Below are positions 1 through 64,000 of a DNA stretch of 64,000 nucleotides, in pieces. Location: IMG/VR virus record IMGVR_UViG_3300020810_001156, positions 62,001 to 126,000 of that record; one strand, given 5' to 3'. The translations under genes were made by a program, and so were the position numbers. The notes below the pieces were generated by a model. That model saw only the letters and a list, made by a program, of their open reading frames with translations, searched no databases and was not told the DNA's origin. The stretch's first letter is position 1. The number at the start of each line of letters is the position of its first letter.

Positions 1-2
1 TA

Positions 3-236
3 CAAAACGAAAAAGAATTACCCCCACCACCACCAAAACCAGAGGATAAGGCTAATCCATATAAGCCAGTATCTACACCATCTGGTGGCTCTCCTCGTAG
101 AGGTGGCGGAGGTGGAGGCGGAGGCCGAAACGAATTTATAGAAAGAGACGAATTTAATGATTTTGGAGATAGATTCGATGACTTTGGAAGAGATGATAGC
201 ATCCTCAGACCTAATTATGATATAAGACAATTCTAA
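3..236 (+). CDS. 3' end of a gene entering from the left edge (Pro-rich/Gly-rich C-terminal tail)
   Basis: Open frame from base 3 (QNEKELPPPPPKPEDK...RGGGGGGGGRNEF...IRQF) ends at TAA 234-236, which overlaps the next ATG (TAATG). Not in the ORF track because it has no start in the window. Confidence 0.6.
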   Translation, partial: QNEKELPPPPPKPEDKANPYKPVSTPSGGSPRRGGGGGGGGRNEFIERDEFNDFGDRFDDFGRDDSILRPNYDIRQF

Positions 237-3200
237 TGCCAGCACCAAAAAACATATTAGATATTTTAAAATCTTTGGGAGCAAACAAAGTTCCACCAAA
301 GAATAATGCCATTATATCATTATCTGATTTAAATAAATCTGGTAAAGCGGGTGGTGGAGCATTTAATCCTATTAATGATATTTTAAAACCAATAAACCCT
401 ATAAACTATCCAACTAAACCAGTAAATGATTTAGGATTAAAATCAAATATTCCAAATACAAAAAAAGCAAACGAAAAGAAATTGCCTGAGGTATCTTTAT
501 CAGATAGACCTAAAAATCTAAATGAAGTTGAAGAACAAAAAGATATTGTAACTAAGTTAGATGAGGGAACTCAAGATAATGAAACATCTAATATCTTAGA
601 TAGAGCAGTTAGTTTAACAATTAATGTTGTTGATGAGTATTCTGTAACTGTACCAGATATTAGAAGAATCACATATCCCAAAGTAATTAGGGGTGCTGAT
701 TTTATTGGATATGATGTTGATTTTAAATTAAGATTTGATGTAGAAGGATTAGAAAGAAGTGGGTTTGTTGAAGTTGGTATTGGTAGAGTTAAAAATGCAT
801 TTACAACAAGAGAATTTAATCTTAATTTTAATGTACAAGAGATTCTAATCAACTATCTTGATATGGAAGGTACTGAAGATGTTGATAAAATTAAGATACC
901 AATATCATTAACTCCTGTAAACCAAAATCTAAGAAAAGAAAAGGTAAGGGGTGAAACAGAAACTTTTACTATTTTATTTGATAAGGGTGATTTAGATATA
1001 CCACGTTCGGTTGCTATTAACAGGATATCAGAAGGATTCATTTCTCAATTTAATAAATGTAGTTTTGATGATTCAACATATCTTACTCACTTATTACATT
1101 TGGGGGATGGTAACAACAAAGTAATAACAACTTGGAGAGGATTGCAAGAAATCACTCAAACTGGTGGTGATGCATCTTCGTTAATTTTAAAGTTATATGA
1201 ACCCCTTTCAAACGATATACAAACAAATCAAAAAGTTTGGATTACTAAAATTCAAACCAATCCTATATTTGAGACACTCACATTATTGGGTGATACGCAG
1301 GATTACTGCCCACCATTACAAGGACCTAATTTTTCGTTAGAATCTGATAATGGTATTGGATATCAAGTATATAGTGATTTACTTGCAAGTGGTTCATCAA
1401 CAAATGATGCACTAATAAGAGAGTATGGTGAAAAAGTTGGTATAGATACCAAAAAATTAAATATTCAATATGTAAGTGGTTCCGAATATGTATTTGAAAA
1501 TTTTGTACATTTTGGTTCGGCTGAAGAAAGAATTAAAAACTTCCAATATAAAGTTGAACTATTAGAATCATATCAAACAAAATATAATAGTTTATCGGTA
1601 TCTCAAGTAGAATTGGGGTATTTATTAGCAGAGGGTGGATTGGTTGATGAATATACAATCATAAGTGAACCAGCTTCTTCCAGTTTACAAATTGAGGCTA
1701 TAAGTGTAACAGCAGCTTCGGTGGTACAAGCTAATCAACAATTGGTTAATATAAACAATCTTATCAAAACATTTGATGGATTTGAAAACTTTTTATATAC
1801 ATCAACCAATTCATTAGCATATCCTAAGAGCGGAAGTTCAATTATAGCATCAACCGATTCTCAGGCAATTGCTTGGTATAATACTGCTGTAAATGAAGCC
1901 GCAACATTTGATAGAAATAATGTAGATTACCTAAACAACAATCTTCCAGAATTTATTAGAGAAGATTATCAGAACGAGGACTTTATGTTGTTTATGGATA
2001 TGTTAGGGCATCATTTTGATGTTATTTGGGCATATATTAATGGGTTAAACAATTTAAGAAAACCAGAACATAAAGCAGATTTAGGATTTTCAAGTGATTT
2101 GGTTTCTACAATGTTAGAATCGTTGGGATGGGATGGTAGAAAAGCTTATGATTCTCAACATTTATGGGAATATGCTTTAGGACAATACAAAGATGGTACT
2201 GAAAAATATCAACAATCTCTTAAATCAGCAAATGAAGAAGTTTGGAGAAGAATCCTTAACAACTTACCTTACTTATTAAAACACAAAGGTACTTCTCGTT
2301 CTTTAAAAGCAGTAATGGCTTGTTATGGTGTTCCACAATCACTCCTTACAATTATGGAGTTTGGTGGACCAACTGACCCAACTGATGGTGGTACTCAACC
2401 ATTTACATTTGAAGATAGAACTTCTGAACTTGTTTTAAGTGGTAGCGATAGTTCTTATATTCAAATACCATTTAATGATATCGATGATTACAGCGCTAGA
2501 GGTATTGAATTTAGGGTTAATTCTACTATACCAAAAGATACATCGTTAATTAAAATGATGGACCCATCTGGTACAGAAGCAGAATGGGAATTTAAAATAT
2601 CCCAAACCACTGGTAGTTTTGCTAACTTAGATTTATATGTAAGTTCAAGCTCAGAACTACATTCGGCATCTATTGATAATGTTAGATTCTTTGATGGTGA
2701 GTATAAACAAATTCTTATCAACAAAAGTGAAGATGGAAGTGATGATACATTCAATGTGTATTTAAGAGATTCCATTAATGGTAGAATACGAACAGAAAAA
2801 GCATCAAATACTCTAAGTATTACTAATGCAAATTGGACTGGTAGTGGATTGGGTATTGGGCGTTCATTGCGAGTTGGTAATGGATTTAATGGTTCGCTTG
2901 ATGAATTTAGATTATGGAAAACTCCGTTAGAAACTAACTTATTAGATACGCATACACTACAACCAGATTCGATAGCTGGAAACAGCTATACGGCATCATC
3001 TGAAGATTTAGTACTTAGATTTGATTTTGAACTTCCTAAAGATTTATCATCATCCACAACAATAAATAATGTTGCTATTAGTACCGAATATAATGTTAAT
3101 GGAACCGCTGTTGGATTTAATTCAATATCAGATTATCCATATCATTATAGAAGTTATGAAAGAACAATAACTGCAAAAGTTCCATCATTAGGATTTAATC

Positions 3201-4459
3201 AAGCTGATAAAATTAGATTTGAAACTCAAGAACTTGTTGGTAATTTATCACACAAAGTTAGAGCAACCAAAAAATCATTAGATAGGGCGCCAATCGATTC
3301 ATCTCGTTTAGGATTATTCTTCTCCCCAATCAAAGAGTTGAATATGGATATCATTAAATCATTTGGTAACTTCAATATTGATAATTATATTGGAGCACCT
3401 GCTGATGAATACAAAGATGAATATACGGAATTAAAATCATTAAGAGATTATTACTTCCAAAGATTAAATAGAGATATCTACGAATATATCAGATTAATTA
3501 GATACATTGATAAATCTTTATTCGATGTATTGGAAGATTTAGTTCCTGCTAGAGCAAAAGTTTCTAAAGGTTTATTAATCGAACCTCACTTTTTAGAAAG
3601 AAGTAAAACTAAATGGGATAAACCAACATCTGAAAAAAGAGATTATGAAACCAGTGTAGATGTTGATGAAGATGTAATTTTAATTGGTGATAACAATCAA
3701 TTTCAAGCTAACATAGATGGGGAATCTGATGTAGTATTAACACATCAGTATGATAACTATGAAGCAAATGTTGATGGTGAGGATGATATTGTATTAACAT
3801 CAACCAACCCACAATATGATTCATCTATCGATGTTGATAATGATACGAATTTATTGGGTACATATCCAACATATGTTTCGGAAATTGAAGTTCCCGATGG
3901 AAGTAAATTAGATGCATCGGCTGAATCATTTGGATTTGAACAAATTGGTATGGACCCGAATTCATTAAATAATGCTGGATTTGGATTATTTACACCAATT
4001 GAAAAATATGGTGAAGTTAGTACATTGGATATATTTGGAAATTTATCTGGAAGTAGACAGCAAGTATATTTAATAAAAGAATCATACATAGAAAAAGTAC
4101 CTACTCAAGTTGCAGGATATCCTACAACAACAACCAATGAGCAGGTTAGATATGAAGATGTAGAGGTTACTAAGTTTAGATACAAAGTAACAAAAGTACC
4201 ATTTGGAGCACCAGACCCATCGGTTGGAAACGATGTAGTTGAAGTAACTCCGTTAAAGGGATACTTATCATCTCACTATCGATATAAAAACAACCTATCA
4301 CAAGGATTAAAAAATTCATTCTTTGAAGGTTCAAAACAAACAATAAATACAACCCCAGATGGGTTATCTCCTGTTGAAACATTTACTACGAATCCGAACA
4401 TTTTAAGAGTTGCGGATACTGGTAGAGGAAGTGGAGAACCAATTCTTGAGGTAGATTAA
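236..4459 (+). CDS. Large baseplate wedge-type protein (T4 gp7 / P2 gpI-like motifs) with a LamG/concanavalin-like domain
   Basis: 1407 aa. LPEFIREDY..FMLFMDMLGHHFD and YLLKHKGTSRSL resemble wedge-protein motifs; the LamG-like end GFNGSLDEFRLWKTPL is visible; it lies next to tail-attachment genes. Confidence 0.62.
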   Translation: MPAPKNILDILKSLGANKVPPKNNAIISLSDLNKSGKAGGGAFNPINDILKPINPINYPTKPVNDLGLKSNIPNTKKANEKKLPEVSLSDRPKNLNEVEEQKDIVTKLDEGTQDNETSNILDRAVSLTINVVDEYSVTVPDIRRITYPKVIRGADFIGYDVDFKLRFDVEGLERSGFVEVGIGRVKNAFTTREFNLNFNVQEILINYLDMEGTEDVDKIKIPISLTPVNQNLRKEKVRGETETFTILFDKGDLDIPRSVAINRISEGFISQFNKCSFDDSTYLTHLLHLGDGNNKVITTWRGLQEITQTGGDASSLILKLYEPLSNDIQTNQKVWITKIQTNPIFETLTLLGDTQDYCPPLQGPNFSLESDNGIGYQVYSDLLASGSSTNDALIREYGEKVGIDTKKLNIQYVSGSEYVFENFVHFGSAEERIKNFQYKVELLESYQTKYNSLSVSQVELGYLLAEGGLVDEYTIISEPASSSLQIEAISVTAASVVQANQQLVNINNLIKTFDGFENFLYTSTNSLAYPKSGSSIIASTDSQAIAWYNTAVNEAATFDRNNVDYLNNNLPEFIREDYQNEDFMLFMDMLGHHFDVIWAYINGLNNLRKPEHKADLGFSSDLVSTMLESLGWDGRKAYDSQHLWEYALGQYKDGTEKYQQSLKSANEEVWRRILNNLPYLLKHKGTSRSLKAVMACYGVPQSLLTIMEFGGPTDPTDGGTQPFTFEDRTSELVLSGSDSSYIQIPFNDIDDYSARGIEFRVNSTIPKDTSLIKMMDPSGTEAEWEFKISQTTGSFANLDLYVSSSSELHSASIDNVRFFDGEYKQILINKSEDGSDDTFNVYLRDSINGRIRTEKASNTLSITNANWTGSGLGIGRSLRVGNGFNGSLDEFRLWKTPLETNLLDTHTLQPDSIAGNSYTASSEDLVLRFDFELPKDLSSSTTINNVAISTEYNVNGTAVGFNSISDYPYHYRSYERTITAKVPSLGFNQADKIRFETQELVGNLSHKVRATKKSLDRAPIDSSRLGLFFSPIKELNMDIIKSFGNFNIDNYIGAPADEYKDEYTELKSLRDYYFQRLNRDIYEYIRLIRYIDKSLFDVLEDLVPARAKVSKGLLIEPHFLERSKTKWDKPTSEKRDYETSVDVDEDVILIGDNNQFQANIDGESDVVLTHQYDNYEANVDGEDDIVLTSTNPQYDSSIDVDNDTNLLGTYPTYVSEIEVPDGSKLDASAESFGFEQIGMDPNSLNNAGFGLFTPIEKYGEVSTLDIFGNLSGSRQQVYLIKESYIEKVPTQVAGYPTTTTNEQVRYEDVEVTKFRYKVTKVPFGAPDPSVGNDVVEVTPLKGYLSSHYRYKNNLSQGLKNSFFEGSKQTINTTPDGLSPVETFTTNPNILRVADTGRGSGEPILEVD

Positions 4460-4477
4460 TTAAATTTTAAAATAGTT

Positions 4478-4486
4478 ATATTTATT
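4478..4486 (+). promoter_or_regulatory. Putative phage late promoter (ATATTTATT)
   Basis: One of 13 intergenic copies of ATA[T/C]TTAT[A/T]; 36 nt upstream of ATG 4523. Confidence 0.55.
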
Positions 4487-4522
4487 AGTACATAATAAAC
4501 AAAAGGGCAAATTAAAAAAATT

Positions 4523-5152
4523 ATGGGATATTTAGACAATACATCAATTACAGTCGATGCCATCCTAACCAAAAAAGGTAGACAGAAGTTGGCATCTGGT
4601 CAATCCCTTAACATTACCAAATTCGCATTAGGTGATGATGAGATTGATTATACATTGTACGAGCCAGCGCACCCAAAGGGTTCAGCGTATTATGATTCGG
4701 CAATTAAGGCGATACCAATTCTGGAAGCTAGTCCAGACGAAACACAAGTATTAAGATACAAGTTAGTTACATTACCAAAAGGTACAACTCAGATTCCAGT
4801 TGTAGCATTAGGTATTTCTTCAATTGGAGTTTATCAAGATGAAGGGCAAGTTGCTCTTTCACCTACAACTTCACCACAAGGAAATAGTTCTTCTGGATAT
4901 ACTGTTGTATTAGCAGACCAGAGAGCTGGTACATTAGCAGTAACGCAAGGAGCAACAGCAGCCGGTTCGGTTCCTGTTTTCTTAGGAGAAGAAGTAACTA
5001 CTACGGCACAAGTTGTTAGTGGTTTAGGATTTACATTCTCACCAAATCCTTCGTTAACATCTAATGTTTCTACTACGATAACTGTATATGGAAATGAGAC
5101 GGGTGGTTCACAAACTATTCCTGTAACTGTAACTTATAGAAGTAACAACTAA
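4523..5152 (+). CDS. Baseplate/tail-fibre attachment protein carrying the N-terminal half of a P2 gpH/DUF3751-like domain
   Basis: AILTKKGRQKLA...NITKFALGDD parallels the gpH N-terminus (ITTAGAAKLA...NITTMAVGDG); structural context. Confidence 0.55.
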   Translation: MGYLDNTSITVDAILTKKGRQKLASGQSLNITKFALGDDEIDYTLYEPAHPKGSAYYDSAIKAIPILEASPDETQVLRYKLVTLPKGTTQIPVVALGISSIGVYQDEGQVALSPTTSPQGNSSSGYTVVLADQRAGTLAVTQGATAAGSVPVFLGEEVTTTAQVVSGLGFTFSPNPSLTSNVSTTITVYGNETGGSQTIPVTVTYRSNN

Positions 5153-5166
5153 AAAAGGATAGAGAT

Positions 5167-6378
5167 ATGGCAATTATAAACGACCCAAATATATCCGCTC
5201 AACTACAAGCGTTAGCACAAGGCGGAACAATCGATAGTAATGATGTAGTAGCCCTTTTAAACTCAGCATTACCTGCGGGACAGCAATTACAATCTGGCGC
5301 AGGTGTAACTACTGGAATTTATAAAAGATTCGGTGAGTTTGATAAGGTAAATGCAAAAATTGAAGTAGTAACAACTGGATTATGGACAGGTGATGTAGGT
5401 TCATTAACGGCACTTTATACTTCATCTGCTCAAGTAGCTGGTACAAGTGCTAAGTACTACTATAATGCTTACGCCGGAGATACAGCAGTAACTTCATCAG
5501 CTGAAGTTCAATTCGCTGTAGCATATGGACATTTAAATGGAAGTGGTTCAATATCATTAGCAAATTCAGATGATGCATTACTACCAACTAAAGCAACTTA
5601 CGCTCAATATAAATCAGTTTTGTTAGACCCAACCGATACACAATTCTCATTTGAAAATGGTAGTGGTATAGCAAACGATTCAAACGCAATCTACGCTATC
5701 AATATCAATAGAGCGAGATATAGAGAGAAAATGGACCCGGGTAACTGGTCATTACAACTTTCTGGTTCTAATGGATTATTTACTTTCATTGATGATAGTG
5801 GTAAGAAGTTTGGAGATACATTAGGAAAAGCTGGTAGAGTATTTAAAGTAGTAAGTGGTTCACTTAACTTAGGTACTGAAGATGCAGCTACAATCAATAC
5901 AACAACCGCATCTAACAATGAGGGATATGGATTGTTCTATCCTGATAGAGGTATTATCATTCTTAACCCAACTGCAATCGCTGATACTGTTGGTAACGCA
6001 TTTGATGCTGATTGGGGTTCTTTAGGAACTTTAGCTGGAGATACTGGAGTAGATGCTGATAAAGAAAATCATAAGAGATTATTCTACGCAATTCATCATG
6101 GTGGTGATTTCCAAGCTAGAAGAACTGAAAACGTATCAACACAACATTTCTTCGTAAGAGCAACGAATAGAGAATTTAACTATTCAAACAACCCAACTTA
6201 TGTAAATGCCAATGGAACATTCACAGAAACAACATTTGAAACTGACCCAAGAACTTATATTACAACGGTTGGATTATTAAATGATGCAAATGAAACAATA
6301 GCAGTAGCTAAAACTTCTCAACCAATTGAAAAATCATTTGATAAAGAAGTATTAATTAAAGTTAAACTTTCATTCTAA
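5167..6378 (+). CDS. Virion baseplate/tail protein with a gpH/DUF3751-like C-terminal segment; paralog of 6466..7404
   Basis: C-terminus YITTVGLLNDANETIAVAKTSQPIEK; shares FYxDRG and EFNxSxNPT motifs with the next gene. Confidence 0.55.
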   Translation: MAIINDPNISAQLQALAQGGTIDSNDVVALLNSALPAGQQLQSGAGVTTGIYKRFGEFDKVNAKIEVVTTGLWTGDVGSLTALYTSSAQVAGTSAKYYYNAYAGDTAVTSSAEVQFAVAYGHLNGSGSISLANSDDALLPTKATYAQYKSVLLDPTDTQFSFENGSGIANDSNAIYAININRARYREKMDPGNWSLQLSGSNGLFTFIDDSGKKFGDTLGKAGRVFKVVSGSLNLGTEDAATINTTTASNNEGYGLFYPDRGIIILNPTAIADTVGNAFDADWGSLGTLAGDTGVDADKENHKRLFYAIHHGGDFQARRTENVSTQHFFVRATNREFNYSNNPTYVNANGTFTETTFETDPRTYITTVGLLNDANETIAVAKTSQPIEKSFDKEVLIKVKLSF

Positions 6379-6406
6379 TAAATTTATTAAAATATAAATG
6401 TAGAAG

Positions 6407-6431
6407 AACCCCACTAAAAGTGGGGTTTTTT
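6407..6431 (+). terminator. Rho-independent terminator
   Basis: Perfect stem AACCCCACT-AAA-AGTGGGGTT followed by a T run, downstream of stop 6378. Confidence 0.75.
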
Positions 6432-6439
6432 GTTTCTTA

Positions 6440-6448
6440 ATATTTATA
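6440..6448 (+). promoter_or_regulatory. Putative phage late promoter (ATATTTATA)
   Basis: Recurrent motif directly after the terminator, 17 nt before ATG 6466. Confidence 0.6.
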
Positions 6449-6465
6449 TAAAAGTATTTGCTTAG

Positions 6466-7404
6466 ATGATAAAAGAGATTCCAAAATCAGATGTGGTGGT
6501 TAGGCCTTTCAAAGTTTACAAAGAGTGGGCTTTGGACCAAACGGATATTACCGCACTTTATGGTACAAATCAAACGGACCTTTATGATGTAAATACCGAT
6601 GACACTAACTCAGACGGTACATCTAAAAGAACTTTATATGATTCTATAAAAGCACAATTTTATTTAAATCCAGCTACTGCATCTATTTTAACCGAAGTTG
6701 GTAAAAGGGAATCATATGCATCAACCAATGAAAGGGTTATTAGTGATACGATTGGTATAATACCAATTCCACAACAATATTATGGTGAAGGAATTAAAGT
6801 GGGTTCAATGGTAGTTGAATATGGTTCGATTACGGCAACCGATGATGGTAACTCTAACTTAATCGATTCTGCATCAAACATTAAGGGTAATGTGTTTTAT
6901 GATAGGGGATTAGTTGTACTTACCGAAGATGTAGCTGATGGAAGCGGTTTATCTTCATTTGATGTATCATATCGTTCAACTATGACTATTTATGAAAACG
7001 AAATATTCCTTTCAGTAAATGAAAATGAATTCAATGTATCTCAAAATCCAACTGCTATTTATGAAGTTGGTGGTAAAAAAATAACGGCATCTATTACAAA
7101 ACCAAAGACTAGATTGATTGATGGTGAGTTGGTATCTCAATCTTTTTATCAACCTGGAGCTAGATATATAAGGGGTGGTAAGTATCCATATGTATCATCT
7201 TATGATGGCTCATCTAAGGGAAGTTTTGATGATTATGAAGTAAGTGGTTCTACTGACCAAACTGGTTCTTATTTAACGCCATTTATTACAACAATAGGTT
7301 TATATGATAATGAAATGAATATGGTTGCGGTAGCTAAACTACCCCAACCAATTAAATCATTACCGGATTATCCTGTAAACTTCATTGTTCGTTTCGATAC
7401 ATAA
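6466..7404 (+). CDS. Virion baseplate/tail protein, paralog of 5167..6378
   Basis: NVFYDRGLVVL, ENEFNVSQNPT and C-terminal FITTIGLYDNEMNMVAVAKLPQPIK shared with the upstream gene. Confidence 0.55.
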   Translation: MIKEIPKSDVVVRPFKVYKEWALDQTDITALYGTNQTDLYDVNTDDTNSDGTSKRTLYDSIKAQFYLNPATASILTEVGKRESYASTNERVISDTIGIIPIPQQYYGEGIKVGSMVVEYGSITATDDGNSNLIDSASNIKGNVFYDRGLVVLTEDVADGSGLSSFDVSYRSTMTIYENEIFLSVNENEFNVSQNPTAIYEVGGKKITASITKPKTRLIDGELVSQSFYQPGARYIRGGKYPYVSSYDGSSKGSFDDYEVSGSTDQTGSYLTPFITTIGLYDNEMNMVAVAKLPQPIKSLPDYPVNFIVRFDT

Positions 7405-7408
7405 GGTT

Positions 7409-7417
7409 ATATTTATA
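7409..7417 (+). promoter_or_regulatory. Putative phage late promoter (ATATTTATA)
   Basis: Recurrent motif 20 nt before ATG 7438. Confidence 0.55.
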
Positions 7418-7437
7418 TAATATAAAGAAAAACAATT

Positions 7438-7620
7438 ATGACTTTAGAAGAAAGATTAGCTCAAAATCCTCCAGCAGTATCAAAAGCAAACATCAAAGGT
7501 GGTGATAAAACTTTGATTGAAGCTGATGGTGGATTAGATTTATCAAAAGATGAAGCTAAGATAAAGCAAGCTAGAGGGGGTAAACTAAATAGTAAACCTT
7601 ACTCCGATACATTTAAATAA
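7438..7620 (+). CDS. Small hypothetical protein (60 aa)
   Basis: Fills the gap between promoter motif and next gene; A-rich leader AAAACAATT-ATG. Confidence 0.6.
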   Translation: MTLEERLAQNPPAVSKANIKGGDKTLIEADGGLDLSKDEAKIKQARGGKLNSKPYSDTFK

Positions 7621-7626
7621 GAATTT

Positions 7627-8040
7627 ATGATTCAATGGTTATGGGAGGGAAACCACATCAAAGATGAGGAAATTCCCGAAAGCGCAGTAGGATTCATCTA
7701 CATGATTGAACACATCCCTACTGGAAAATACTACATAGGTAAGAAAAACCTAAAGGCAAAAAGAACACTTCCCCCACTAAAAGGAAAAAAGAGGAAACGA
7801 AAAGTCATTAAAGAATCTGACTGGAAAAAATATATGTCCTCCAATCAATGGATTAAAGAAGAAGTATCTAATGGTGGTGAGGAAAACTTCAAAAAGAAGA
7901 TACTTCAATTCTGTCATTCAGCAAAAGCACTGACTTATTACGAACTACATTGGCAATTCAAATACAATGTATTAGCTGATGAAAACTCACTCAACGATAA
8001 TCTTTTAGGAAAGTTTTTTAGAAAAGATTTGGAAATCTAA
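7627..8040 (+). CDS. Free-standing GIY-YIG family nuclease
   Basis: GFIYMIEHIPTGKYYIGKK (GIY-x-YIG), downstream conserved E and N (YYELHWQF..V, LNDN). Confidence 0.7.
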   Translation: MIQWLWEGNHIKDEEIPESAVGFIYMIEHIPTGKYYIGKKNLKAKRTLPPLKGKKRKRKVIKESDWKKYMSSNQWIKEEVSNGGEENFKKKILQFCHSAKALTYYELHWQFKYNVLADENSLNDNLLGKFFRKDLEI

Positions 8041-8059
8041 AATATTTTTCGTATATTTG
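8028..8059 (+). promoter_or_regulatory. Bacteroidota primary-sigma promoter (-33 TTTG / -7 TAnnTTTG)
   Basis: TTTG at 8028-8031, 20-nt spacer, TATATTTG at 8052-8059; matches the established Bacteroidetes consensus. Confidence 0.75.
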
Positions 8060-8094
8060 AGTGTTAATTGTATATATACACAAAAAATAATATT

Positions 8095-8298
8095 ATGACT
8101 TTAAACCAAGTAGCAAAAAAACATGGTATCAATCCAAATTCTTTAAACGCAAAAGATGATGGATTAAAAATAGCAGTAAAATCTATTCAACAATTAGTTC
8201 CTATGCTTGAAAAAAGAAAAGTAGATGAACAAACTATTAATGATATAAAAAAATTAGGACAATTTCTATATGATGTATCCGATTCAACCATCGGATAA
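8095..8298 (+). CDS. Small hypothetical protein (67 aa)
   Basis: The track starts at TTG 8068, which is at the predicted transcription start; ATG 8095 with an A-rich leader is more plausible. Confidence 0.55.
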   Translation: MTLNQVAKKHGINPNSLNAKDDGLKIAVKSIQQLVPMLEKRKVDEQTINDIKKLGQFLYDVSDSTIG

Positions 8299-8330
8299 TT
8301 TGGATAATTGAAAAATTTTTCGTATATTTG
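8299..8330 (+). promoter_or_regulatory. Bacteroidota primary-sigma promoter upstream of primase
   Basis: TTTG 8299-8302, 20-nt spacer, TATATTTG 8323-8330. Confidence 0.75.
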
Positions 8331-8345
8331 TTGAAAATTTAATTT

Positions 8346-9284
8346 ATGCTCTCCGCAAGAAATAAGTTAGTAGTTATAAATGTATTAGATTCTGCTTTAG
8401 GTGTTGGTACATCAATGAAGGGAAATGAACAAGCACATCATTGTCCTTTTTGTCATCACCATAAGAAGAAACTACAAGTCAATTTAGATTCACAATATTG
8501 GCATTGTTGGGTATGTGATTCTAAGGGTAGGAGTATTCAATCCTTACTTTATAAACTAAATGTTGATAAGAGTGAATTAGCAAAGATTCATTCTATCTAT
8601 GGAGAGTACAAACCAAAACGGAACGAAAGGGAAGTTGAGAAGATAGTACTCAGACTTCCAAAAGAATTTAAATCACTTTATCACAAACCAAAATCAATCA
8701 ATCCGATTTATAATCAAGCAATTCATTATCTCAAACAAAGAAGTATTTCTATGGATGAGGTTTTGAAATATAACATTGGTTATTGTGAGGAAGGATTATA
8801 TAGTGGTAGAGTGATTATTCCATCTTATAATGAAGATGGTGAATTAAACTATTTTATTGCTCGTTCTTTTTACGAAGATGAAAAGATGAAATACAAAAAC
8901 CCACCCGTTAGTAGGGATGTAATTGTATTTGATAATCAAATCGATTGGAACGAACCCATTACATTAGTAGAAGGTGTATTTGATTCATTCTCAGTAAAAA
9001 GAAATGTGATTCCTATTTTAGGAAAGTTTATTCCAAGAACTTTACAAACTAAAATAAAAGAAAAGGGAGTAAAAGAAATTAATATTTTATTAGATTCAGA
9101 TGCAGTAGAAGATTCTACCAAACATGCAAACTACTTTATTAAGAATGGTATAAAGGTAAAGAATGTTATACCTGAAGGTGGTGATGCTGGTGAATTGGGA
9201 TTTGATAAAATAAATAACTTGTTAAAAGAAACCGAAGAAACCGGTTGGGATGATTTAATCCTTTCAAAACTAAATAATATATGA
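8346..9284 (+). CDS. dnaG: DNA primase (CHC2 zinc finger + TOPRIM)
   Basis: CPFCHH..HCWVC zinc finger, TOPRIM LVEGVFD and LLDSD, terminal GGDAGE. Confidence 0.9.
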   Translation: MLSARNKLVVINVLDSALGVGTSMKGNEQAHHCPFCHHHKKKLQVNLDSQYWHCWVCDSKGRSIQSLLYKLNVDKSELAKIHSIYGEYKPKRNEREVEKIVLRLPKEFKSLYHKPKSINPIYNQAIHYLKQRSISMDEVLKYNIGYCEEGLYSGRVIIPSYNEDGELNYFIARSFYEDEKMKYKNPPVSRDVIVFDNQIDWNEPITLVEGVFDSFSVKRNVIPILGKFIPRTLQTKIKEKGVKEINILLDSDAVEDSTKHANYFIKNGIKVKNVIPEGGDAGELGFDKINNLLKETEETGWDDLILSKLNNI

Positions 9285-12200
9285 TAGTAGAAAAAATCTA
9301 CCATTTAGCAGATTTACACATTCGTAATTTAAAAAGACATAAGGAGTATAGAGAAGTATTCCAAAAGTTTTTAGATAATGTAGATAGAGATAATATTGAA
9401 AACTCCATAATCTACTTAGCTGGTGATATTGCACATGCTAAAACCGAAATGAGTCCTGAGTTAATCAGAGAAATCAGTTGGTTCTTAACTGAATGTGCAA
9501 ATAGAAAACATACATTCCTTATTACGGGAAATCACGATTGTAACTTAAATAATAACTATCGATTGGATGTATTGACACCAATCGTTGAAAACTTAGAAAA
9601 TGACAGAATACACTATCTTAGAGATACTGGGACTTACCCTTTTGGTAACATCACTTTTGTTGTTTATTCGATACTCGATAAAAAAGAGAATTGGCCAAAG
9701 GCGGAATTGGTAGAAGGTGAGAATAAAATTTGTTTATTCCACGGACCTGTAAACTTAGCACAAACTGATATTGGATATACCGTATCATCAAACTCTTTTA
9801 CAACTGATATGTTTGAAGGATTTGATATGGTGATGTTGGGTGATATCCATAGGAGACAAACATTAGGTTCACCAACCATTGCATATGCTGGTTCGATGAT
9901 ACAACAAAATCACGGAGAAGCATTAGATAAACATGGTTACTTACTTTGGGATGTTGAAAGTAGAACTTTCGAAGAAGTTGATATTCCAAACGATTATGGA
10001 TTTTACACATTAGATGTAAACGATGGTATTGTTCCTAATGTTACCGATATGCCATCTAAACCTCGTTTGAGAGTTAGGATTTCAAATACCGAACCTTCTC
10101 AGATTAAAAAGGCATTAACCCAAATTAAAAAGAAATATAAAGTACAAGAGTTCACTGTTACTCGAATGGATACTTTATCAAAACAAAAAACGGGTAACTT
10201 TGATGATAAACTTGCAATTGGAAATGTGAGAGATGTAGAGTTCCAAAACGAACTCATCAAAGATTATTTGGAAAGACAGTATTTGGCAGATGAAGAGACT
10301 GTTGATAAGATACAACAAATCAATAGAGAAATCAACACAAAGTTGGTAGATGATGATGTAACTCCTAATATACAATGGGTGCCAAAACAATTTGAATTTT
10401 CTAATATGTTCTCTTATGGTGAGAATAATTTAATTAGATTTGACAACGCAAAAGGTATGGTAGGTATATTCGCACCTAATGCCTCAGGTAAATCATCTTT
10501 ATTCGATGCACTATCCTTTTGTATATTTGATAAGACAAGTAGAACTTATGTAGCAAAGAATATTCTTAATAATAGAAAGAGTAACTTCTATTGTAAACTG
10601 CACTTCCAAATAGAAGAAGTGGATTATTACATAGAAAGAAGAGCAAAGTTAATCAATAGAGGGAGAAATCTAAAAGTAGATGTATCCTTTTGGAGAGAAG
10701 ATGAGAGTGGTATCCACTCCTTGAATGGAGAGCAAAGGAGGGATACTAACTCCATCATTCAACAATACTTAGGTACATACGAAGATTTCGTTTTAACTAC
10801 TCTTTCACTTCAAGGAAATAATGCACTCTTTATTGATAAATCACAATCGGAAAGAAAAGAAATCCTTGCTCAATTTATGGGAGTAGATGTGTTTGATAAA
10901 TTGTATTCACATGCATCGGATGAGAATAGAGATAACGCTTCTCTAATCCGTAAGTTTAAGCAGGATGATTTTACACAAAAGTTAGCTGATATTGGTGTTG
11001 GGTTAAAGGAGAAAGAAGCTGAGTATAAGTTAAAGGAAATTCAATTGAACGCTTCAAAAGATGAAGTGGAGAAGCACAATCAGAAATTAATCTCTCTCAA
11101 CGAAAAGATTGTAAAAGTTAAATCCGACAATTATTCTTTAGACGAGTTAGAAACTAAAAAATCGACTTTAGAAACTTCGTTGACCGACTTGTTATCTCAA
11201 AGAGATACAACACAATCTAAGATTGATAAGTTTGAAGAAACTCAAATTGGATTAGAAGAAAAGATTGATTCATATGATGAAGATAAAATCGATGAGGGTC
11301 TAACCGAATATACTGAGGTGGGGAGTGAACTTACATTGATTGAAAACAATATTGAGAAACATCTTATAAAGAGTGAATCCCTTAGTGAGAGGAAACAACA
11401 TTTGGATTCCCACAAATACAATGAAGAGTGTGATATTTGTATGGAAAACTCACAAACTATCTTAGAGCAAAAAGAAAAGGTAGATGGTGAATTAGAAACC
11501 ATTAAATCAGAACTAAATGATTTGGAAACCAAACATTCGGAGTTAGTATCTAAAAGAAAAGAGTTGGCTCCATTTGAATCGGAATATACAAAGTTGAAAA
11601 AACTTAAAGAAGATGAAAACAATGTAAGTAGAGATATTAACACACTTATCAACAAGTTATCAACATTCGAAACTAAAGAAATCAAAATAAATGGTGAACT
11701 TCTTCAAGTTACACAACTTATCACCGATTATTTGGAGAATGAAAAGCAAATCCAAAAAAACAAAGAACTCAGAACTGAAATGGTTTCAGTAAGAGCAGAA
11801 TTGACTTCATCAAAAGATGATGTTGATAAATTAAACAAACAACTTCTTAAATTGAATGGTGAAGTTTCATCCCTAACAAATCAAAAGAAAACAATCGAAG
11901 ATAGAATTGAAGAAGTAGAAAAGTTAGAGGAGCAATTTGGATTATTTGAATATTACCTAAATGCTTTGGGTAAGGATGGTGTATCTTATGAATTGATTTC
12001 TAAAGCTCTTCCAATGATTGAAGGTGAGGTAAATAACATCTTAGGTCAAATCGTAGAGTTTGGCTTACAATTGGAGATGGATGGAAAGAACATTAACGCT
12101 AACATCGTTTACGATGACCAGAAATGGAGTTTAGAGATGTGTAGTGGTATGGAGAAGTTCATTAGTGGTTTAGCGATTAGAATCGCTCTAATCAACGTAT

Positions 12201-12412
12201 GTAATCTTCCTCGTCCTAACTTCTTAGTAATCGATGAAGGATTTGGAACATTAGATAATGAGAACCTTACATCATTGTATATGTTGTTCGCATATCTGAA
12301 AACACAATTTGATTTTGTGATGATTATATCACATATTGATTCAATGAGAGATGTAGTGGATTCTCTTATGGAAATTAAAAAAGTAAATGGATTCAGTAGT
12401 ATTAAATTTTAA
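9281..12412 (+). CDS. sbcDC: Fused Mre11/SbcD nuclease - Rad50/SbcC ATPase (T4 gp47-gp46 equivalent in one chain)
   Basis: N-terminal metallophosphoesterase motifs (ADLH, GDIAH, GNHD, GDIH); then Walker A APNASGKS, long coiled coil with CDIC zinc hook (11429-11440), signature CSGMEK, Walker B/D-loop LVIDEGFGTLD, H-loop ISH. No internal stop. Confidence 0.9.
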   Translation: MIVEKIYHLADLHIRNLKRHKEYREVFQKFLDNVDRDNIENSIIYLAGDIAHAKTEMSPELIREISWFLTECANRKHTFLITGNHDCNLNNNYRLDVLTPIVENLENDRIHYLRDTGTYPFGNITFVVYSILDKKENWPKAELVEGENKICLFHGPVNLAQTDIGYTVSSNSFTTDMFEGFDMVMLGDIHRRQTLGSPTIAYAGSMIQQNHGEALDKHGYLLWDVESRTFEEVDIPNDYGFYTLDVNDGIVPNVTDMPSKPRLRVRISNTEPSQIKKALTQIKKKYKVQEFTVTRMDTLSKQKTGNFDDKLAIGNVRDVEFQNELIKDYLERQYLADEETVDKIQQINREINTKLVDDDVTPNIQWVPKQFEFSNMFSYGENNLIRFDNAKGMVGIFAPNASGKSSLFDALSFCIFDKTSRTYVAKNILNNRKSNFYCKLHFQIEEVDYYIERRAKLINRGRNLKVDVSFWREDESGIHSLNGEQRRDTNSIIQQYLGTYEDFVLTTLSLQGNNALFIDKSQSERKEILAQFMGVDVFDKLYSHASDENRDNASLIRKFKQDDFTQKLADIGVGLKEKEAEYKLKEIQLNASKDEVEKHNQKLISLNEKIVKVKSDNYSLDELETKKSTLETSLTDLLSQRDTTQSKIDKFEETQIGLEEKIDSYDEDKIDEGLTEYTEVGSELTLIENNIEKHLIKSESLSERKQHLDSHKYNEECDICMENSQTILEQKEKVDGELETIKSELNDLETKHSELVSKRKELAPFESEYTKLKKLKEDENNVSRDINTLINKLSTFETKEIKINGELLQVTQLITDYLENEKQIQKNKELRTEMVSVRAELTSSKDDVDKLNKQLLKLNGEVSSLTNQKKTIEDRIEEVEKLEEQFGLFEYYLNALGKDGVSYELISKALPMIEGEVNNILGQIVEFGLQLEMDGKNINANIVYDDQKWSLEMCSGMEKFISGLAIRIALINVCNLPRPNFLVIDEGFGTLDNENLTSLYMLFAYLKTQFDFVMIISHIDSMRDVVDSLMEIKKVNGFSSIKF

Positions 12413-12415
12413 TAA

Positions 12416-13234
12416 ATGAAAATAGGAATTGTTGGACAGGGTTTTGTGGGTAATGCGGTGTATCAGAAATTCAAAGAGTATTATGATGTACTTACTTATG
12501 ATTTAGATGAAACTAAATGTAATTCAATCTTAGAAGAAGTTGCTAAATGTGATTATGTATTCACTTGCTTACCAACTCCAATGAATGGGGATGGTAGTTG
12601 TAATACCAATATTGTAGAAGGTGTAATCAAACAAATTGATGAGATTGGTAAAACGAAGGGTATTGTGGTTAAATCAACTATTGTACCCGGTACTACTCAA
12701 AAATGGAATGATGAATATAAAACAAACATCGTATTCAATCCAGAATTCCTTACTGAAAGAAATGCGGTTAAAGATTACGAAAATCAAAACCGAATTATAT
12801 TAGGAGGACCAAGACCAACAACTACTCATCTGAAAAGAATATTTTCAAAAGTATTTCCAAGTGCATATATAATAAAAACTGATTCAACTCATGCTGAAAT
12901 GGTAAAGTATTTAACAAATACATTTCTTTCAACTAAAGTATCTTTTGCAAATGAGATATATCAAATTTGTAAAGGTTTAGATATCGATTATGATAAAGTA
13001 GTAGAATATGCAACCCACGATGAAAGATTGGGTAAATCACATTGGAACGTACCGGGTCATGATGGTGATTTTGGTTTTGGTGGACATTGTTTCCCCAAAG
13101 ATTTATCAGCACTTTTAAGATTAGCAGAAGATTTGAATGTGGTTGATAATGTACTCAGTGCAGTAGAACAAACTAATTACTCAGTTAGAAAGAATAGAGA
13201 TTGGGAAAAGATGAAAGGGAGAGCAGTTATTTAG
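12416..13234 (+). CDS. ugd: UDP-glucose/GDP-mannose dehydrogenase family protein, short form without the C-terminal domain
   Basis: Rossmann GIVGQGFVG, CLPTP, KSTIVPGTT, FNPEFLTE, catalytic GFGGHCFPKD; ends at 272 aa. Confidence 0.82.
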   Translation: MKIGIVGQGFVGNAVYQKFKEYYDVLTYDLDETKCNSILEEVAKCDYVFTCLPTPMNGDGSCNTNIVEGVIKQIDEIGKTKGIVVKSTIVPGTTQKWNDEYKTNIVFNPEFLTERNAVKDYENQNRIILGGPRPTTTHLKRIFSKVFPSAYIIKTDSTHAEMVKYLTNTFLSTKVSFANEIYQICKGLDIDYDKVVEYATHDERLGKSHWNVPGHDGDFGFGGHCFPKDLSALLRLAEDLNVVDNVLSAVEQTNYSVRKNRDWEKMKGRAVI

Positions 13235-13397
13235 TTTTAAGAACATTAGTAGGAAGTGGTTTCGCATTTGGTGAAACCTTTTCTTTTATGAGAGATTCTA
13301 CCAACCCATTCATTTTATATCCTTTATCCTTACAAAAGGACTTTAATAATTGATGAACTTCGGCATCAATTTGTAACATTGCATATTTTTTATTCAT
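13227..13397 (-). CDS. Small putative ribbon-helix-helix DNA-binding protein
   Basis: MNKKYAMLQIDAEVHQLLKSFCKDKGYKMNGLVESLIKE has the strand-helix-helix pattern. ATG 13397 overlaps the TGA of the upstream gene (ATGA), so it is preferred to the 13409 start. Confidence 0.5.
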   Translation of the reverse strand: MNKKYAMLQIDAEVHQLLKSFCKDKGYKMNGLVESLIKEKVSPNAKPLPTNVLKTK

Positions 13398-13789
13398 AAT
13401 TTTATCCATTTTCTTTCACTGTTAAGTGTGAATGAACCAATGTGTTCTCTATTCCACATAGTTGGTTCAATAAGTGATAAAAACATTTCACCACTATCAC
13501 CTATGTACAAATAATAGGTTTCACCAATAACAGGTTCAAAATTAAATTTAGATTTGTAAACTAAATCATTCCATTGATATTCTTCAACCAATTTTTGATA
13601 CTCTTCTTTAAGTTCATTAAACTTAGCTGAAAATTGTTTGTTAACTTTATTAACACTTACACCCTTCCAAACTGCTATATTTTCTACCTTAATTGATGGT
13701 GCCCCAACATTACTACCATATGGTAAAATATTGGCATTGAACCCATCCTTTTCATCATATACAATGTTATCTGGGTATTTTTTCTTCAT
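13394..13789 (-). CDS. DUF2452-like protein
   Basis: PYGSNVGAPSIK and KFNFEPVIGETYYLY...FLSLIEP..W recalled as typical of DUF2452, which is common in Flavobacteriia. Confidence 0.6.
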   Translation of the reverse strand: MKKKYPDNIVYDEKDGFNANILPYGSNVGAPSIKVENIAVWKGVSVNKVNKQFSAKFNELKEEYQKLVEEYQWNDLVYKSKFNFEPVIGETYYLYIGDSGEMFLSLIEPTMWNREHIGSFTLNSERKWIKL

Positions 13790-13816
13790 TCTTTAGAACT
13801 CTTTAGTTTTCTTTAG
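13790..13816. repeat. Three direct repeats of TCTTTAG at exactly 10-nt spacing
   Basis: TCTTTAG starts at 13790, 13800 and 13810; CTTTAG recurs at 13871. Lies in the divergent intergenic region. Confidence 0.7.
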
Positions 13817-13844
13817 AATAAATACTAAAAATAAAATTTATTAA

Positions 13845-13853
13845 ATACTTATA
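13845..13853 (+). promoter_or_regulatory. Putative phage late promoter (ATACTTATA variant)
   Basis: Recurrent motif 26 nt before ATG 13880. Confidence 0.55.
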
Positions 13854-13879
13854 TAGGAATAACAAAGAAACTTTAGTTA

Positions 13880-16800
13880 ATGGCCAGAATTAAAAAGTAT
13901 TCACCTGAACAAAATTTATCATCGTTTCAAACTTTAATAGTAGATGAAAATCCCAATTCGGATTATTTTAGAATTACCGAATTTAAAGATACATTTACTG
14001 GTGGTAAAAATGGATTCCTAATAGAGGGTTCAGAATATCTAAAAGAATCTACTGAAATAAAAATTGAGATTTTAGATGTTAATGGAGAACCAATATATTA
14101 TGAACCAGGTAATGGAATCCCAGAATACTATGAAGGTATATCAAAGTTAATAGCTGTTTATATCTATGAAGATACTCCAATCGGATTGGGTAAGATTACT
14201 ATTTTGGGTGAACTAAAGGAGTATGATGATAATGGTGTAAAAAGACAAATTCCATCAGATTGGCGAGGTGCTTATAATGTTAAATGGGAAAGAACTTTTC
14301 AGATTAATAAAAATCTATCAAACGAAGATAGGGTAAGATTTTATCGTAGACCTAAGGTGGGTATTGATGAGATAGTTAAACCAATATTTAACAAAACCCC
14401 ACAAACAATTACTCAAACTGGGCAAGTAGATGGTTTACCTTTAATCCCAACCGAAAATACTCAACTATCTAATTTTTCTTTACCAACATCATATAGATTA
14501 AAAATCACAGATGATACATATTGGACCGGTTCTGCGGTTGGTCAACAAATAGAATTTAGTGGACTAAACTATTCACCAACCATTACTGATATTGTCAACA
14601 AAGATGAAGTATTAGTATCTCCACCATATTCTGAATCGGATTTAGTTAAACCATTTTCATCTCAAAATTATTCGGTATCATTTCCATATGTTGAGGGGGC
14701 AGTTGATTTAGCAACCGCTTTAACTGGTTCATTTGCTAAAATTAACATCACCAATATGAAAACATTTGTTGGTGATGCCGCTAGGGTTAAGGTGTTTAGA
14801 AAATCGGTATCCCAATTAACTGATTATGAGTTCGTACAAGAAATACAATTAGAATCAAACGAATTGTTGAGAGATTTAGAAAGTGTTGAATCAACGGAAA
14901 CTTTCTATGGTAATCTAAGTCAAAACTACATTAATAATTATTGGTTAACATCATCAAATGATTTAGTAACTACATTTAATCAAGATTTTTTATACAATTC
15001 TGTTGAACTTGATAATGGGGCATCTACTCCACAATATTTTTATACATCTCAATCATTGGGTATAACCAATGGTGTTGAATATAATTTATCGTTTAATGTT
15101 AGAAAAAGAACAAACATCTCAGCCGATGATTATTTAAAAGTTTATCTAAGTGGTTCGTTTGGAAATACAACTGTAGCACAAACAATTACAAATATAGGTA
15201 GTTCGAATGAATTATTACAAAAAACTTTAGTAAATGAAAATATAATTGCAGATAATATATCTGGTTCACAATTATATTTTGAAGTAAAAGGTAATGATTG
15301 GTTAATTAATAATATTTCATTAAGAGCAGCAGAAGAAACTTCTTTTTCTCCCGATGAAATTACATTTATACAAAGTGTACCAAAAACATTAGCTGAAGAA
15401 ACATTTGATTTTCGTTTTGAATTTTATGATATAAATAATAATTACATACCTGTATTAGTTGAAGAAACAAAAACATTCACAGGTGGTAACTTAAACTTAT
15501 TTACAAAAGAATTAATTCTTACACCAAATCAATTATATTTTGCATTTGATTCAGCATCGGCACCTGCAAATCCATTACCTCCATTAAACATTTTTATTGA
15601 TGTTGAAAAAAGAGTAATAACTGGTTCGGTAACATTTACATCTGGTGCATATGATGAGTTTGGAAATTTATTATCATCATCACAATATAATGGTGGGGTA
15701 TTTCCTGGTCTATTAACGGACAGAGATAAAGATATTGTAAAATTAAATGTATCTGATTATACTGGTTCAAGAGATGATATTACAGTTCAATATATTGAAT
15801 ATACTGGTGAGGTTGAGGGTGTAACCGATTCATTCGTAATCACTAGAGTTCAAGATGGTAAGGGTGGTGTAAACTTTGAGATTAGGCCTTACAGAGGTAC
15901 AATTATCAAAAACAAAGATGATAAAGAATTAGAAATTCAAGCAATTCGTATTGATGGTATTAATGAAATTATTCTTAAAGATAATTTACCACAAACTGGA
16001 TTTTCCGATGCAAAACTTAGAGTCCTTTCATCATCAATAGATGAAGTAACATTGGAAGAAAGTGGTTCTTATATACTTCTTTCAGAGGCATCATCTACTA
16101 AATTTATTAAAGGATTAAACGCTGGTTTAACTGGTAGTGGTGAAATTGATTATAACGCAAGATTTAATAGAGATTCTATTGATAATGAATTGACCGTATT
16201 CTTAATGGATGGTGAAACTTCTCAATCAATTCTTACATCAATTATTCTTACCGATTTACAAGATGGTTTAGATAGTGGGTTTGTAACATTTGATGCAGAT
16301 GTATTTACTATTAATCCAAGAACACAAACTCAATTTACTCCGCAATTTAGTAGTGTAACGGGTTCTTTTTATAAGAGGGGTACTAAAGCAAATCCAGTAT
16401 CAGCATCGATTGAGATATTCCCATCGATGTCAATCAATAAAGATTTTGTTCCTGAATACTGGATGTATTTTGTATCTCATTCTAAAGATGAAAGTATTGA
16501 GGTAACGGCATATGATGAGAATGGATTCTATTCACCACATGGTGAGTTGGGTTCATATATTGGGTTACCTGCTTCACAAAGCAAACAACTATTGGTAAAC
16601 TTTACTTACACAGAACCAGTAACTTCTGCATCGGTTCAAGTTGACCATATTTTCACCATTGTACCTGAAGGTAAGCCGGGTGATGAAACTGTATTGTTTG
16701 AAGTTAACCCTCAGACTGTAAATCTAAAATCGGATAGTAGAGGTAATGTCAATGATTTTAAACAATCTATAACTGATATTAGTTTAAGACAGGGTTCAAG

Positions 16801-19800
16801 ACGATTAATATTTACGGGTAGTGCAGAACCCGGTACGTTTACAATAGCATCCGAATCTATCAGTTCACAAAACATTGAAGTGGGATTACTACACTTAACT
16901 TCATCATTTGGTACTGATTATACGGCATCATTGATTGTAAGTGAATCATCAAACTTTACACAACTTAGTGGTAGTATTACATATCCATTAGAGATTAGAC
17001 CTTACTTTACATCATCTGTTTACACACAAAGTTTTACTCAAAATTTTACTAAAATATTAGATGGACCTCCTCCAATAGAACTAAACATAGTTCCTCAATC
17101 TGTAACTTTAATTGCTAATGAAGTAGAATTTGTAGGTGATTATTCCAACGCTACAACAACAATTACGGTAAAAGAGGGTTCTGATAATTTAATAAACACC
17201 AGTAGTGGTGCACCTGGTACATTTACTTTAGAATCTATTAATACAACAAACATAACTTCAAATTTAGTTTCGTTGGAAGGTGGAATATCTGCTAGTGTTG
17301 AATTTAGTGAATTTGAATATCCATATGTATCTGCTAGTGTTACATATAATATTAATGTATTTCCATTTTCATTAGGACCTGGTCATGAATATTCATCTTC
17401 TGTTTTTGAAAGAACTCAAAATTTTGTTAAAAGTATTACACCTCCAAACGCTAGAAGTGTTGAGTTAACAGCAACATCAGAAGTAGTTCACTTTGATGGT
17501 GATGGACAGGTAACATCTCCATTAGGTGCAATTACATTAACTGCTGAAGCTTACAATACAACAGGTTCTGTTTATTACGGATTCTTTAGAGATAGTTATG
17601 TGTGGCAACCATATTCACAAACAAATACAGTAACTGTTGGTTCTGGTGATGCAACTGAAGCTGGTGAAACTGTAAGCTGGGAGGTACGAATTAGAGATGG
17701 TGGTTCAACGGCTAATGTAGTAGCTACTGATGCAATTACTATTACTGGTGTACAAGATGGAGCATCAAATTATAATGTACAATTGGATAACCCATCTGTA
17801 ACTCTTACATCTGATGTAGATGGTACAACTCACTTTACTGGTAGTGGTGCTGTAATCAGAGCCGTAAAAGGTGTAACACCGCTAACTCACGTAACTTCAT
17901 ATTCACCATCCGACTATGTTTATGATGAGCAGGGTGTATTTATTGGTAACTTAGGACAATATTCTGCATCGATAGAATCTAAAAGTCCTTATTTAAATCA
18001 AACGGGAATATTCGCTGGAAACCCTGCAACTTTACCTGAAATACCAAATGGTGGTTGGACTTCACCATTTGATAATCCAACTGGAACAATTGTTTACAAA
18101 GTTGATATTGAAAATGGTAGAGCAACTTATTTCTTATCACAATCATTTGCAGTAACATTCGAAGGAGCAACTGGTCCTGGTGTTGTTGTAAGAGGTGAGT
18201 GGAATGCGAATGTTCCATATCTGTTTACTGGAACAAGAAGAGATGCGGTTGTTCAAGAGATTAGTGGTGATACACACTATTGGGCAACAACTGAAGCACT
18301 TATAAACAAACCAGCATATACTGATGGAAGTGCACCATATACCGCACAACCAACATTACCACCTGGCCCACCATATGAAGAAGGTTATGAAGATGCAACA
18401 ACTGGGTGGGAATACTTAGGACAAGAAGATTTCTTCGTAGCTGCTAAGATTGCAATTTTTGAAGAATCATTTGTAGAAAACACAATAAATGTTGGTAAAC
18501 CATCAACTGATTATAGTGTTAATCCACAAATAGCAATTTATGGTGGTGATAGTGAACCTTATATAGCCATCGGACAAGGAACTCAAGGATATGGACAGCA
18601 AGGTATATTTTTGGGTGTAACTGAAGATGGTGGACCTAATGGAACACAAGGAACATCTGGATTATTCTCAATAGAAAATGATACTGGTGATAGATATCTA
18701 AGATGGGATGGTTATGATTTAGAAATAGCAGGTTCGATACAAATCAAAGGAGGTTCTGCCGCAACCACTTCAAGCGTTGATGCTATCAACAACGCAACAG
18801 GTGGATTTATAAACCCATCGGAATATCAATTCGGACCAGGTAGTAGTCCTGATTTCTTCGAATTGGGAGAATTACCAGCAACTCCATCAGTTCCAGGTCT
18901 ATATTTAGGTTCTGATAATTTAGGTTATCACGATGGAACTGATTGGAACGCATTTTTAGATAATAATGGTAACTTTTATTTAGGAGGAGAAGAAGGTGGT
19001 TCATTATCATTCCAACAATCATCGGGTAATTTAAAAGTTTCTGGTATCGTATCAGCATCGGCTGGTATATTTGGTGGATTGGTAATTGATAATACTGGTG
19101 TATTCTTCCCATCAACATATGATGTGGGTAATCAATACTTTGGTGAAAGTGTTGTAACTCAATCTTTATCTTATATTGATTTTACGGATGCTATAACAAA
19201 TCAAGGTGGAGGTAGTAGAGCAATTATTGAAAGAAATACATCAATTTCTGATGTTGGTGATAATGCATATAAACAAATGACGAGAACCGCAGACCCATTT
19301 GGTAGTGGTTCTGCAGTTATGACAGCATTTGGTCTTGTAACCACAACAAACTTAGTAACAGGTTCAGCATCTGGTTCTTTCTTTGGTTCAGATAATGCAC
19401 ACTTTAAAGTAACTCCAAACTTATACGCACTTAATTCATCATATGAAATTGATTTTTGGTGGACTGGTTCATTTAATTTAGATGCTGGTGGTGCCAATGC
19501 CTCTAACTTAGTTTGGCAAGCTGGTACAAATCAAATTATAACATCCGATTCATCTTGGGAAGATGCTATCGGTTCACCTTATATACCAGATGAGTGGTTT
19601 CATGGTAGCCTTGATAGTGGAGCTGACCCAAGAATGAGTGCGTACATTCATGCATATGATGTACCTGTTTTAGGTATTGGTAATATTGTAGATTTGTATA
19701 TTCCAATTGTTCAATATCTAAACTCAACAACTTTACGTTCAACGGAAGATAATAACTATGGTAGTGATATAGAACTACATAACGCAGGAAGCGTAACTTT

Positions 19801-22288
19801 ATATTTAATTGATAGAATGTATGCAGGTGGTGGTGGAGAAGGTGTAAATACAATTAATGCTGGTTCACTTACTGCTGGTAGAGTTGAACCAAGAAGTATA
19901 ACTGGAGAAGCATTAAGAATATCAACATCTGGTTCATTGGATGGACAAACTCTCCCATTCTTATCTATGGGACAGCTTACTGCATCATATGATGCGCAAG
20001 GATTATTTTTCGGATTCCCATCTGGTTCAACTGTTCCAAGAATTTCTATGAGAGGACCTGATGGTAGTTTCTTTAGATATGATGGTAGTGTAGTACAAAT
20101 GAGTTCGGATATTATTGGTGGGGCAATTGAAGGTTCGGATATTGTTGGAGGTACAATCAGCGTACCAGCTACTGGAGTAAGTGCATCATTTAGTGTAAAT
20201 GCTCAGGGAGCATTATCAGCTTCCGATGCAAACATTCAGGGTATTATCAATGCTAATTCTGGTAGAATTGGTTCTTGGGTAATTGATGAAGATACTCAGG
20301 CATTAAGAGATGATAACTCTGAAATCGTATTTGAACCTAATATTCCTGAAATACAATTATTTGATAGTGCAGCTGCTAAGAAAGTAATTATTTCTCCATC
20401 GGATACCTTAACTGGTACGGGTGGAACTACAACTACTGTAGAATGGATAACAGCAGCACCAGACCCCAGTGATGTTAGATACGCTGGTACTGGAAATTCA
20501 AGCGGTATAATATCACAAGCATCCAGTGCTACAACAACACTTGTTCAATTTGGTAGTTACATATCTGGTGGATTAAGTGATTCTGATGATGAGGGAACAG
20601 ATGATGGATTGTTTGGTGTAACTGCTGGTGATTTAGAAGTAACGATAAATGTACCAGAAATGTATTTGATGAAACCAGAAGGTAGTTCGGTATCACATAC
20701 TACATCTTATCCAAATTATAATCCAACTTATAATTCTCAACTACATGGAGGAAGTTCTTTTCCGAAATATGCCTATGCATATCTTTATTTAGAATGTGTA
20801 GATACCGATACCTCTAATAGTGTTTTGGGTAGAACATTAATAGCAGCCGTTAATTCAAGAAGTGATTATACTGCTGGTAATTATTACGTTGGTGATGTTA
20901 ATGACGGTGGTGGTGGGGGAACATCTTTCCCAGGTATAAGTTCAGTAACTGGTGATACTGAAATTACATTAGCATCTGGAAGAAAAATGAGAGCAGACCA
21001 GATATTTAGTGGTGAACCTTTAAAAGTTTGGAGTTGGAACGATAAAATAGATGGTGTAGATGAAATAAATAAATTTGATTCATTTAAATTAGAAAAAGTA
21101 AAAAAACGAAAAGTAGATAAAGTTTATAAAGTAGTTGTTGGTGATAAGGAAGTGAGAGTTTCCGATACTCATGGGTTTTGGTTAGATAATAATGAAGAAG
21201 TAACCGCAGTTGATATTATACCAAATGAAACTAAAGTTTACATAGTAGATGGTGATACTATAAAACTACAAACAGTTGATTCAGTTGAAGAGATTGAAAC
21301 TGATGAGTGGGTATATACATTTGAAGTACCGGGTGTTCATAATTACATATCAAATGATATTTTATCACACAACCCATCAACTTGGACTTATACATCTGCT
21401 ACTACTGTAAGTGGATATGTTGGTTCTCAATCAGCAATAAGCAATCAAACTAAAACAATTAATATATCTCGAGCGGCAACTAATGCAGCATTCAGATATT
21501 CTATACGTTTAGCAGCTGCTTCAGGTAGAGCTATTAATGTAGATTCATCTGGTAACAGTTTAAATAGTTACAAAACACATACTGTTAGGTATGATGCTCT
21601 AAGAGCAGCAGGTCCAATACCAGCTGGATATTTGGGTAGAGCGGGTGGATATCAACCTGATTTATTATTAGATACTAATGTTAGTTTTGCGTTAGCATCT
21701 AACTTTGTTGAAATTAAAGCAGGTGGTATTCAGGTTGTATCAGACCCAGATACATTTGTTAAAATACCTAGACAAGCTACTGGGGGTGGAACAATTTTAG
21801 AAGCAAAAGGTGGAGAATCTATTTTCGAAGCTACGGGAACTGGAATTGGCCAGACTGCAATGACTGTAAAAGGTAATCTTATGCCAGAAAATGGTGATGA
21901 TTTTGATTTCGGTAGTGCTTCGGATATGTGGAAAAATATTTACGGCCATAACCTCAATGGTGTAGATATTGAAAACTTAGCTGTATCATTAGATGATGGT
22001 CCCGGTGCAACTACCACAGATACTAACTCAGTTAATGATAACTATGATAGTTATGTAAAATTGCCTGGTGGTGTTATCTTACAATGGGGACATATTTATG
22101 ATACATCATCACCAAGATATGTTGCATTCCCTACCCAATTCCCAAATGTTATTCATTCGGTAGTTTGTTCTACAAATAGAAATTCTGGTGGTAGTAACGG
22201 GTATAATCATGTTTACAACTACGATAGAAATGGTGTAGAATTAATTTTAGATGGTAATTATGGATTTTGGATTGCAATCGGACATTAA
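13880..22288 (+). CDS. Giant tail fibre / receptor-binding protein (2802 aa) with an internal Hint domain and a gp53-like C-terminal domain
   Basis: S/T/G-rich beta-type sequence; C-terminal YVKLPGGVILQWG...VAFPTQFPN is the common tail-fibre tip motif; immediately followed by a fibre-assembly chaperone. Confidence 0.75.
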   Translation: MARIKKYSPEQNLSSFQTLIVDENPNSDYFRITEFKDTFTGGKNGFLIEGSEYLKESTEIKIEILDVNGEPIYYEPGNGIPEYYEGISKLIAVYIYEDTPIGLGKITILGELKEYDDNGVKRQIPSDWRGAYNVKWERTFQINKNLSNEDRVRFYRRPKVGIDEIVKPIFNKTPQTITQTGQVDGLPLIPTENTQLSNFSLPTSYRLKITDDTYWTGSAVGQQIEFSGLNYSPTITDIVNKDEVLVSPPYSESDLVKPFSSQNYSVSFPYVEGAVDLATALTGSFAKINITNMKTFVGDAARVKVFRKSVSQLTDYEFVQEIQLESNELLRDLESVESTETFYGNLSQNYINNYWLTSSNDLVTTFNQDFLYNSVELDNGASTPQYFYTSQSLGITNGVEYNLSFNVRKRTNISADDYLKVYLSGSFGNTTVAQTITNIGSSNELLQKTLVNENIIADNISGSQLYFEVKGNDWLINNISLRAAEETSFSPDEITFIQSVPKTLAEETFDFRFEFYDINNNYIPVLVEETKTFTGGNLNLFTKELILTPNQLYFAFDSASAPANPLPPLNIFIDVEKRVITGSVTFTSGAYDEFGNLLSSSQYNGGVFPGLLTDRDKDIVKLNVSDYTGSRDDITVQYIEYTGEVEGVTDSFVITRVQDGKGGVNFEIRPYRGTIIKNKDDKELEIQAIRIDGINEIILKDNLPQTGFSDAKLRVLSSSIDEVTLEESGSYILLSEASSTKFIKGLNAGLTGSGEIDYNARFNRDSIDNELTVFLMDGETSQSILTSIILTDLQDGLDSGFVTFDADVFTINPRTQTQFTPQFSSVTGSFYKRGTKANPVSASIEIFPSMSINKDFVPEYWMYFVSHSKDESIEVTAYDENGFYSPHGELGSYIGLPASQSKQLLVNFTYTEPVTSASVQVDHIFTIVPEGKPGDETVLFEVNPQTVNLKSDSRGNVNDFKQSITDISLRQGSRRLIFTGSAEPGTFTIASESISSQNIEVGLLHLTSSFGTDYTASLIVSESSNFTQLSGSITYPLEIRPYFTSSVYTQSFTQNFTKILDGPPPIELNIVPQSVTLIANEVEFVGDYSNATTTITVKEGSDNLINTSSGAPGTFTLESINTTNITSNLVSLEGGISASVEFSEFEYPYVSASVTYNINVFPFSLGPGHEYSSSVFERTQNFVKSITPPNARSVELTATSEVVHFDGDGQVTSPLGAITLTAEAYNTTGSVYYGFFRDSYVWQPYSQTNTVTVGSGDATEAGETVSWEVRIRDGGSTANVVATDAITITGVQDGASNYNVQLDNPSVTLTSDVDGTTHFTGSGAVIRAVKGVTPLTHVTSYSPSDYVYDEQGVFIGNLGQYSASIESKSPYLNQTGIFAGNPATLPEIPNGGWTSPFDNPTGTIVYKVDIENGRATYFLSQSFAVTFEGATGPGVVVRGEWNANVPYLFTGTRRDAVVQEISGDTHYWATTEALINKPAYTDGSAPYTAQPTLPPGPPYEEGYEDATTGWEYLGQEDFFVAAKIAIFEESFVENTINVGKPSTDYSVNPQIAIYGGDSEPYIAIGQGTQGYGQQGIFLGVTEDGGPNGTQGTSGLFSIENDTGDRYLRWDGYDLEIAGSIQIKGGSAATTSSVDAINNATGGFINPSEYQFGPGSSPDFFELGELPATPSVPGLYLGSDNLGYHDGTDWNAFLDNNGNFYLGGEEGGSLSFQQSSGNLKVSGIVSASAGIFGGLVIDNTGVFFPSTYDVGNQYFGESVVTQSLSYIDFTDAITNQGGGSRAIIERNTSISDVGDNAYKQMTRTADPFGSGSAVMTAFGLVTTTNLVTGSASGSFFGSDNAHFKVTPNLYALNSSYEIDFWWTGSFNLDAGGANASNLVWQAGTNQIITSDSSWEDAIGSPYIPDEWFHGSLDSGADPRMSAYIHAYDVPVLGIGNIVDLYIPIVQYLNSTTLRSTEDNNYGSDIELHNAGSVTLYLIDRMYAGGGGEGVNTINAGSLTAGRVEPRSITGEALRISTSGSLDGQTLPFLSMGQLTASYDAQGLFFGFPSGSTVPRISMRGPDGSFFRYDGSVVQMSSDIIGGAIEGSDIVGGTISVPATGVSASFSVNAQGALSASDANIQGIINANSGRIGSWVIDEDTQALRDDNSEIVFEPNIPEIQLFDSAAAKKVIISPSDTLTGTGGTTTTVEWITAAPDPSDVRYAGTGNSSGIISQASSATTTLVQFGSYISGGLSDSDDEGTDDGLFGVTAGDLEVTINVPEMYLMKPEGSSVSHTTSYPNYNPTYNSQLHGGSSFPKYAYAYLYLECVDTDTSNSVLGRTLIAAVNSRSDYTAGNYYVGDVNDGGGGGTSFPGISSVTGDTEITLASGRKMRADQIFSGEPLKVWSWNDKIDGVDEINKFDSFKLEKVKKRKVDKVYKVVVGDKEVRVSDTHGFWLDNNEEVTAVDIIPNETKVYIVDGDTIKLQTVDSVEEIETDEWVYTFEVPGVHNYISNDILSHNPSTWTYTSATTVSGYVGSQSAISNQTKTINISRAATNAAFRYSIRLAAASGRAINVDSSGNSLNSYKTHTVRYDALRAAGPIPAGYLGRAGGYQPDLLLDTNVSFALASNFVEIKAGGIQVVSDPDTFVKIPRQATGGGTILEAKGGESIFEATGTGIGQTAMTVKGNLMPENGDDFDFGSASDMWKNIYGHNLNGVDIENLAVSLDDGPGATTTDTNSVNDNYDSYVKLPGGVILQWGHIYDTSSPRYVAFPTQFPNVIHSVVCSTNRNSGGSNGYNHVYNYDRNGVELILDGNYGFWIAIGH
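20942..21373 (+). other. Hint (intein-like) domain, 144 aa, without an endonuclease
   Basis: Block A SVTGDTEITLASG, block B VSDTHGFW, blocks F/G VYTFEVPGVHNYISNDILSHN, followed by Pro. Confidence 0.8.
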
Positions 22289-22299
22289 AAAAATAAATT

Positions 22300-22689
22300 A
22301 TGAGTGATATACGATACTTTGGACATTATGATGAAAATGGGGATTATAAAGCATTTTTCCCAACGGATATACATCCCGATACAGGTTCTATGGACACTCC
22401 CAACATAGAGTTAACAAAAGAACAATGGATTGAGGCAAGGCAAACTAGATGTAGAGTAATCGATGGTATTCACACAGTTGTACCATTAACTACCGAAGAA
22501 CAAAACGAAAGAGATTTACAAAATATTAGAAGAGAAAGAAATGAACTTTTGGATAAATCGGATTGGGTTGTACTTCCTCATTCTCCTATTACTGGTTCTA
22601 AATTAGATGATTGGTTACAATATCGACAATATTTAAGAGATGTAACTTCTCAAACTCCTCCATATACTTTACCAACTCAACCGGAATAA
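22300..22689 (+). CDS. Tail fibre assembly chaperone (Tfa/TAC-like)
   Basis: IRRERNELLDKSDWVVLPHSP...WLQYRQYLRDVT motif; directly downstream of the fibre gene. Confidence 0.8.
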   Translation: MSDIRYFGHYDENGDYKAFFPTDIHPDTGSMDTPNIELTKEQWIEARQTRCRVIDGIHTVVPLTTEEQNERDLQNIRRERNELLDKSDWVVLPHSPITGSKLDDWLQYRQYLRDVTSQTPPYTLPTQPE

Positions 22690-22713
22690 TTTTTCGTTAA
22701 ATATAATTCATAT

Positions 22714-22722
22714 ATACTTATA
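22714..22722 (+). promoter_or_regulatory. Putative phage late promoter (ATACTTATA)
   Basis: Recurrent motif 16 nt before ATG 22739. Confidence 0.5.
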
Positions 22723-22738
22723 TATAAATAAAGGTAAC

Positions 22739-23011
22739 ATGCAAAACAAAACAGAACAATTGGATTTAAATTTAGTTGCTAAACTAAAAAAAATTCAAGA
22801 AGAACAAAATAATATAGTAATTTCATTAGGACAAATCACAGTACAAAAAAGACAATTATCAAAAAGTATTGAAGATTTGGAAAATAGGGAATTAACATTA
22901 GGTGAAAGTTTGGATAAATCAATTGAAATTCTAAATAAAGAATTAGCTGAAATTGATGGAAAATATCCAAATGGACAAATTGATTTAGAAAAAGGTACAA
23001 TTACTTACTAA
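22739..23011 (+). CDS. Small coiled-coil hypothetical protein, paralog of 27591..27959
   Basis: GQITVQK..L...L...KYPNGQIDLEKGTITY versus GQIYLRK..L...L..KEYPRGQINLKEGTLTY. Confidence 0.7.
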   Translation: MQNKTEQLDLNLVAKLKKIQEEQNNIVISLGQITVQKRQLSKSIEDLENRELTLGESLDKSIEILNKELAEIDGKYPNGQIDLEKGTITY

Positions 23012-23015
23012 AATA

Positions 23016-23047
23016 TTTGGTAATTCAAATATTTTTTAGTATATTTG
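23016..23047 (+). promoter_or_regulatory. Bacteroidota primary-sigma promoter driving the glycan-modification operon
   Basis: TTTG 23016-23019, 20-nt spacer, TATATTTG 23040-23047. Confidence 0.75.
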
Positions 23048-23083
23048 TATTGAAGTGTATCTATACACTAAAAAGTTTCGTTT

Positions 23084-25267
23084 ATGCCTAAAAAGAAAAA
23101 ACTGTTATACATTGCACCCCATCTTTCTACTGGGGGCATGCCACAATATCTTCTCAAACAAATCCAAACATTTGTAAATGATTTTGAAATAGTTGTTGTT
23201 GAATATAATGACCATAGTGGTGGTGTATTTGTAGTTCAAAAAAATCAAATAAATGATTTAGTGAAACTATACTCTTTATATGAAAATAAAAAAGAGTTAT
23301 TAGAGATTATAGATTCCGAAAATCCTGATATAATTCATTTTCACGAAATACCACATCATTTTGTAGATACATCTTTATTAGATATTATTTTTGATAATGA
23401 AAAAAGAAATTATAATATTGTAGTAACCACACATGGTTCACTAACAAATCCAGACGAAATAAGATATCATCCAGATAGATATGTTTTGGTATCTGAGTGG
23501 AGTAGAAGAAAATTTGAACATTTAGGTATTGAAACTGATATTTGGGATTACCCAATTGAAGATTTTAAGTATGATAAAAAATCTGCAAAAAAAGAATTAG
23601 GATTTGAATCCGATTGGAAGCATGTAGTGATGATTGGTTTATTTACTGAGGGTAAAAATCAAGGTGAAATATTTGGGGTAGCTAGACAAATGGAAAAGTA
23701 CAAAATTAAATTTCACTTTGTTGGAAACCAAGCTATGAACTTCGAAAATTATTGGAAACCTTTAATGGATGTTAAACCCGATAATTGTATTATTTGGGGA
23801 GAACGAAATGATGTAGATAAATTTTACAAAGCATCGGATATGTTTTATTTTAGTTCTAAATTAGAATTAAATCCTTTATCGGTTAAAGAAGCATTATCAT
23901 ATGGATTACCATCTATATTCAGAAAACTACATACTTATTTGGATACATATGATGATAATCCACTGGTTACTTATATCGATGATGATTTAAATAATACTAA
24001 ACAAATTATATTAGAAAAGTTACAACCTGATTTTAATGAAGTACCTGGTTGGTTTTCATATTCTGATTTATACGATAAGGTGATTAGGGATTTGCCCGAT
24101 AATTCTAATATAGTTGAGGTTGGTAGTTGGTTAGGTAAATCTACCAATCATATGGCCAACAAAATAAAATATTCAAAAAAGAACTTTAATTTTACAACAG
24201 TTGATACGTTTAAGGGTACAATTGATGAAACTTTACATCAGAGTATTGTAAATAGTTTTGGGGGAGATGTATTTTATGAATTTATAGATAACACAATTTT
24301 ATCAAACAACTATAACAACTTTGAAATTATAAAAGATACATCCGAAAATGCGTCATCCCAATTTCAAAATAACTCATTAGATTTTGTTTTTTTGGATGCG
24401 GGCCACACATATGATGATGTGATTAAAGATATAAAATATTGGTATAAAAAAGTTAAGCCAGGTGGAATTATTGCTGGTGATGATTATGTTAAGGAATTTA
24501 TGGGAGTAGTTGATGCTGTGAGAGAATCGTTTTATTATCAGTTTGAACAAATAAACAAATTTCAATGGGCTAGAAGAAAACCTCGTATTCAAATCAAACA
24601 CCTAATGACTAGGCCAAATGATTTAAGAGAAATGGTATCACAAGCTTCACTTAAACAATTGGAAAGGTATGGAATGGTTTATGAACCAATTGTAAATAAA
24701 CCTTATACTGATTTTGCACCAAAGGAATTTTGTAGAAGGCCTGAACATCTAAGTAAAGATAACAAACCGGGTGAGTTATATCCTGGTGCTGGTTTGGGTT
24801 GGATAACTGGGGGGCATTATGGGTGCTATATGGCTCATAGAGGTGCTTTGGAAACAATGGATAATGATAACTTTGATTATACTCTTATCTTCGAAGCTGA
24901 TGCATTTATTTATACTGGTTTAGAGGAGTTTGTAGATATTGTACATAAAGCTTGTTTCATATCAGAAAGAGATGATGTTACCTACATATCTTTCGCTGAT
25001 AATCCATCTAGAAGTAAAGAAAAAATAGATGAGTTGTTTTCCAAAACGGCACATAATCAAGATTTAGCACATGCTTATTTAATACCAAATCGTAAAAAAC
25101 AATGGTGGTTAGATAGAATCAAAGATTGTAAGTGGGATGTTGCTGATTTGTGGTATAACCACGTATTCTACGAACATCCAGAAAAAAGATATACAACCAA
25201 TAAAGTATATTCAAAGCAAGCAGAAGGATACTCTTTATTAGATTTAAAAAATAAAACTTGGTTATAA
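23084..25267 (+). CDS. Triple fusion: GT-B (GT4-like) glycosyltransferase + class I SAM methyltransferase + GT25-like glycosyltransferase
   Basis: PHLSTGGMPQY / KNQGEIF / ELNPLSVKEALSYGLP (GT4); VEVGSWLGKS / FLDAGHTY / KVKPGGIIAGDDY (Methyltransf_24-like); GHYGCYMAH / LIFEADA (GT25-like). Confidence 0.82.
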   Translation: MPKKKKLLYIAPHLSTGGMPQYLLKQIQTFVNDFEIVVVEYNDHSGGVFVVQKNQINDLVKLYSLYENKKELLEIIDSENPDIIHFHEIPHHFVDTSLLDIIFDNEKRNYNIVVTTHGSLTNPDEIRYHPDRYVLVSEWSRRKFEHLGIETDIWDYPIEDFKYDKKSAKKELGFESDWKHVVMIGLFTEGKNQGEIFGVARQMEKYKIKFHFVGNQAMNFENYWKPLMDVKPDNCIIWGERNDVDKFYKASDMFYFSSKLELNPLSVKEALSYGLPSIFRKLHTYLDTYDDNPLVTYIDDDLNNTKQIILEKLQPDFNEVPGWFSYSDLYDKVIRDLPDNSNIVEVGSWLGKSTNHMANKIKYSKKNFNFTTVDTFKGTIDETLHQSIVNSFGGDVFYEFIDNTILSNNYNNFEIIKDTSENASSQFQNNSLDFVFLDAGHTYDDVIKDIKYWYKKVKPGGIIAGDDYVKEFMGVVDAVRESFYYQFEQINKFQWARRKPRIQIKHLMTRPNDLREMVSQASLKQLERYGMVYEPIVNKPYTDFAPKEFCRRPEHLSKDNKPGELYPGAGLGWITGGHYGCYMAHRGALETMDNDNFDYTLIFEADAFIYTGLEEFVDIVHKACFISERDDVTYISFADNPSRSKEKIDELFSKTAHNQDLAHAYLIPNRKKQWWLDRIKDCKWDVADLWYNHVFYEHPEKRYTTNKVYSKQAEGYSLLDLKNKTWL

Positions 25268-26409
25268 TGATTTACGATAATTTAATAAAATTAGAGGACA
25301 ATATTAGAGAAGTTAGAAATACTTTTATTTTTAATTTTGTTAGAGGTGCTTATATCGAAGTAAAGGGTTCCCAACCAAAAAACTATAAAGTACAATTTAT
25401 AGACCCAAAAACAAATTATATTCATTTCCAAACAGATATCTCAAATGGGCAGTGGGCAAAATGTAGTATTGAATTTTTTGTTAATTGGAATGTTAAAATT
25501 TGGGAAGGTGATATTTTGGTAGAAGATTATCAATATAATGCTGAAAATAAAAGAGTTTATATAGCATTGGATTCGAAGGCATTGGGTGATACTTTGGCTT
25601 GGGTTCCATATGTTGAGGAGTTTGGTAAACTACATAATTGTAAAATGATAACTTCCACATTTCACAATCATATGTTTGAAAAGCAATACCCAAACATAGA
25701 ATTTGTTGAACCGGGTACAAATGTACATAATTTATATGCTATGTATTCATTAGGGTTATTTTATAATGAAGATAATACATACAAAATGTTAAAACATCCA
25801 TCTAATTTTTTAAATGAACCAATGCAGAAAATGGCAACTGATATATTGGGTATGGATTTTAAGGAAGTTAAACCAAAATTAGTGGATAAACAAATTAAAA
25901 AAGATAATAAACTAATCACTATTGCAATTCATGGAACCGCACAAACAAAGTATTGGAATAATCCAAATGGTTGGCAAGATGTTGTAGATTGGTTAAATGA
26001 TAAAGGATACAAAGTAAAATTATTATCCAGAGAAAACGATGGATATATGGGTAACGAGCATCCTAACGGAATCATTAAACACCCAGAAGGAACATTAGAA
26101 TCAGTTATGGATGAGATGAGAAAATCTAAAGCCTTTATTGGTATTGGTAGTGGATTGAGTTGGTTAAGTTGGGCATTGGGAACTAAGACTGTATTGATTA
26201 GTGGATTCTCATACGATTGGGCAGAAATGGAAGATTGTATTAGAATTGGAACACCTGAAGGAAAATGTAGTGGTTGTTTCAATAGATTGAGATTAGATGC
26301 TGGTGATTGGAATTGGTGTCCTGACCACAAAGAAACTAAAAGACAGTTTGAGTGTACTAAATCCATTACATCAGAAATGGTAATCAAAGAATTGGAAAAG
26401 TTTTTATGA
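25258..26409 (+). CDS. Protein O-heptosyltransferase of the AAH/TibC (autotransporter strand-loop-strand) family
   Basis: KRVYIALDSKALGDTLAW, FIGIGSGLSWLSWALG..TVLISGFS, and the four-Cys iron-finger pattern CSGCFN...WNWCPDHKETKRQFECTKSI characteristic of TibC/AAH. Confidence 0.8.
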   Translation: MVIMIYDNLIKLEDNIREVRNTFIFNFVRGAYIEVKGSQPKNYKVQFIDPKTNYIHFQTDISNGQWAKCSIEFFVNWNVKIWEGDILVEDYQYNAENKRVYIALDSKALGDTLAWVPYVEEFGKLHNCKMITSTFHNHMFEKQYPNIEFVEPGTNVHNLYAMYSLGLFYNEDNTYKMLKHPSNFLNEPMQKMATDILGMDFKEVKPKLVDKQIKKDNKLITIAIHGTAQTKYWNNPNGWQDVVDWLNDKGYKVKLLSRENDGYMGNEHPNGIIKHPEGTLESVMDEMRKSKAFIGIGSGLSWLSWALGTKTVLISGFSYDWAEMEDCIRIGTPEGKCSGCFNRLRLDAGDWNWCPDHKETKRQFECTKSITSEMVIKELEKFL

Positions 26410-26795
26410 AAAAAGTTTGGATAAATGGATGTTTTGATGTTTTACATCATGCTCATTTTAAAATGATTGAATTTGCATCTACTTTTGGTGATTTATTAGT
26501 AATTGGTATTGATTCTGATAAACGAGTAAAAGAGTTAAAAGGAGAAGATAGACCTTTTCATACGCAAGAAGAGAGAAAGTATAACTTAGAAAGAATTAAA
26601 GGAGTAAAAAAAGTAATAATATTTGATTCATCTCATGCATTGGAAGAAATGATAAAATCATATGAACCTGATGTATTTGTAATTGGTTCTGATTATAAAA
26701 ATAAACCAATAGTTGGTGAACAATATGCAAAATCAATTGTTTACTTTAATCGAATGGAAAATTTTAGTACTACAAAGATATTAAGTAATGGGTAG
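26406..26795 (+). CDS. hldC: HldC/RfaE domain II-like heptose-1-phosphate nucleotidyltransferase
   Basis: NGCFDVLHHAH (HxxH), IGIDSDKRVKELKGEDRP, IGSDY, C-terminal FSTT; overlaps both neighbours. Confidence 0.78.
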   Translation: MKKVWINGCFDVLHHAHFKMIEFASTFGDLLVIGIDSDKRVKELKGEDRPFHTQEERKYNLERIKGVKKVIIFDSSHALEEMIKSYEPDVFVIGSDYKNKPIVGEQYAKSIVYFNRMENFSTTKILSNG

Positions 26796-27540
26796 AATAT
26801 TATTAATAGGAGAACAATGTGATGATATCTTTATTTATGGAGATACACCAAGACTTTCACCCGAAGGACCTGCTCCTGTATTTATTCCGAAAAGAGAAGT
26901 TTACAATGGTGGGATGGGAATGAATGTAATGGGTAATTTAATGGCATTGGGGGTTGATGTAGATTTTGAACATCAACAATCTCCAATTACAAAGACAAGG
27001 CACATTCACGAACCATCGAATACCTTACTTCTAAGAATTGATGAGGAATTAAATATTGATAATATAGGTGATAGATTACCTAAGTTAGATTTTTGGGAAT
27101 ATCCAATGGTTGTAGTTTCCGATTACAACAAAGGATTCCTAACCGAAGAAGATATTGCATATATCGGATTCAAGCACCCAAATGTAATTTGTGATACAAA
27201 GAAAAAGTTGGGTGAATGGTGTAAAGATTTGCGATTCATAAAATTAAATCGTTCAGAATTTGAAAATAATAAAGAATTTATTGAAGAAAACGATTGGATT
27301 TTAGAAAAGTTAATAATTACATTAGATAAAGATGGGTGTATGTACAAAGGTACATCATATCCAACTGAACAAGTAGAGATTATGGATATCTCAGGAGCAG
27401 GTGATACTTTTGTAGCAGGATTTGTGAAAGAGTTCTTAGATTCCGAAGATATTCCAAAATCAATACAATTTGGAAATCGTTGTTCAGCACAAGTTGTACA
27501 AAAACGAGGTGTAACAACAATAGATTACGAAAATTTATAA
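26788..27540 (+). CDS. hldA: HldA/RfaE domain I-like heptose-7-phosphate kinase (PfkB family)
   Basis: RLSPEGPAPV, GGMGMNVMGNL, VVVSDYNKGFL, DISGAGDTFVAG, VVQKRGVT. Confidence 0.8.
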   Translation: MGRILLIGEQCDDIFIYGDTPRLSPEGPAPVFIPKREVYNGGMGMNVMGNLMALGVDVDFEHQQSPITKTRHIHEPSNTLLLRIDEELNIDNIGDRLPKLDFWEYPMVVVSDYNKGFLTEEDIAYIGFKHPNVICDTKKKLGEWCKDLRFIKLNRSEFENNKEFIEENDWILEKLIITLDKDGCMYKGTSYPTEQVEIMDISGAGDTFVAGFVKEFLDSEDIPKSIQFGNRCSAQVVQKRGVTTIDYENL

Positions 27541-27545
27541 ATTAT

Positions 27546-27554
27546 ATATTTATA
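27546..27554 (+). promoter_or_regulatory. Putative phage late promoter (ATATTTATA)
   Basis: Recurrent motif 36 nt before ATG 27591. Confidence 0.55.
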
Positions 27555-27590
27555 TATGAATTCAAAACAAATTAATTAATTTAAAGTCAT

Positions 27591-27959
27591 ATGGCAAAAG
27601 AAAGCAAACAACAAATTGAATTACTTACTATTGATTTAGGTGAGAGTACAATCGGTTCTATCAAAGAAAAAAATGCAAAGATTAACGATATCGTTAATGC
27701 ATTTGGTCAAATCTATCTTCGTAAAAAAGAATTAAACGAAGAGTTAGAAAAGTTAGAAACAACTTTACAACAAGCTGAAGCTGATTTTAAAGAATCAAAC
27801 GATGCTTTAAGAGAAGAATTAAGTGCATTGGATAAAGAGTATCCAAGAGGACAGATAAACCTTAAAGAAGGTACACTAACATACAACCCAGCTATCAAAG
27901 AGCAGATGAATCAGCAAAACGCAAATTTAACATCTGATAATATAGAAGTGGTAAAGTAA
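27591..27959 (+). CDS. Small coiled-coil hypothetical protein, paralog of 22739..23011
   Basis: Shared C-terminal YPxGQIxLxxGTxTY motif. Confidence 0.7.
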   Translation: MAKESKQQIELLTIDLGESTIGSIKEKNAKINDIVNAFGQIYLRKKELNEELEKLETTLQQAEADFKESNDALREELSALDKEYPRGQINLKEGTLTYNPAIKEQMNQQNANLTSDNIEVVK

Positions 27960-27967
27960 GAAACCTT

Positions 27968-27976
27968 ATATTTATA
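27968..27976 (+). promoter_or_regulatory. Putative phage late promoter (ATATTTATA)
   Basis: Recurrent motif 28 nt before ATG 28005. Confidence 0.6.
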
Positions 27977-28004
27977 TAGTACAAAGGAAATAGTACTATA
28001 TCAG

Positions 28005-31000
28005 ATGAACGAACTATCTCAATTTTTAGTAGAGAGTATATTAGGAGAAGCGGACAGTGTAGACAACATCGTTGTAGTTTACGCTGGCCGCTTTCAACCT
28101 TTTCATAAAGGTCATTACGCAACCTATTCCCACTTAGTAAAAAAGTTTGGAAAAAACAATGTGTATATCGGTACATCCAACAAAACCGATAATAATAAAT
28201 CCCCATTCAACTTCAAAGAAAAGGTAATGATTATTACCAAAATGTTTGGGATTCCAAAAAACAAAATTGTTCAAGTTAAAAATCCCTATGTACCAACTGA
28301 GGTATTAACGAAGTTTGATAAAGATACAACTGCATTTATTACTGTTGTAGGTAAAAAGGATGCAAGTAGATTAGGTGGTAAGTTTTTTACTCCTTATAAA
28401 GATGGTATCGATTTCGAAGGATACGAAGATAGAGGATATGTTTACATCGCACCCGAAGGTGGTGGGGGTGTAAGTGGAACTGAAGTTCGTAACGGATTAT
28501 CATCAGGTTCAGAAGAAGATAAGAAAAACTTTTTTGTAAAAAGAGCATATCCAAAATTTGATAAAAAGATATTTGATTTCATAACTAACACACTAAATGA
28601 AGAATTTAGTATTTCAAAAGAAATAGTAGAAAATTGGTTAATAGCTGAAGGTAGTGATTTAATCAAAGAGGCATCTAAAGTTTTAGGTTCACAAGAAGTT
28701 GATGATGGTCCAAACTTTTTATTTCCATCGTATGCAATATTCGATAGAGTTTCCCAAAAAAGAGCAGAACAAATTGGATACACTGTTTTATCTCAGATTA
28801 TGAGTGCGGAACTTACTGATATTGACCCACATCCAATTTATCCTGATGGGCCTGTAAAAGCAGTAACTCCATTTCCAGCTGGTGTAGCTGGTAAAACAAC
28901 TGCAACTAACCAAAAGGATTACTATGGTTCAATTGCATATGATAAATGGTGGAAGCATGTAACTCGAACCGCTGGTTTAGTTGGATATTCTTTAATTGAT
29001 TACATTGATTTGGAGGTTGATAGAAAAGAATCAACTAAAGATTTATCACAAGAAAAGAAACCAGTTAGTAACACACTCAAAGAAGATATCAAACTTCCAG
29101 TAAATGTGGGTGATACAATCTTAACGGGTAGATTTAAAAATAAAAAGACAGTTGTTAAAACTATTGGTAAAGATGAACATGGGATGCCAACAATCAATGG
29201 TAGAAAAGTTGTAAACTTTAGAATCTTAAAAGAAGGTGTACAAGTTCAATTGGATGAAATCCCAATGGCTGATTTACAAAAGATTGACCAATATGCAGAT
29301 AAACAGCTTAATCCAGTTGATGTAGTTTTAACCGATAAGCATTTCTTTGATAGATTAACTGACCCAAGAAATAAAAAACCAATATCACCTGCAGAACTAA
29401 TTGGATTCTTTAAAAGATTAGGAAAGAAGAAAAAAGATTTCTTAAACTTCTTACAATTGTACGGACAAATTGTAGCAAAGGATAATAGAAGTAAAATCAA
29501 CATTCCATTTATGAAACAAGCGAATAAAGTAATCGCTAAGACCGTAATGAGAAAAGATGATTTTAAAACACCAGACCCAGAATATAAATTCGAAGGTGTA
29601 AATGATTTCTTCTATATGGATTTCAAAAAATGGGCACATAAAAATAGAGCAAAAATCAATAAAATGGATTATGAAGATAAGATTGAATTCTTATCAGATA
29701 AATACATGAAAGACCACGGAAAGTGGCATAGGGGAGAAAGTCCTGATTATATTGGCGCTGAGTTAGTTCACTTATTGGTAAAAGATAGAATTATCAAAGA
29801 AGGATTGGCAATGGGTTATCCAGACCAAAAATGGTTAGATGACCACGAAAAGAAATTAAAAAAATTAAGAAAGAAATTTGATAAAGAAAAACTTCAGTAT
29901 AATGAACCATTCGCATTAGGTGGTGGTATTACTGAATCATTGATTTTGGAAGGAGGTGCTTATGGACATATGAATCACCCATTCGATACCGAAATCAATT
30001 TAACTTTTGGACAATTAAAAGATATCGTAAATAGAGCTTTAGAGGGTAATTTAGAACTCACTAGAGAAAAGACCGATGGTCAAGCATTAGCAGTTAGTTG
30101 GAGAGATGGGAGATTAGTTGCAGCGAGAAATAAAGGACATTTGAAAAACAAAGGAGCTGGAGCATTAGATATCAATGGTGTAGCGATGAAGTTTGCTGGT
30201 AGAGGAGAATTGGAAAAGGCGTATAACTTCGCAATGAAAGATTTAACGAAGGCAATATCTAAGTTGAGTGAAAAGCAGAGAGATAAGATTTTCAAAGGAG
30301 GAGCATGTTTTATGAATTTGGAGGTAATCTATCCAACTTCTGTTAATGTAATACCTTACGGACAAGCACTATTAGTATTCCACGGAACAATGGAATACAA
30401 TGAGGATGGTATCGCAATTGGTGAGAACCAAGATGCAGCGAGAATGTTGGCAGGTATGATTAAACAAATCAATGCAGATGTTCAATCCGCTTACACAATC
30501 CAAGGCCCACCAGTAGTTCAATTACCTAAATCCAAAAACCTTTCTTCACTCAAAGGAAAGTATAATGGACAAATCTCAAAACTACAATCTAAATTTAAGT
30601 TAAAAGATAACGATGGAATCGCTGATTATCATCAAGCATTTTGGATGGATTTTGTGAATAAGAAATCACCATCTAAGTTAGATAACAAAACTCTAATGGG
30701 ATTAGTAAAGAGATGGGCATTCTATGATAAATCATTCAGATTAGATAATAAGAATATTACTGATGAAAAAACATTAGAATGGGCAAAGGGAATTGATAAG
30801 AATGACCACGCTAAAATGGCTAAAGATAACATCAGACCATTTGAAGATATCTTCTTAGGTTTAGGAGCAGAAGTACTTTCATTTATGAGTTCAGCACTAA
30901 CTGTTAATCCTGATAGTGCAGTTAGAGATATGAAAAAGAGATTAGACCAAACCATTAAAGATGTAAGAAAATCAGGTGACCCTAAGAAAGTAAAAAAACT

Positions 31001-31151
31001 AAAATTAGAATTGGAAAGATTAAATTCTATCGGAGGAAAGAATAAAATTGTTCCAAACGAAGGAATCGTATTTGTGTATGGTGGGAAAACTTTCAAACTA
31101 ACGGGCACATTCGCACCTCTCAATCAGATTCTTGGGTTATTTTACGAATAG
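28005..31151 (+). CDS. Multidomain protein: HIGH-type nucleotidyltransferase + small internal modules + ATP-dependent ligase-like nucleotidyltransferase domain
   Basis: GRFQPFHKGH near the N-terminus; C-terminal domain from about 29952 with EKTDG (motif I KxDG), NEGIVF (motif IV-like) and FKLTG (motif V-like). Confidence 0.65.
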   Translation: MNELSQFLVESILGEADSVDNIVVVYAGRFQPFHKGHYATYSHLVKKFGKNNVYIGTSNKTDNNKSPFNFKEKVMIITKMFGIPKNKIVQVKNPYVPTEVLTKFDKDTTAFITVVGKKDASRLGGKFFTPYKDGIDFEGYEDRGYVYIAPEGGGGVSGTEVRNGLSSGSEEDKKNFFVKRAYPKFDKKIFDFITNTLNEEFSISKEIVENWLIAEGSDLIKEASKVLGSQEVDDGPNFLFPSYAIFDRVSQKRAEQIGYTVLSQIMSAELTDIDPHPIYPDGPVKAVTPFPAGVAGKTTATNQKDYYGSIAYDKWWKHVTRTAGLVGYSLIDYIDLEVDRKESTKDLSQEKKPVSNTLKEDIKLPVNVGDTILTGRFKNKKTVVKTIGKDEHGMPTINGRKVVNFRILKEGVQVQLDEIPMADLQKIDQYADKQLNPVDVVLTDKHFFDRLTDPRNKKPISPAELIGFFKRLGKKKKDFLNFLQLYGQIVAKDNRSKINIPFMKQANKVIAKTVMRKDDFKTPDPEYKFEGVNDFFYMDFKKWAHKNRAKINKMDYEDKIEFLSDKYMKDHGKWHRGESPDYIGAELVHLLVKDRIIKEGLAMGYPDQKWLDDHEKKLKKLRKKFDKEKLQYNEPFALGGGITESLILEGGAYGHMNHPFDTEINLTFGQLKDIVNRALEGNLELTREKTDGQALAVSWRDGRLVAARNKGHLKNKGAGALDINGVAMKFAGRGELEKAYNFAMKDLTKAISKLSEKQRDKIFKGGACFMNLEVIYPTSVNVIPYGQALLVFHGTMEYNEDGIAIGENQDAARMLAGMIKQINADVQSAYTIQGPPVVQLPKSKNLSSLKGKYNGQISKLQSKFKLKDNDGIADYHQAFWMDFVNKKSPSKLDNKTLMGLVKRWAFYDKSFRLDNKNITDEKTLEWAKGIDKNDHAKMAKDNIRPFEDIFLGLGAEVLSFMSSALTVNPDSAVRDMKKRLDQTIKDVRKSGDPKKVKKLKLELERLNSIGGKNKIVPNEGIVFVYGGKTFKLTGTFAPLNQILGLFYE

Positions 31152-31162
31152 TAAAAAACTTA

Positions 31163-31171
31163 ATACTTATA
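31163..31171 (+). promoter_or_regulatory. Putative phage late promoter (ATACTTATA)
   Basis: Recurrent motif 25 nt before ATG 31197. Confidence 0.55.
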
Positions 31172-31196
31172 TATATGGATATATAAGTTACATAAT

Positions 31197-31868
31197 ATGG
31201 CTGAGAAACAATTCAATAAAAAATTCATGCATCCAACTCGTAGGAAGTTGGTAAATATGATTCAAACTGGTGAGTATGATAAGGATACTCAAATTTCACT
31301 TTCTAATATCAAAGAAACAACTAAAAGAGAAGTTGGTGATATTTGGGAAGAGAATGGTGTAGTTTGGGAACAAAAATCATATGGTAAAGTAAAACAATCA
31401 AAAGCATCTTCAGAATTAGCCTCAGTTAGAAAGTTTTTATCAAAATTAGCTGAATGTAAATCGGAAGATTGTGATAAATTAAAATATGGACCTACTGATA
31501 AAAAGTTAATTAGTAAGACAGGTTATTGTTCTAAGTGCTTATCGGAGAGGGAATCTATTATAAAAAAAGATGGATTGTGGGAAGCTTACAATGAATATAA
31601 AGTGTATTCAAACATGGCGGCGTATGGAACCGAAGTCCTACAAAAATGGAATCTGGCTTTAAATGAAGTTACCAACATTCACGAATATGTGAATGATGAT
31701 GGCTCCATAGAAAAATGGTCATCCAATGAAGATGTACAAACTTTAAAATCTCAAATTGAAACAGATATAGAGAATGGTAAAAAAGAACTTACTGAAGTTA
31801 TTGAAAAGAGAAACGCTGCCTATGAGAAATTAAAAGATAGAAATTATGAGTTGGTTAAAGAAATTTGA
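31197..31868 (+). CDS. Hypothetical protein with a possible Zn-binding Cys cluster
   Basis: CKSEDC...YCSKC; coiled-coil-like C-terminus. Confidence 0.7.
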   Translation: MAEKQFNKKFMHPTRRKLVNMIQTGEYDKDTQISLSNIKETTKREVGDIWEENGVVWEQKSYGKVKQSKASSELASVRKFLSKLAECKSEDCDKLKYGPTDKKLISKTGYCSKCLSERESIIKKDGLWEAYNEYKVYSNMAAYGTEVLQKWNLALNEVTNIHEYVNDDGSIEKWSSNEDVQTLKSQIETDIENGKKELTEVIEKRNAAYEKLKDRNYELVKEI

Positions 31869-32529
31869 TTTAAAAACAATAATGATAATGGCACTATGTG
31901 TGGTATTATTATTAAGAAGTTGTGGTGGTGAAGAAGAAGATAAAGAAATTATAAATGTAGGTGGTAAAGATTATGAGTTATTGGAACAAAAAGTAGATAC
32001 TGTTGTTGTAGAAAAAACAGTAAAAGTTCCAACATATATACCAAAATACATCACTAAAGTAGAAACAGTTGAAGTAGAAGTACCAATCGATATTGATACT
32101 TTGAAAATCGTAGAAGATTATTTCGCAAAATACGAAGTAAAGGATACACTTAATCTTACATATGATTTTCCAAAAGGTATTACTGATTCATTAGGACAAA
32201 AACCAAATCCAACTTTAGGGTATGGTATCCTAACTGATATCATTTCACAAAACCAAATTCAATCAAGAGATGTGGATTGGTTCTTCCAAATCCCAACTGT
32301 TTATAATACAACGATTGTAAAAGAATTACCTAAGAACGAATTTTATTGGGGATTAAACGGAGGATTCAACAAAGAAGATGTAATCAGTAATGTTGGCGCT
32401 GGGTTAATCCTAAAAAGTAAAAAGAATAATCTATATCAATTAGGTTTAGGTATTCAAAACAATTCTAATACCTCACAACTTGCACCATTTGTTACAGGTG
32501 GTATGTATTGGAAAATCGGAAAAAAATAA
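31846..32529 (+). CDS. Putative membrane lipoprotein (signal peptide II) with a beta-strand-rich C-terminus
   Basis: Basic N-terminus, hydrophobic IMIMALCVVLLLRS, lipobox-like Cys, acidic GGEEED; C-terminal alternating strands ending FVTGGMYWKIGKK. Confidence 0.55.
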   Translation: MSWLKKFDLKTIMIMALCVVLLLRSCGGEEEDKEIINVGGKDYELLEQKVDTVVVEKTVKVPTYIPKYITKVETVEVEVPIDIDTLKIVEDYFAKYEVKDTLNLTYDFPKGITDSLGQKPNPTLGYGILTDIISQNQIQSRDVDWFFQIPTVYNTTIVKELPKNEFYWGLNGGFNKEDVISNVGAGLILKSKKNNLYQLGLGIQNNSNTSQLAPFVTGGMYWKIGKK

Positions 32530-32536
32530 ATAGATT

Positions 32537-34117
32537 TTGGCACAAAAGAAATCATTAAAAGAGATTATAGCGGTAGAGTACAAAAAATGTGCTTCTGACC
32601 CTATATACTTTATGAAAAAGTATTGTATGATTCAACATCCGGTGAGAGGAAAAATTCCCTTTCACCTTTTTCCGTTTCAAGAAACTACTTTAACTGATTT
32701 CAAAGACCATAGATATAATATTATTCTTAAATCCAGACAAACTGGTATTTCAACCTTAACTGCTGGATTCTCACTTTGGAAAATGTTATTTAATGATGAT
32801 TACAATGTATTGGTAATTGCAACTAAACAAGAGGTTGCTAAAAACTTAGTAACTAAAGTAAGAGTGATGAATCAGTATCTTCCAAGTTGGTTAAAGTTAA
32901 CAACTGTTGAAGATAACAAACTATCCTTACGATATTCAAATGGTTCACAAATCAAAGCAACTTCAGCAGCAGGAGATGCGGGTCGTTCTGAAGCACTATC
33001 CTTATTGGTATTTGATGAGGCAGCATTTATCGATAAGATTGAAGAGATTTGGGTATCTGCACAATCTACTTTATCAACGGGTGGTTCTGCAATTATCCTT
33101 TCAACACCAAATGGTGTGGGTAACTTCTTCCACAAAACTTGGGTAGGTTCTGAAGATGGAACAAATGGGTTTAATAATATTAGATTACATTGGAGTGTAC
33201 ATCCAGAAAGAGACCAAAGTTGGAGAGATGAACAAGAAACACTATTAGGACCAAAGGGAGCAGCACAAGAATGTGATTGTGATTTTGTGTCTTCTGGTGA
33301 TTCAGTAATTGACCCACAAGTTCTTCAATTCTATAAAGAAACTTATGTACAAGAACCTATTGAAAAGGGTGGGTTCGATGGAAACTTATGGAAATGGCAA
33401 TTTCCCGATTATAATAAATCATATATAGTTGTAGCGGATGTTGCGAGAGGTGATTCATCGGATTACTCAGCAGCCCATGTTATTGATGTTGAAGCATCTG
33501 AACAAGTAGCTGAATATAGAGGTAAGTTAGATACCAAAGATTTTGGTAATTTCTTAGTATCTCTATCAACTGAATATAACAACGCATTGTTAGTAATTGA
33601 GAACGCTAATATTGGTTGGGCAACGATTCAACAAGTTATTGATAGAAACTATGGAAACCTTTATTATATGAGTAAGGATTTAAAGTATGTAGATACTGAA
33701 CATCAACACTCAAATAGATATCGTTCTCAAGATAAAAGTATGGTTGCGGGATTCTCAACCACCTCAAGAACTCGACCTTTAATTGTTTCAAAGTTGGAAG
33801 AGTATATAAGGGAAAAATCAATCATCATTCGTTCAGTTAGAACTATTGATGAATTGTTCACATTTATATGGATGAATGGTAGAGCTGAAGCAATGAGAGG
33901 TTATAACGATGACCTTACAATGTCTTTGGCTATTTCACTTTGGGTGAGGGATACTGCTCTGAGATTGAGACAAGAAGGTATTGATTTAACCAAACAGGCA
34001 ATCAATAGTATTTCATCATATACTTATAGTGGGGTGTATGGTGGAAACGATTCTGATGATAACCCTTGGCAGATGCAAATCGGAGATGATATCGAAGATT
34101 TATCTAAATGGTTATAA
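32537..34117 (+). CDS. gp17: Terminase large subunit (T4 gp17-like)
   Basis: TTG start; KSRQTGIST (Walker A), LLVFDEAAF (Walker B), ILSTPNG, nuclease ADVARG and YNDDL. Confidence 0.93.
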   Translation: MAQKKSLKEIIAVEYKKCASDPIYFMKKYCMIQHPVRGKIPFHLFPFQETTLTDFKDHRYNIILKSRQTGISTLTAGFSLWKMLFNDDYNVLVIATKQEVAKNLVTKVRVMNQYLPSWLKLTTVEDNKLSLRYSNGSQIKATSAAGDAGRSEALSLLVFDEAAFIDKIEEIWVSAQSTLSTGGSAIILSTPNGVGNFFHKTWVGSEDGTNGFNNIRLHWSVHPERDQSWRDEQETLLGPKGAAQECDCDFVSSGDSVIDPQVLQFYKETYVQEPIEKGGFDGNLWKWQFPDYNKSYIVVADVARGDSSDYSAAHVIDVEASEQVAEYRGKLDTKDFGNFLVSLSTEYNNALLVIENANIGWATIQQVIDRNYGNLYYMSKDLKYVDTEHQHSNRYRSQDKSMVAGFSTTSRTRPLIVSKLEEYIREKSIIIRSVRTIDELFTFIWMNGRAEAMRGYNDDLTMSLAISLWVRDTALRLRQEGIDLTKQAINSISSYTYSGVYGGNDSDDNPWQMQIGDDIEDLSKWL

Positions 34118-34129
34118 ATTTAGTTTTTA

Positions 34130-34138
34130 ATATTTATA
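34130..34138 (+). promoter_or_regulatory. Putative phage late promoter (ATATTTATA)
   Basis: Recurrent motif right after the terminase stop; only 6 nt before ATG 34145. Confidence 0.5.
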
Positions 34139-34144
34139 CAGTAT

Positions 34145-34720
34145 ATGTATAGTTTGAGTAATAATATTATATTGGAATGTAACGAAAGTAACCTTTCGGA
34201 GGCACTACAATATCATATAGATACTAACACACCTTTGGTGGAGAATGTATTTAGATATGGTTCAAAGGGTTATTTCGAACTATATAATGAGGCACGTTCT
34301 TTGTATAATGAAGGAAAACTGAACTCTATTGATGAGGATGATATTTGGTTATTAGAATCTGATTTAGGTAAGTGGGGAATTTATGAAGGAAAAAAAGTTC
34401 TTTTAGATTTTCCAATGGAGATTAATGAGGCAGAATATAATGGAAAGAAAGTAAATCTCAATAAACCACAAAGAAGTTCAGGTCCTAAGAAATATCAAGT
34501 TTATGTTAAGAACAAAAAAGGAAATGTAATTAAGGTAAACTTTGGTGATGCAAAGGGTGGATTATCTGCAAAGATTTCTGACAAGGATGCTAGAAAGGCA
34601 TTTGCGGATAGACATAATTGTAGTGATAAAAAAGATAGAACCAAAGCTGGGTATTGGTCTTGTAACCTACCTCGTTATGGTAAATCTTTAGGTATTACTC
34701 AAGGTAATTTCTATTGGTAA
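34145..34720 (+). CDS. Hypothetical protein (possible internal head protein) with a C-terminal RHNC...YWSC module
   Basis: 191-aa ORF; acidic N-terminal half with ILE/LSE/INE motifs, basic C-terminal half KKYQVYVK...VNFGD...FADRHNC...YWSC. Confidence 0.65.
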   Translation: MYSLSNNIILECNESNLSEALQYHIDTNTPLVENVFRYGSKGYFELYNEARSLYNEGKLNSIDEDDIWLLESDLGKWGIYEGKKVLLDFPMEINEAEYNGKKVNLNKPQRSSGPKKYQVYVKNKKGNVIKVNFGDAKGGLSAKISDKDARKAFADRHNCSDKKDRTKAGYWSCNLPRYGKSLGITQGNFYW

Positions 34721-34980
34721 TGAATCCATATAAAGAAGTTATTGAGAGTGATGTTATTGTAAGAACTTTTTCAGAAGATGTAGAATCTGAAGAATTGGTT
34801 TGGCATAGAGATAAAAACGATAGAGTAGTTGAAGTTATTCAATCCAATGGATGGAAGTTTCAAATGGATAACGAACTACCTAAAACTTTGAAAAGTGGAA
34901 ATGTAGTAGAAATACCAAAAGAAACTTTTCATAGAGTTATTAAGGGTGAGGGTGACCTCATAATTAAGATAAAAGAATAA
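34714..34980 (+). CDS. Small cupin-fold protein
   Basis: WHRDKNDRVVEV...IPKETFHRVIKGEGDL fits the cupin two-motif metal site. Confidence 0.55.
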   Translation: MVMNPYKEVIESDVIVRTFSEDVESEELVWHRDKNDRVVEVIQSNGWKFQMDNELPKTLKSGNVVEIPKETFHRVIKGEGDLIIKIKE

Positions 34981-35003
34981 AGGTTATAAAATAAGGAAAC
35001 AAA

Positions 35004-36764
35004 ATGGCAGAAGAGCAAAACAATAGTTCATTTTTTAATCGATTAACGAAACTCTTTTCTACTCAAGCAATCGTAAAGGTTGACAAGGATGGAAAGAGAA
35101 AAGTTGTTGATGTAGATGATAGACAGCAGGGTGGTACTAACTTAATGAATTTAAGAGATAGGTACACCAAACTACAAAGGTCTTTTTATGGAGACCAGAT
35201 GGCAGCTCAATCGATGGCATACCATCAAGTTCGTAGAGAACTATTCAGAGATTATGATGCTATGGATAATGACCCAATTATCTCATCGGCATTAGATATA
35301 TACGCAGATGAATGTACACTTAAAAACGAATTCGGTGAAGTTGTACAAATCAAATCAAAAAACGAAAAAGTAAAAGAAATATTAGAAAACCTTTTCTATG
35401 ATATTTTGAATATAGAATTTAACCTATGGTCTTGGACAAGAAATATGGTTAAGTATGGTGATTTCTTTTTACTACAAGAAATTCAACCAGGTGTTGGTAT
35501 TATAAATGTAAGACCACTTCCAGTTTACGAAACTGAAAGATTAGAGAATACTGACCCAACTAATACAAATTATATTAAGTTCAAAGTAAATCACGACCCA
35601 AATGGTAAAGGTGAGTATGAAAACTATGAGATTGTCCACTTCAGATTATTATCAGATACAAACTTCCTTCCTTACGGAAAGGCAATGATTGAGAATGGTA
35701 GAAGAATTTGGAAACAAGTTTCTTTGATGGAAGATGCAATGTTAATTCATAGAATTATGAGAGCACCGGATAAGAGAGTGTTCAAAATTGATATTGGTAA
35801 CATTCCACCACAAGAAGTTGATAACTACATGCAAAGAATTATCAACAAAATGAAGAAAACTCCATTTGTTGACAAAAAGACTGGTGATTATAACTTAAAG
35901 TATAATGTTCAAAACCTAACTGAAGATTTCTTCTTACCTGTTAGGGGTGGTGATAGTGGTACTCAAATTGATTCATTGGGTGGTTTAGAATATACTGCTA
36001 TCGATGATATTGATTACTTAAAGAACAAACTATTTGCAGCTCTCAAAATTCCAAAAGCATATTTGGGATATGATGAGAATGTAAATGGTAAAGCAACTCT
36101 TGCTGCAGAAGATGTGAGATTTGCAAGAACAATTGAAAGAATCCAAAGAACTCTTATTTCAGAGTTAACTAAATTAGCAGTAACTCACTTAGCTGCTCAA
36201 GGTATTGAAGGTGCTGAAATGGTAGATTTTGAATTAGATTTAGTAAATCCATCTACAATTTATGAGCAAGAAAAAGTAAATCTTTGGAGTGAGAAAGTTA
36301 GATTAGTTTCAGATATTCAGGGATTAAATATGGTATCTAAAGATTGGGCATACAAAAATATCTTTAACTTTAGTGATGATGAAGTTGGTTTCCAAAAAAC
36401 TCAACTTATCAATGATTTAAAAGATAGATTTAGATATCGTTCAATTGAAGATGAGGGTAATGACCCAGCAATGGAGACAGACCCAACTGATGTAGAGGAT
36501 GAATTGGAAGAATTAAAAACTGAATTAAAGAACAAAGGTGGTAGACCAAAAGAGGGAAACACCTATGGTAAAGATAAACATCCTTATGGGAGAGACCCAT
36601 TGGGTAAAAAAGAAAATCAAAAAGCGTTAAAGAAAACTGAATCAAAAGTTAGTAAAACTACGCATAAAGTTGCTAGAGAATATGTAAACGGAGTTTCAGC
36701 AAAACGAAGGTTGATGAGTGAAAACGGAGACTTTTTAGATGACGCAAATTTGATTGATGAATAA
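35004..36764 (+). CDS. gp20: Portal protein (T4 gp20-like)
   Basis: ISSALDIYADE, WKQVSLMEDAMLIHRIMRAPDKRVFKIDIGN, EDFFLPVRGG..GTQIDSLGG, ALKIPK, RFARTIERIQ. Confidence 0.93.
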   Translation: MAEEQNNSSFFNRLTKLFSTQAIVKVDKDGKRKVVDVDDRQQGGTNLMNLRDRYTKLQRSFYGDQMAAQSMAYHQVRRELFRDYDAMDNDPIISSALDIYADECTLKNEFGEVVQIKSKNEKVKEILENLFYDILNIEFNLWSWTRNMVKYGDFFLLQEIQPGVGIINVRPLPVYETERLENTDPTNTNYIKFKVNHDPNGKGEYENYEIVHFRLLSDTNFLPYGKAMIENGRRIWKQVSLMEDAMLIHRIMRAPDKRVFKIDIGNIPPQEVDNYMQRIINKMKKTPFVDKKTGDYNLKYNVQNLTEDFFLPVRGGDSGTQIDSLGGLEYTAIDDIDYLKNKLFAALKIPKAYLGYDENVNGKATLAAEDVRFARTIERIQRTLISELTKLAVTHLAAQGIEGAEMVDFELDLVNPSTIYEQEKVNLWSEKVRLVSDIQGLNMVSKDWAYKNIFNFSDDEVGFQKTQLINDLKDRFRYRSIEDEGNDPAMETDPTDVEDELEELKTELKNKGGRPKEGNTYGKDKHPYGRDPLGKKENQKALKKTESKVSKTTHKVAREYVNGVSAKRRLMSENGDFLDDANLIDE

Positions 36765-36789
36765 AAATTTAGGAAATCAAAATTAACTT

Positions 36790-36798
36790 ATATTTATA
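36790..36798 (+). promoter_or_regulatory. Putative phage late promoter (ATATTTATA)
   Basis: Recurrent motif upstream of ATG 36849. Confidence 0.55.
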
Positions 36799-36848
36799 TA
36801 CGATGTATTGTATCGTATATTGATATATTATTATAGGATAAAAACACA

Positions 36849-37712
36849 ATGAAGAGGGTAAAACATTCAAAATTTAAGAATACTGGTATTCTATTCGAAC
36901 TTTTGGTGAGGCAAATCACTTTAGAAGTATTGAATGGTGATACTACTGAAAAAGCTAAAAAAATCGTAAGGGAATTTTTTAGCCCAAAAACAGAGTTAAA
37001 CAAAGAGTTAAGATTGTACGAACTTCTTATGAAGGAAAAATATAGTTCAGAATCAAGAGCTGAAAAGTTTATTGATACTGTCAATGAAGCACACAATCGT
37101 ATTGACCAAAAACAACTTCACAAAGAAAAATATAATCTTATCAAAAAGATTAACGAATCGTTCAATATGGATGAATTCCTTTCTTCACCTATTTCTAATT
37201 ATAGAGTTTTGGCATCCATCTATAAGATTTTTGAATCTAAAAAGATGGATAACTATGATGTAAAAGATGTATTCAATTCAAAGATTACCCTCATTGAATC
37301 TATCACATCTAATCCATCTATCAAAACTCAAACAAAAAAAGATACATTAGTTGAAAATTATAAAAAACAAGATAAAGATTTAAGATTACTTACTTATAAA
37401 ATTTTAGTAGAAACTTTTAACAAAAAGTATTCTAATTTAAATGAATCTCAAAAAGCTTTATTAAAAGAATATATCAATAACTTAACAAACACAACTGGAT
37501 TTAAATCATATATACAAAAAGAAATTCCAAATATTGTGAATGAATTAAAATCAATCCAAAAAAATGTTAAAGATAAAGTAACTAAAATTAAGTTGACAGA
37601 AACTATTTCTGTTTTATCTAAAACTAAAATTGGTAAAGTTGTTTCTGATAATCATGTTTCATCTATAATGATGTCATACGAATTAATTAAAGAATTGAAA
37701 GCTAAGATATGA
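36849..37712 (+). CDS. Head-module hypothetical protein
   Basis: 287-aa helical ORF between portal and protease; starts MKRVKHSKFKNTGILFELL. Confidence 0.75.
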   Translation: MKRVKHSKFKNTGILFELLVRQITLEVLNGDTTEKAKKIVREFFSPKTELNKELRLYELLMKEKYSSESRAEKFIDTVNEAHNRIDQKQLHKEKYNLIKKINESFNMDEFLSSPISNYRVLASIYKIFESKKMDNYDVKDVFNSKITLIESITSNPSIKTQTKKDTLVENYKKQDKDLRLLTYKILVETFNKKYSNLNESQKALLKEYINNLTNTTGFKSYIQKEIPNIVNELKSIQKNVKDKVTKIKLTETISVLSKTKIGKVVSDNHVSSIMMSYELIKELKAKI

Positions 37713-38152
37713 AGTTAAGGGAGTTAATTGAAGATTTAATTGCTGAAATTGAGCAAGATGAGTTAGATATTGAAGAGGCTACCACTACTGGTGATGTGGC
37801 TGGTTATAATACCCCTAATGCTTTCAAAGATACTGATGGTACTGATGAAGATGAAGAAAACGATGATAAATTTGTTGATACTATAAATAAAGCAAGTGGT
37901 TACAAAAGAGTTAGTGAAAATCGTTGGTTAGAATTAAAAAAAGATGAATCCACTCCAAAGCAAAAAATTGGTAGAGGGATTTCTAATGTAAACAAACAAC
38001 TTTCTGAAATTGAAACATTCCTAAGATGGTATGGTAGAATTAAAAAAGAAAGTGATTTAAATTCTGACCAATATTGGAAAAGAACACAAAAGAATCTTTT
38101 TAAGATTAGAGAAAGATTAAACACTATTGTAACGCAGATTAGCAAATTATAA
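37709..38152 (+). CDS. Hypothetical (putative internal head) protein
   Basis: Overlaps the previous stop (ATGA); acidic N-terminus MKLRELIEDLIAE. Confidence 0.7.
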   Translation: MKLRELIEDLIAEIEQDELDIEEATTTGDVAGYNTPNAFKDTDGTDEDEENDDKFVDTINKASGYKRVSENRWLELKKDESTPKQKIGRGISNVNKQLSEIETFLRWYGRIKKESDLNSDQYWKRTQKNLFKIRERLNTIVTQISKL

Positions 38153-38159
38153 ATTAGGA

Positions 38160-39230
38160 TTGGCAATTATGAATATTACCAGAGAAACTATTAAAGACAC
38201 ACTCAGAGCCATTATGGCTGAAGAAACTGAGTATCAAACATTTTTCAAAAAAGCTTTAGAGAAAGCAGGGAAATCTATCCCATCAATGTCTGATGAGGAA
38301 AAGAAAGAATTTTTCAATAAGATTGATGCTGCTTGGAACGCTAAAGGAGAAAAGAATGAAGATTTAAAAGGTGACCAACATAAATTAGATGTTGATGGTG
38401 ATGGTGAGATTGAAGCATCTGATTTAGCTGCTTTAAGAGCTGGTAAGAAAAAGGAAGAATCGGTAAACGAATCTGCAGGATGTGGATGTGGTTGTGGATG
38501 TGGTGGTTCTAAAATGAACGAAGAATTCAAATCAAAAGATTCCACTTTTGAAAAAGTATATGGTATCTTTGATAAAAGAGATTACTTTAATGCTAAAGGT
38601 TTAGCAAAAGTACAAATCGGAAACTTTGAAAGAGCACTACAAAAAAACGATAAAGGTGCACAGCAAATCTTAGATAAGTTCAAAGGTGATATGGATAAGG
38701 CAAAAGATTACATTATCCAAGTTATCACAGATAGAAAAAAGGAAGATGCGTTCAATCAATATAAAGCATTTAAAGTAGCAGTTGATTCAATCCAAAAAGG
38801 AAAACCTATATATGGAGCAGTTGATTTAGTAAAATCAAGAATTCATAACAACTCACAAAAATATACGATGGCTCTTTATAGTGCAATTCGTAATCAAAAA
38901 TTTAATAAATGGAAAGATATCCATGCTGATGTTGATTCTTTAATTGGAGAATCGGTAAATGAAGCAAGATTGGGTAAAGTTGCAATGTTGAAAGATGTTG
39001 AAGCTGGTAGAACTTCATCAGTTGAAGGAGTTAAAATTTCTAAAGATTTAGCTTTTGAAATGAGAATGTTCTTACAAAGACCTATGTTATCAAGAAGTAG
39101 AACTGGTATTGCTATTGATAATTCACAAATGAAAGAAGCAATCCCTATGTTAGCAAAAGTTGGAATTCACAAAAGATTATCATCTGGTGTGAAAAAAGAA
39201 TTTGCTGAGTTATTAAAGAAATATAAATAA
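38160..39230 (+). CDS. Putative internal head protein with an EF-hand-like loop and a (Gly-Cys)4 tract
   Basis: TTG 38160 (alternative ATG 38169); DVDGDGEIEASD at 38388-38423; GCGCGCGCGG at 38478-38507; two ESVNE motifs. Confidence 0.7.
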   Translation: MAIMNITRETIKDTLRAIMAEETEYQTFFKKALEKAGKSIPSMSDEEKKEFFNKIDAAWNAKGEKNEDLKGDQHKLDVDGDGEIEASDLAALRAGKKKEESVNESAGCGCGCGCGGSKMNEEFKSKDSTFEKVYGIFDKRDYFNAKGLAKVQIGNFERALQKNDKGAQQILDKFKGDMDKAKDYIIQVITDRKKEDAFNQYKAFKVAVDSIQKGKPIYGAVDLVKSRIHNNSQKYTMALYSAIRNQKFNKWKDIHADVDSLIGESVNEARLGKVAMLKDVEAGRTSSVEGVKISKDLAFEMRMFLQRPMLSRSRTGIAIDNSQMKEAIPMLAKVGIHKRLSSGVKKEFAELLKKYK

Positions 39231-39241
39231 GGATAACCGAT

Positions 39242-39829
39242 ATGAGAAACCTATTAATAGAAACAAACTTATTTGAAGGAAGGGTGAACGAAGATTCATC
39301 AGGAAGAACTATGGTTAAAGGTATCCTTCAAAGAGCAGGTGCAGAAAACCAAAATGGTAGAGTGTACCCAAAAAATATCTTAGAAAGAGAGATAAACAAA
39401 TATCAACAACTAATCAAAGAAAGAAGAGCATTGGGTGAATTAGACCACCCAGATTCTTCAGTTATCAACTTAAAGAATGTATCACATAATATTAAAGAGG
39501 TACATTGGGAAGGTAACGATGTTGTAGGTACAGTTGAAATCTTACCTACTCCTTCTGGAAATATTCTAAAAGAATTATTAAGAGCTGGAATCCTATTAGG
39601 TATCTCATCAAGAGGTATGGGTTCTACTCAACCAATGAAAGATAACAAACTTTTAGTTGGTGAAGATTTTGAACTAATCGGTTGGGATTTTGTTTCCAAC
39701 CCATCTACACATGGTGCATTTATGACTCCAATGAACGAATCGGTAATCAAACAAATTGGTACTGATGTTTGTGGAAATTTTTGTAAAGCACAAGATTTAA
39801 TGAGAGAAATTATAACGGAGTTAGCATAA
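39242..39829 (+). CDS. gp21: Prohead core protease (T4 gp21-like)
   Basis: NQNGRVYP, ALGELDHP (catalytic His), LGISSRGMGS (catalytic Ser), DFVSNPS. Confidence 0.92.
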   Translation: MRNLLIETNLFEGRVNEDSSGRTMVKGILQRAGAENQNGRVYPKNILEREINKYQQLIKERRALGELDHPDSSVINLKNVSHNIKEVHWEGNDVVGTVEILPTPSGNILKELLRAGILLGISSRGMGSTQPMKDNKLLVGEDFELIGWDFVSNPSTHGAFMTPMNESVIKQIGTDVCGNFCKAQDLMREIITELA

Positions 39830-40377
39830 TGAGTAAAAAGAATTTTGACATATACGATTATGTTCACAACAACAAATTTACTTTGAAAGTTGAGAACAAA
39901 GGAGGTACTAAAGTATCTAAAGGATATAATGATATTAGAAAAACTAACATCAACGAAGTAAAAATCGTAGATGGTAAATTTTCATTATCTGAATCATTAG
40001 AAGGTGAAAAAAAATTATCAAATGAAGTTAAGAAACACTTCTTAGAAATTATCTCAACTTATAAAGCATACCAAGAACAAATGAAAAGACAATCTGATAT
40101 CGTTGAGGTAGCAGAAACTTTGGGTGGTATTGTTGAAGCAGCAAAAACATTAACTCTTTCAGAAAATGATGATTGGTTCGATAAAGTAACCATCAAAAGA
40201 AATATGAGTGAGTTGGATAAAATGGATAAAGCATTTGATAAGGTTGCAACTGAAGCAAGAGCTTTAGATGAAAGGTTACATGCATTATATGAAGATATGG
40301 GTAATATCTTAGGTAGATACTATGAGATTGCTGATATTGATATTAATATGGCAAACGAAAGATTAGGTAAAAAATAA
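39829..40377 (+). CDS. Hypothetical head-module protein
   Basis: 182-aa ORF coupled to the protease stop (TAATG). Confidence 0.7.
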   Translation: MSKKNFDIYDYVHNNKFTLKVENKGGTKVSKGYNDIRKTNINEVKIVDGKFSLSESLEGEKKLSNEVKKHFLEIISTYKAYQEQMKRQSDIVEVAETLGGIVEAAKTLTLSENDDWFDKVTIKRNMSELDKMDKAFDKVATEARALDERLHALYEDMGNILGRYYEIADIDINMANERLGKK

Positions 40378-40381
40378 TACA

Positions 40382-41314
40382 ATGATTAAACTAACTGATT
40401 TATTAGAAGCTGAGAAAGCATTCACCGCAACAAGCAAAGAAACTGGTAATGTATCAGTATTCAAAACCAAAGCAGCTAGAGATGCTGCTGTAAAAGCTGG
40501 TTCTCACGAAAAAAGAAAAACTGATAAAGATGATGCAGTAGATGTACCAACTGGAGAGAAGAAACCAAATATGTTCTCTAAAGATACTGGATACGATGCA
40601 CCTGATGCAAAATCAGATGATACTCCAAAAGTAACTCCAAGAAAAGCAAACAAAGTATTAGTTAAGACTGTTGATAAATTCTCAGAAAGGTTAGGATTAA
40701 CTCCTGATAAGTTAGGTAAGGAAGATTATGAAAAGAAAATGCTAACTTTGGTACATGATGCATTAGAAGATGCAAACTTCCATTCAGCAAACAGACAAAT
40801 CTTCGCTGATTTATATGGTAAGCCGGAATTAGCAAAAAGACCTGATTACTCCGAAGCTCCTGAATTTGGAACACCTGAAAGAGATGAGTGGGAAGAAAAA
40901 AACTCTATCTATGGTAAAAGATTTGATTCAGCAACATCAAACTTTGATGATTCGGATGAAATGGTTGGGGCAATCACTTCACAAGCTTCTTGGGATGGAC
41001 AACTTACTATTGATGCTATCTTAGATAAAATGAGAAGAGATGGTTCTAATGAATTAGCAGATAAAATCCAATCATCTTTTGATAAGGATATGGAAAATAA
41101 TGAAGGTACAATTAAACTAACTGATTTATTAAAAGAAGGTAAATTCAAAAAAGAAGAAAGAGATTTAAAAAACATTGCAGGTACAGTAAAAATTGATTTT
41201 GAAGAAGCACTTGAAATGTTAGAAGAAGATGGTGTTTTGGAAGCAATGGAACATTTAGAAAACGCTATTGAAAGAATTCAATATGTTCATAAACAATTAA
41301 AAAGAAAATCATAA
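40382..41314 (+). CDS. Putative internal head protein with a duplicated IKLTDLL(K)E leader motif
   Basis: MIKLTDLLE at the N-terminus and TIKLTDLLKE near residue 243. Confidence 0.7.
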   Translation: MIKLTDLLEAEKAFTATSKETGNVSVFKTKAARDAAVKAGSHEKRKTDKDDAVDVPTGEKKPNMFSKDTGYDAPDAKSDDTPKVTPRKANKVLVKTVDKFSERLGLTPDKLGKEDYEKKMLTLVHDALEDANFHSANRQIFADLYGKPELAKRPDYSEAPEFGTPERDEWEEKNSIYGKRFDSATSNFDDSDEMVGAITSQASWDGQLTIDAILDKMRRDGSNELADKIQSSFDKDMENNEGTIKLTDLLKEGKFKKEERDLKNIAGTVKIDFEEALEMLEEDGVLEAMEHLENAIERIQYVHKQLKRKS

Positions 41315-41323
41315 AGTAATACC

Positions 41324-42208
41324 ATGCCTGCACAATCTCAACAACAACAAAAACTATTCGGATTAGCATTAGCATTCAAAAGAGGTGAAGTTCCTGCTTC
41401 AGAGGTTTCGGATGAAATAAAAGATATTGCTGATAGAATGAGTGAAAAAGAGATTGAAGATTTCGCAGCAACAAAACATAAAGGATTACCAAAGATGAAA
41501 GAACAACTTAGAAAAATCGTAAGAGAGATAATGAGAGAAAGAGCTATCTCTGAAATTGAACTATCTAAAGATGATATGGAAAAACTACACTCTGATGGTG
41601 AAGTTGAAGTTGATGGTGAGAAAGTAACCTTTGAAGAAGGTAAGAAAAGATTCAGACAGCAAGATGGTATTGGTAAAGCTAAATACACAATCTCTTACCA
41701 CGATGGAAAACAAAAACACAAAGATGGTAGTGATTTCTTTGGAATCCAAATCTTCAAAAACAAAAAGGATTTAGAAACTTTCAGAAATGCACTTTTGAAA
41801 AAAGGATATATTGAAGAATCAGTAAACGAAGGTATTGAACCACAAATCAAAAAGATTGCTTACTTTACAGGTACAAGACCTGAAGCAGTTGAGGATTTTG
41901 TTTCTAAGTACGCATTGAATTTTACTAAACTTCTTAAATATGTTGAAAAGGGCGGATTACCCCAAAGAATGGAATTTGTTGCCGCACTTGCTGGTAGACC
42001 AAATAATCCTAAACAAAAGAAAATTATCAAAATGTTTAACGAATCAATTAACGAAGGATACTCTACTGAAGAGAAACGAATCGTAATGATGGCAGTTAGA
42101 AAACTTGCCAAATATAGAAATGTACCATTAGATTATGCAATTAATGATTTATTAGGTGCAGGAAAAGAACTCGAAAGAGATATCAAAAAAGGTAAAATTA
42201 CAAAGTAA
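41324..42208 (+). CDS. Putative internal head protein with an N-terminal DUF3008-like domain
   Basis: MPAQSQQQQKLFGLALAFKRGE...MSEKEIEDFAATKHKGLP matches my recollection of DUF3008; further modules separated by SVNE/SINE. Confidence 0.65.
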   Translation: MPAQSQQQQKLFGLALAFKRGEVPASEVSDEIKDIADRMSEKEIEDFAATKHKGLPKMKEQLRKIVREIMRERAISEIELSKDDMEKLHSDGEVEVDGEKVTFEEGKKRFRQQDGIGKAKYTISYHDGKQKHKDGSDFFGIQIFKNKKDLETFRNALLKKGYIEESVNEGIEPQIKKIAYFTGTRPEAVEDFVSKYALNFTKLLKYVEKGGLPQRMEFVAALAGRPNNPKQKKIIKMFNESINEGYSTEEKRIVMMAVRKLAKYRNVPLDYAINDLLGAGKELERDIKKGKITK

Positions 42209-42272
42209 CTACACCAATTCTATAAAAAACTTATAATTTTCTTTAGTTTTTTATTGTTTTATAAATTTTTAT

Positions 42273-42281
42273 ATATTTATT
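42273..42281 (+). promoter_or_regulatory. Putative phage late promoter (ATATTTATT) for the scaffold-capsid operon
   Basis: Recurrent motif about 140 nt upstream of ATG 42424. Confidence 0.5.
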
Positions 42282-42289
42282 CGTATAAT

Positions 42290-42392
42290 AACCCACGACT
42301 ATGTGGGTTTCATTGGTTAATGAATACTAACTTTTAATGTTTAGTGACCGAACAACCAATTTACACTATTCTATATTGAGGTTCCTCAAATA
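42290..42392 (+). promoter_or_regulatory. Structured 5' leader of the scaffold/major capsid operon (three stems)
   Basis: AACCCAC/GTGGGTT (42290-42309), ATTGGTT/AACCAAT (42312-42360) enclosing ACTAA/TTAGT, and TTGAG/CTCAA (42376-42389). Confidence 0.45.
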
Positions 42393-42423
42393 ACTTCAGC
42401 AAATTTTAAAAATAAAAAGTAAA

Positions 42424-43584
42424 ATGGCAAATTCAAAATTGTTAAAAGAAGCAATTGCGGATGCTAAAGCTGTAAGAGAAACTGCAATCGCTAACGCTAA
42501 GATTGCACTTGAGGAAGCATTTACTCCAAGATTACAATCAATCCTATCAAAGAAGCTACAAGCTGAAATGGAAGGTGAAGAGGAAGAAATCGAAGAGGAA
42601 TTAGATTCAAGTGATATTGGTAACGGTGATGAGGATTCTCCAGTTGAACCATCTGATGTTGCATCTGACGCACACACCGAACTTGGACCTGAATCTGAAG
42701 AAGAAACTGCAGAGGTAGGAGACGAGTTGGAAGAAGGTGAAGGTTCTGTTGAGGACCCAACTAACGCTGATGACGCTACAATTTCGGAAGAAGAAGAATC
42801 TGAAATCGAAGAAGAAGAATCTGAAGAAGAAATTTCTGAAGAGGAAGATGAAATCGAAGAAGAAGAATCTGAAGAAGAAATTGAAGAAGAAGAAGATGAG
42901 TTAGATTTGGAGTCTATCATTAGAGAACTTGAAATGGGTATGGAAGATGAAGAAGAAATTTCTGAAGAGGAAATGGATTCTGAAGAAGAAGTATCTGAAG
43001 AAGAACATGAGGATGAAGTATCCGAAGAAGATGAAATCGAAATGGATTCTGAAGAAGAAGCTGAAGAAGCTGAAGCTGAAGATGAAGATGAAGATGAAGA
43101 TGAGGATGATGAAATCGACTTGGATGAAATTCTTAGAGAAATGGGATACGGCGAAGGTGAAGAAGAAATTGAAGAAGAAGAACACGAAGAAGAGGCTAAT
43201 GAAGAGGTAGTTAGACTACAAACTGAATTAGAAGAAGCTCTTTCAACTGTTAAGACTCTACAATCTACCATCAACGAAGTAAACCTTCTTAACGCAAAAT
43301 TATTATACGCTAATAGATTGTTCAGAGCTTATAACTTAAACAATGAGCAAAAATCTAAAGTTGTTGAAAACTTAGACAGAACATCATCTGTTAGAGAAGT
43401 AAAATTAGTTTACGCTACGTTAGCAGAATCAATGAATTTTACAGGAACTGAGAAGAGAACTAAGAAAGTTGTAGCTGAAGCTGCATCTAAACCAGTTGCT
43501 TCTACTGCACCTGCAAAAGAAATTATTTCTGAAAACACAAATGTATTAGCTGAAAGATTTAAACAATTAGCTAATATCAAATAA
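42424..43584 (+). CDS. gp22: Prohead scaffolding protein (T4 gp22-like), very acidic
   Basis: Immediately upstream of the capsid gene; helical N-terminus, long Glu/Asp tract, C-terminal coiled coil. Confidence 0.8.
   Translation: MANSKLLKEAIADAKAVRETAIANAKIALEEAFTPRLQSILSKKLQAEMEGEEEEIEEELDSSDIGNGDEDSPVEPSDVASDAHTELGPESEEETAEVGDELEEGEGSVEDPTNADDATISEEEESEIEEEESEEEISEEEDEIEEEESEEEIEEEEDELDLESIIRELEMGMEDEEEISEEEMDSEEEVSEEEHEDEVSEEDEIEMDSEEEAEEAEAEDEDEDEDEDDEIDLDEILREMGYGEGEEEIEEEEHEEEANEEVVRLQTELEEALSTVKTLQSTINEVNLLNAKLLYANRLFRAYNLNNEQKSKVVENLDRTSSVREVKLVYATLAESMNFTGTEKRTKKVVAEAASKPVASTAPAKEIISENTNVLAERFKQLANIK
42780..43200 (+). repeat. Low-complexity GAA-rich coding repeat (poly-Glu/Asp) within the scaffold gene
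   Basis: Repeated GAAATCGAAGAAGAAGAATCTGAAGAAGAAATT units and GATGAA runs. Confidence 0.8.
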
Positions 43585-43613
43585 TTTAACTAACATTAAA
43601 AAGGAAAAATAAA

Positions 43614-45230
43614 ATGGCAAATTTTGATTTATCTAAACTAATGGAAGGCAAAAACCCTCAGTCAGTTATGTTGGCTGAAACTAGACAATTAAAGTCTAAG
43701 TGGGAAAATACAGGTCTTCTTGAAGGTTTAAATGAGAAAGAGCAAGGCGCAATGTCTGTTCTTTTAGAAAACCAAGCAAAACAATTGCTTGATGAAGCAT
43801 CACAAACTGGTGTTGCTAATAACTCTGAAGAGTGGAGCGGTGTAGCTTTACCTTTAGTAAGAAGAATCTTTGGTGAGATTGCTTCTAAAGAATTCGTTAG
43901 TGTACAACCTATGAACTTACCTTCTGGACTTGTATTCTATCTTGATTTCAAATATGGTACTGCGCAAGGTGGTAACCCAGCATTCTCTGGAAAATCTCTT
44001 TTCGGTGGTGATGGTTCGGATGTAGGTTCAACTAATGTTGCTGAAAACGGTCTTTACGGAGATGGTAGATTCGGATACTCTGCAAATGATGTAACTGCTT
44101 CTATCGCTGTAGGTGATATCACATTCGCTTCAGCTTCTTGGGCAGAGGTAGGATTTGACGCTTCTTTATCACAATCAATTTCTGATGGTGAAATCGCTAA
44201 ACTTACTTTCGCTGCTCCTGCAACTGCTGATTTAGATGGTGCTAACTCTTTCAACATCTCTGATGATGAAATCGTAACTACTATCAACCAATTCAACGGT
44301 GCTGCTGGTTCTAACTTAGTAATGTTCGTATCTGCATCTGCTGGATATGGTACATCTGCTGCAGATTTCGCTATCTTAACTTACTCAGTAGTTCCTGCTG
44401 ATTACTCAAGAGGTGATTTCGAAGATGGAATGAACACTGGTAAAGTTGCTGGTTCTGGTACTTTCGGTACTGATATCGATATCCCAGAAGTTGACTTAGA
44501 ATTGAAATCTGAAGCAATTGTTGCTAAGACTAGAAAGTTAAAGGCTGTGTGGACTCCTGAGTTGGCGCAAGACCTTAACGCTTACCACTCAATCGATGCT
44601 GAAGCTGAATTAACTTCTATGTTATCTGATTACATCTCATTAGAGATTGATTTAGAAATCTTAGATATGTTAAAGTCTAACGCATTGACTACTGAGTACT
44701 GGTCAGCTACAATCGGTGAGGAGTACAACTCTTCAACTGGTGTATGGTCTGCTGGAACTGCTGGTGTTGCATACCAAAAGAACACTTGGTTCCAAACTTT
44801 AGGTACTAAATTAAACAAAGTATCTAATAAGATTCACCAATTAACATTAAGAGGTGGAGCTAACTTTGTAGTAGCATCTCCTGATGTATGTACTATCTTA
44901 GAATCAATCCCTGGATTTACTGTTTCAGCTGATAAAGATGCAATGTCTTTCGCTGCTGGTGTAACTTCAGTAGGTGCGATTGCTAACAGATACACAGTTT
45001 ACAAAAACCCTTATATGACTTCTAACGAAATCTTATTAGGATTTAGAGGAAGCAACTTCCTAGAAACTGGTGCTGTTTACGCTCCGTATGTACCACTTAT
45101 TATGACTCCATTAGTGTATGACCCAACTAACTTCACTCCAAGAAGAGGTGTTATGACGAGATACGCTAAGAAGATGGTAAGACCTGAGTACTATGGTAAG
45201 ATTTATGTTAAAGATTTAGCATCTATCTAA
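43614..45230 (+). CDS. gp23: Major capsid protein (T4 gp23-like)
   Basis: LPLVRR, VSVQPMNLPSGLVFYLDF, AKTRKLKAVWTPELAQDLNAYH.IDAEAEL, YAPYVPL, RRGVMTRYA. Confidence 0.95.
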   Translation: MANFDLSKLMEGKNPQSVMLAETRQLKSKWENTGLLEGLNEKEQGAMSVLLENQAKQLLDEASQTGVANNSEEWSGVALPLVRRIFGEIASKEFVSVQPMNLPSGLVFYLDFKYGTAQGGNPAFSGKSLFGGDGSDVGSTNVAENGLYGDGRFGYSANDVTASIAVGDITFASASWAEVGFDASLSQSISDGEIAKLTFAAPATADLDGANSFNISDDEIVTTINQFNGAAGSNLVMFVSASAGYGTSAADFAILTYSVVPADYSRGDFEDGMNTGKVAGSGTFGTDIDIPEVDLELKSEAIVAKTRKLKAVWTPELAQDLNAYHSIDAEAELTSMLSDYISLEIDLEILDMLKSNALTTEYWSATIGEEYNSSTGVWSAGTAGVAYQKNTWFQTLGTKLNKVSNKIHQLTLRGGANFVVASPDVCTILESIPGFTVSADKDAMSFAAGVTSVGAIANRYTVYKNPYMTSNEILLGFRGSNFLETGAVYAPYVPLIMTPLVYDPTNFTPRRGVMTRYAKKMVRPEYYGKIYVKDLASI

Positions 45231-45256
45231 TCTGAAGTAATTTAGGATTATAAATT

Positions 45257-45286
45257 AGAGGGGAGAGAAATCTTCCCTCTTTTTTT
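45257..45286 (+). terminator. Rho-independent terminator after the major capsid gene
   Basis: Stem AGAGGGGAGA-GAAA-TCTTCCCTCT (one G-U pair) followed by T6. Confidence 0.8.
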
Positions 45287-45322
45287 ATGCTTCTTATAAA
45301 AACACTATTCTTATATTTCTTT

Positions 45323-45331
45323 ATATTTATA
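45323..45331 (+). promoter_or_regulatory. Putative phage late promoter (ATATTTATA)
   Basis: Recurrent motif after the terminator, 29 nt before ATG 45361. Confidence 0.6.
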
Positions 45332-45360
45332 GATACGATATTAAAAGAGAGGAATAATTT

Positions 45361-46509
45361 ATGTCAGTAGAATACATATACCCTGGTTCATCATCATTTT
45401 CAGTAGGAGATACTCCATTCGGAACTTATGATTCTGATTCTGAGTTCCAAGCCGATGCTCCCAAAATAGCTAATTGGTGTGCAAAAAGATTAGGATATCC
45501 CATACAAAATGTGGAATTAGTTGATGAAAGTTTGTTTGCTTGTTTTGAAGAAGCTACTGCAGAGTATGCTGCACAAGTTAATCAATTCAACATTAGAAAT
45601 AACTTAGATACATTAAAAGGAAATCCAACTGGTACAAATTATAGTGGAAAGTTGGTACAAGGTTCAAATCTACCTGATTTAGTAGCCATTTCAGATGCTT
45701 ATGGTACATTAGCTGGTGTTGGTGGTAATACTGATATTAAAAGTGGTTCTATTGATTTGGTAGCGGGTAAACAAAATTACGATTTAGATATTTTATTTGC
45801 TAATGTAAGTGAAAGCGGAAACCGAATTGATGTAACAACAGTATTTCACGAAGCAACTCCAGCGGTAAATAGATTCTTTGACCCTTATTCGGTAAGTGGA
45901 CAAGGTACTCTAAATTTAATTGATGAGTTTGGATTTGGTTCATTTTCACCGGCAGCACAATTTGTGTTAATGCCAATATTTGAAGATGTATTAAGAATGC
46001 AGGCAATTGAGTTTAATGATACTATTAGAAAATCAGCACACTCATTTAATATCGTAAATAATAAATTACAAATTTTTCCAATCCCAACAACTGCTGGTAA
46101 GTTATGGTTTGAATATTTTGTTAGAGATGAATTTATTCAAAACTCAACATCGGTAACATCTGATGTAGTATCGGATTACTCAAATGTTGGATATGATTTT
46201 ATCCCATATACATCTATAAATGATGTGGGTAAACAATGGATTAGAAAATATTCACTTGCTCTTGCTAAAGAACTATTAGGAGCAATCAGAGAAAAATATA
46301 GTTCAGTACCTATTCCTGGTTCCGAAATATCGTTGGATGGAGCAGCATTACGAGCTGAAGCTCAAACTGAAAAAGATGCTTTGATTGAACAACTCAGAGA
46401 AAACTTAGAAGAGTTAAGTAGAAAAAATCAGTTTGAAATTAGAAATAACGAATCTAATTATCAGCAAGAAATGTTACGAAAAGTTCCATTAACGATATAC
46501 ACCGGATAA
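45361..46509 (+). CDS. gp13: Neck/head-completion protein (T4 gp13-like)
   Basis: KRLGYPIQNVEL, WIRKYSLALAKELLG.IR.KY...P.PG..ISLDG..L..EA; position after the capsid gene. Confidence 0.72.
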   Translation: MSVEYIYPGSSSFSVGDTPFGTYDSDSEFQADAPKIANWCAKRLGYPIQNVELVDESLFACFEEATAEYAAQVNQFNIRNNLDTLKGNPTGTNYSGKLVQGSNLPDLVAISDAYGTLAGVGGNTDIKSGSIDLVAGKQNYDLDILFANVSESGNRIDVTTVFHEATPAVNRFFDPYSVSGQGTLNLIDEFGFGSFSPAAQFVLMPIFEDVLRMQAIEFNDTIRKSAHSFNIVNNKLQIFPIPTTAGKLWFEYFVRDEFIQNSTSVTSDVVSDYSNVGYDFIPYTSINDVGKQWIRKYSLALAKELLGAIREKYSSVPIPGSEISLDGAALRAEAQTEKDALIEQLRENLEELSRKNQFEIRNNESNYQQEMLRKVPLTIYTG

Positions 46510-46510
46510 G

Positions 46511-46966
46511 ATGCCAAGATTTGCATTAGATAGAGATATAAGATTCTTTGAATCAATTTCAAGAGAGTTGGTAGATGCTGTAATTGAAACTACGGTAGTT
46601 CTATTCAAACTTGCTATTGATGATATTTCAACAAACCTTTATGGTGAATCTCTAAATAAATCATATTATCAAGGTACAGAATGTACTGCAGTGATTGAAA
46701 GAGATGATTCTTCTATTTCTTACGAAGGATTTGGACCGGATAGTGGACAAAATGTAGAGTTCAGATTCAATCGTATTAAGTTAAAAGATAAAGGGTTCTA
46801 TCCAGAAATCGGTGATATTATCATGCACAATGATGCATATTTTGAAATCGATAATGTAAGAGAGGACCAACTAATTGGTGGACAAAGTGGAGAGAAATTC
46901 TCAATCATTTGTTCAACATTTATGACAAGAAGAAGTACTATTCAAACTGAAATGAGAGTTATCTAA
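46511..46966 (+). CDS. gp14: Head closure/neck protein (T4 gp14-like)
   Basis: NLYGES..KSY, YPEIGDII, YFEIDNV; synteny gp13-gp14-gp15. Confidence 0.62.
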   Translation: MPRFALDRDIRFFESISRELVDAVIETTVVLFKLAIDDISTNLYGESLNKSYYQGTECTAVIERDDSSISYEGFGPDSGQNVEFRFNRIKLKDKGFYPEIGDIIMHNDAYFEIDNVREDQLIGGQSGEKFSIICSTFMTRRSTIQTEMRVI

Positions 46967-48054
46967 TGAATAAGAAAGAAACAAATAGAGCATTACAAAG
47001 AGGTATCAAACCAGAATACACTAAAGGTGTAAAACTTTTAGATGTAGATACTACTATTGCAGAGTATATGGTGGATACTATCATTCCTGATGTAGAAGAA
47101 CACAATAGTAAAGTTAAAGTTCCTCTACTTTACGGAAATGCTGAAAGATGGAATAATGCTCGAGCAAAAGGATATTTGAGAGACCAAAGGGGTAAGATTC
47201 AAATTCCTTTAGTAATGTTCAAAAGAAATTCCATCGAAAGAGATACAAACTTAGCACAATTTAAGGATATAAACACCTTACCAGCTTACAAAAAATATTC
47301 TTCTCAAAATAGATACGAAAGATTTTCATTACAAACTGGAGCAAAAAAAGCATTTGAACAATATGAAGTTTCGGTTCCTGATTATGTAACGGTAACTTAT
47401 GAGGTAATGATTTGGACATCATTTACCGAACATATGAATAAGATTGTAGAAGCATTTCAATATGCTACTGATAGATATTGGGGTAAAGAAGATGGATTCA
47501 AATTTAGAACTCGTATTGATTCATTTGATAACCAACAAGAAGTGGGAGAAGGTTCAGAAAGAATCATTAGAACTTCTTTCACTATGGTAGTAAACGCTTA
47601 TTTACTTCCTGAAACATATGATGAAAAACCAACTGTTAAAAAAACATTTACCCCTAAGAAAGTTGTATGGGGTGTTGAAACAGATTTAAGTGGATTAACA
47701 TTTACTAATCCCAACATATATAATGAATATCAGAATGTTATAGATTTTGTAGCAATACGAAGTTCACAAAGAGCTGAATTAGTTAATGGTGGTGATGCCG
47801 TTACTGGTGATGGTGCTATTGTAAAAATAACAAATGTAAGAAAGCCGGTTTTACCAACTGAATTAATTGGTTCGTTTGATACATTAAATTGGTTTAGAGT
47901 TTACATAAATACTGAATTCAAACCGGCATCTACTTACACTTATTCTTTTAATGGAAGTACAAATGAAATATCATTTACTTTTAATGAAACTTTAGGATTT
48001 CAATTAGATGCAAATGATGAAGTGGATATTGTAGGTAAATTTGAACAACTATGA
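46966..48054 (+). CDS. gp15: Tail terminator/sheath stabiliser (T4 gp15-like) with an extra C-terminal beta-sandwich
   Basis: KVPLLYGNAERW, VPDYVTVTYEVMIWT, RTSFTMVVNAYL; synteny. Confidence 0.62.
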   Translation: MNKKETNRALQRGIKPEYTKGVKLLDVDTTIAEYMVDTIIPDVEEHNSKVKVPLLYGNAERWNNARAKGYLRDQRGKIQIPLVMFKRNSIERDTNLAQFKDINTLPAYKKYSSQNRYERFSLQTGAKKAFEQYEVSVPDYVTVTYEVMIWTSFTEHMNKIVEAFQYATDRYWGKEDGFKFRTRIDSFDNQQEVGEGSERIIRTSFTMVVNAYLLPETYDEKPTVKKTFTPKKVVWGVETDLSGLTFTNPNIYNEYQNVIDFVAIRSSQRAELVNGGDAVTGDGAIVKITNVRKPVLPTELIGSFDTLNWFRVYINTEFKPASTYTYSFNGSTNEISFTFNETLGFQLDANDEVDIVGKFEQL

Positions 48055-48425
48055 ATATAAAGACACTAAAAAATATAATGAAGGAAGTTAACGAACCAAA
48101 TGAATTCGTTATGGTTCCTCACGACTTAGTTCATCCTTTATATTGGATTTGGAAAGTAGAAAATTGTAGATTAAAAACTTTAGATAGTAGATTATCTACT
48201 AAACGAAAAGAACAAAATAGATTTGATGTATTTGTATGGGGTGGTTATATTGCACCTAGAGATTACGAATATAAACAAATTGGAAATGATTTTCATATCA
48301 AATTTATAAGAGCAAATTTTCCAACAACTATTGAAAATCCAAATGACCCAAATTATGGACAACCTTGGGCATTTGAAGTTACTGATGAAGTTAAAATCGA
48401 AGGAGATTTAGAAAGAGTAAGATAA
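48051..48425 (+). CDS. Small virion beta-sandwich protein
   Basis: FDVFVWGGYI...Y...F.IKF...DEVKIEG; overlaps both neighbours. Confidence 0.65.
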   Translation: MNIKTLKNIMKEVNEPNEFVMVPHDLVHPLYWIWKVENCRLKTLDSRLSTKRKEQNRFDVFVWGGYIAPRDYEYKQIGNDFHIKFIRANFPTTIENPNDPNYGQPWAFEVTDEVKIEGDLERVR

Positions 48426-48808
48426 TGCCAACAAGACCAAAACCACATATAGATTTAGGTAGTATTACCAAAAAAAGAGATAGGTTATCTTTTAAAAACT
48501 TTGTATTGGAGGTAATTGATGATACATTCATTTTTGAAGTAATACCCACTTCAATTTCTTTAGATGGTGATAACTTTACATTGGTATTAAATGGATATAG
48601 ATTTGTTTATGAGGATTTAGTTGTTGCGGATTCGAAAGATTATTTAGATGTATATTTATATGGAGTAAAGCAACCAAACGATAGGTATGGTGTTACATTT
48701 GATGATACATCAATAACCATAACATTTACGGAAAATATTACTCGAGTTCCTGCCGATGTGGTTAGAACTGATTTTGAAGTTAAAGGTAAAATTGCAGAGA
48801 TTCTATAA
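48425..48808 (+). CDS. Small virion beta-sandwich protein
   Basis: LDVYLYGVKQ..RY...ITITF...FEVKGKI; TAATG coupling. Confidence 0.65.
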   Translation: MPTRPKPHIDLGSITKKRDRLSFKNFVLEVIDDTFIFEVIPTSISLDGDNFTLVLNGYRFVYEDLVVADSKDYLDVYLYGVKQPNDRYGVTFDDTSITITFTENITRVPADVVRTDFEVKGKIAEIL

Positions 48809-48810
48809 TA

Positions 48811-51800
48811 ATGGCTAGATTAATACCACAAAAGCAGATTGAAGAAGTAAATATTTTTAGGGATAGTATATCCGTAGGTAATTCTGTCTTTATATCTGGT
48901 TCTCTTTTAGTTTCTCAATCAATCGATATTGGTAATGATTTAACCACACCACAAAGAATAACTGGTTCGGTTCAAATTACTGGTTCAATTAATATTGATG
49001 GTGATTTAACATTTGCTAGAGCAGAAAGTAGATTAGATGCAACCGCATCTTTTTCTGATGTATCGGTTGATACTCAAAGATTTGGTGGTATTCCAGTAGC
49101 AGAATTCGGAGGTAGTGATGCAACAGTTTATGTATCTGCTACTAGAGGTGATGATTCCAATGATGGACGTTCACCACAATTCCCAGTTAGAACAATTAAG
49201 AGAGCAGCTCAGATAGTAACTCCTGGTGATGATGGTAGATATGGTTTACCAACTGGTTCCAACTTTACTGGTTTTAGAATTGATGTACAAGCTGGTACTT
49301 ACTTAGAAGATAATCCAGTTGAACTTCCAAGAAACACAACTGTTTGGGGAGCTGGTTTAAGGGTTACCAAAGTTGTTGCTAAGAATGAAAACGAAGATTT
49401 ATTTTGGGTAAATAGTGGTAACTATTTAGCAGAGATGACTTTTGCTGGATTAAGAGTATTTCCATCAGTTGATGATTCCCAGAAAGGTTTTGCAATATCA
49501 TTTGCTCCAAACGCATTTATTACAACATCTCCTTATGTTCAGAACTGTTCAATGATTTCCAATCAGGAAAACTCATTCTTAGAAGCATATGAGGATATTC
49601 CTGCTGGTGGTGGTGGATTGAATGTAGATGGTAATAGAATTCATCCTGATTCACCTCTTGCTTCAATGGTACTTGATGCATATACACAGGTTGCACCAAA
49701 CGGTGTTGGTTGTCAAGTTGTAGGTAGAGGATTTATTCAGTTAGTATCGTTCTTCACAAACTTCTCTGCATATTCAGTAAAAGTAATTGATGGTGGGCAA
49801 GCAGTATTACTTAACTCCAACACTTCATTTGGTGATTTTGGTATGTATGCGTCTGGTTCTCGTTTCATCACTGGTAGTGGTGGTAATACTGAAGCATTTT
49901 TAAATGTACAAGATAATTACTCAATTATTGTTGATACAATTGAAAGGGGATTGGGTGAAATTCCTGATTTAGTTACAAATACTGAAGATGGTATTAAAGT
50001 AACTAATGAATTACAAAAATTCAATACAGGTGCACAAGCAAGTGATAAAGATGCAAAAACAGTTGTATCTGATTATAGATTAATATCTAATTTGATTGAA
50101 AGAGGAGTTGAAAATAAAATTCCTATTTTAGCCGTATCATCGGATAGAGGATATAATTCGGGTTCAGTATGGAATGTTAGTGGTGATAATCAAATAACTT
50201 CATCAACTACGGCATCTGAAGATGATTTAAGTACAATCAATACTAATTATGATATTGTTTTAGATATAATTGAAAGAGGTAATGCAGCTACATCATCATA
50301 CATTTATGTAGATAATGTTAGTTCTTCAATTAAAATAAGTGATGTCGAGCAATACAAATCATCACCGGTATCTGATATTACGGAAGATACAATTGGTGAA
50401 CGATTTGATACTATTATTTCCATCATAGAAAATGGTTTAGATTTTATTCCAGAAATAAAATTAAATACATCTCAATCGTTTAAGGTAACCGATACAACTC
50501 AATATATTACTGATTTATCTTCATCATTAAATGTTAGAGAAGCAGTAAGTTCTTCGTTATCTATTGTATATAATATTTTGGATAATGGAACAGGTTCAGC
50601 ACCAGCAATTATTCAGAGTAGTTCAAACGAAAATCCAACGATTGATTATCAAAATGCTTACGCATTACTAATTGAAAACATTCCATTTATTCAAGAAGAA
50701 ACGATTGCTTATTTGAGTTCGTCTTGGAGTGAGTTTGAATACAACCAAACTACTTGTAAGAGAGATGTTGGTTATATCGTAAGTGGTGCTGCGCATGATT
50801 TATTATATGGTGGTAATGAAGAATCGGTGAGAAATGGTAACTTCTATTACCTCTATCCATCGGATGCAACAACAACTCAAAAAGACCCAACCCTAACGGC
50901 AATCAAATATGTTGCTGGTATGGTTGATAATATATTATCAGATACAACTTTTGTAGAAACAACTGCTGAGGCTGATAATGCATACAGCTTATTGTTTGAA
51001 AATAAACGATTTATACAATCCGAATCTATTGCATATGTAAGTTCTTCTTGGAGTACATTTGAGTACAATGAAGCTAAGTGTGTAAGAGATTTGGGATACA
51101 TCATAGATGCGGTAGCAACTGATATCAAATATGGTGGTAATGAGAGAAGTGTAATCGCTGGTAATTTCTATTACAAATACCCATCCCAGGCAACTGTAAA
51201 TAATAGTACTGTTGGTGGACAATTAAATCAAACAATTGATGGTATTAAGTACGCTAAGAGGATAGCTCAGAAGTTAGCTAAAAACGAAACATTCGTAACT
51301 CAATCGGCATCTACACTTACTATCGCTGATACACTATTACAAAATCGTTCTCTAATTCAAGACGAAACGATTACATATATTAATACAACATATCCAAACT
51401 TCTCATATAACGAAGCAAAATGTAGAAGAGATACTGGATATATTTTGGATGGTGTGATTACCGATTTAAGATATGGTGGGGTGGAACGCTCTCAATTATC
51501 GGGTCTATACTACTACCTATATCCATCAATCGCAAACACAACTCAATTAGAAGAAACCTTAGAGGGTATCAGATATTCTAAAGGATTTGCATTGGAAGTT
51601 GCTCAATCTAATTTGATTGAAATACCAACCGCTAAACGAAATATTGAAAAACGAATTAAGGTTGGTGATGTGCAATACATAACATCATCGATTAGTGGTA
51701 CTGAGTTTGAATCTAAGTATATTAGTGGTTCAATTGGAATCGTTGAAGATATCATTAGATTTGGTAATGATTCGGTATTAGCTTCAATTGCTGAAAATAC

Positions 51801-54800
51801 TGGAAGTTTTAATTGGAGTATATCTTCACCAATAAATGTAAGTAGTGTACTTCCAATAACATCATCGGTAACTGAATCCGTTAACATACAAAATGTAAGT
51901 GATGGGTTTGATATTGTTACCTCAATCATAGCTGGTGGTGAATCTGTTATACCTCAACCAACATCTTCTTGGGAAGGTACAATTAAAGTAACTGATACTC
52001 CACAATACATTAGTAGTAGTTTATCATCAACATCTACCGAAGCAACTTTGGTTTCTCAATCAATTGCTATTGTGGCAAATATAGTACAAAATGGTGTTGA
52101 TTCATTACCACCATTAACAGCTAGTATAGATGGGTTAATCAAAGTAACAAATCAACTTCAGAATACGGATTATAGTGGTTCTTTAACTGAGGCAACTAAA
52201 GTTAGTTCATCATTTGCTACTATAACAAATATTGTAGAAAATGGTGTAGGTGTGATTCCTACAATTGTATCAAATACAAACGAAAATATTAAGTTCTTTA
52301 ACGATAGTGTTCAATACATATCTTCTTCGTTTAGTGGAAGTTTAGAGGATGTATCATTCATTTCATCTTCTATTTCTTATGTAACATCAATTATCGCAAA
52401 TGGAACTGGCTCATATACTGCTAGTGAATATCCATCACAACCACTTTCATCATCAAATGCAATTGCGGCATACCAAATCCTAAGAAACAATATTGATTTC
52501 ATCAAAGATGAAACAATTGCATATTTGAGTTCTTCTTGGAGTACCGCATCTTATGATGAAAGTAAATGTAGAAGAGATGTTGGTTTAATTATCTCAGGCG
52601 CCGCAGAAGATTTAATTTGGGGAACTGTATCATCTTCAATAGTAAATGGTAAGTTCTACTATGAATATCCTTCACAAGCACAAGGTGCACAATTAAATCA
52701 AACATTAGATGGTGTATTTTTCGCAAGTGAAGTAGCACAAAAACTTATTCAGAATATTGAGTTCGTAACCGCATCTGTTGAAAGAAGGGGAGCTTGGAAC
52801 GCAATTACTGAAAATGAAGATTTCATTAAAGAAGAAATGATTCAATATCTATCTTCTTCTTGGAGTACTTTTGATTATAACGAAACAACTTGTAGAAGAG
52901 ATGCTGGATATATTTTAGATGCAGTTAAAACTGATATCTACTATGGTGGTAATGAGAGAAGTGCTATTGCTGGTAACTTCTATTACCTATATCCATCGGC
53001 AGCAATTTTAAGTGGTAGTGCATCTCCAACACCTACAACACAATTAGTACCAACATTAGATGGATTGAGATATGCTGGTAGAATTACTGAAGCAGTTGTA
53101 ACTGGTAGTTCATTCTCATTCCCATCTCAAGCAAAATTAGATGCTAAGAATGTTCTTCTTAATAACAAACAATTTGTACAAGATGAAACAATAGCATACC
53201 TATCTTCTTCTTGGAGTGAGTTCTCATACAACCAAACAACTTGTAAGAGAGATATAGGATTTATTATAGATGCTGCTGTAACTGATGTAGTTTATGGTGG
53301 TAATGAGAGAAGTAGAATCGCATCTAATTTCTACTATCGTTATCCATCTGCAGCAATTGTAGGTGGTGTTCCTTCAACAACTCAACAAAAAGACCCAACG
53401 GTTGATGGTATCAAATATGTGGGTGGTATTTCTGAGAAGATTGTATTGGGTGAAACATTCACATCAGCGGATAGCACTAAGATAACAATTAAAAACTCAA
53501 TCATTGATAACAAATCAAATGTACAACAACAAACAATTGATTACATCAATGATACTTACCCAAATCTAAACTATAACAACGATAAGTGTTTTAGAGATGT
53601 TGGGTTCATCATAGATGCAGTTGTAACTGATTTAGTATATGGTGGAAATGGTAGAAGTGTTCAAGCTGGAGCATTCTATTATAGATTCCCATCACAAGCT
53701 ACATTCTCACAATTAAGTGAAACGGTAGATGGTATCAACTTCGCTAGAGATTTAATTAAATTAGATTTAAGAGGAGCTAATTCAGTAGAGAATTCATTCG
53801 ATACTGTAATTAAAATTATTGAAAGTGGTAGTTCTATTGTAACTGAAGAAACAATCGGAACAGGTTCAGCTCCAGTGCCTGAATCTCAAATAGGAGACCC
53901 AATTTCTACTATTGGAATTCCTAAAGATTCATATGGTGATGGTTTAGTAAAAACTGTAATTACTACTTCCATACCAACTTTTGAATTGACTGAAAACACA
54001 GATTCGGGTATTAAGTTTGGTAGTGATACACAAATTACAGGTTCTATAACTTCATCAGTTAGTGAATCATTAAAAGTATCATCTTCATTCTCAGATATTA
54101 TTGATATCATTAAATATGGTACTTCTGGTAGTTTAAGTTTGAGTGGTTCTTTTGATACCTCAACTTACTACGAAGTTGTTACTCCAGAAACTGGTGATTA
54201 TTATATTATCAATAGAGCTCAATTGGATGAGTTTGATGGTGTAAGAGCAGGTGGATATTTTAATACCGAAGAAAATACAGGTTCATTCTCAGATGGTATT
54301 AAAGACCCAACTTTAACATTGAAAAGGGGTGAAATGTACACCTTCTCAGTAAATGCTCTAAAATACGATTTAAATCCATTCTACATTAAAACTGCTAGAA
54401 AGCCAAATAAAGAAGCTCTTTATAATGAAGGTGTAACTAATAATGGTGTAAACTTTGGAACTTTAACATTTATCGTTCCACTAGAAGCACCGGATAGATT
54501 ATATTATGTAAATGGTAATAATGTATCTGCTAGTGGTATTATCAATGTAGTTGATAATTTACCAATTTCGGATACTCAAAGATATATTGAAGTTCCATCT
54601 AAAGGATTTGTTGAAATAACTACTAACAATGTTGATAATATTAAGATATCAAATATATCTCAATATTCATCTTCATTCAGTGCTTCGGTTGATGAATCAC
54701 ATGAAATTAGTTCATCATTTGCAACTACAATAGAAATATTGAAAAATGGTGTAGATGATTTACCAACTATTGTTGAAAATACATCTGGTTCAATAAAAGT

Positions 54801-57800
54801 AACAAATACATCACAAATTACATCTTCAATAACACCATCTGAATATGAACTAAATAATGTAAGTTCATCATATGCAATTGTTATTGATGTTTTACAAAAT
54901 GGAACAAGTTCTTTACCAACCGAAATATCAAATACATCAGCTAGTATAAAAGTAACTGATGTACCTCAATATATTTCATCTTCGGTAAGTGGTACATTAG
55001 AAAATGTTAATTTTATATCTTCATCGGTATCAATAGTTTATAACATAGTACAATTAGGTTCATCTGGTTCGTACACCGCTAGTTTATATGATACTGGTAG
55101 TGGAGTATCTACCGATGAATCAACGATAGCTGCATATCAAATTATTAGAAATAATATTCCATTTATTCAATCAGAAAGTTTAGCATACCTATCTTCGTCT
55201 TGGAGTACTGCTTCTTATGATGAAGTAAAATGTGGTAGAGATATTGGCTTAATAATATCTGGTGCGGCTGAAGATTTAATTTGGGGTACTGTATCATCAT
55301 CAGTTGTAAATGGTAGGTTCTATTTAGAATATCCATCTCAAGCTGAAACATCTCAATTAAATCAAACATTGGATGGTATTGAATATGCTAGTAAACTTAC
55401 TCAAAAATTAATTCAAAATATTCAATTTGTAACTGCTTCAAATGAAGCATCTGCATCACATCAATTATTGTTAGATAATAAGGTATTAATTCAAAATGAA
55501 ACAATTGAATACATATCATCATCTTGGAGTGATTTTGTTTACTCAGATATATTATGTAGAAGAGATATTGGACATATTGTAGATGCTGCAGCAACTGATA
55601 TTCTTTATGGTGGTAATGAACGTTCTGTACAAGCGGCATCTTTCTATTACAGTAATCCATCCGCAGCAACTGGTTCACAATTGAATCAAACTGTTGATGC
55701 GATTAATTACGCTAGAAGAATATCTAATAAAATACTTCAAAATCAAGTTTTAGAATTACCTGAATTACAAACTTTAGGAGTAGCAGAATTAATCTCTGAA
55801 AATAAAAGTTTAATTCAAGAAGAAACTATTCAATTCCTTTCTTCTTCTTGGAGTACATTTGAATACAATGAAGCTAAATGTAGAAGAGATACTGGATACA
55901 TTATAGATGCGGTTGTAACCGACTTCGTATATGGTGGTAATGAAAGAGCAGTAAATGCTGGAGAATTCTATTACCTATACCCATCAGATGCAACTGGTTC
56001 ACAATTAACACAAACTGTTGATGGAATCACTTACGCACAACGATTGACAAATAAATTAATTAATAATATAACTTTAGTAACTTCATCATTAGAAAGAAGA
56101 GCAACTAAAGATTTATTAATGGATAACAAAGGATTGATTCAAAATGAAGTTATCCACTTTATAAGTTCTTCTTGGAGTACATTTGAATATAATGAATCTA
56201 AGTGTAAGAGAGATGTTGGGTATATCCTAGATGCTATCGCTACTGATATTGTTTATGGTGGTAATGAAAGAAGTGTAGTGGCTGGTGAGTTCTATTATAG
56301 ATATCCATCTGAGGCAACAACTACTCAATTAGACCAAACAATTACAGGTGTAAAACATGCAGCTGGATTATCAGAAAAAATTATTCAAAACACACTATTA
56401 GTAAATCCCGATAGTAACACATTAGAAGCTTACAATAGAATTAGAAATAATAAATTATTTATACAATCCGAAGTTATTGAGTTTGTTGATAACTTATATC
56501 CATACTTTACTTACAATAGAGTTAAGTGTAAGAGAGATGTTGGATTTATTTTAGATGCGGTAGCAACTGATTTATTATGGGGAGGCAATGAAAGAAGTAT
56601 TATTGCTGGTGATTACTATTACAGATATCCATCACAGGCAACCACTTTCCAATTAAGAGAAACTATTGAGGGTATTAGATACGCTAAAGCTCTTACTAAG
56701 GATGTGATTCTAAACAAAGAGTTTGAAAGACCAAGAATTATCCTTAATAGTGAAAATCATATTAAGGTTGATGGTGTTCCACAATATAGTGGTTCAATGG
56801 CTATTAGTGGTAGTAATTTAACTGAAATTAGTTCTTCATTTGAAATTATTAACAATGTAATTTTAGGTGGATTAAATAACTTACCAACAGAACATAAGGG
56901 TATTGAATCATTAACTAAAGTAACAAACGCAATTCAAACAACTAACTCAGCTACTCAATCCGTATCTGATATTAGTTCATCATTCGCAATTGTGATTGAT
57001 GTGATTCAAAATGGAGTTGGAAATATTCCAACGATTGTATCAAACACAAACAACAATATCAAAGTTGGAAATATTGAACAATACATTTCTTCATCTGCTA
57101 GTGGTAGTTTAGAAAATGTAAACTTTATTTCATCTTCTATTGATATTGTAACCGATATTATAACAAATGGTGTTGGTGGATATGTACCTACAAATTACAC
57201 AACTTCATCTACCGATGAATCAACAATTGCGGCTTACCAAATCCTAAGAAATAACATTGATTTCATTCAGGAAGAAACAATAGCTTATTTATCATCTTCT
57301 TGGAGTGGATTTGTATATGATGAATCAAAATGTAGAAGAGATGTTGGATTGATTGTAAGTGGGGCAGCTGAAGATTTAATTTGGAATACTGATTCATCTT
57401 CAATTGTAAATGGTAAGTTCTATTTAGAATACCCATCTCAGGCAACAAGCTCACAATTAGACCAAACATTAGATGGTATTTTCTACGCTAGTAATTTAGC
57501 TCAGAAATTGATTCAGAATGTAACATTCTCATCGGCAGATTCTACTATTGTTGATTCTTATAACTCAATTGTAAATGAAAAAGCAACTATCCAATCTAAG
57601 GTAATTGCATACTTATCATCCTCATTCCCAACTCACCAATACAATGAAAGTAAGTGTAGTAGAGATGTGGGTTACATCATTGATGGTGTAGCAACTGACT
57701 TACTATATGGTGGTAATGAAAGAAGCGTTAAATCAGGAAATTACTATTACAAATATCCATCACAAGCAACTGGATATCAATTAGAAGAAACTGTTGCTGG

Positions 57801-60800
57801 TATTGAGTACGCACAAAGATTAACTGAGGTTGCATCTCAAAACAAAGGAACACAAATTGGAATTGTATCGGCAAGTATTGATATGATTAACGATATTATT
57901 AGATTAGGTTCTGATGATATTCCATTTACTATCGCTAAGCATTTCCAAACTTCTGAGTTAGATACTCCACAACAATTAACAACGGGTTCTTATACTCAAA
58001 TAGCTGGACCTACATTAGATTCAGAATACAACAATGGTTCAATTATATCTTTAACTGGTGATGGTAGTGATTTCTTCAAAAAAGAAGTTACAGTCAATGG
58101 TGTAAGAATTGTTGTAGCCGGTGATGTTGGTGGACAAACTGCTGTACCTGATGCATTTACTGAGAAAGTTGCTCGTATGTTTGAATTATTTACTGACCCA
58201 AGTGGTTCGGGAATAAATGAAACATTCCAAAGAAATTTAATTAAAACATTAAGTGGTGATAGTGGAACTTACCACGCTGGATTACCAACTATACAAAGAG
58301 TAGCAAGAGGAGCTGGAAGTGATTATACTCCAAACTTCCTTGATGATGCTGGTATTTTATATTGGAACTTAACAAACTTGTTTGATACTCATGTACAAAA
58401 CGATATGGTTTGGTATCTAAACTCAACAGGTGATATATCTGGTTCTGGTGATATAGATGCACAAGAAGTAATTGAACACATATTCCACACATTACATATG
58501 CATGGTTTACCTGCAGATGATATAAAACTATATTCTTATTTGGCATCTGATTGGCAGACTGGTGATTTATATCTTGCAATGGAAGAGGCATATGATGCTG
58601 GATTGTGGGATTCATCGGGATATGGTGGTAATAGTTGGAAAACTGATTCTGATGCATTTGAGGTAGCTGCTAAAGAATATCTATATTTGTTAAACTTCTC
58701 AATGTTTGAATATACCGATTTATGGGAAAATGGAAGTCTTTCTCCTGAGTGGGATGATTCAATGAGAACACAAGCTGGAATTTTAGCAAATAACCCATTA
58801 GGTTATGCATTCCATAACACATATATTTCACCTACAATTAGTAAACCATCATTGGCAACTATTAGAAGTATATTCCAAGATGGTGATTTGGGTGACCCAA
58901 CAATAGCAGGTGAATCTGGATATGTTGTAACTCCAACTGGAACTTATACAACTGATACTGAATTAGCAATCGTAAGTAGTTCATTCTCATTAATTAATGA
59001 TATTATTGAAAATACAACATCATCTATTGCTGATTTTGTTGATAATACTTACAACAAACGTAAGTTTACAAACACAACTCAATATTCATCTTCTGTATCT
59101 GCATCAACGGCTGAACTTTCAATTGTTGATAATAGATTTGGAATTGTGGTGGACATTGTTGAAAATGGATTATCTCAAAAACCAACTATCGTAAGAAATA
59201 ATACCGATGTTGATAACCTAATTAAGGTAACGGATACTCCACAATATATTTCAGCATCATCAGCTGATAAACTACAATCTAAGATTGTATCTTCATCAAT
59301 CGCTATTGTAACTGATATTATTGAGAATGGAAGTGGTTCGGCACCTACGATTATTGAGTACACAACTCCATCTGATTCTCCAAAAGCTAAATTGGCTTAT
59401 CAGTTAATTAAGAATAACCTACCATTTATTGTATCTGAATCAATCGCTTACATTTCATCTTCTTGGAGTGATTTCTCATACAACGAAGCAAGTTGTAGTA
59501 GAGATGTTGCATTGATTGTGAGTGGTGCAGCGGAAGATTTAATTTGGAACTCAAATTCCGCATCGGTGGTAAATGGTAAGTTCTACTTAGAATATCCATC
59601 TGCCGCAACTGGTTCTCAATTACAACAAACATTAGATGGTATCAATTATGCTAGTACTCTAACTCAACACATTGTAAGAAATAGAACATTCGTAACCGCA
59701 TCATCATCAGTTTCGGCATCTTACAACTTATTGGTTGAAAACAAAGAATTTATCCAAAACGAAACTATCGCTTACTTATCTTCTTCTTGGAGTGATTTCT
59801 ATTACTCCGAATCTAAGTGTAAGAGAGATGTTGGGTATATTATAGATGCAGTAGCAACTGATTTGAAATATGGTGGTAATGAAAGAAGTGTTATTGCTGG
59901 AGATTACTATTATAGATATCCATCAGCAGCGATTGTGGGTGGTGTACCAAATGTAGACCAACAAAAAGACCCAACTGTAACTGGTATCAATTACGCTAAA
60001 TCATTGGCAAATGAGTTACTAAGTGGTTCTCAGTTTGTAACTGCTTCAAACGAAGTTGAATTCGTTTACGATTCAATTAGAGAAAATAGAGAATTTATCC
60101 AAGCGGAAACTGTTGCATTTGTAAACGCTAAATATCCAAACTTAGAATACAACGAAGCTAGTTGTAGTAGAGATGCTGGATTCATCGTAGATGCGGTAGC
60201 AACTGATTTAAGATGGGGTGGTAACCAACGCTCAATCGTAGCTGGACAGTACTACTATAAATTCCCATCACAAGCAACAACCGCACAATTGGGTGAAACT
60301 ACTGATGCAGTAATTTACGCATCTAAGTTGGTAACTGAATTGATTGATAAGAATACTTTACCAATTCCATCAGCTAGTTTGAATACTAACAATAATATTA
60401 AAGTAACATCAACACCTCAATACATTTCAGCATCTTCTGCTGGTGAAGTTGAATTAACTAAGATTAGTTCTTCATTCGCATCAGTTAGTGGTATTGTTGA
60501 AGATGGTGTGAGTGTTATCCCAACATTAGTTGAAAACTTAAATGAGAACATTAAAGTAACAAATGTTACTCAATACATTTCTTCATCAGCTAGTGGTTCA
60601 TTAGAAAATATTTCATTTATTTCAGAATCGGTTGAGATTGTAACTGATATTATTTCTAATGGAACTGGTTCACTTCCATTGTTTGGAACTTATACAACTC
60701 CATCAACTGATGAAAGTACAATCGCAGCTTACCAAATCCTAAGAAGTAATATTTCATTCATTCAATCGGAATCAATAGCTTACTTATCATCTTCTTGGAG

Positions 60801-63297
60801 TACGGCATCTTATGATGAAGCTAAATGTGCTAGAGATATTAAGTTGATTATTAGTGGAGCAGCTGAAGATTTAATTTGGAACGCTAATTCCGCATCTATT
60901 GTAAATGGTAAATTCTACTATGAATACCCATCCCAAGCGCAAGGAGCTCAATTAAATCAAACTTTAGATGGTATCAATTACGCAAGTAGATTGGCACAAA
61001 AACTTATTCAAAATATTGAATTTGTAACTGCATCTTCTGAAAGAGTTGTAACATCTGAATTGTTGAGATTGAACACACCATTCATTCAGACTGAAACAAT
61101 CGCTTACTTATCTTCATCTTGGTCAACTTTTGATTATGATGAAGTAACTTGTAAGAGAGATGTTGGATACATTATTGATGCTGTAAGAACTGATATTGTA
61201 TATGGTGGTAACGAAAGAACTAACAAAGCAGGAAACTTCTACTACTTATATCCATCACAAGCAACTGGTTCTCAATTAGACCAAACATTGGATGGAATCA
61301 GATACGCTGGTAGATTGGCTGAGAAAGTTGCTAGTAATATTCAATTAGTATCACCATCATCAGCTTCTCAACAATCTTATGATTTATTAAGAGATAACAA
61401 AGGATTCATTCAAAGTGAATCAATCGCTTACTTATCATCTTCTTGGAGTGAGTTTGATTACAACCAAGAAACTTGTAAGAGAGATATTGGATACATCTTA
61501 GATGCTATTTCAACTGATATTCTTTATGGTGGAACTGAGAGAAGTGTAATAGCTGGAAATTACTATTACAAATATCCATCATCAGCAACTAACGCTCAAT
61601 TAGACCCAACGGTAACTGGAATTGAGTACGCGGGTGATATGATGGAAAAAGTAATTGTAAACCAAATATTCCAATCTCCATCAGCTGAAAGAATTGCTGG
61701 TAACGAATCGTTACTAAACAATAGAACATTCATTCAATCAGAATCATTGGCTTACTTAACTGCTAGTTGGAGTACATTTGAGTACAACAAAGATAAGTGT
61801 GCTAGAGATGTTGGATATATTGTGGATGCAGTTGCAACTGATTTCTTATATGGTGGAAATGAAAGAAGTAGAACCGCTGGTGAATACTACTACTTATATC
61901 CATCGGAAGCAACTTCAGTTCAAGCAAATCAAACAACTGATGGTGTGAAATACGCTGGTAGAATCTCTGAAGCATTGGTTCAAAATATCCAATTCGTAAC
62001 AGCATCTACCGAAGTATCCGCATCGTTTGACTTGTTGAGAAAGAACAAACCATTTATCGCTGAAGAAACAATTCAGTATGTATCTTCTTCTTGGAGTGGT
62101 GTTTACTATGATGAAGCTAAATGTAGAAGAGATACTGGATTCATAGTAGATGCAGCAGCAACCGATTTATTGTATGGTGGTAACGAAAGAAGTGTTATCG
62201 CTGGTAATTACTACTTCAAATACCCATCATCGGCAACTGAAAGAGGTGTACCTTCGGTGGTATCTCAATTAGACCCAACAACTACTGGTATCAAATATGC
62301 TAGTGGATTGGCTCAAAATGTGATTCAAAATATTGAATGGAACGAACCATCAGCATCGGTATTAGTTGCGGCTGATTTATTGGTGAATAACAAAACATTT
62401 ATTCAAAAAGAAACTATCGCATTTTTATCTTCATCTTGGAGTGAGTTCGCTTACAATGATGTAAGTTGTAGTAGAGATTTGGGTTACATCATAGATGCGG
62501 TTAGAACTGATTTGGTATATGGTGGTAACGAAAGAAGTATCCAAGCGGCTACATTCTATTACTATATTCCTTCAGTAGCAATTACTGAACAAAAACCCCA
62601 AACAATCGATGGTATTGATTTCGCAAAAGGAATGGCTGAAAAAGTTATTAAGCAAGACCAATTAACATTCGCTAGTTTGAATAGAAGAAATGGTTACAAT
62701 GAATTAAGAGCAGCGAAGAAATATTTACAATCATCGGCAATTTCATATACTGAAGCAGCATTCCCAGGTTTTGAATATAACGAAGAAAAATGTTATAGAG
62801 ATACTGGATTTATTTTAGATGCTATTTCAACTGATTTACTATATGGTGGTAATGAGAGAAGTATTGAAGCTGCAAAATCTTACTACAATGGTGTTTATGG
62901 TGATGCTAGTGTAGTGATAAACGAACAAAAGAAAGAAACGGCAGAAACAAATAGATATTTAAGAACTTTATTCCAAAAAGTTGCTAGAAATGCACCATTG
63001 GAATTATTTGGTTCACTAATTATTACTACTGGACATGATTTCTCATATGCTGGTTCTGGTGTAACTTATAAAGCATTACCTCCTAACCAAGGTGGTAATG
63101 GAGTTCCAGACCCAGATAAAGAAATTGTTGAATTGGGTGGAGGTAGAGTATTCTTCACTGCGGGTAACGAACTTGGTGACTTTAAGATTGGTACGGGACT
63201 TGTAATTAATCAGGCAACTGGTACATTACAGGGTAGAACATTCTCTCGTTCATTATTCTCATTAGTTACACCATTCTCTCTCGCTCTGGAAGGGTAA
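48811..63297 (+). CDS. Giant virion structural protein (4828 aa): beta-helix-like ends, 24 CxRD helical repeats, about 20 shorter linker repeats, and two inserted domains
   Basis: Uninterrupted ORF. N-terminal YVSATRGDDSNDG..P..TIKRA / QAGTYLE / GAGLRVT is pectate-lyase-like; the repeats are read directly from the translation. Confidence 0.85.
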   Translation: MARLIPQKQIEEVNIFRDSISVGNSVFISGSLLVSQSIDIGNDLTTPQRITGSVQITGSINIDGDLTFARAESRLDATASFSDVSVDTQRFGGIPVAEFGGSDATVYVSATRGDDSNDGRSPQFPVRTIKRAAQIVTPGDDGRYGLPTGSNFTGFRIDVQAGTYLEDNPVELPRNTTVWGAGLRVTKVVAKNENEDLFWVNSGNYLAEMTFAGLRVFPSVDDSQKGFAISFAPNAFITTSPYVQNCSMISNQENSFLEAYEDIPAGGGGLNVDGNRIHPDSPLASMVLDAYTQVAPNGVGCQVVGRGFIQLVSFFTNFSAYSVKVIDGGQAVLLNSNTSFGDFGMYASGSRFITGSGGNTEAFLNVQDNYSIIVDTIERGLGEIPDLVTNTEDGIKVTNELQKFNTGAQASDKDAKTVVSDYRLISNLIERGVENKIPILAVSSDRGYNSGSVWNVSGDNQITSSTTASEDDLSTINTNYDIVLDIIERGNAATSSYIYVDNVSSSIKISDVEQYKSSPVSDITEDTIGERFDTIISIIENGLDFIPEIKLNTSQSFKVTDTTQYITDLSSSLNVREAVSSSLSIVYNILDNGTGSAPAIIQSSSNENPTIDYQNAYALLIENIPFIQEETIAYLSSSWSEFEYNQTTCKRDVGYIVSGAAHDLLYGGNEESVRNGNFYYLYPSDATTTQKDPTLTAIKYVAGMVDNILSDTTFVETTAEADNAYSLLFENKRFIQSESIAYVSSSWSTFEYNEAKCVRDLGYIIDAVATDIKYGGNERSVIAGNFYYKYPSQATVNNSTVGGQLNQTIDGIKYAKRIAQKLAKNETFVTQSASTLTIADTLLQNRSLIQDETITYINTTYPNFSYNEAKCRRDTGYILDGVITDLRYGGVERSQLSGLYYYLYPSIANTTQLEETLEGIRYSKGFALEVAQSNLIEIPTAKRNIEKRIKVGDVQYITSSISGTEFESKYISGSIGIVEDIIRFGNDSVLASIAENTGSFNWSISSPINVSSVLPITSSVTESVNIQNVSDGFDIVTSIIAGGESVIPQPTSSWEGTIKVTDTPQYISSSLSSTSTEATLVSQSIAIVANIVQNGVDSLPPLTASIDGLIKVTNQLQNTDYSGSLTEATKVSSSFATITNIVENGVGVIPTIVSNTNENIKFFNDSVQYISSSFSGSLEDVSFISSSISYVTSIIANGTGSYTASEYPSQPLSSSNAIAAYQILRNNIDFIKDETIAYLSSSWSTASYDESKCRRDVGLIISGAAEDLIWGTVSSSIVNGKFYYEYPSQAQGAQLNQTLDGVFFASEVAQKLIQNIEFVTASVERRGAWNAITENEDFIKEEMIQYLSSSWSTFDYNETTCRRDAGYILDAVKTDIYYGGNERSAIAGNFYYLYPSAAILSGSASPTPTTQLVPTLDGLRYAGRITEAVVTGSSFSFPSQAKLDAKNVLLNNKQFVQDETIAYLSSSWSEFSYNQTTCKRDIGFIIDAAVTDVVYGGNERSRIASNFYYRYPSAAIVGGVPSTTQQKDPTVDGIKYVGGISEKIVLGETFTSADSTKITIKNSIIDNKSNVQQQTIDYINDTYPNLNYNNDKCFRDVGFIIDAVVTDLVYGGNGRSVQAGAFYYRFPSQATFSQLSETVDGINFARDLIKLDLRGANSVENSFDTVIKIIESGSSIVTEETIGTGSAPVPESQIGDPISTIGIPKDSYGDGLVKTVITTSIPTFELTENTDSGIKFGSDTQITGSITSSVSESLKVSSSFSDIIDIIKYGTSGSLSLSGSFDTSTYYEVVTPETGDYYIINRAQLDEFDGVRAGGYFNTEENTGSFSDGIKDPTLTLKRGEMYTFSVNALKYDLNPFYIKTARKPNKEALYNEGVTNNGVNFGTLTFIVPLEAPDRLYYVNGNNVSASGIINVVDNLPISDTQRYIEVPSKGFVEITTNNVDNIKISNISQYSSSFSASVDESHEISSSFATTIEILKNGVDDLPTIVENTSGSIKVTNTSQITSSITPSEYELNNVSSSYAIVIDVLQNGTSSLPTEISNTSASIKVTDVPQYISSSVSGTLENVNFISSSVSIVYNIVQLGSSGSYTASLYDTGSGVSTDESTIAAYQIIRNNIPFIQSESLAYLSSSWSTASYDEVKCGRDIGLIISGAAEDLIWGTVSSSVVNGRFYLEYPSQAETSQLNQTLDGIEYASKLTQKLIQNIQFVTASNEASASHQLLLDNKVLIQNETIEYISSSWSDFVYSDILCRRDIGHIVDAAATDILYGGNERSVQAASFYYSNPSAATGSQLNQTVDAINYARRISNKILQNQVLELPELQTLGVAELISENKSLIQEETIQFLSSSWSTFEYNEAKCRRDTGYIIDAVVTDFVYGGNERAVNAGEFYYLYPSDATGSQLTQTVDGITYAQRLTNKLINNITLVTSSLERRATKDLLMDNKGLIQNEVIHFISSSWSTFEYNESKCKRDVGYILDAIATDIVYGGNERSVVAGEFYYRYPSEATTTQLDQTITGVKHAAGLSEKIIQNTLLVNPDSNTLEAYNRIRNNKLFIQSEVIEFVDNLYPYFTYNRVKCKRDVGFILDAVATDLLWGGNERSIIAGDYYYRYPSQATTFQLRETIEGIRYAKALTKDVILNKEFERPRIILNSENHIKVDGVPQYSGSMAISGSNLTEISSSFEIINNVILGGLNNLPTEHKGIESLTKVTNAIQTTNSATQSVSDISSSFAIVIDVIQNGVGNIPTIVSNTNNNIKVGNIEQYISSSASGSLENVNFISSSIDIVTDIITNGVGGYVPTNYTTSSTDESTIAAYQILRNNIDFIQEETIAYLSSSWSGFVYDESKCRRDVGLIVSGAAEDLIWNTDSSSIVNGKFYLEYPSQATSSQLDQTLDGIFYASNLAQKLIQNVTFSSADSTIVDSYNSIVNEKATIQSKVIAYLSSSFPTHQYNESKCSRDVGYIIDGVATDLLYGGNERSVKSGNYYYKYPSQATGYQLEETVAGIEYAQRLTEVASQNKGTQIGIVSASIDMINDIIRLGSDDIPFTIAKHFQTSELDTPQQLTTGSYTQIAGPTLDSEYNNGSIISLTGDGSDFFKKEVTVNGVRIVVAGDVGGQTAVPDAFTEKVARMFELFTDPSGSGINETFQRNLIKTLSGDSGTYHAGLPTIQRVARGAGSDYTPNFLDDAGILYWNLTNLFDTHVQNDMVWYLNSTGDISGSGDIDAQEVIEHIFHTLHMHGLPADDIKLYSYLASDWQTGDLYLAMEEAYDAGLWDSSGYGGNSWKTDSDAFEVAAKEYLYLLNFSMFEYTDLWENGSLSPEWDDSMRTQAGILANNPLGYAFHNTYISPTISKPSLATIRSIFQDGDLGDPTIAGESGYVVTPTGTYTTDTELAIVSSSFSLINDIIENTTSSIADFVDNTYNKRKFTNTTQYSSSVSASTAELSIVDNRFGIVVDIVENGLSQKPTIVRNNTDVDNLIKVTDTPQYISASSADKLQSKIVSSSIAIVTDIIENGSGSAPTIIEYTTPSDSPKAKLAYQLIKNNLPFIVSESIAYISSSWSDFSYNEASCSRDVALIVSGAAEDLIWNSNSASVVNGKFYLEYPSAATGSQLQQTLDGINYASTLTQHIVRNRTFVTASSSVSASYNLLVENKEFIQNETIAYLSSSWSDFYYSESKCKRDVGYIIDAVATDLKYGGNERSVIAGDYYYRYPSAAIVGGVPNVDQQKDPTVTGINYAKSLANELLSGSQFVTASNEVEFVYDSIRENREFIQAETVAFVNAKYPNLEYNEASCSRDAGFIVDAVATDLRWGGNQRSIVAGQYYYKFPSQATTAQLGETTDAVIYASKLVTELIDKNTLPIPSASLNTNNNIKVTSTPQYISASSAGEVELTKISSSFASVSGIVEDGVSVIPTLVENLNENIKVTNVTQYISSSASGSLENISFISESVEIVTDIISNGTGSLPLFGTYTTPSTDESTIAAYQILRSNISFIQSESIAYLSSSWSTASYDEAKCARDIKLIISGAAEDLIWNANSASIVNGKFYYEYPSQAQGAQLNQTLDGINYASRLAQKLIQNIEFVTASSERVVTSELLRLNTPFIQTETIAYLSSSWSTFDYDEVTCKRDVGYIIDAVRTDIVYGGNERTNKAGNFYYLYPSQATGSQLDQTLDGIRYAGRLAEKVASNIQLVSPSSASQQSYDLLRDNKGFIQSESIAYLSSSWSEFDYNQETCKRDIGYILDAISTDILYGGTERSVIAGNYYYKYPSSATNAQLDPTVTGIEYAGDMMEKVIVNQIFQSPSAERIAGNESLLNNRTFIQSESLAYLTASWSTFEYNKDKCARDVGYIVDAVATDFLYGGNERSRTAGEYYYLYPSEATSVQANQTTDGVKYAGRISEALVQNIQFVTASTEVSASFDLLRKNKPFIAEETIQYVSSSWSGVYYDEAKCRRDTGFIVDAAATDLLYGGNERSVIAGNYYFKYPSSATERGVPSVVSQLDPTTTGIKYASGLAQNVIQNIEWNEPSASVLVAADLLVNNKTFIQKETIAFLSSSWSEFAYNDVSCSRDLGYIIDAVRTDLVYGGNERSIQAATFYYYIPSVAITEQKPQTIDGIDFAKGMAEKVIKQDQLTFASLNRRNGYNELRAAKKYLQSSAISYTEAAFPGFEYNEEKCYRDTGFILDAISTDLLYGGNERSIEAAKSYYNGVYGDASVVINEQKKETAETNRYLRTLFQKVARNAPLELFGSLIITTGHDFSYAGSGVTYKALPPNQGGNGVPDPDKEIVELGGGRVFFTAGNELGDFKIGTGLVINQATGTLQGRTFSRSLFSLVTPFSLALEG
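50650..62990 (+). repeat. Coding tandem repeats: 24 copies of a ~108-aa unit (N..FI..E..AYL...Y...KCxRD.G.I.DA...DL.YGGN.RS..AG..YY..PS)
   Basis: First Cys codon at 50755, last at 62791; many neighbouring units are 324 nt apart (e.g. around 55880, 56204, 56527). Confidence 0.92.
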
Positions 63298-63311
63298 TAA
63301 ATTAAAGTTGA

Positions 63312-63320
63312 ATATTTATA
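63312..63320 (+). promoter_or_regulatory. Putative phage late promoter (ATATTTATA)
   Basis: Recurrent motif 19 nt before ATG 63340. Confidence 0.6.
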
Positions 63321-63339
63321 TAAGATAAAGTGAAAAAAC

Positions 63340-64000
63340 ATGGCAGATGAATTAATTCCATTAAACGCATTTAAATCAGTAGTTGCAACTTTGACTGGTG
63401 AGGAAGACCAGGTGTATAAAGCACCTACTGGTGTTTCTACTATTATATTATCGGCTCAAATTACAAACAATGGTACACAAACCCAAGAAGTTGTAATTAA
63501 GTTAGCACCAAACAGAATTTTACCAGTTCCACAAGTTGCTGGAATTGCAAATTCAGGAAGTTTCTTCTCATCATCAGCATTAATAGTTGAAAATAAAAAT
63601 TTCCTTAAAAAAGAAGTAGCTGCTTACACTAGATTCAATAATAATCTTCAAGAAATTCCATTTGGATTTTCATCATCAAGATATGAAGAATATGTTGAAA
63701 CCGCTGTAAACGCTGTAACATTTGATATAATTAATAGTGGTAGTACAATTAGAACCAATAAAGCGGCACTATCTTTTTATGATAAAGATGGTGTATTATT
63801 GATTCCATCAAATCAAATTACAGCATCAATAAATGCAATATCGTACACAAATACACTTGCTCAGAAAATTATTCTAAATGAATCAGTAACGGGTTCTGAT
63901 GATGTAGATAGATTATATCAATCAAGCGTAACACAATCAATTAATACTAATTTAATAGCTGAAAGTGGTTCATCAAATATTATAAGAGAACTATTTACTG
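63340..64000 (+). CDS. 5' part of a further virion protein running off the right edge; contains a Cys-less copy of the 108-aa repeat
   Basis: ATG 63340, open to the end of the window (MADELIPLNAFKSVVATL...); missing from the ORF track because it has no stop. Confidence 0.8.
   Translation, partial: MADELIPLNAFKSVVATLTGEEDQVYKAPTGVSTIILSAQITNNGTQTQEVVIKLAPNRILPVPQVAGIANSGSFFSSSALIVENKNFLKKEVAAYTRFNNNLQEIPFGFSSSRYEEYVETAVNAVTFDIINSGSTIRTNKAALSFYDKDGVLLIPSNQITASINAISYTNTLAQKIILNESVTGSDDVDRLYQSSVTQSINTNLIAESGSSNIIRELFT

What the first reader, a model, noticed from the sequence alone, without database searches (positions are those of the whole stretch)
236..64000. Virion-wide hydrophobic-[S/T]-[G/A/S]-S motif: a candidate glycosylation sequon
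Seen: tail, baseplate, neck and fibre proteins are full of tetrapeptides such as VSGS, LSGS, ITGS, FTGS, VSAS, ISAS, YTAS and LSSS (e.g. VTGSASGSFFGS in the 2802-aa fibre, ITGSVQITGSI and YLSSSW in the 4828-aa protein). The motif also clusters in the variable insertion of the major capsid protein (VTAS, FASAS, FVSAS, VAGSG). By eye it is rare in primase, SbcDC, terminase, portal, the sugar enzymes and the internal head proteins. Established: AAH/TibC enzymes heptosylate Ser in short motifs on exposed beta-structures. Inference: surface-exposed virion proteins have been selected to carry an acceptor sequon for the phage's own O-glycosyltransferase(s), giving a glycan-coated virion. I did not count the motif exhaustively.
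Basis: partly seen in the sequence, partly recalled or inferred. Interest (0 to 1): 0.8.

Follow-up and report, generated by a model that had tools for sequence, protein, structure and literature searches.

The report
Serine motif in phage fibre proteins
A short serine-ending four-residue motif really is over-represented, but only in this phage's fibre proteins, and the phage also encodes a genuine protein-heptosylating enzyme, so sugar-coated fibres are plausible but unproven.

Summary
The motif [VILFY][ST][GAS]S is real. It is 5-9 times commoner than composition predicts, it depends on residue order, and it requires Ser at position 4 (Thr shows no excess). It survives local shuffling and collapse of internal repeats.

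It is not virion-wide. It is confined to about six fibre-like proteins (4828, 2802, 1407, 403, 312 aa and a cut ORF). The other 34 ORFs, including portal, neck, protease and capsid, sit at expectation (4 vs 4.0). The capsid-insertion claim fails.

The transferase is real. ORF 25258-26409 passes NCBIfam's Aah/TibC equivalog cut-off and matches TibC at E 2.5e-48, with the catalytic Asp and all four iron-finger Cys. It sits in a GT4/methyltransferase plus HldE-like cassette next to the 2802-aa fibre.

In 128 non-redundant viral loci carrying this enzyme, the gene immediately downstream is motif-rich in 14/113 cases (0/100 upstream) or collagen-like (G-S/T-S)n in 16/113.

Against a dedicated sequon:
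- The enzyme-less phage immuto keeps motif-rich tail proteins.
- A sister subclade without the cassette at the syntenic site also keeps them.
- In the giant protein's helical repeats the motif sits at helix ends, not in strand-loop-strand.

Verdict: fibre heptosylation is likely. The motif is probably an older structural turn that the enzyme may use as acceptor.

The parts
48811..63297 (+). 4828-aa giant fibre-like virion protein, the main carrier of the motif. It has an N-terminal ISGS/ITGS segment, then a beta-helix-like domain, then about 18 all-helical 108-aa repeats (..AYLSSSWS..KCxRDxGY..) interleaved with ..qyISSS..fISSS.. units.
   Evidence: 82 hits vs 9.5; 8.1 vs 1.4 after repeat collapse. 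PHROG giant tail-fibre/virion families phrog_4527, 5342 and 701. AF2 model of two repeats is all-alpha with the motif at helix ends and loops. Clade relatives keep 5-9x enrichment.
13880..22288 (+). 2802-aa tail fibre with 26 motif sites, mostly in tandem cadherin/Ig-like beta-sandwich domains. C-terminal Gp53-like domain.
   Evidence: 26 vs 4.25. Order-specific. Robust to local shuffles. No DNA tandem repeats. Pfam Gp53-like_C. AF2 model of residues 930-1200 has pLDDT 78 and places the motif at loop-to-strand junctions and hairpin loops. Foldseek gives cadherin-like hits at E 1e-5. Sites such as LSGS and FTSS are conserved in 9 homologues at 39-55% identity.
22300..22689 (+). Tail-fibre assembly chaperone.
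   Evidence: PHROG tail fibre assembly families, E 1e-12.
23084..25267 (+). 727-aa fusion of a GT4 glycosyltransferase, a methyltransferase and a weak GT25-like domain. Likely extends or methylates the glycan.
   Evidence: Pfam Glycos_transf_1, Methyltransf_24, Glyco_transf_25. Syntenic with the BAHT in all relatives with TerL identity of 85% or more. Analogous GT4+FkbM/MTase genes precede the BAHT in distant loci.
25258..26409 (+). 383-aa Aah/TibC-family (BAHT) protein O-heptosyltransferase.
   Evidence: NCBIfam TIGR04414 equivalog, 272 bits against a cut-off of 200. phmmer to TibC 4RAP, E 2.5e-48 over residues 42-375. Asp110, Thr226, Lys230, Trp305 and Cys339/342/358/370 equivalents are conserved in that alignment.
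26406..26795 (+). 129-aa HldE domain II-like heptose-1-phosphate adenylyltransferase (candidate).
   Evidence: Best NCBIfam hit is rfaE_dom_II, E 1.2e-29, but 103 bits is below the cut-off of 181. Pfam CTP_transf_like.
26788..27540 (+). 250-aa HldE domain I-like heptose-7-phosphate kinase (candidate).
   Evidence: Best NCBIfam hit is rfaE_dom_I, E 3.8e-29, below cut-off. Pfam PfkB.
236..4459 (+). 1407-aa fibre/baseplate-like protein with 6 motif sites.
   Evidence: 6 vs 1.16, z 4.3. At most 2 of 400 local shuffles reach 6. Weak Laminin_G_3 hit.
5167..6378 (+). 403-aa protein of unknown family with 4 motif sites.
   Evidence: 4 vs 0.44. 0-1 of 400 local shuffles reach 4.
63340..64000 (+). ORF cut by the window end (220 aa seen) with 4 motif sites.
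   Evidence: 4 vs 0.35.
43614..45230 (+). Major capsid protein. The claimed motif cluster is not significant.
   Evidence: 2 vs 0.68. T4-type capsid, 52% identical to the immuto and Mel-JY01 capsids. The two sites are not conserved in relatives.
12416..13234 (+). Nucleotide-sugar dehydrogenase (UDP-glucose dehydrogenase-like), another sugar gene among the fibre genes.
   Evidence: NCBIfam TIGR03026, 196.5 bits against a cut-off of 189.8. Pfam UDPG_MGDP_dh.

Best explanation
The window comes from a roughly 250-kb T4-like aquatic myovirus. Its fibre proteins, and only those, carry a sharply defined tetrapeptide: hydrophobic-[S/T]-[G/A/S]-Ser. The motif lies at short turns, namely loop-to-strand junctions and hairpin loops in beta-sandwich domains, and helix ends in the helical repeats.

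Shown: the phage encodes an Aah/TibC-type cytoplasmic protein O-heptosyltransferase, flanked by HldE-like sugar-activation genes and a GT4-methyltransferase, next to its largest fibre gene.

Inferred: during infection the cassette makes ADP-heptose and the transferase adds heptose to exposed Ser residues of folded or folding fibre proteins. The GT4/methyltransferase possibly extends or methylates the sugar. The motif's terminal Ser is a favoured acceptor, so the fibres, not the whole virion, are glycan-decorated.

The motif itself is most likely an older structural turn element of this fibre family that the enzyme exploits, not a sequon that evolved for the enzyme.
For: - Enzyme identity.
- Cassette synteny in every relative with TerL identity of 85% or more.
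- Motif statistics.
- Ser-only position 4 matches the Ser-not-Thr modification reported for TibC (PMC4358343).
- Motif placement at loops between strands in the fibre model fits the loop-between-strands acceptor geometry reported for BAHTs (PMC8151025).
- The same helical repeat in cyanophages S-PM2 and S-H9-1, in whose genomes no BAHT was found, lacks the motif. Counts are 5 vs 3.8 and 2 vs 2.6, and the LSSSW position reads LDEF, STAF or VAIY.
- T4 fibres show no enrichment.
- In Mel-JY01 the two genes just upstream of the fused BAHT have 17 vs 2.5 and 8 vs 0.8 hits.
- In 128 non-redundant viral BAHT loci the immediately downstream gene is motif-rich in 14/113, against 0/100 upstream and 20/629 elsewhere (p 1.6e-4). 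It is collagen-like (G[ST][ST]) in 16/113 against 1/100 and 21/629 (p 2.4e-5). This orientation mirrors aah-aidA and tibC-tibA.
Against: - Immuto (complete genome, no BAHT, no GT4-MTase) has a protein with 10 vs 1.0 hits and 33 vs 11.4 over its tail region.
- The TerL 81-83% sister subclade lacks the cassette within 20 kb upstream of TerL, yet its equivalent giant protein has 40 vs 5.8 hits, including 14-residue VSGS repeats.
- One BAHT-positive relative (L016) has a motif-poor neighbouring fibre, 1 vs 4.5.
- Mapped TibA sites are N-S-G-G and T-S-A-A, Ser followed by small residues, not Ser preceded by them. Published work reports no consensus sequon.
- About a third of the giant protein's sites lie at helix termini in an all-alpha repeat.
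- Arg286 of TibC is not matched in the pairwise alignment.
- GmhA and GmhB genes were not seen in the window.
- No direct evidence of any glycan.
Confidence: 0.45

Rival explanations
1. The motif is purely structural. It is a lineage-specific turn or capping element of a family of fibre modules (beta-sandwich loop-strand junctions, 14-residue VSGS beta-spiral-like repeats, helix ends). The heptosyltransferase acts on something else, for example only on collagen-like or other phage proteins outside the window.
For: - The motif persists at 7-10x in BAHT-less immuto and in the subclade without the syntenic cassette.
- Motif sites are conserved blocks together with their flanks.
- The sites occupy regular secondary-structure boundaries in both models.
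- Published work on the known enzymes reports no consensus sequon.
Against: - The same helical fold in cyanophages does without the motif, so no fold requires it.
- The motif recurs in alpha and beta contexts.
- Thr is excluded at position 4 although it suits strand starts.
- Motif-rich genes are preferentially immediately downstream of viral BAHT genes.
Confidence: 0.3
2. The sugar cassette serves another target altogether: host lipopolysaccharide or surface modification (superinfection exclusion), or phage DNA hypermodification. The nearby fibres are coincidental members of a 'host recognition cluster'.
For: - Pelagimyophage host-recognition clusters mix tail fibres with rfaE, UDP-glucose dehydrogenase and glycosyltransferases, and were interpreted as O-chain modification (PMC7029224).
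- Phage gene clusters with kinase and cytidylyltransferase genes can put heptose on 5hmC DNA (bioRxiv 10.1101/2023.12.21.572611).
- The window has a GT25-like (LPS family) domain.
Against: - The enzyme scores as an equivalog of the protein-modifying Aah/TibC family (272 bits) and only 27 bits for LPS heptosyltransferase I.
- The DNA heptosyltransferases described are T4 beta-GT-like, not TibC-like.
- There is a directional operon-like link to Ser-rich fibre genes.
Confidence: 0.15
3. The enrichment is an artefact of Ser/Thr/Gly-rich composition or of recently amplified internal repeats.
For: - 69 of 89 windows of the giant protein belong to one repeat family, so its raw count of 82 is inflated.
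- All H-first orderings are enriched there because of SSS runs.
Against: - Global and local shuffles.
- Order specificity in the non-repetitive 2802-aa fibre.
- Repeat-collapsed excess of 8.1 vs 1.4.
- Ser/Thr discrimination.
- No tandem repeats in the fibre gene.
Confidence: 0.03

Closest known systems
Aah/AIDA-I and TibC/TibA of E. coli (bacterial autotransporter heptosyltransferases, BAHT)
   Same: Full-length homologous enzyme with the catalytic Asp and the iron-finger Cys. It depends on ADP-heptose and acts in the cytoplasm. The transferase gene lies immediately upstream of a large, repetitive, Ser-rich beta-structured surface fibre. Acceptors are Ser in loops between short strands.
   Different: The candidate substrates are phage fibre proteins (cadherin-like beta-sandwiches, helical repeats, collagen-like tracts), not beta-helical autotransporter passengers. 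There is no secretion. The enzyme is partnered or fused with GT4 and methyltransferase domains. A sharp tetrapeptide is present here, whereas no consensus is reported for AIDA-I or TibA.
Virion glycosylation in actinobacteriophages (mycobacteriophage capsid and tail-tube glycosylation by phage-encoded glycosyltransferases; recalled from memory, see also PMC11256854)
   Same: Phage-encoded transferases are proposed or shown to decorate the phage's own structural proteins.
   Different: The enzyme families, the sugars and the targets (capsid and tail-tube C-terminal extensions) all differ. The hosts are Actinobacteria.
BclA collagen-like exosporium glycoprotein of Bacillus anthracis (recalled from memory)
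   Same: A collagen-like Gly-X-Y fibre with Thr/Ser in the triplets that carries O-linked sugars. This is analogous to the (G-S/T-S)n fibres found right after viral BAHT genes.
   Different: It is a bacterial spore protein with rhamnose-based glycans and unrelated transferases. No such tract exists inside this window.
Glycosyltransferase-rich 'host recognition clusters' of pelagimyophages and cyanomyophages (PMC7029224)
   Same: The gene mix among tail-fibre genes of aquatic T4-like phages is the same: rfaE-like, UDP-glucose dehydrogenase and glycosyltransferases.
   Different: Those genes were interpreted as host LPS modification. Here the key enzyme is identified as a protein O-heptosyltransferase and is linked statistically to Ser-rich fibre genes.

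Membership tests
BAHT (Aah/TibC O-heptosyltransferase) - the enzyme ORF 25258-26409 | Full-length match to the curated family model above its trusted cut-off | tested here: met
   TIGR04414 hepto_Aah_TibC equivalog, E 7.5e-81, 272 bits against a cut-off of 200, residues 20-381 on profile positions 9-373 of 374.
BAHT (Aah/TibC O-heptosyltransferase) - the enzyme ORF 25258-26409 | Catalytic base Asp110 and sugar-binding Thr226, Lys230, Arg286 and Trp305 of TibC | tested here: inconclusive
   In the phmmer alignment to 4RAP, the equivalents of Asp110 (LGD), Thr226, Lys230 and Trp305 are identical. Arg286 aligns to Val in a weakly aligned stretch (residue list from PMC4358343).
BAHT (Aah/TibC O-heptosyltransferase) - the enzyme ORF 25258-26409 | Iron-finger with four Cys (C339, C342, C358, C370) | tested here: met
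   C-x2-C ... W-C-P-x-H-K ... F-E-C is conserved. The WCPxH..T...[FY]EC core is kept in 21 sequence variants among viral homologues.
BAHT (Aah/TibC O-heptosyltransferase) - the enzyme ORF 25258-26409 | N-terminal beta-barrel domain | tested here: inconclusive
   Pfam TibC_1st scores 20 bits, below the gathering score of 27. The NCBIfam model does cover the N-terminus.
BAHT (Aah/TibC O-heptosyltransferase) - the enzyme ORF 25258-26409 | Ring dodecamer; transfer of ADP-D,D-heptose to Ser of a protein | not testable with these tools
   Needs biochemistry or structure determination.
BAHT system (enzyme plus substrate) | The substrate is a beta-helical autotransporter passenger with 19-residue repeats, encoded next to the enzyme | tested here: not met
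   The window has no autotransporter. The neighbours are phage fibres. The adjacency logic is kept: Ser-rich fibre genes lie directly downstream in 31 of 113 viral loci.
ADP-heptose supply (HldE-type) | Heptose-7-P kinase and heptose-1-P adenylyltransferase; GmhA isomerase; GmhB phosphatase | tested here: inconclusive
   The best hits are rfaE domains I and II, but both fall below the curated cut-offs. No GmhA or GmhB was recognised among the window ORFs scanned.
Protein O-glycosylation sequon (the motif) | Enrichment beyond composition with position-specific residue requirements, including the acceptor residue | tested here: met
Protein O-glycosylation sequon (the motif) | Sites lie on exposed loops accessible to the enzyme | tested here: inconclusive
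   Only the secondary-structure context from two monomer AF2 models (pLDDT 78) is available. Sites are at loop/strand junctions and hairpin loops in the fibre and at helix ends and loops in the giant protein. Solvent accessibility could not be computed.
Protein O-glycosylation sequon (the motif) | The motif co-occurs with the transferase across genomes | tested here: inconclusive
   For: cyanophages and T4 lack both; Mel-JY01 and 14 further downstream neighbours have both. Against: immuto, and the subclade without the syntenic cassette, keep the motif. BAHT elsewhere in those metagenomic contigs is not excluded.
Protein O-glycosylation sequon (the motif) | Glycan detected on the motif residue | not testable with these tools
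   Needs virion glycoproteomics.

The most novel reading that the evidence does not exclude
A widespread, undescribed phage system. In it, aquatic T4-like and other phages use an Aah/TibC-type heptosyltransferase cassette, often fused to methyltransferases. The cassette hyper-glycosylates their own fibres on Ser. A Ser-specific tetrapeptide and (G-S/T-S)n collagen-like tracts serve as acceptors, and the result is glycan-coated receptor-binding fibres.
Probability: 0.3. Interest if true: 0.8.

Novelty: new variant of a known kind. Interest (0 to 1): 0.6.

Why it matters
If the fibres are heptosylated, three things follow.
- The BAHT family would extend from pathogen adhesins to phage receptor-binding proteins.
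- The glycosyltransferase-rich 'host recognition clusters' of abundant aquatic myoviruses would be reinterpreted as fibre-decorating systems instead of LPS-modifying ones.
- A simple Ser-ending tetrapeptide and collagen-like Ser tracts would become predictors of glycosylated phage fibres.

Glycans on fibres could affect host range, protease resistance and particle stickiness in water.

The hypothesis is directly testable because two relatives are in culture: Mel-JY01 (enzyme present) and the immuto phages (enzyme absent).

Tried and rejected
- Megablast of 24 kb of the window against cultured phages found nothing.
- tblastn of the BAHT-adjacent fibre L071d matched only its C-terminal S74 chaperone domain. 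tblastn of the motif-rich Mel-JY01 protein found only immuto. The N-terminus of the sister-clade giant protein found nothing. A survey of motif-type fibres in enzyme-less cultured phages was therefore not possible this way.
- A search for syntenic relatives through the fibre chaperone returned only the same genome plus unrelated phages.
Absence of the enzyme from particular metagenomic contigs could therefore not be established.
- Walking 20 kb upstream in the cassette-less subclade found a different sugar cluster (epimerases, an RmlC-like gene, a PfkB kinase) and no BAHT. That subclade is therefore not a clean 'no glycosylation' control.
- The neighbourhoods of the BAHT in the huge phages LR756501 and LR756504 held no motif-rich ORF.
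- The capsid-insertion idea was rejected.
- The composition and repeat artefact explanations were rejected.
- Foldseek of the helical repeat gave no hit at E <= 1e-3.
- The rest of the immuto genome was not inspected for other glycosyltransferases.
Full report
**What the window is.** All genes lie on the + strand and GC is about 32%.
- The capsid protein (43614-45230) is T4-type. It is 52-56% identical to those of Flavobacterium phage immuto, Microcystis phage Mel-JY01 and an uncultured 484-kb phage.
- Portal, prohead protease, terminase, primase, an SbcD/SbcC-like protein and neck proteins are recognisable.
- The same sequence is in IMG/VR as a 252.6-kb contig. More than 600 related terminase stretches exist there, so this is an abundant environmental clade.

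**Is the motif real?** Yes.
- I counted [VILFY][ST][GAS]S in 41 ORFs against 500 composition-preserving shuffles each. The results were: 4828-aa protein 82 vs 9.5 (z 24.6); 2802-aa fibre 26 vs 4.25 (z 11); 1407-aa protein 6 vs 1.2; 403-aa protein 4 vs 0.44; the ORF cut at the window end 4 vs 0.35.
- Shuffling only within 12-, 20- or 40-residue windows changes little, so local composition is not the cause.
- Among all 24 orderings of the four residue classes, the 2802-aa fibre is strongly enriched only for the stated order (26 vs 4.4) and its one-residue shift (23 vs 4.2).
- An unbiased tripeptide scan of the six non-4828 fibre-like proteins ranks SGS, SAS and TGS first.
Position 4 is Ser only (42 vs 7.2 with Ser, 6 vs 6.4 with Thr). 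Position 2 takes Ser and Thr equally. Position 3 takes Gly and Ala, then Ser. Position 1 takes Leu, Val, Tyr, Phe and Ile.

**Repeat ancestry.** The giant protein is highly repetitive.
- 69 of 89 54-residue windows form one similarity component.
- Many hits are the same column of an approximately 108-residue repeat (..AYLSSSWS..) or of ..qyISSS..fISSS.. units.
- After keeping one window per family the excess remains at 8.1 vs 1.4. The 20 non-repeated windows have 7 vs 1.3.
- The 2802-aa fibre gene has no tandem repeats worth the name.
- The raw count is therefore inflated, but a 5-6-fold enrichment is robust.

- The motif is not virion-wide. The 34 ORFs outside the fibre set (10,460 residues), which include portal, protease, neck/adaptor and other head proteins, have 4 hits against 4.03 expected. 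They are neither enriched nor depleted.
- The capsid protein has 2 strict hits against 0.68. The two sites lie in a clade-specific insertion but are not conserved in the immuto, Mel-JY01, LR756508 or sister-clade capsids.

**The enzyme.** ORF 25258-26409 (383 aa) is a true member of the Aah/TibC family.
- NCBIfam TIGR04414 ('autotransporter strand-loop-strand O-heptosyltransferase', equivalog) scores 272 bits against a cut-off of 200. LPS heptosyltransferase I scores only 27 bits.
- phmmer against PDB finds only TibC (4RAP, E 2.5e-48, residues 42-375 on 40-379). The alignment shows the catalytic Asp110, Thr226, Lys230, Trp305 and the four iron-finger cysteines. Arg286 is not matched (residue roles from PMC4358343).
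- The gene overlaps a 727-aa GT4 + methyltransferase + weak GT25-like protein upstream. It is followed by small proteins whose best matches are HldE domain II and domain I, both below curated cut-offs.
- The 2802-aa fibre and its assembly chaperone end 3 kb upstream.
- The whole cassette is syntenic in every relative with terminase identity of 85% or more for which enough upstream DNA is held.

**Structural context of the motif.**
- An AF2 model of fibre residues 930-1200 (alignment of 10 homologues, pLDDT 78) gives two beta-sandwich domains, cadherin/Ig-like by Foldseek (E 1e-5).
- In that model FTGS and FTSS lie in loops between strands. LSGS, VSAS, YSSS, ISAS and YTAS straddle the loop-to-strand junction. 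This is compatible with the loop-between-strands acceptor geometry described for BAHTs (PMC8151025).
- A model of two 108-residue repeats of the giant protein (pLDDT 78) is all-alpha. LSSS and ISSS end a helix, VSSS begins one, and VTAS is in the inter-repeat loop.
- The motif is thus fold-independent. That argues against a requirement of one fold, but part of it does not look like a classical BAHT acceptor.

**Comparative tests in favour of a link.**
- The 108-residue repeat has homologues in 65 T4-like cyanophage records. In the cultured-phage collection the BAHT was found in only four records: Mel-JY01 and three uncultured huge phages.
- In S-PM2 p091 and S-H9-1 gp049 the motif is not enriched (5 vs 3.8 and 2 vs 2.6). 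The LSSSW position reads LDEF, STAF or VAIY.
- T4 fibres gp34, gp37, gp12 and others show no enrichment.
- In Mel-JY01 the BAHT is the C-terminal domain of a 1226-aa protein. The two genes just upstream have 17 vs 2.5 and 8 vs 0.8 hits.
- In distant loci the enzyme is fused to a methyltransferase domain and preceded by GT4+FkbM and methyltransferase genes. It is followed by a fibre that begins M-x-I-F-x-P-F-I-T-G-S-L-S-I-S-G-S. That fibre carries long (G-S/T-S)n tracts (Pfam Collagen, E 2.9e-49) and ends in an S74 chaperone domain.
- Over 128 non-redundant loci the immediately downstream gene is motif-rich in 14/113, against 0/100 upstream neighbours and 20/629 other ORFs (Fisher p 1.6e-4 and 1.1e-4). 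It is collagen-like in 16/113 against 1/100 and 21/629 (p 2.4e-5).
- This directional, operon-like arrangement is the one known for aah-aidA and tibC-tibA.

**Comparative tests against a dedicated sequon.**
- Immuto is a complete 160-kb genome with no BAHT hit at E 1e-3 and no homologue of the GT4-methyltransferase. Yet its protein 214, at the position of the giant gene, has 10 vs 1.0 hits (LTGS, VTGS, FSGS, VSSS and others). Its tail region has 33 vs 11.4.
- A sister subclade (terminase 81-83% identical) lacks BAHT, GT4-MTase and the adenylyltransferase within 20 kb upstream and 20 kb downstream of the terminase gene. It has another sugar cluster instead, with epimerases/dehydratases, an RmlC-like epimerase and a PfkB kinase.
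- The protein at the giant's position in that subclade has 40 vs 5.8 hits in 871 residues, largely from 14-residue V-S-G-S-V-L-R-T-L-D-G-T-G-V repeats. This holds in 14 loci. The enzyme could still be elsewhere in those genomes, and another transferase may replace it, so this is not a clean negative control.
- One BAHT-positive relative has a motif-poor neighbouring fibre, although its giant-protein homologue keeps the motif.
- The mapped TibA sites (Q-N-S-G-G and N-T-S-A-A) place small residues after the Ser, not before it. Published work reports no consensus sequon for Aah.

**Synthesis.**
- Shown: the motif; its restriction to fibre proteins; its Ser specificity; the identity of the enzyme; the cassette; the statistical linkage of viral BAHT genes to Ser-rich or motif-rich fibre genes.
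- Inferred: that the fibres are heptosylated and that the motif's Ser is an acceptor.
- The most economical reading is that this fibre family has long used short S/T-G/A-S turns, and that phages which acquired a BAHT cassette glycosylate such exposed Ser. In other lineages this extends to collagen-like Ser tracts. That is different from the motif having been selected as a sequon for this enzyme.
- I put fibre heptosylation at roughly 0.5-0.6, and 'this tetrapeptide is the preferred acceptor' at about 0.3.
- The published alternative for similar gene clusters is host LPS modification (PMC7029224). It fits the family assignment of the enzyme less well.
- In the paper library I found no description of a phage BAHT.

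**A side observation that may deserve its own follow-up.** The 108-residue repeat of the giant protein, and of the cyanophage giants, looks like a phycobiliprotein/globin-fold domain. Details are under Noticed in passing.

Noticed in passing
window 48811-63297, e.g. 55102-55749 (two repeats); also L004 8953-18969 (S-PM2 p091) and L003 9745-20040 (S-H9-1 gp049): The roughly 108-aa helical repeat of the giant protein resembles phycobiliproteins. Foldseek lists dozens of phycocyanins and phycoerythrins (prob 0.9-1.0, E about 1). A 17-unit profile hits 33 phycobiliproteins among 37 PDB matches (best E 0.028). It aligns the invariant K-C-x-R-D-x-G-Y with the bilin-binding Cys-84 motif K-C-A-R-D-I-G-Y of phycocyanin alpha. 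No Pfam Phycobilisome hit was seen at E <= 0.01.
   Followed up: partly
L036 11197-14187, L067 8301-10472, L052 11170-14319, L071 11149-13338 and about 30 further viral loci: Viral Aah/TibC homologues are common in IMG/VR (more than 120 stretches) and are often fused to methyltransferase domains. They are typically followed directly by fibres with (G-S/T-S)n collagen-like tracts (Ser 25-37%) and a C-terminal S74 intramolecular chaperone.
   Followed up: yes
window 20960-21379 (aa ~2361-2500 of the 2802-aa fibre); also the fibre in L016 1054-6861: A Hint/intein-like domain lies inside the tail-fibre gene. Pfam Intein_splicing scores 31 bits, below the cut-off of 35.8, and the segment ends ..NYISNDILSHN. 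Whether it splices or is a degenerate Hint domain is open.
   Followed up: no
L233 18812-21425, L238 18831-21414, L243 18603-21182; L387 1-11000: A sister subclade has a different giant fibre at the same position, built of 14-residue V-S-G-S-V-L-R-T-L-D-G-T-G-V repeats. In place of the BAHT cassette it has a different sugar-nucleotide cluster: epimerases/dehydratases, an RmlC-like epimerase, a PfkB kinase and several unassigned 300-400-aa proteins.
   Followed up: partly
window 9281-12412: A single 1043-aa ORF matches both SbcD-like (N-terminal) and SbcC-like PHROG families, so it is an apparent SbcD-SbcC fusion.
   Followed up: no
window 7627-8040: A 137-aa ORF between the fibre-like genes and the primase matches homing-endonuclease PHROG families. 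Its top hit is labelled 'NAD synthetase'.
   Followed up: no
window 28005-31151: A 1048-aa protein has an N-terminal cytidylyl/adenylyltransferase-like domain. It is homologous to the protein annotated as NadR-type NMN adenylyltransferase in immuto, and is conserved upstream of the terminase in both subclades.
   Followed up: no
window 12416-13234: The nucleotide-sugar dehydrogenase is short (272 aa against a 413-position family model, matching positions 70-297). It may lack the ends of the canonical enzyme.
   Followed up: no

What the first reader, a model, noticed from the sequence alone, without database searches (positions are those of the whole stretch)
20942..21373. Non-canonical Hint domain (Ser1 ... 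His-Asn | Pro) inside the tail fibre
Seen: after a GGGGG linker comes a 144-aa Hint domain starting with Ser rather than Cys, with SDTH in block B and a terminal HN followed by Pro. Established: splicing needs Cys, Ser or Thr at +1, so this domain cannot splice conventionally; BIL-type Hints self-cleave. Inference: an autoproteolytic switch that releases or exposes the ~300-aa distal tip during assembly or adsorption, or allows attachment of a nucleophile (hedgehog-like). It could also be an inactive structural relic.
Basis: partly seen in the sequence, partly recalled or inferred. Interest (0 to 1): 0.6.

Follow-up and report, generated by a model that had tools for sequence, protein, structure and literature searches.

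The report
Self-cutting Hint domain inside phage tail fibre
A giant tail-fibre protein of an uncultured 253-kb marine phage carries a real, strongly conserved, cysteine-free intein-like (Hint) domain that cannot splice in the textbook way; it sits in a loop of a single folded domain, so it more likely cuts itself out of the fibre than releases the fibre tip.

Summary
Residues 2355-2498 of the 2802-aa fibre ORF (nt 20942-21373) form a 144-aa Hint domain: Ser1, block B Ser-x-x-His, C-terminal His-Asn, then Pro. Sequence and predicted fold both support this (VIA Z 19.9 to the NpuDnaB intein).

It is not a one-off. I found 75 distinct copies in giant fibres of uncultured phages. Ser1, block-B His and His-Asn never vary. 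The +1 residue is P, V, T, S, D, A, I, Y and others, never Cys. The block-F Asp that activates a +1 nucleophile is Thr/Ser.

The Hint is the most conserved part of the fibre's C-terminal region (dN/dS 0.08-0.26 against 0.29-0.71 in its flanks). 52 of 53 long homologues keep it. The one Hint-less orthologue nests among Hint-bearing ones.

The two flanks are predicted to form one interleaved beta-sandwich (ipSAE 0.88, best control 0.00). Cleavage should therefore not free the tip.

Best reading: a vertically inherited, intein-derived Hint working like a type A BIL. It excises itself by a Ser1 ester and Asn cyclisation, leaving the host domain re-ligated or nicked. No experiment exists.

Verdict: new variant of a known kind; interest 0.6.

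The parts
13880..22288 (+). Giant tail-fibre ORF, 2802 aa.
   Evidence: The C-terminal Gp53-like_C domain scores E 6e-12. The tip matches R2 pyocin fibre and AP22 gp53 structures.
20426..20896 (+). N-terminal half of the split beta-sandwich host domain (aa 2183-2339). It includes the strand at about aa 2296-2307 that pairs with the C-half.
   Evidence: The AF2 model has high pLDDT here. VIA rows spanning model residues 34..456 match CBM/jelly-roll folds. Interface contacts are listed.
20897..20941 (+). Flexible linker VNDGGGGGTSFPGIS (aa 2340-2354). GGGGG is at nt 20906-20920. Ser2354 is the -1 residue.
   Evidence: pLDDT is below 50 here. A Gly-rich linker is present across the family.
20942..21373 (+). 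Hint domain, 144 aa (aa 2355-2498). Key residues: Ser1 at nt 20942-20944; block B SDTH at 21161-21172 (S2428 = B:7, H2431 = B:10); block F VYTFEV at 21311-21328 with T2480 (F:4) at 21317-21319; His2497-Asn2498 at 21368-21373.
21374..21694 (+). C-terminal half of the split beta-sandwich (aa 2499-2605). It begins with Pro2499 (+1, nt 21374-21376) and the conserved Trp2502. The strand AFRYSIRLAAA (nt 21488-21520) pairs antiparallel with aa ~2296-2307.
21695..22285 (+). Distal tip. It holds the near-invariant joint motif SNFVEIKAGGIQVV (nt 21698-21739) and Gp53-like_C (aa 2727-2802, nt 22058-22285). This is the part that is swapped between relatives.
22300..22689 (+). Tail-fibre assembly chaperone, 129 aa, directly downstream.
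   Evidence: Pfam Phage_tail_APC E 9e-13. PHROG tail fibre assembly families match. The same gene sits downstream in relatives.

Best explanation
The element is a vertically inherited, cysteine-free mini-Hint of intein ancestry. It is inserted in a surface loop of a beta-sandwich domain about 300 aa from the C-terminus of a giant tail fibre, and it works like a type A bacterial intein-like (BIL) domain.

Inferred chemistry:
1. Ser2355 makes an N-to-O acyl shift at the Ser2354-Ser2355 bond, helped by Ser2428 and His2431.
2. Asn2498 cyclises, helped by His2497, and breaks the Asn2498-Pro2499 bond.
3. With no +1 nucleophile there is no branched intermediate.
4. The ester is resolved in one of two ways. 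The freed Pro2499 amine attacks it and re-ligates the chain (the type A BIL route), or water attacks it and leaves a nick.

In either case the Hint leaves, and shaft and tip stay together, because its two flanks are the two halves of one interleaved domain. The event is therefore a maturation step of the fibre, not a release of the tip.

Shown here: the fold, the residue set, its invariance, purifying selection, co-inheritance with the flanks, and the predicted split domain.

Inferred only: that cleavage happens at all, whether the ends are ligated or nicked, and when.
For: Fold and motifs.

Family survey:
- 75 distinct complete copies have Ser1 in 75/75. The +1 residue is P18, V14, T11, S8, D6, A5, I4, Y3, E2, and N, M, F, R once each; Cys 0.
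- In a 32-sequence alignment with 44% mean column identity, the invariant columns include S1, V2, block-B His and His-Asn. B:7 Ser is near-invariant.
- F:4 is Thr/Ser instead of the Asp that hydrogen-bonds the +1 thiol in inteins (PMC4031507). This fits the loss of the +1 step.
- Close relatives swap Val and Thr at +1 (L006 against L007).

Selection:
- The Hint is more conserved than both flanks in 31 of 36 homologues.
- dN/dS is 0.08-0.26 for the Hint against 0.29-0.71 for the adjacent flanks.

Inheritance:
- 52 of 53 long fibre homologues carry it.
- Hint identity tracks flank identity (Spearman 0.88 and 0.78), but not the swapped extreme tip (0.37).
- No homing endonuclease is present in any copy, and there is no other Hint in the 252.6-kb genome.

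Split host domain:
- ipSAE 0.88 against best control 0.00. That mark was reached by 58 of 80 solved complexes and 2 of 110 mismatched pairs. Runs agree in at least 96% of contacts and partner pLDDT is at least 89.
- Jelly-roll/CBM matches span model residues 34..456.
- The Hint-less syntenic orthologue P0200/P0211 has a continuous chain.

Type A BIL chemistry is described in PMC4031507.
Against: - No experiment exists. The family is known only from metagenomes, and tblastn against 50,697 phage records found nothing.
- A Ser1 oxyester is less reactive than a thioester (my own chemical knowledge, not tested). Re-ligation by a Pro secondary amine is also unproven.
- Pfam and intein_Nterm scores fall just below their curated cut-offs.
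- The block-F His of the H-N-Y motif varies across the family, and F:4 Asp is missing. Either could slow the reactions.
- Invariant catalytic residues are also what a purely selfish intein shows when it must excise to spare its host. Conservation therefore does not prove a benefit to the phage.
- The split-domain result is a prediction on monomer pieces. The real fibre is probably a trimer, and the sandwich could form between chains.
Confidence: 0.55

Rival explanations
1. The Hint is an autoproteolytic switch that releases or exposes the ~300-aa distal tip during assembly or adsorption.
For: Both scissile-bond residue sets are intact and there is no +1 nucleophile. In polymorphic toxins, HINT proteases sit just before a C-terminal module that is released (PMC3482391).
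Against: - The flanks are predicted to be two halves of one interleaved beta-sandwich with about 500 contacts, so cutting the loop should not separate them.
- The tip is a receptor-binding-type module (Gp53-like_C, or an S74 chaperone in relatives) with its own chaperone gene downstream. It must stay on the virion.
- The Hint-less orthologue is one continuous chain.
Confidence: 0.1
2. The Hint is an inactive structural relic, kept as a knob-like decoration on a loop of the fibre.
For: A Hint's two ends lie close together, so it can sit in a loop without breaking the host fold. Pro at +1, the loss of F:4 Asp and a sub-threshold Pfam score all depart from the intein canon.
Against: - Ser1, block-B His and His-Asn are invariant in 75 distinct copies down to about 30% identity.
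- dN/dS is lower than in both flanks.
- A relic would lose exactly these residues first.
Confidence: 0.12
3. The Hint is a ligase rather than a protease. The Ser1 ester is resolved by an amine other than its own chain's +1 residue: a Lys, or the freed N-terminus of a neighbouring chain in the trimer. This would staple the fibre covalently, in the manner of BUBL or hedgehog.
For: The best Foldseek match is Tetrahymena BUBL1 BIL2 (E 3e-11). That domain makes a Lys-epsilon-to-C-terminus isopeptide (PMC8616854). There is no +1 nucleophile. Three Hints would lie close together in a trimer.
Against: - By VIA-align, inteins match as well or better (Z 19.9 against 18.7), and sequence similarity is to inteins.
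- No invariant Lys is found in the conserved flanks near the junction.
- An oxyester is a weak acyl donor.
Confidence: 0.1
4. It is an ordinary selfish mini-intein that still splices canonically, at least in members with Ser/Thr at +1.
For: 19 of 75 copies have Ser or Thr at +1. Intein models are the best sequence matches.
Against: - The window has Pro at +1.
- +1 flips between Val and Thr in close relatives.
- F:4 Asp is absent family-wide.
- Distribution is near-universal and co-inherited with the host gene, not sporadic, and no endonuclease is present.
Confidence: 0.05
5. Its conserved DNA serves mainly as a recombination handle for swapping tip cassettes.
For: It is the most conserved stretch next to variable tips, and alternative tips exist (Gp53-like_C against Peptidase_S74).
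Against: - The swap boundary lies about 100-200 aa downstream, near the SNFVEIKAGGIQVV motif, not at the Hint. The first 200 aa after the Hint co-vary with it (rho 0.78), while the last 100 aa do not (0.37).
- This idea does not explain invariant catalytic residues.
Confidence: 0.05

Closest known systems
Type A bacterial intein-like (BIL) domains, for example the Clostridium thermocellum BIL (PDB 2LWY)
   Same: Both have the HINT fold (Z 18.4), an N-terminal nucleophile, block B His, a C-terminal His-Asn and no conserved +1 nucleophile. Both lack an endonuclease and sit in variable surface or secreted proteins. The expected chemistry is also the same: an ester or thioester plus Asn cyclisation, with cleavage dominant and ligation by the freed amine possible (PMC4031507).
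   Different: - It has Ser1 (an oxyester) instead of Cys1.
- Its sequence is closer to true inteins than to solved BILs: E 6e-8 against 0.35, and 2LWY is not found at E<=1.
- Its host is a phage virion protein.
- It is inserted inside a folded domain.
Class 1 mini-inteins (the CDC21-1 mini-intein of PDB 6rpp/6rpq, Npu/Ssp DnaB, the cysteine-less Aes123 PolB1 intein)
   Same: These are the best sequence and structure matches. They share Ser/Cys1, B:10 His, the block F-G layout and His-Asn.
   Different: - It lacks the +1 Cys/Ser/Thr.
- F:4 is Thr/Ser, not Asp.
- B:7 is Ser, not Thr.
- It is fixed and co-inherited in one host gene family rather than sporadic.
Tetrahymena BUBL1 BIL2 (PDB 6TMM/6Y75)
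   Same: It is the top Foldseek match and is also a Hint without a +1 nucleophile.
   Different: BIL2 has Cys1, is zinc-activated, and transfers a ubiquitin-like domain to Lys residues (PMC8616854). Identity to it is only 16-18%. No such target is evident here.
PT-HINT (PF07591) of polymorphic toxins
   Same: It is also a Hint placed just before a variable C-terminal module in a very long filamentous protein (PMC3482391).
   Different: - The window's Hint does not match PF07591 at E<=1.
- The module after it is a fibre tip, not a toxin.
- Six relatives carry a separate PT-HINT-type Cys1 Hint directly upstream of the Ser-type one.
Peptidase_S74 intramolecular chaperone of tail spikes and fibres
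   Same: It is a self-cleaving module built into phage fibres and removed after assembly. Relatives L006 and L007 carry it at the end of the same protein.
   Different: The fold and chemistry are unrelated. S74 is C-terminal and is cut once. It is absent from the window's protein.

Membership tests
HINT superfamily (fold) | Hint beta-fold with the N- and C-termini adjacent | tested here: met
   The AF2 model has pLDDT 87. VIA gives Z 19.9, rmsd 1.8 A over 136 residues to NpuDnaB. Hedgehog gives Z 17.7. Foldseek E-values reach 3e-11.
Class 1 intein | Cys or Ser at position 1 | tested here: met
   Ser2355. Ser in 75/75 family members.
Class 1 intein | Block B Thr(B:7)-x-x-His(B:10) | tested here: inconclusive
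   His2431 is invariant. B:7 is Ser2428 rather than Thr and is near-invariant Ser in the family.
Class 1 intein | C-terminal His-Asn | tested here: met
   His2497-Asn2498 is invariant. NCBIfam intein_Cterm is over its cut-off.
Class 1 intein | Cys, Ser or Thr at +1 of the C-extein | tested here: not met
   Pro2499. In the family 56 of 75 copies lack a nucleophile and none has Cys.
Class 1 intein | Score over the curated family thresholds | tested here: not met
   Pfam PF14890 scores 33.6 against 35.8. TIGR01445 scores 23.0 against 24.5.
Class 1 intein | Sporadic, mobile distribution with many empty alleles | tested here: not met
   It is present in 52 of 53 homologues and co-varies with its flanks. 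The single empty orthologue is nested among carriers.
Type A BIL | Intein-like C-terminal His-Asn together with no +1 nucleophile | tested here: met
   The definition is from PMC4031507.
Type A BIL | Sequence membership in the BIL A motif set of Amitai et al. 2003 | not testable with these tools
   No BIL-A profile is on hand. By sequence, solved BILs are weaker matches than inteins.
Type A BIL | Self-cleavage, or splicing without a +1 side-chain nucleophile | not testable with these tools
   This needs expression and mass spectrometry.
PT-HINT (PF07591) | Match to the Pfam model | tested here: not met
   The window's Hint has no hit at E<=1. The extra upstream Hint of P0161 does match, 28.7 bits over the 27.7 cut-off.
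Hedgehog/Hog Hint | Hint module (PF01079) followed by a sterol-recognition region, with no C-terminal Asn cleavage | tested here: not met
   There is no PF01079 hit. His-Asn is present and a folded fibre domain follows directly.

The most novel reading that the evidence does not exclude
The Hint is an autocatalytic stapler. In the assembled trimer, the Ser1 ester of one chain is attacked by the freed +1 amine (or a Lys) of another chain. The three fibre chains would then become covalently cross-linked or chain-swapped at the shaft-tip junction, making an enzyme-free way to toughen a very long fibre. A second reading would also be new: the Hint is a timed checkpoint that keeps the split beta-sandwich immature until the tip has trimerised.
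Probability: 0.1. Interest if true: 0.85.

Novelty: new variant of a known kind. Interest (0 to 1): 0.6.

Why it matters
Hint domains without a +1 nucleophile (BILs) are known from bacterial surface and toxin proteins and from ciliate ubiquitin-like loci. Three full-text searches found no report of one in a phage tail fibre.

Here a whole family of giant fibres of uncultured marine phages keeps one. It is under stronger constraint than the receptor-binding region around it, and it sits inside a folded domain.

If it self-excises, fibre maturation in these phages includes a protein-splicing-type step that genome annotation misses. The mature fibre would then differ from the predicted gene product.

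For protein engineering, a compact 144-aa cysteine-free Hint that tolerates at least 13 different +1 residues and 11 different -1 residues would be a useful starting point for cleavage or ligation tags.

The finding is directly testable with one expression construct.

Tried and rejected
- Megablast and tblastn of the region against 50,697 phage records found no match, so no cultured relative and no proteomics are available.
- Searching with the tip alone returned mostly gene fragments on 1-2 kb contigs. The two credible short proteins (P0203, P0208) share only the distal ~200 aa. There is thus no evidence for a stand-alone tip gene starting at +1.
- Pfam, PHROGs and NCBIfam gave nothing for the shaft (aa 1-2150) or the N-flank.
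- I considered that the junction might use a nearby Ser/Thr at +2 or +3. These positions are not conserved either.
- I considered the Hint as a recombination handle. I rejected this because the swap boundary lies downstream.
I could not measure active-site geometry or flank contacts in the AF2 monomer model, so I used VIA ranges and the complex test instead.
- I did not use the sequencing-read tools, because nucleic-acid reads cannot show protein processing.
- The shaft tree was made with FastTree only, and fibre genes are mosaic. The inferred loss of the Hint in P0200 is therefore tentative.
Full report
**Setting.** The window is bases 62001-126000 of a 252.6-kb IMG/VR virus record judged complete.
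- It encodes terminase, portal and major capsid proteins.
- The capsid protein's nearest cultured relatives, at 52% identity, are Flavobacterium phage immuto and Microcystis phage Mel-JY01.
- The finding lies in ORF 13880..22288 (+), 2802 aa.
- That ORF ends in a Gp53-like_C tail-fibre domain. Its tip matches R2 pyocin fibre and AP22 gp53 structures.
- A tail-fibre assembly chaperone gene follows it (Phage_tail_APC).
- It is therefore a giant tail fibre.

Nt 20942-21373 encode residues 2355-2498.
- The residues are Ser1-Val-Thr-Gly-Asp-Thr (block A), Ser2428-Asp-Thr-His2431 (block B), VYTFEV..VHNY (block F) and NDILSHN (block G), followed by Pro2499.
- Sequence models recognise an intein splicing domain: Pfam E 4e-8, 33.6 bits against a cut-off of 35.8.
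- NCBIfam intein_Cterm is over its cut-off and intein_Nterm is just under.
- PDB sequence hits are to the CDC21-1 mini-intein of PDB 6rpp, Pho RadA and Ssp DnaB.
- An AF2 model built on 32 homologues has pLDDT 87.
- It superposes on NpuDnaB intein at Z 19.9 (rmsd 1.8 A, 136 residues). PhoCDC21-1, Tetrahymena BIL2, the C. thermocellum BIL and hedgehog all score Z 17.7-19.3.
- The real departures are Pro at +1, Ser for Thr at B:7, and Thr for Asp at F:4.

**It is a family, and the family defines what matters.**
- An exhaustive profile-free search of 1.84 billion representatives found 152 hits. The top ~40 are Hints of this type inside proteins of up to 3367 aa, always about 250-345 aa from the C-terminus.
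- A word search with the fibre's last 653 aa found 53 long homologues. 52 of them carry the Hint.
- Pooling everything gives 75 distinct complete copies. Position 1 is Ser in all.
- The +1 residue is P18, V14, T11, S8, D6, A5, I4, Y3, E2, and N, M, F, R once each. It is never Cys.
- In a 32-sequence alignment with 44% mean column identity, the invariant columns include Ser1, Val2, block-B His, an Asn-Tyr in block F and His-Asn. B:7 Ser is near-invariant.
- F:4 is always Thr or Ser. In inteins, F:4 Asp has been seen hydrogen-bonded to the +1 thiol (PMC4031507). Its loss fits the loss of the +1 step.
- Close relatives differ by Val against Thr at +1 (L006, L007). An occasional Thr is therefore not a sign of canonical splicing.

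**It is constrained and inherited with its host.**
- The Hint is more conserved than both flanks in 31 of 36 homologues.
- Against two relatives with DNA in hand (L008, L009), dN/dS is 0.08-0.26 for the Hint and 0.29-0.71 for the adjacent N-flank and C-extein.
- Hint identity tracks the identity of the N-flank (rho 0.88) and of the first 200 aa after it (rho 0.78). It does not track the last 100 aa (rho 0.37), which are swapped between lineages.
- No copy has an endonuclease insert, and the genome has no other Hint.
- One orthologue, P0200 (with a second member, P0211), lacks the Hint. It lies in the same gene neighbourhood and runs as one chain from N-flank to tip.
- In a FastTree of the first 700 aa it nests among Hint-bearing fibres (SH-like support 98). 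This suggests a secondary loss. The caveat is that fibre genes are mosaic.

**What the Hint interrupts.**
- An AF2 model of aa 2150-2802 shows confident beta structure on both sides of the Hint and a disordered Gly-rich linker before it.
- In a Foldseek-independent structure search, ten jelly-roll/CBM-type chains aligned over model residues 34..456, a range that reaches across the Hint. Their Z of 5.8-7.0 is middling on its own.
- I then tested the two flanks as separate chains: aa 2180-2354 and aa 2499-2610, each with 37 homologues.
- The complex scored ipSAE 0.88 in all three runs against a best control of 0.00. That mark was reached by 58 of 80 solved complexes and 2 of 110 mismatched pairs. 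The counts hold only roughly here, because my own alignments were used.
- The runs agree in at least 96% of contacts, and partner pLDDT is at least 89. There are about 500 contacts.
- There is a clear antiparallel strand pairing between aa ~2296-2307 and aa 2537-2547.
- The model supports, but does not show, that the flanks are two halves of one interleaved beta-sandwich with the Hint in a loop.

**Mechanism.**
- The residue set is that of a type A BIL: an N-terminal nucleophile, His-Asn, and no +1 nucleophile.
- For those domains the accepted scheme is (thio)ester formation at the N-junction and Asn cyclisation at the C-junction. Then either hydrolysis or attack of the freed amine on the ester follows. 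Cleavage products dominate (PMC4031507).
- I propose the same here with a Ser oxyester.
- Asn-Pro is listed as a hydrolysis-prone peptide site (PMC10056213). From general chemistry, not tested here, Pro blocks the competing deamidation route. Pro at +1 is therefore compatible with C-terminal cleavage.
- Because the flanks form one domain, either outcome keeps shaft and tip together.
- Conservation alone cannot tell a useful maturation step from a fixed selfish element that must excise so as not to harm the fibre. I rate self-excision of some kind at about 0.55-0.7. Whether the ends are ligated or nicked remains open.

**Rivals and the boldest reading.**
- The best Foldseek hit, Tetrahymena BIL2, ligates its N-extein to Lys side chains (PMC8616854).
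- A stapling or chain-swapping role in the trimer is therefore conceivable.
- However, no invariant Lys is seen near the junction, and inteins fit the model equally well.
- I give this reading about 0.1.

**Comparison and novelty.**
- It works like a type A BIL, but by sequence it is nearer to true mini-inteins.
- It fails the intein test at +1 and the PT-HINT test at the model level.
- Three full-text searches found no description of a Hint in a tail fibre.
- I file it as a new variant of a known kind: a Ser1, F:4-Thr/Ser, +1-promiscuous Hint fixed inside a split domain of phage fibres.

**Limits.**
- Everything about chemistry and timing is inferred.
- All structure is predicted on monomers.
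- The family is known only from metagenomes, apart from one NCBI record, MDA7492346.1.

Noticed in passing
Relatives P0161, P0162, P0163, P0166, P0170 and P0181 (for example P0161 aa 2208-2359); not in the window: Six fibre homologues carry a second, Cys1 Hint (CLIGSSLIEM...ILTHN). It matches PT-HINT over its cut-off. It lies directly after the poly-Gly linker and only 7-10 aa before the Ser-type Hint. In the shaft tree it is scattered, with non-tandem sisters, so it looks sporadic, unlike the fixed Ser-type Hint.
   Followed up: partly
L011:2501-8824 (P0200) and P0211: This is the Hint-less orthologue of the fibre gene in the same gene neighbourhood (SbcCD-like gene upstream, Phage_tail_APC downstream). 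It serves as a natural empty-site control.
   Followed up: yes
window 21698-21739: The near-invariant motif SNFVEIKAGGIQVV marks where tips diverge or are swapped. The same motif starts the homology with small, unrelated fibre proteins (P0203, 208 aa; P0208, 494 aa). It is probably the true module joint or recombination point.
   Followed up: partly
L006:3001-4671, L007:3001-4680: Relatives at 43% identity keep the Hint but end in a Peptidase_S74 intramolecular chaperone instead of Gp53-like_C. One protein would then carry two different self-cleaving modules.
   Followed up: partly
Proteins P0037, P0051, P0053, P0058, P0067 and P0090; also P0035, P0044, P0046-P0048 (hits): Two other uncharacterised Hint groups turned up. 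One has 2-4 tandem Hints ending in VHN-K-G(G). The other is a set of ~330-aa proteins with an N-terminal Hint ending in LLHN-F-D.
   Followed up: no
window 12416-13234, 23084-25267, 28005-31151: Sugar-nucleotide and glycosyl-transfer genes surround the fibre gene: a UDP-glucose dehydrogenase-like gene, a glycosyltransferase plus methyltransferase fusion, and a 1048-aa cytidylyltransferase-like protein. The first two are syntenic in relatives.
   Followed up: no
window 48811-63297: A 4828-aa ORF has no significant Pfam match and no Hint. It is a second giant protein, lying downstream of the head genes.
   Followed up: no
window 21374-21979 (aa 2499-2700): dN/dS reaches 0.71 against L009 in the segment just after the Hint, the fastest-evolving part of the gene measured. 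This is consistent with host-range pressure next to a slowly evolving Hint.
   Followed up: partly
window 9281-12412: A single 1043-aa ORF matches both SbcC-like and SbcD-like PHROG families.
   Followed up: no

What the first reader, a model, noticed from the sequence alone, without database searches (positions are those of the whole stretch)
25258..27540. Phage-encoded protein O-heptosylation system: AAH/TibC-like transferase plus its own NDP-heptose enzymes
Seen: an AAH/TibC-like protein with the four-Cys iron-finger pattern is translationally coupled to HldC-like and HldA-like genes. Established: in bacteria AAH/TibC use ADP-heptose to glycosylate autotransporter adhesins; HldA/HldC perform two steps of ADP-heptose synthesis, and many Bacteroidota are thought to lack heptose in their LPS. 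Heptose enzymes have been reported in viruses, so the interest lies in the linked pathway and its likely substrate. Inference: the phage makes heptose donor and heptosylates its own Ser-rich fibres and capsid (shielding, stability or receptor binding). GmhA, GmhB and HldD are not in this window and are predicted to be elsewhere in the genome.
Basis: partly seen in the sequence, partly recalled or inferred. Interest (0 to 1): 0.82.

Follow-up and report, generated by a model that had tools for sequence, protein, structure and literature searches.

The report
Phage protein heptose-glycosylation gene cassette
A large salt-marsh phage carries a four-gene cassette next to its giant tail-fibre gene that most likely makes an activated seven-carbon sugar and attaches it to serines of fibre proteins, which would give a concrete use for the unexplained heptose genes of aquatic phages.

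Summary
Window 25267-26409 encodes a true TibC/AAH-family protein: TIGR04414 scores 272 bits against a cutoff of 200, the predicted fold matches TibC at TM 0.85, and the catalytic Asp, the sugar-binding Thr, Lys and Trp, and all four iron-finger Cys are kept. It overlaps compact HldC-like and HldA-like genes. Together these form one four-gene cassette behind a conserved Bacteroidota-type promoter.

No GmhA, GmhB or HldD lies in the window. HldD is probably not needed, and some relatives keep the transferase but lack the Hld genes.

New findings:
- All 80 phage homologues replace TibC Arg-286, the adenine contact, with a hydrophobic residue.
- In more distant phages the TibC domain is fused to GT4 and methyltransferase domains.
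- This clade sits next to genes for (Gly-Ser/Thr-Ser)n collagen-like repeat proteins. In phages these are fibres. In Methylococcales and Polaromonas they are small secreted proteins. Autotransporters are not the neighbours.

The likely acceptor is therefore a fibre protein. In this phage the link is weaker, because its 2802-aa fibre has only a four-triplet run. Nothing supports capsid glycosylation. I rate this a new variant of a known kind.

The parts
23016..23047 (+). Bacteroidota-type promoter-like element (TTTG-N19-GTATATTTG, i.e. -33 TTTG / -7 TAnnTTTG), 36 nt upstream of the cassette's first ATG
   Evidence: There are 3 matches in the window against 0.07 expected, all intergenic on the + strand. 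The other two precede the primase gene at 8346. The motif is conserved upstream of the cassette in 19 of 29 distinct relatives although the spacer has diverged. The consensus is cited as Bacteroidetes-specific in PMC6414381. The pattern was refined after seeing the sites, so the statistic is inflated.
23084..25267 (+). 727-aa three-domain enzyme: GT4 glycosyltransferase (about aa 60-320), SAM methyltransferase (aa 344-468), and a weak GT25-like C-terminal part. It is the first gene of the cassette and probably extends and methylates the glycan.
   Evidence: Pfam gives Methyltransf_24 at 70 bits, Glycos_transf_1 at 38 bits, Glyco_transf_4 at 24 bits and Glyco_transf_25 at 20.5 bits, the last below its cutoff. 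The stop overlaps the next start (TAATG). In distant phages GT4 and methyltransferase domains are fused to the TibC domain in one polypeptide.
25267..26409 (+). TibC/AAH-family (BAHT) protein O-heptosyltransferase homologue, 380 aa. The ORF is listed from TTG 25258.
   Evidence: TIGR04414 at 272 bits, cutoff 200. TibC is the only PDB sequence relative. Foldseek TM to 4RAP is 0.85. In the protein's own 380-aa numbering, D108, T224, K228, W299 and C334, C337, C351, C363 are the equivalents of TibC D110, T226, K230, W305 and the four iron-finger Cys, and all are conserved; the equivalent of TibC R286 is V280.
26406..26795 (+). HldC-like heptose-1-phosphate nucleotidyltransferase, 129 aa
   Evidence: TIGR02199 is the best hit at 103 bits, below its cutoff. 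phrog_7878 gives E 5e-41. It is 34% identical to E. coli HldE residues 341-468. Homologues lie in the heptose clusters of marine cyanomyoviruses.
26788..27540 (+). Compact HldA-like heptose-7-phosphate kinase (PfkB family), 250 aa
   Evidence: TIGR02198 is the best hit at 101.8 bits, below its cutoff. phrog_8133 gives E 7.5e-74. It aligns with E. coli HldE residues 13-304, including RLSPEGPAPV and GAGD. Homologues in P-SSM2, S-SM2 and S-CAM1/3 sit beside a phosphoheptose isomerase gene.
13880..22288 (+). 2802-aa tail fibre, the best candidate acceptor in this phage. It has a Gp53-like C-terminal domain.
   Evidence: Pfam Gp53-like_C at 46 bits. It is followed by a tail-fibre assembly chaperone. 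The order fibre, chaperone, cassette is conserved in relatives. Ser is 10.3%.
18632..18667 (+). Short collagen-like run GPNGTQGTSGLF (fibre aa 1585-1596), a possible acceptor site
   Evidence: It is the only run of four or more Gly-X-Y triplets in the window's large proteins. It is conserved as GPTGTAGTTGL and GPNGTSGTSGL in relatives. Other relatives carry 6-11 triplets elsewhere in the same fibre. This is weak evidence.
22300..22689 (+). Tail-fibre assembly chaperone
   Evidence: Pfam Phage_tail_APC at 48 bits. PHROG tail-fibre assembly families also match.
22739..23011 (+). 90-aa coiled-coil protein, a paralogue of 27591-27959. The pair brackets the cassette.
   Evidence: BLASTP gives 39% identity, E 9e-10. 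Both copies are conserved in relatives.
27591..27959 (+). 122-aa coiled-coil protein, a paralogue of 22739-23011, immediately downstream of the cassette
   Evidence: It is preceded by the TATTTATA intergenic motif.

Best explanation
The four overlapping genes at 23084-27540 form one glycosylation cassette of a T4-like jumbo phage of about 250 kb from salt marshes, probably infecting Bacteroidota.

Proposed mechanism:
1. HldA-like kinase phosphorylates D-glycero-D-manno-heptose 7-phosphate.
2. A phosphatase that the phage does not encode removes the 7-phosphate.
3. [quoted passage not shown]
4. The TibC-like enzyme transfers the heptose to serine hydroxyls of a rod-shaped phage protein in the cytoplasm before virion assembly.
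5. The GT4 / methyltransferase / GT25 protein extends and methylates the sugar.

The most likely acceptor is the 2802-aa tail fibre encoded three genes upstream. Across the enzyme clade, the acceptor class is (Gly-Ser/Thr-Ser)n collagen-like repeats.

Shown here: enzyme family membership, conserved catalytic residues, gene order, domain fusions and neighbourhood associations.

Inferred: the sugar, the nucleotide, the acceptor, and the biological role (fibre stability, protease or immunity shielding, or receptor binding).
For: Enzyme identity.

Donor genes:
- Searches identify them.
- They are immediately downstream of the TibC-like gene in the window family.
- They are also downstream in unrelated phage groups L044-L052 and L059. 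In L059 an HldD-like epimerase (E 4e-32) is adjacent.
- These genes are rare in phages: 31 and 52 of 50,697 GenBank records.

Cooperation with GT4 and methyltransferase: a 1-nt overlap here, and fusion into single proteins of 700-1100 aa in other phages and in Microcystis phage Mel-JY01. Of the best 150 clusters at 50% identity, 135 are longer than 450 aa.

Acceptor:
- Classical BAHT genes sit next to their autotransporter substrate.
- By the same logic, 22 of 30 distant phage groups have an S/T-rich Gly-X-Y repeat ORF in the locus, often within 150 nt.
- Phage-type homologues in bacterial chromosomes (Methylobacter luteus, Methylobacter sp., other Methylococcales, Polaromonas) are two-gene islands. 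The partner is a signal-peptide protein with GTS/GTA repeats 4-150 nt away, and it has a Pfam Collagen hit.
- Only 1 of about 52 classical BAHT loci has such an ORF.
- The tree places all phage sequences and these bacterial ones in one clade (support 98/96). Its sister clade also neighbours GSS-repeat lipoproteins.

Other context:
- The cassette is a stable feature of an abundant lineage.
- Fragments of all four genes occur in salt-marsh metatranscriptome assemblies.
- TibC's 12 active sites face the hollow centre of a ring that holds a rod-like substrate (PMC4358343). The thumb and iron-finger residues needed for that ring are conserved here.
Against: - No experiment. The sugar, nucleotide and acceptor are all inferred.
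- This phage's own fibre has only a four-triplet collagen-like run. Its G[ST][ST] count equals chance (10 against 10.1 expected). The repeat-rich fibres of other phages have no homologue in the window.
- Arg-286, which contacts adenine N1 and whose mutation to Ala abolished or largely diminished TibC activity, is Val here and hydrophobic in all 80 phage homologues.
- HldA and HldC score below NCBIfam's trusted cutoffs.
- GmhA was not found.
- Relatives L016 and L026 lack both Hld genes, and L020-L027 lack HldA.
- The cassette has a host-type promoter shared with the primase gene, not the TATTTATA motif that precedes structural genes. It may therefore be expressed before the fibres.
- Collagen-like fibres are common in phage structural regions, and no matched phage control was available.
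- RNA-library contigs could be DNA carry-over.
Confidence: 0.55

Rival explanations
1. The cassette modifies the host cell surface (LPS, capsule, S-layer or host adhesins) during infection. This would block superinfection or adsorption of progeny to lysing cells. It is the usual reading of 'LPS-related' auxiliary genes in aquatic T4-like phages.
For: The literature on pelagimyophages and cyanomyophages interprets rfaE, UDP-glucose dehydrogenase and glycosyltransferase genes in the host-recognition cluster this way (PMC7029224). The cassette has a host-type promoter like the primase gene, which suggests early or middle expression. The bacterial partners of phage-type homologues are exported proteins with signal peptides, so a host surface protein with such repeats could be the target.
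Against: The transferase belongs to a family known only for protein O-glycosylation, and scores 24-27 bits on the LPS heptosyltransferase models. In phages the adjacent repeat proteins are fibre-like phage proteins, not host proteins. The cassette is fixed next to the fibre and chaperone genes across the lineage.
Confidence: 0.2
2. The enzyme is a TibC-fold protein glycosyltransferase that uses a donor other than ADP-heptose. This could be CDP-, UDP- or GDP-heptose, or a different sugar. The clade has lost the adenine-reading arginine, and the phage nucleotidyltransferase is divergent.
For: R286 is V/L/I/A/M in all 80 IMG/VR homologues and in Mel-JY01, and R in every classical BAHT. Only 42 of the best 150 clusters keep R. 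TibC R286 gives ADP specificity and R286A largely abolishes activity. Heptose nucleotidyltransferases can make CDP- and UDP-heptose (PMC11573728). HldC-like scores below its cutoff.
Against: The heptose-contacting Trp and the phosphate-contacting Thr and Lys are invariant. The Methylococcales homologues also lack the Arg and have no private nucleotidyltransferase gene nearby, so they presumably use a donor the cell already makes. The Arg-5 hallmark of promiscuous transferases is absent: the window has RMENFSTT where E. coli has FEDGCSTT. Viral heptose enzymes tested so far made ADP-heptose.
Confidence: 0.15
3. The cassette glycosylates phage DNA (a hypermodified base), as T4-like phages do with other GT-B enzymes.
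For: T4-like phages are known to glycosylate DNA. Sugar-nucleotide genes also accompany DNA-modifying transferases in other phages (general knowledge; reviewed in PMC12619734).
Against: The full TibC architecture is retained, including the N-terminal beta-barrel, thumb and iron finger, which are used for protein-substrate binding and ring assembly. No base-hydroxymethylase or similar gene is in the window. The neighbourhood association is with repeat proteins.
Confidence: 0.03

Closest known systems
Bacterial autotransporter heptosyltransferases (BAHT: TibC of ETEC, AAH of DAEC; NCBIfam TIGR04414; PDB 4RAP/4RB4)
   Same: About 31-33% identity over the full length, and the same four-part fold (TM 0.85). 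The catalytic Asp110, Thr226, Lys230, Trp305, four iron-finger Cys and hydrophobic thumb tip are conserved. The gene sits beside a long rod-like protein gene.
   Different: - Encoded by a phage.
- The neighbour is a tail fibre or a (G-S/T-S)n collagen-like protein, not an autotransporter.
- Arg-286, the adenine contact, is replaced by Val.
- The stereo-selectivity position (Pro300 in TibC, Ser294 in AAH) is Gly.
- It is coupled or fused to GT4 and methyltransferase domains.
- It forms a separate, well-supported clade.
Heptose gene clusters of marine T4-like cyanophages (P-SSM2, S-SM2, S-CAM1/3, P-TIM68) and 'rfaE' genes of pelagimyophage host-recognition clusters
   Same: Homologous compact kinase (31-44% identity) and nucleotidyltransferase (32-46%) genes. 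They are adjacent to each other and close to tail-fibre genes. There is no GmhB.
   Different: The cyanophage clusters add a short phosphoheptose isomerase, an epimerase, a carbamoyltransferase and 2OG oxygenases, but have no TibC-like gene (none at E <= 1e-5). The window has the TibC-like transferase but no isomerase. Function is unknown in both; the literature assumes LPS modification.
Virion glycosylation in mycobacteriophages (Freeman et al. 2023, cited in PMC12619734)
   Same: Phage-encoded glycosyltransferases decorate the phage's own structural proteins.
   Different: Those phages use unrelated transferases, target the C-termini of capsid and tail-tube subunits, and use host-made donors. 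No heptose and no BAHT-type enzyme is involved.
Glycosylated bacterial collagen-like proteins (for example BclA of the Bacillus exosporium; from general knowledge, not tested here)
   Same: Gly-X-Thr/Ser triplet repeats in a surface fibre, densely O-glycosylated.
   Different: Different sugars (rhamnose, anthrose) and different transferases. No link to heptose or to TibC-like enzymes has been reported in the library searched.

Membership tests
BAHT / TibC-AAH (TIGR04414) | Score above the curated family cutoff over the full length | tested here: met
   272 bits against a cutoff of 200. Protein residues 20-381 match profile positions 9-373 of 374.
BAHT / TibC-AAH (TIGR04414) | Fold: N-terminal beta-barrel, GT-B catalytic domain, beta-hairpin thumb and iron finger | tested here: met
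   The AF2 model has pLDDT 87.5 and TM 0.85 to 4RAP over 372-382 columns. The next best hits, GT9 enzymes, reach TM 0.56 at most.
BAHT / TibC-AAH (TIGR04414) | Catalytic base Asp110 and donor contacts Thr226, Lys230, Trp305 | tested here: met
   All four are conserved in the window and in all 41 aligned sequences, apart from one Thr-to-Ser change. In the 150 best clusters the counts are D 150, K 148 and W 150.
BAHT / TibC-AAH (TIGR04414) | Arg286 contacting adenine N1 (ADP specificity; R286A abolishes or largely diminishes activity) | tested here: not met
   Val in the window. V/L/I/A/M in all phage homologues. Arg in classical BAHTs.
BAHT / TibC-AAH (TIGR04414) | Four Cys of the 1Fe-0S iron finger | tested here: met
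   C334, C337, C351 and C363 align with TibC C339, C342, C358 and C370.
BAHT / TibC-AAH (TIGR04414) | Adjacent autotransporter (AIDA-I / TibA type) as substrate | tested here: not met
   No autotransporter was found in the window or in any phage locus. Classical loci do have one.
BAHT / TibC-AAH (TIGR04414) | Ring-shaped dodecamer | not testable with these tools
   Only indirect support: the thumb tip (Y/M where TibC has F/V), the Phe368 equivalent and the iron finger are conserved.
BAHT / TibC-AAH (TIGR04414) | Transfers heptose from ADP-heptose to Ser of a protein | not testable with these tools
   Needs an enzyme assay or mass spectrometry.
HldC / RfaE domain II (TIGR02199) | Score above the curated cutoff; nucleotidyltransferase motifs | tested here: inconclusive
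   It is the best hit, but at 103 bits against a 181.5 cutoff. Next best is glycerol-3-P cytidylyltransferase at 71 bits. It is 34% identical to HldE residues 341-468, with HHAH (HAGH in E. coli) and STT motifs.
HldA / RfaE domain I (TIGR02198) | Score above the curated cutoff; PfkB catalytic motifs plus the RfaE-type N-terminal motif | tested here: inconclusive
   It is the best hit, but at 101.8 bits against a 345 cutoff. Ribokinase scores 45 bits. It aligns with HldE residues 13-304 with deletions. RLSPEGPAPV and GAGD are present.
LPS heptosyltransferases WaaC/WaaF (TIGR02193, GT9) | Score above the family cutoff | tested here: not met
27.4 bits against 185.3, and 24.2 bits against 437. Structural TM is 0.42-0.58.
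Complete ADP-heptose pathway (GmhA, HldA, GmhB, HldC, HldD) | All steps encoded by the phage | tested here: inconclusive
   Only HldA-like and HldC-like genes are found in the 64 kb and in the flanks of about 130 related loci. About 188 kb of the source genome could not be read.

The most novel reading that the evidence does not exclude
Phage-type TibC enzymes form a widespread, undescribed system. The family has at least 917 clusters at 50% identity with E <= 1e-30 against the phage-type profile (classical BAHTs probably included), mostly multi-domain fusions. The system would O-heptosylate, then extend and methylate, serines of (Gly-Ser/Thr-Ser)n collagen-like rods. It would act on phage tail fibres and on small secreted proteins of Methylococcales and Polaromonas. 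That would explain why aquatic phages carry NDP-heptose synthesis genes, a question left open in 2024 commentaries on Tang et al., Science 2024 (PMC11573728, PMC11461863). It may use a nucleotide-binding mode, or a nucleotide, different from ADP recognition by Arg-286.
Probability: 0.4. Interest if true: 0.78.

Novelty: new variant of a known kind. Interest (0 to 1): 0.68.

Why it matters
Heptose-nucleotide genes have been annotated in marine T4-like phages for about twenty years and are routinely filed as 'LPS genes'. Recent work showed that viral enzymes make ADP-heptose but left its use unknown.

A protein O-heptosyltransferase tied to those genes and to fibre genes gives a specific, testable use: glycosylation of the phage's own host-recognition fibres. 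If true, it would:
- extend virion glycosylation from mycobacteriophages to abundant aquatic jumbo phages;
- define a new acceptor class for the TibC family, namely collagen-like Gly-Ser/Thr-Ser repeats;
- affect how fibre-receptor interactions, virion stability and host range are modelled for these phages.

The bacterial two-gene islands in culturable Methylobacter offer a tractable system for testing the chemistry.

Tried and rejected
- **LPS heptosyltransferase reading:** rejected on profile scores and fold.
- **AIDA-like repeats in the fibres:** BLASTP self-comparison of the 1407-, 2802- and 4828-aa proteins found no internal repeats. No autotransporter or AIDA Pfam domains were found.
- **Ser-richness as a substrate clue:** 10-12% Ser is ordinary for fibres. 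G[ST][ST] triplets are at chance level in the window.
- **Window homologues of the repeat-rich fibres of other phages:** none.
- **GmhA, GmhB and HldD:** no hits in the window or in any fetched locus, except HldD-like genes in L059, L042 and L066. I did not walk the remaining roughly 188 kb of contig IMGVR_UViG_3300020810_001156, because it would have needed more look-ups than allowed.
- **T4 late promoter TATAAATA:** not enriched, 15 found against 13 expected.
- **Sigma-70 promoter and terminator scans:** uninformative.
- **Near-identical DNA in GenBank phages:** none.
- **Literature:** nothing on a phage TibC/AAH enzyme, on heptosylation of tail fibres, or on collagen-like proteins with heptosyltransferases. 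No paper on Mel-JY01 is in the library.
- **C-terminal third of the 727-aa protein:** no PDB sequence relative.
- **Metatranscriptome contigs:** they cover all four genes, but they cannot prove transcription or show a single transcript.

Full report
**What is in the sequence**

All sizeable ORFs of the window lie on the + strand. The window carries T4-type structural genes:
- portal gp20, prohead protease, major capsid protein gp23, gp15-like protein and large terminase;
- giant fibre-like proteins of 1407, 2802 and 4828 aa.

The DNA is identical to part of IMG/VR contig IMGVR_UViG_3300020810_001156, which is 252,603 bp. By arithmetic on the coordinates, the window corresponds to about 62,001-126,000 of that contig. 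Near-identical sequence is held by many salt-marsh metagenomes. The closest cultured relatives by capsid protein are:
- Flavobacterium phage vB_FspM_immuto, 52%;
- Microcystis phage Mel-JY01, 52%;
- Rhodothermus phage RM378, 39%.

**The observation**

The first matches NCBIfam TIGR04414 (hepto_Aah_TibC) at 272 bits against a curated cutoff of 200, almost end to end. The LPS heptosyltransferase models reach only 24-27 bits. TibC is its only sequence relative among solved structures (E 2.5e-48). An AlphaFold model built on 23 homologues (pLDDT 87.5) superposes on TibC at TM 0.85 over the whole chain. WaaC, WaaF and other GT9 enzymes stay at 0.42-0.58.

I mapped the residues described for TibC in eLife 2014 (PMC4358343) through the HMMER alignment and a MAFFT alignment of 41 sequences.
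- Conserved: the catalytic base Asp110, the phosphate and sugar contacts Thr226, Lys230 and Trp305, the four iron-finger cysteines, and the hydrophobic thumb tip.
- Not conserved: Arg286.

The likely start is the ATG at 25267, giving 380 aa like the homologues. It overlaps the upstream stop as TAATG.

The second and third ORFs have RfaE domain II and RfaE domain I as their best NCBIfam hits. Both score below the trusted cutoffs: 103 against 181.5 bits, and 101.8 against 345 bits. They align along their whole length with the two halves of E. coli HldE.
- The kinase is a shortened version that keeps the RfaE-type N-terminal motif (RLSPEGPAPV) and the PfkB GAGD motif.
- The transferase keeps the HxxH and STT motifs.

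Both belong to PHROG families found mainly in marine T4-like cyanophages. There they sit together beside a short phosphoheptose isomerase gene, an epimerase gene and tail-fibre genes.

The gene just upstream (23084-25267, 727 aa) combines three domains: a GT4 glycosyltransferase, a SAM methyltransferase and a weak GT25-like region. It overlaps the transferase gene by one base.

The order fibre, chaperone, small coiled-coil protein, GT4/MT/GT25, TibC-like, HldC-like, HldA-like, small coiled-coil paralogue, large cytidylyltransferase-like protein, terminase is conserved in two sets of contigs:
- contigs whose TibC-like protein is 62-69% identical;
- 25 further contigs found through the kinase.

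In more distant phages (45-53% identity), and in Mel-JY01, the TibC-like domain is the C-terminal or central part of 700-1100-aa proteins that also carry GT4 and/or methyltransferase domains. In the 1.84-billion-protein library the family has 917 clusters at E <= 1e-30. Of the best 150, 135 are longer than 450 aa. Such fusions argue that these activities work on the same product, so the glycan is probably an extended, methylated one and not a lone heptose.

**The donor pathway**

No SIS (GmhA), HAD (GmhB) or epimerase (HldD) gene is in the window. This holds by Pfam on all large ORFs and by phmmer with E. coli and cyanophage seeds. None lies within 10 kb of the cassette in any relative. The exceptions are HldD-like genes in three distant phage loci (L059, L042, L066); in L059 the gene sits directly before the kinase gene.

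- Commentaries on Tang et al. (Science 2024) state that the phosphatase is absent from viruses and that the use of viral NDP-heptose is unknown.
- HldD is not needed in principle. TibC uses ADP-D,D-heptose, the direct product of HldA, a phosphatase and HldC.
- The position that makes TibC reject L,D-heptose (Pro300) is Gly here.
- Relatives L016 and L026 lack both Hld genes, and L020-L027 lack the kinase, yet all keep the transferase and the GT4/MT/GT25 gene.

The phage-encoded steps are therefore auxiliary. 'Its own NDP-heptose enzymes' overstates what is present.

The rest of the genome, about 188 kb, could not be read with the tools available.

**The lost arginine**

In TibC, Arg286 hydrogen-bonds adenine N1. 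It is given as the basis of ADP specificity, and its mutation to alanine abolished or largely diminished activity.
- It is Val in the window.
- It is V/L/I/A/M in all 80 IMG/VR homologues and in Mel-JY01.
- It is Arg in every classical autotransporter-linked enzyme examined.
- Among the 150 best clusters, only 42 keep Arg.

This could mean a different nucleotide. However, the Methylococcales homologues also lack the Arg and have no private nucleotidyltransferase gene in the flanks examined. The window's HldC-like protein also lacks the Arg-5 hallmark of promiscuous heptose nucleotidyltransferases. I treat a changed donor as a minority possibility.

**The acceptor**

The fibres have 10-12% Ser, no internal repeats and no AIDA-like domains.

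A stronger clue came from neighbours of homologues. Classical BAHT genes lie next to their autotransporter substrate. Phage-type homologues lie next to genes for proteins with long runs of Gly-Ser/Thr-Ser triplets.
- In 22 of 30 distant phage groups, such an ORF is in the locus, often within 150 nt. It looks like a fibre, with a globular N-terminus followed by hundreds of residues of GTS/GSS.
- A scan of one genome per bacterial species found phage-type homologues (46-51% identity) in isolate chromosomes of Methylobacter luteus and Methylobacter sp., and in MAGs of other Methylococcales and of Polaromonas.
- In those bacteria the gene forms a two-gene island between housekeeping genes. Its partner is a signal-peptide protein with GTS/GTA repeats 4-150 nt away, and that protein gives a Pfam Collagen hit.
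- Only 1 of about 52 classical loci has such an ORF, and that one is a doubtful 66-aa frame.

A maximum-likelihood tree puts all phage sequences and these bacterial ones in one clade (support 98/96). Its sister is a small Arg-keeping clade that also neighbours GSS-repeat lipoproteins. The autotransporter-linked enzymes lie apart. By the logic that holds for aah-aidA and tibC-tibA, the acceptor class of this clade is the serine-rich collagen-like rod. A rod would also suit a ring enzyme whose twelve active sites face a central channel.

The caveat for this window is large. Its 2802-aa fibre has only one four-triplet run, GPNGTQGTSGLF at aa 1585. The run is conserved in close relatives, and other relatives carry 6-11 triplets elsewhere in the same fibre. 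The repeat-rich fibres of other phages have no homologue in the window. The fibre remains the best candidate by position only. Nothing points to the capsid.

**Expression and host**

A bipartite motif, TTTG-N19-GTATATTTG, lies 36 nt upstream of the cassette, and occurs twice upstream of the primase gene. That is three hits against 0.07 expected, although I refined the pattern after seeing the sites. It is conserved upstream of the cassette in 19 of 29 distinct relatives while the spacer has diverged. It fits the Bacteroidetes promoter consensus TAnnTTTG (PMC6414381).

Structural genes are instead preceded by TATTTATA: 8 of its 11 + strand copies fall in the 5% of the window that is intergenic.

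This supports a Bacteroidota host. It also suggests that the cassette is transcribed as its own unit, perhaps earlier than the fibres. That fits either pre-loading the cell with enzyme and donor, or acting on host targets.

Contigs from salt-marsh metatranscriptome libraries cover parts of all four genes and bridge two of the gene junctions. DNA carry-over cannot be excluded.

**Comparison with what is known**

The enzyme passes most membership tests for the BAHT family. It fails two: Arg286 and the autotransporter partner.
- JGI's pipeline already labels homologues 'autotransporter strand-loop-strand O-heptosyltransferase'.
- In GenBank phage records only four hold a homologue, one of them annotated merely as 'methyltransferase FkbM'.
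- I found no paper describing a phage TibC/AAH enzyme, heptosylated phage fibres, or a link between heptosyltransferases and collagen-like proteins.
- The aquatic-phage literature reads rfaE and glycosyltransferase genes in the fibre region as host O-chain modification.
- Virion glycosylation is established for mycobacteriophages with unrelated enzymes.

**Verdict**

The most likely function is glycosylation of fibre proteins with a heptose-based, probably extended and methylated glycan. I put confidence in that at about 0.55. Host-surface modification is the main rival at about 0.2. This is a new variant of a known kind. Its value is that it offers a testable function for viral heptose genes and a new acceptor class for the TibC family.

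Noticed in passing
window 20960-21373 (aa 2361-2498 of the 2802-aa fibre): There is a Hint/intein-like domain inside the tail-fibre protein (Pfam Intein_splicing, 31 bits, below the 35.8 cutoff). The residue after the C-terminal His-Asn is Pro, not Cys, Ser or Thr, so it may be a self-cleaving Hint domain and not a splicing intein. Separately, a classical BAHT on a Neokomagataea plasmid sits next to 'Hint domain-containing protein' genes.
   Followed up: partly
window 12416-13234: A 272-aa UDP-glucose/GDP-mannose dehydrogenase-like protein has the NAD-binding and central domains but no C-terminal UDP-binding domain. It lies just upstream of the fibre gene. It may be a further sugar-nucleotide enzyme or a truncated remnant.
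   Followed up: no
window 28005-31151: A 1048-aa protein has an N-terminal cytidylyltransferase/NMNAT-like domain and, by eye, a KxDG ligase-like motif (EKTDGQ) further on. It is conserved directly downstream of the cassette in all relatives, and a 'cytidylyltransferase like protein' (homology to the window protein not tested) is annotated in a similar position in Mel-JY01. Function unknown.
   Followed up: partly
window 6441, 7410, 27547, 27969, 34131, 36791, 45324, 63313 (+ strand): The motif TATTTATA (extended form TTATATTTATA) occurs 11 times on the + strand, and 8 of these are in short intergenic regions; seven of the eight lie upstream of annotated + strand genes in the window (most 14-58 nt from the next start), the eighth after the last ORF. 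It is a candidate late-promoter element, different from the T4 TATAAATA.
   Followed up: partly
window 8028-8059 and 8299-8330: Two copies of the Bacteroidota-type promoter-like motif lie upstream of the primase-like gene at 8346. This is the same element as in front of the glycosylation cassette.
   Followed up: partly
window 9281-12412: A single 1043-aa ORF joins an Mre11/SbcD-type phosphoesterase domain to a Rad50/SbcC-type ATPase. In T4 these are two genes, gp47 and gp46, so this is a fusion.
   Followed up: no
window 7627-8040: A SegE-like GIY-YIG homing endonuclease gene lies between structural-type and replication genes.
   Followed up: no
window 22739-23011 and 27591-27959: Two paralogous small coiled-coil proteins (39% identity) bracket the cassette on both sides, and both are conserved in relatives. 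This could be a trace of how the cassette was inserted, or they could be fibre-associated factors.
   Followed up: partly
L100 (254-kb contig binned as Bacteroidetes MAG), L089 (63.6-kb contig binned as Bacteroides MAG): Contigs in 'bacterial' MAGs carry phage-type TibC fusions. L089 also has a GSS-repeat fibre-like ORF. They are probably phage genomes binned with their hosts, which gives weak independent support for Bacteroidota hosts.
   Followed up: partly
L081 (P-SSM2) and L278 (S-CAM3): The phosphoheptose isomerase annotated in cyanophage heptose clusters is only 106-114 aa, much shorter than E. coli GmhA at 192 aa. The clusters also contain a Nol-like carbamoyltransferase, a cupin annotated as cysteine dioxygenase, and (in P-SSM2) 2OG oxygenases next to a tail-fibre gene. 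This hints at a modified heptose in those phages.
   Followed up: no
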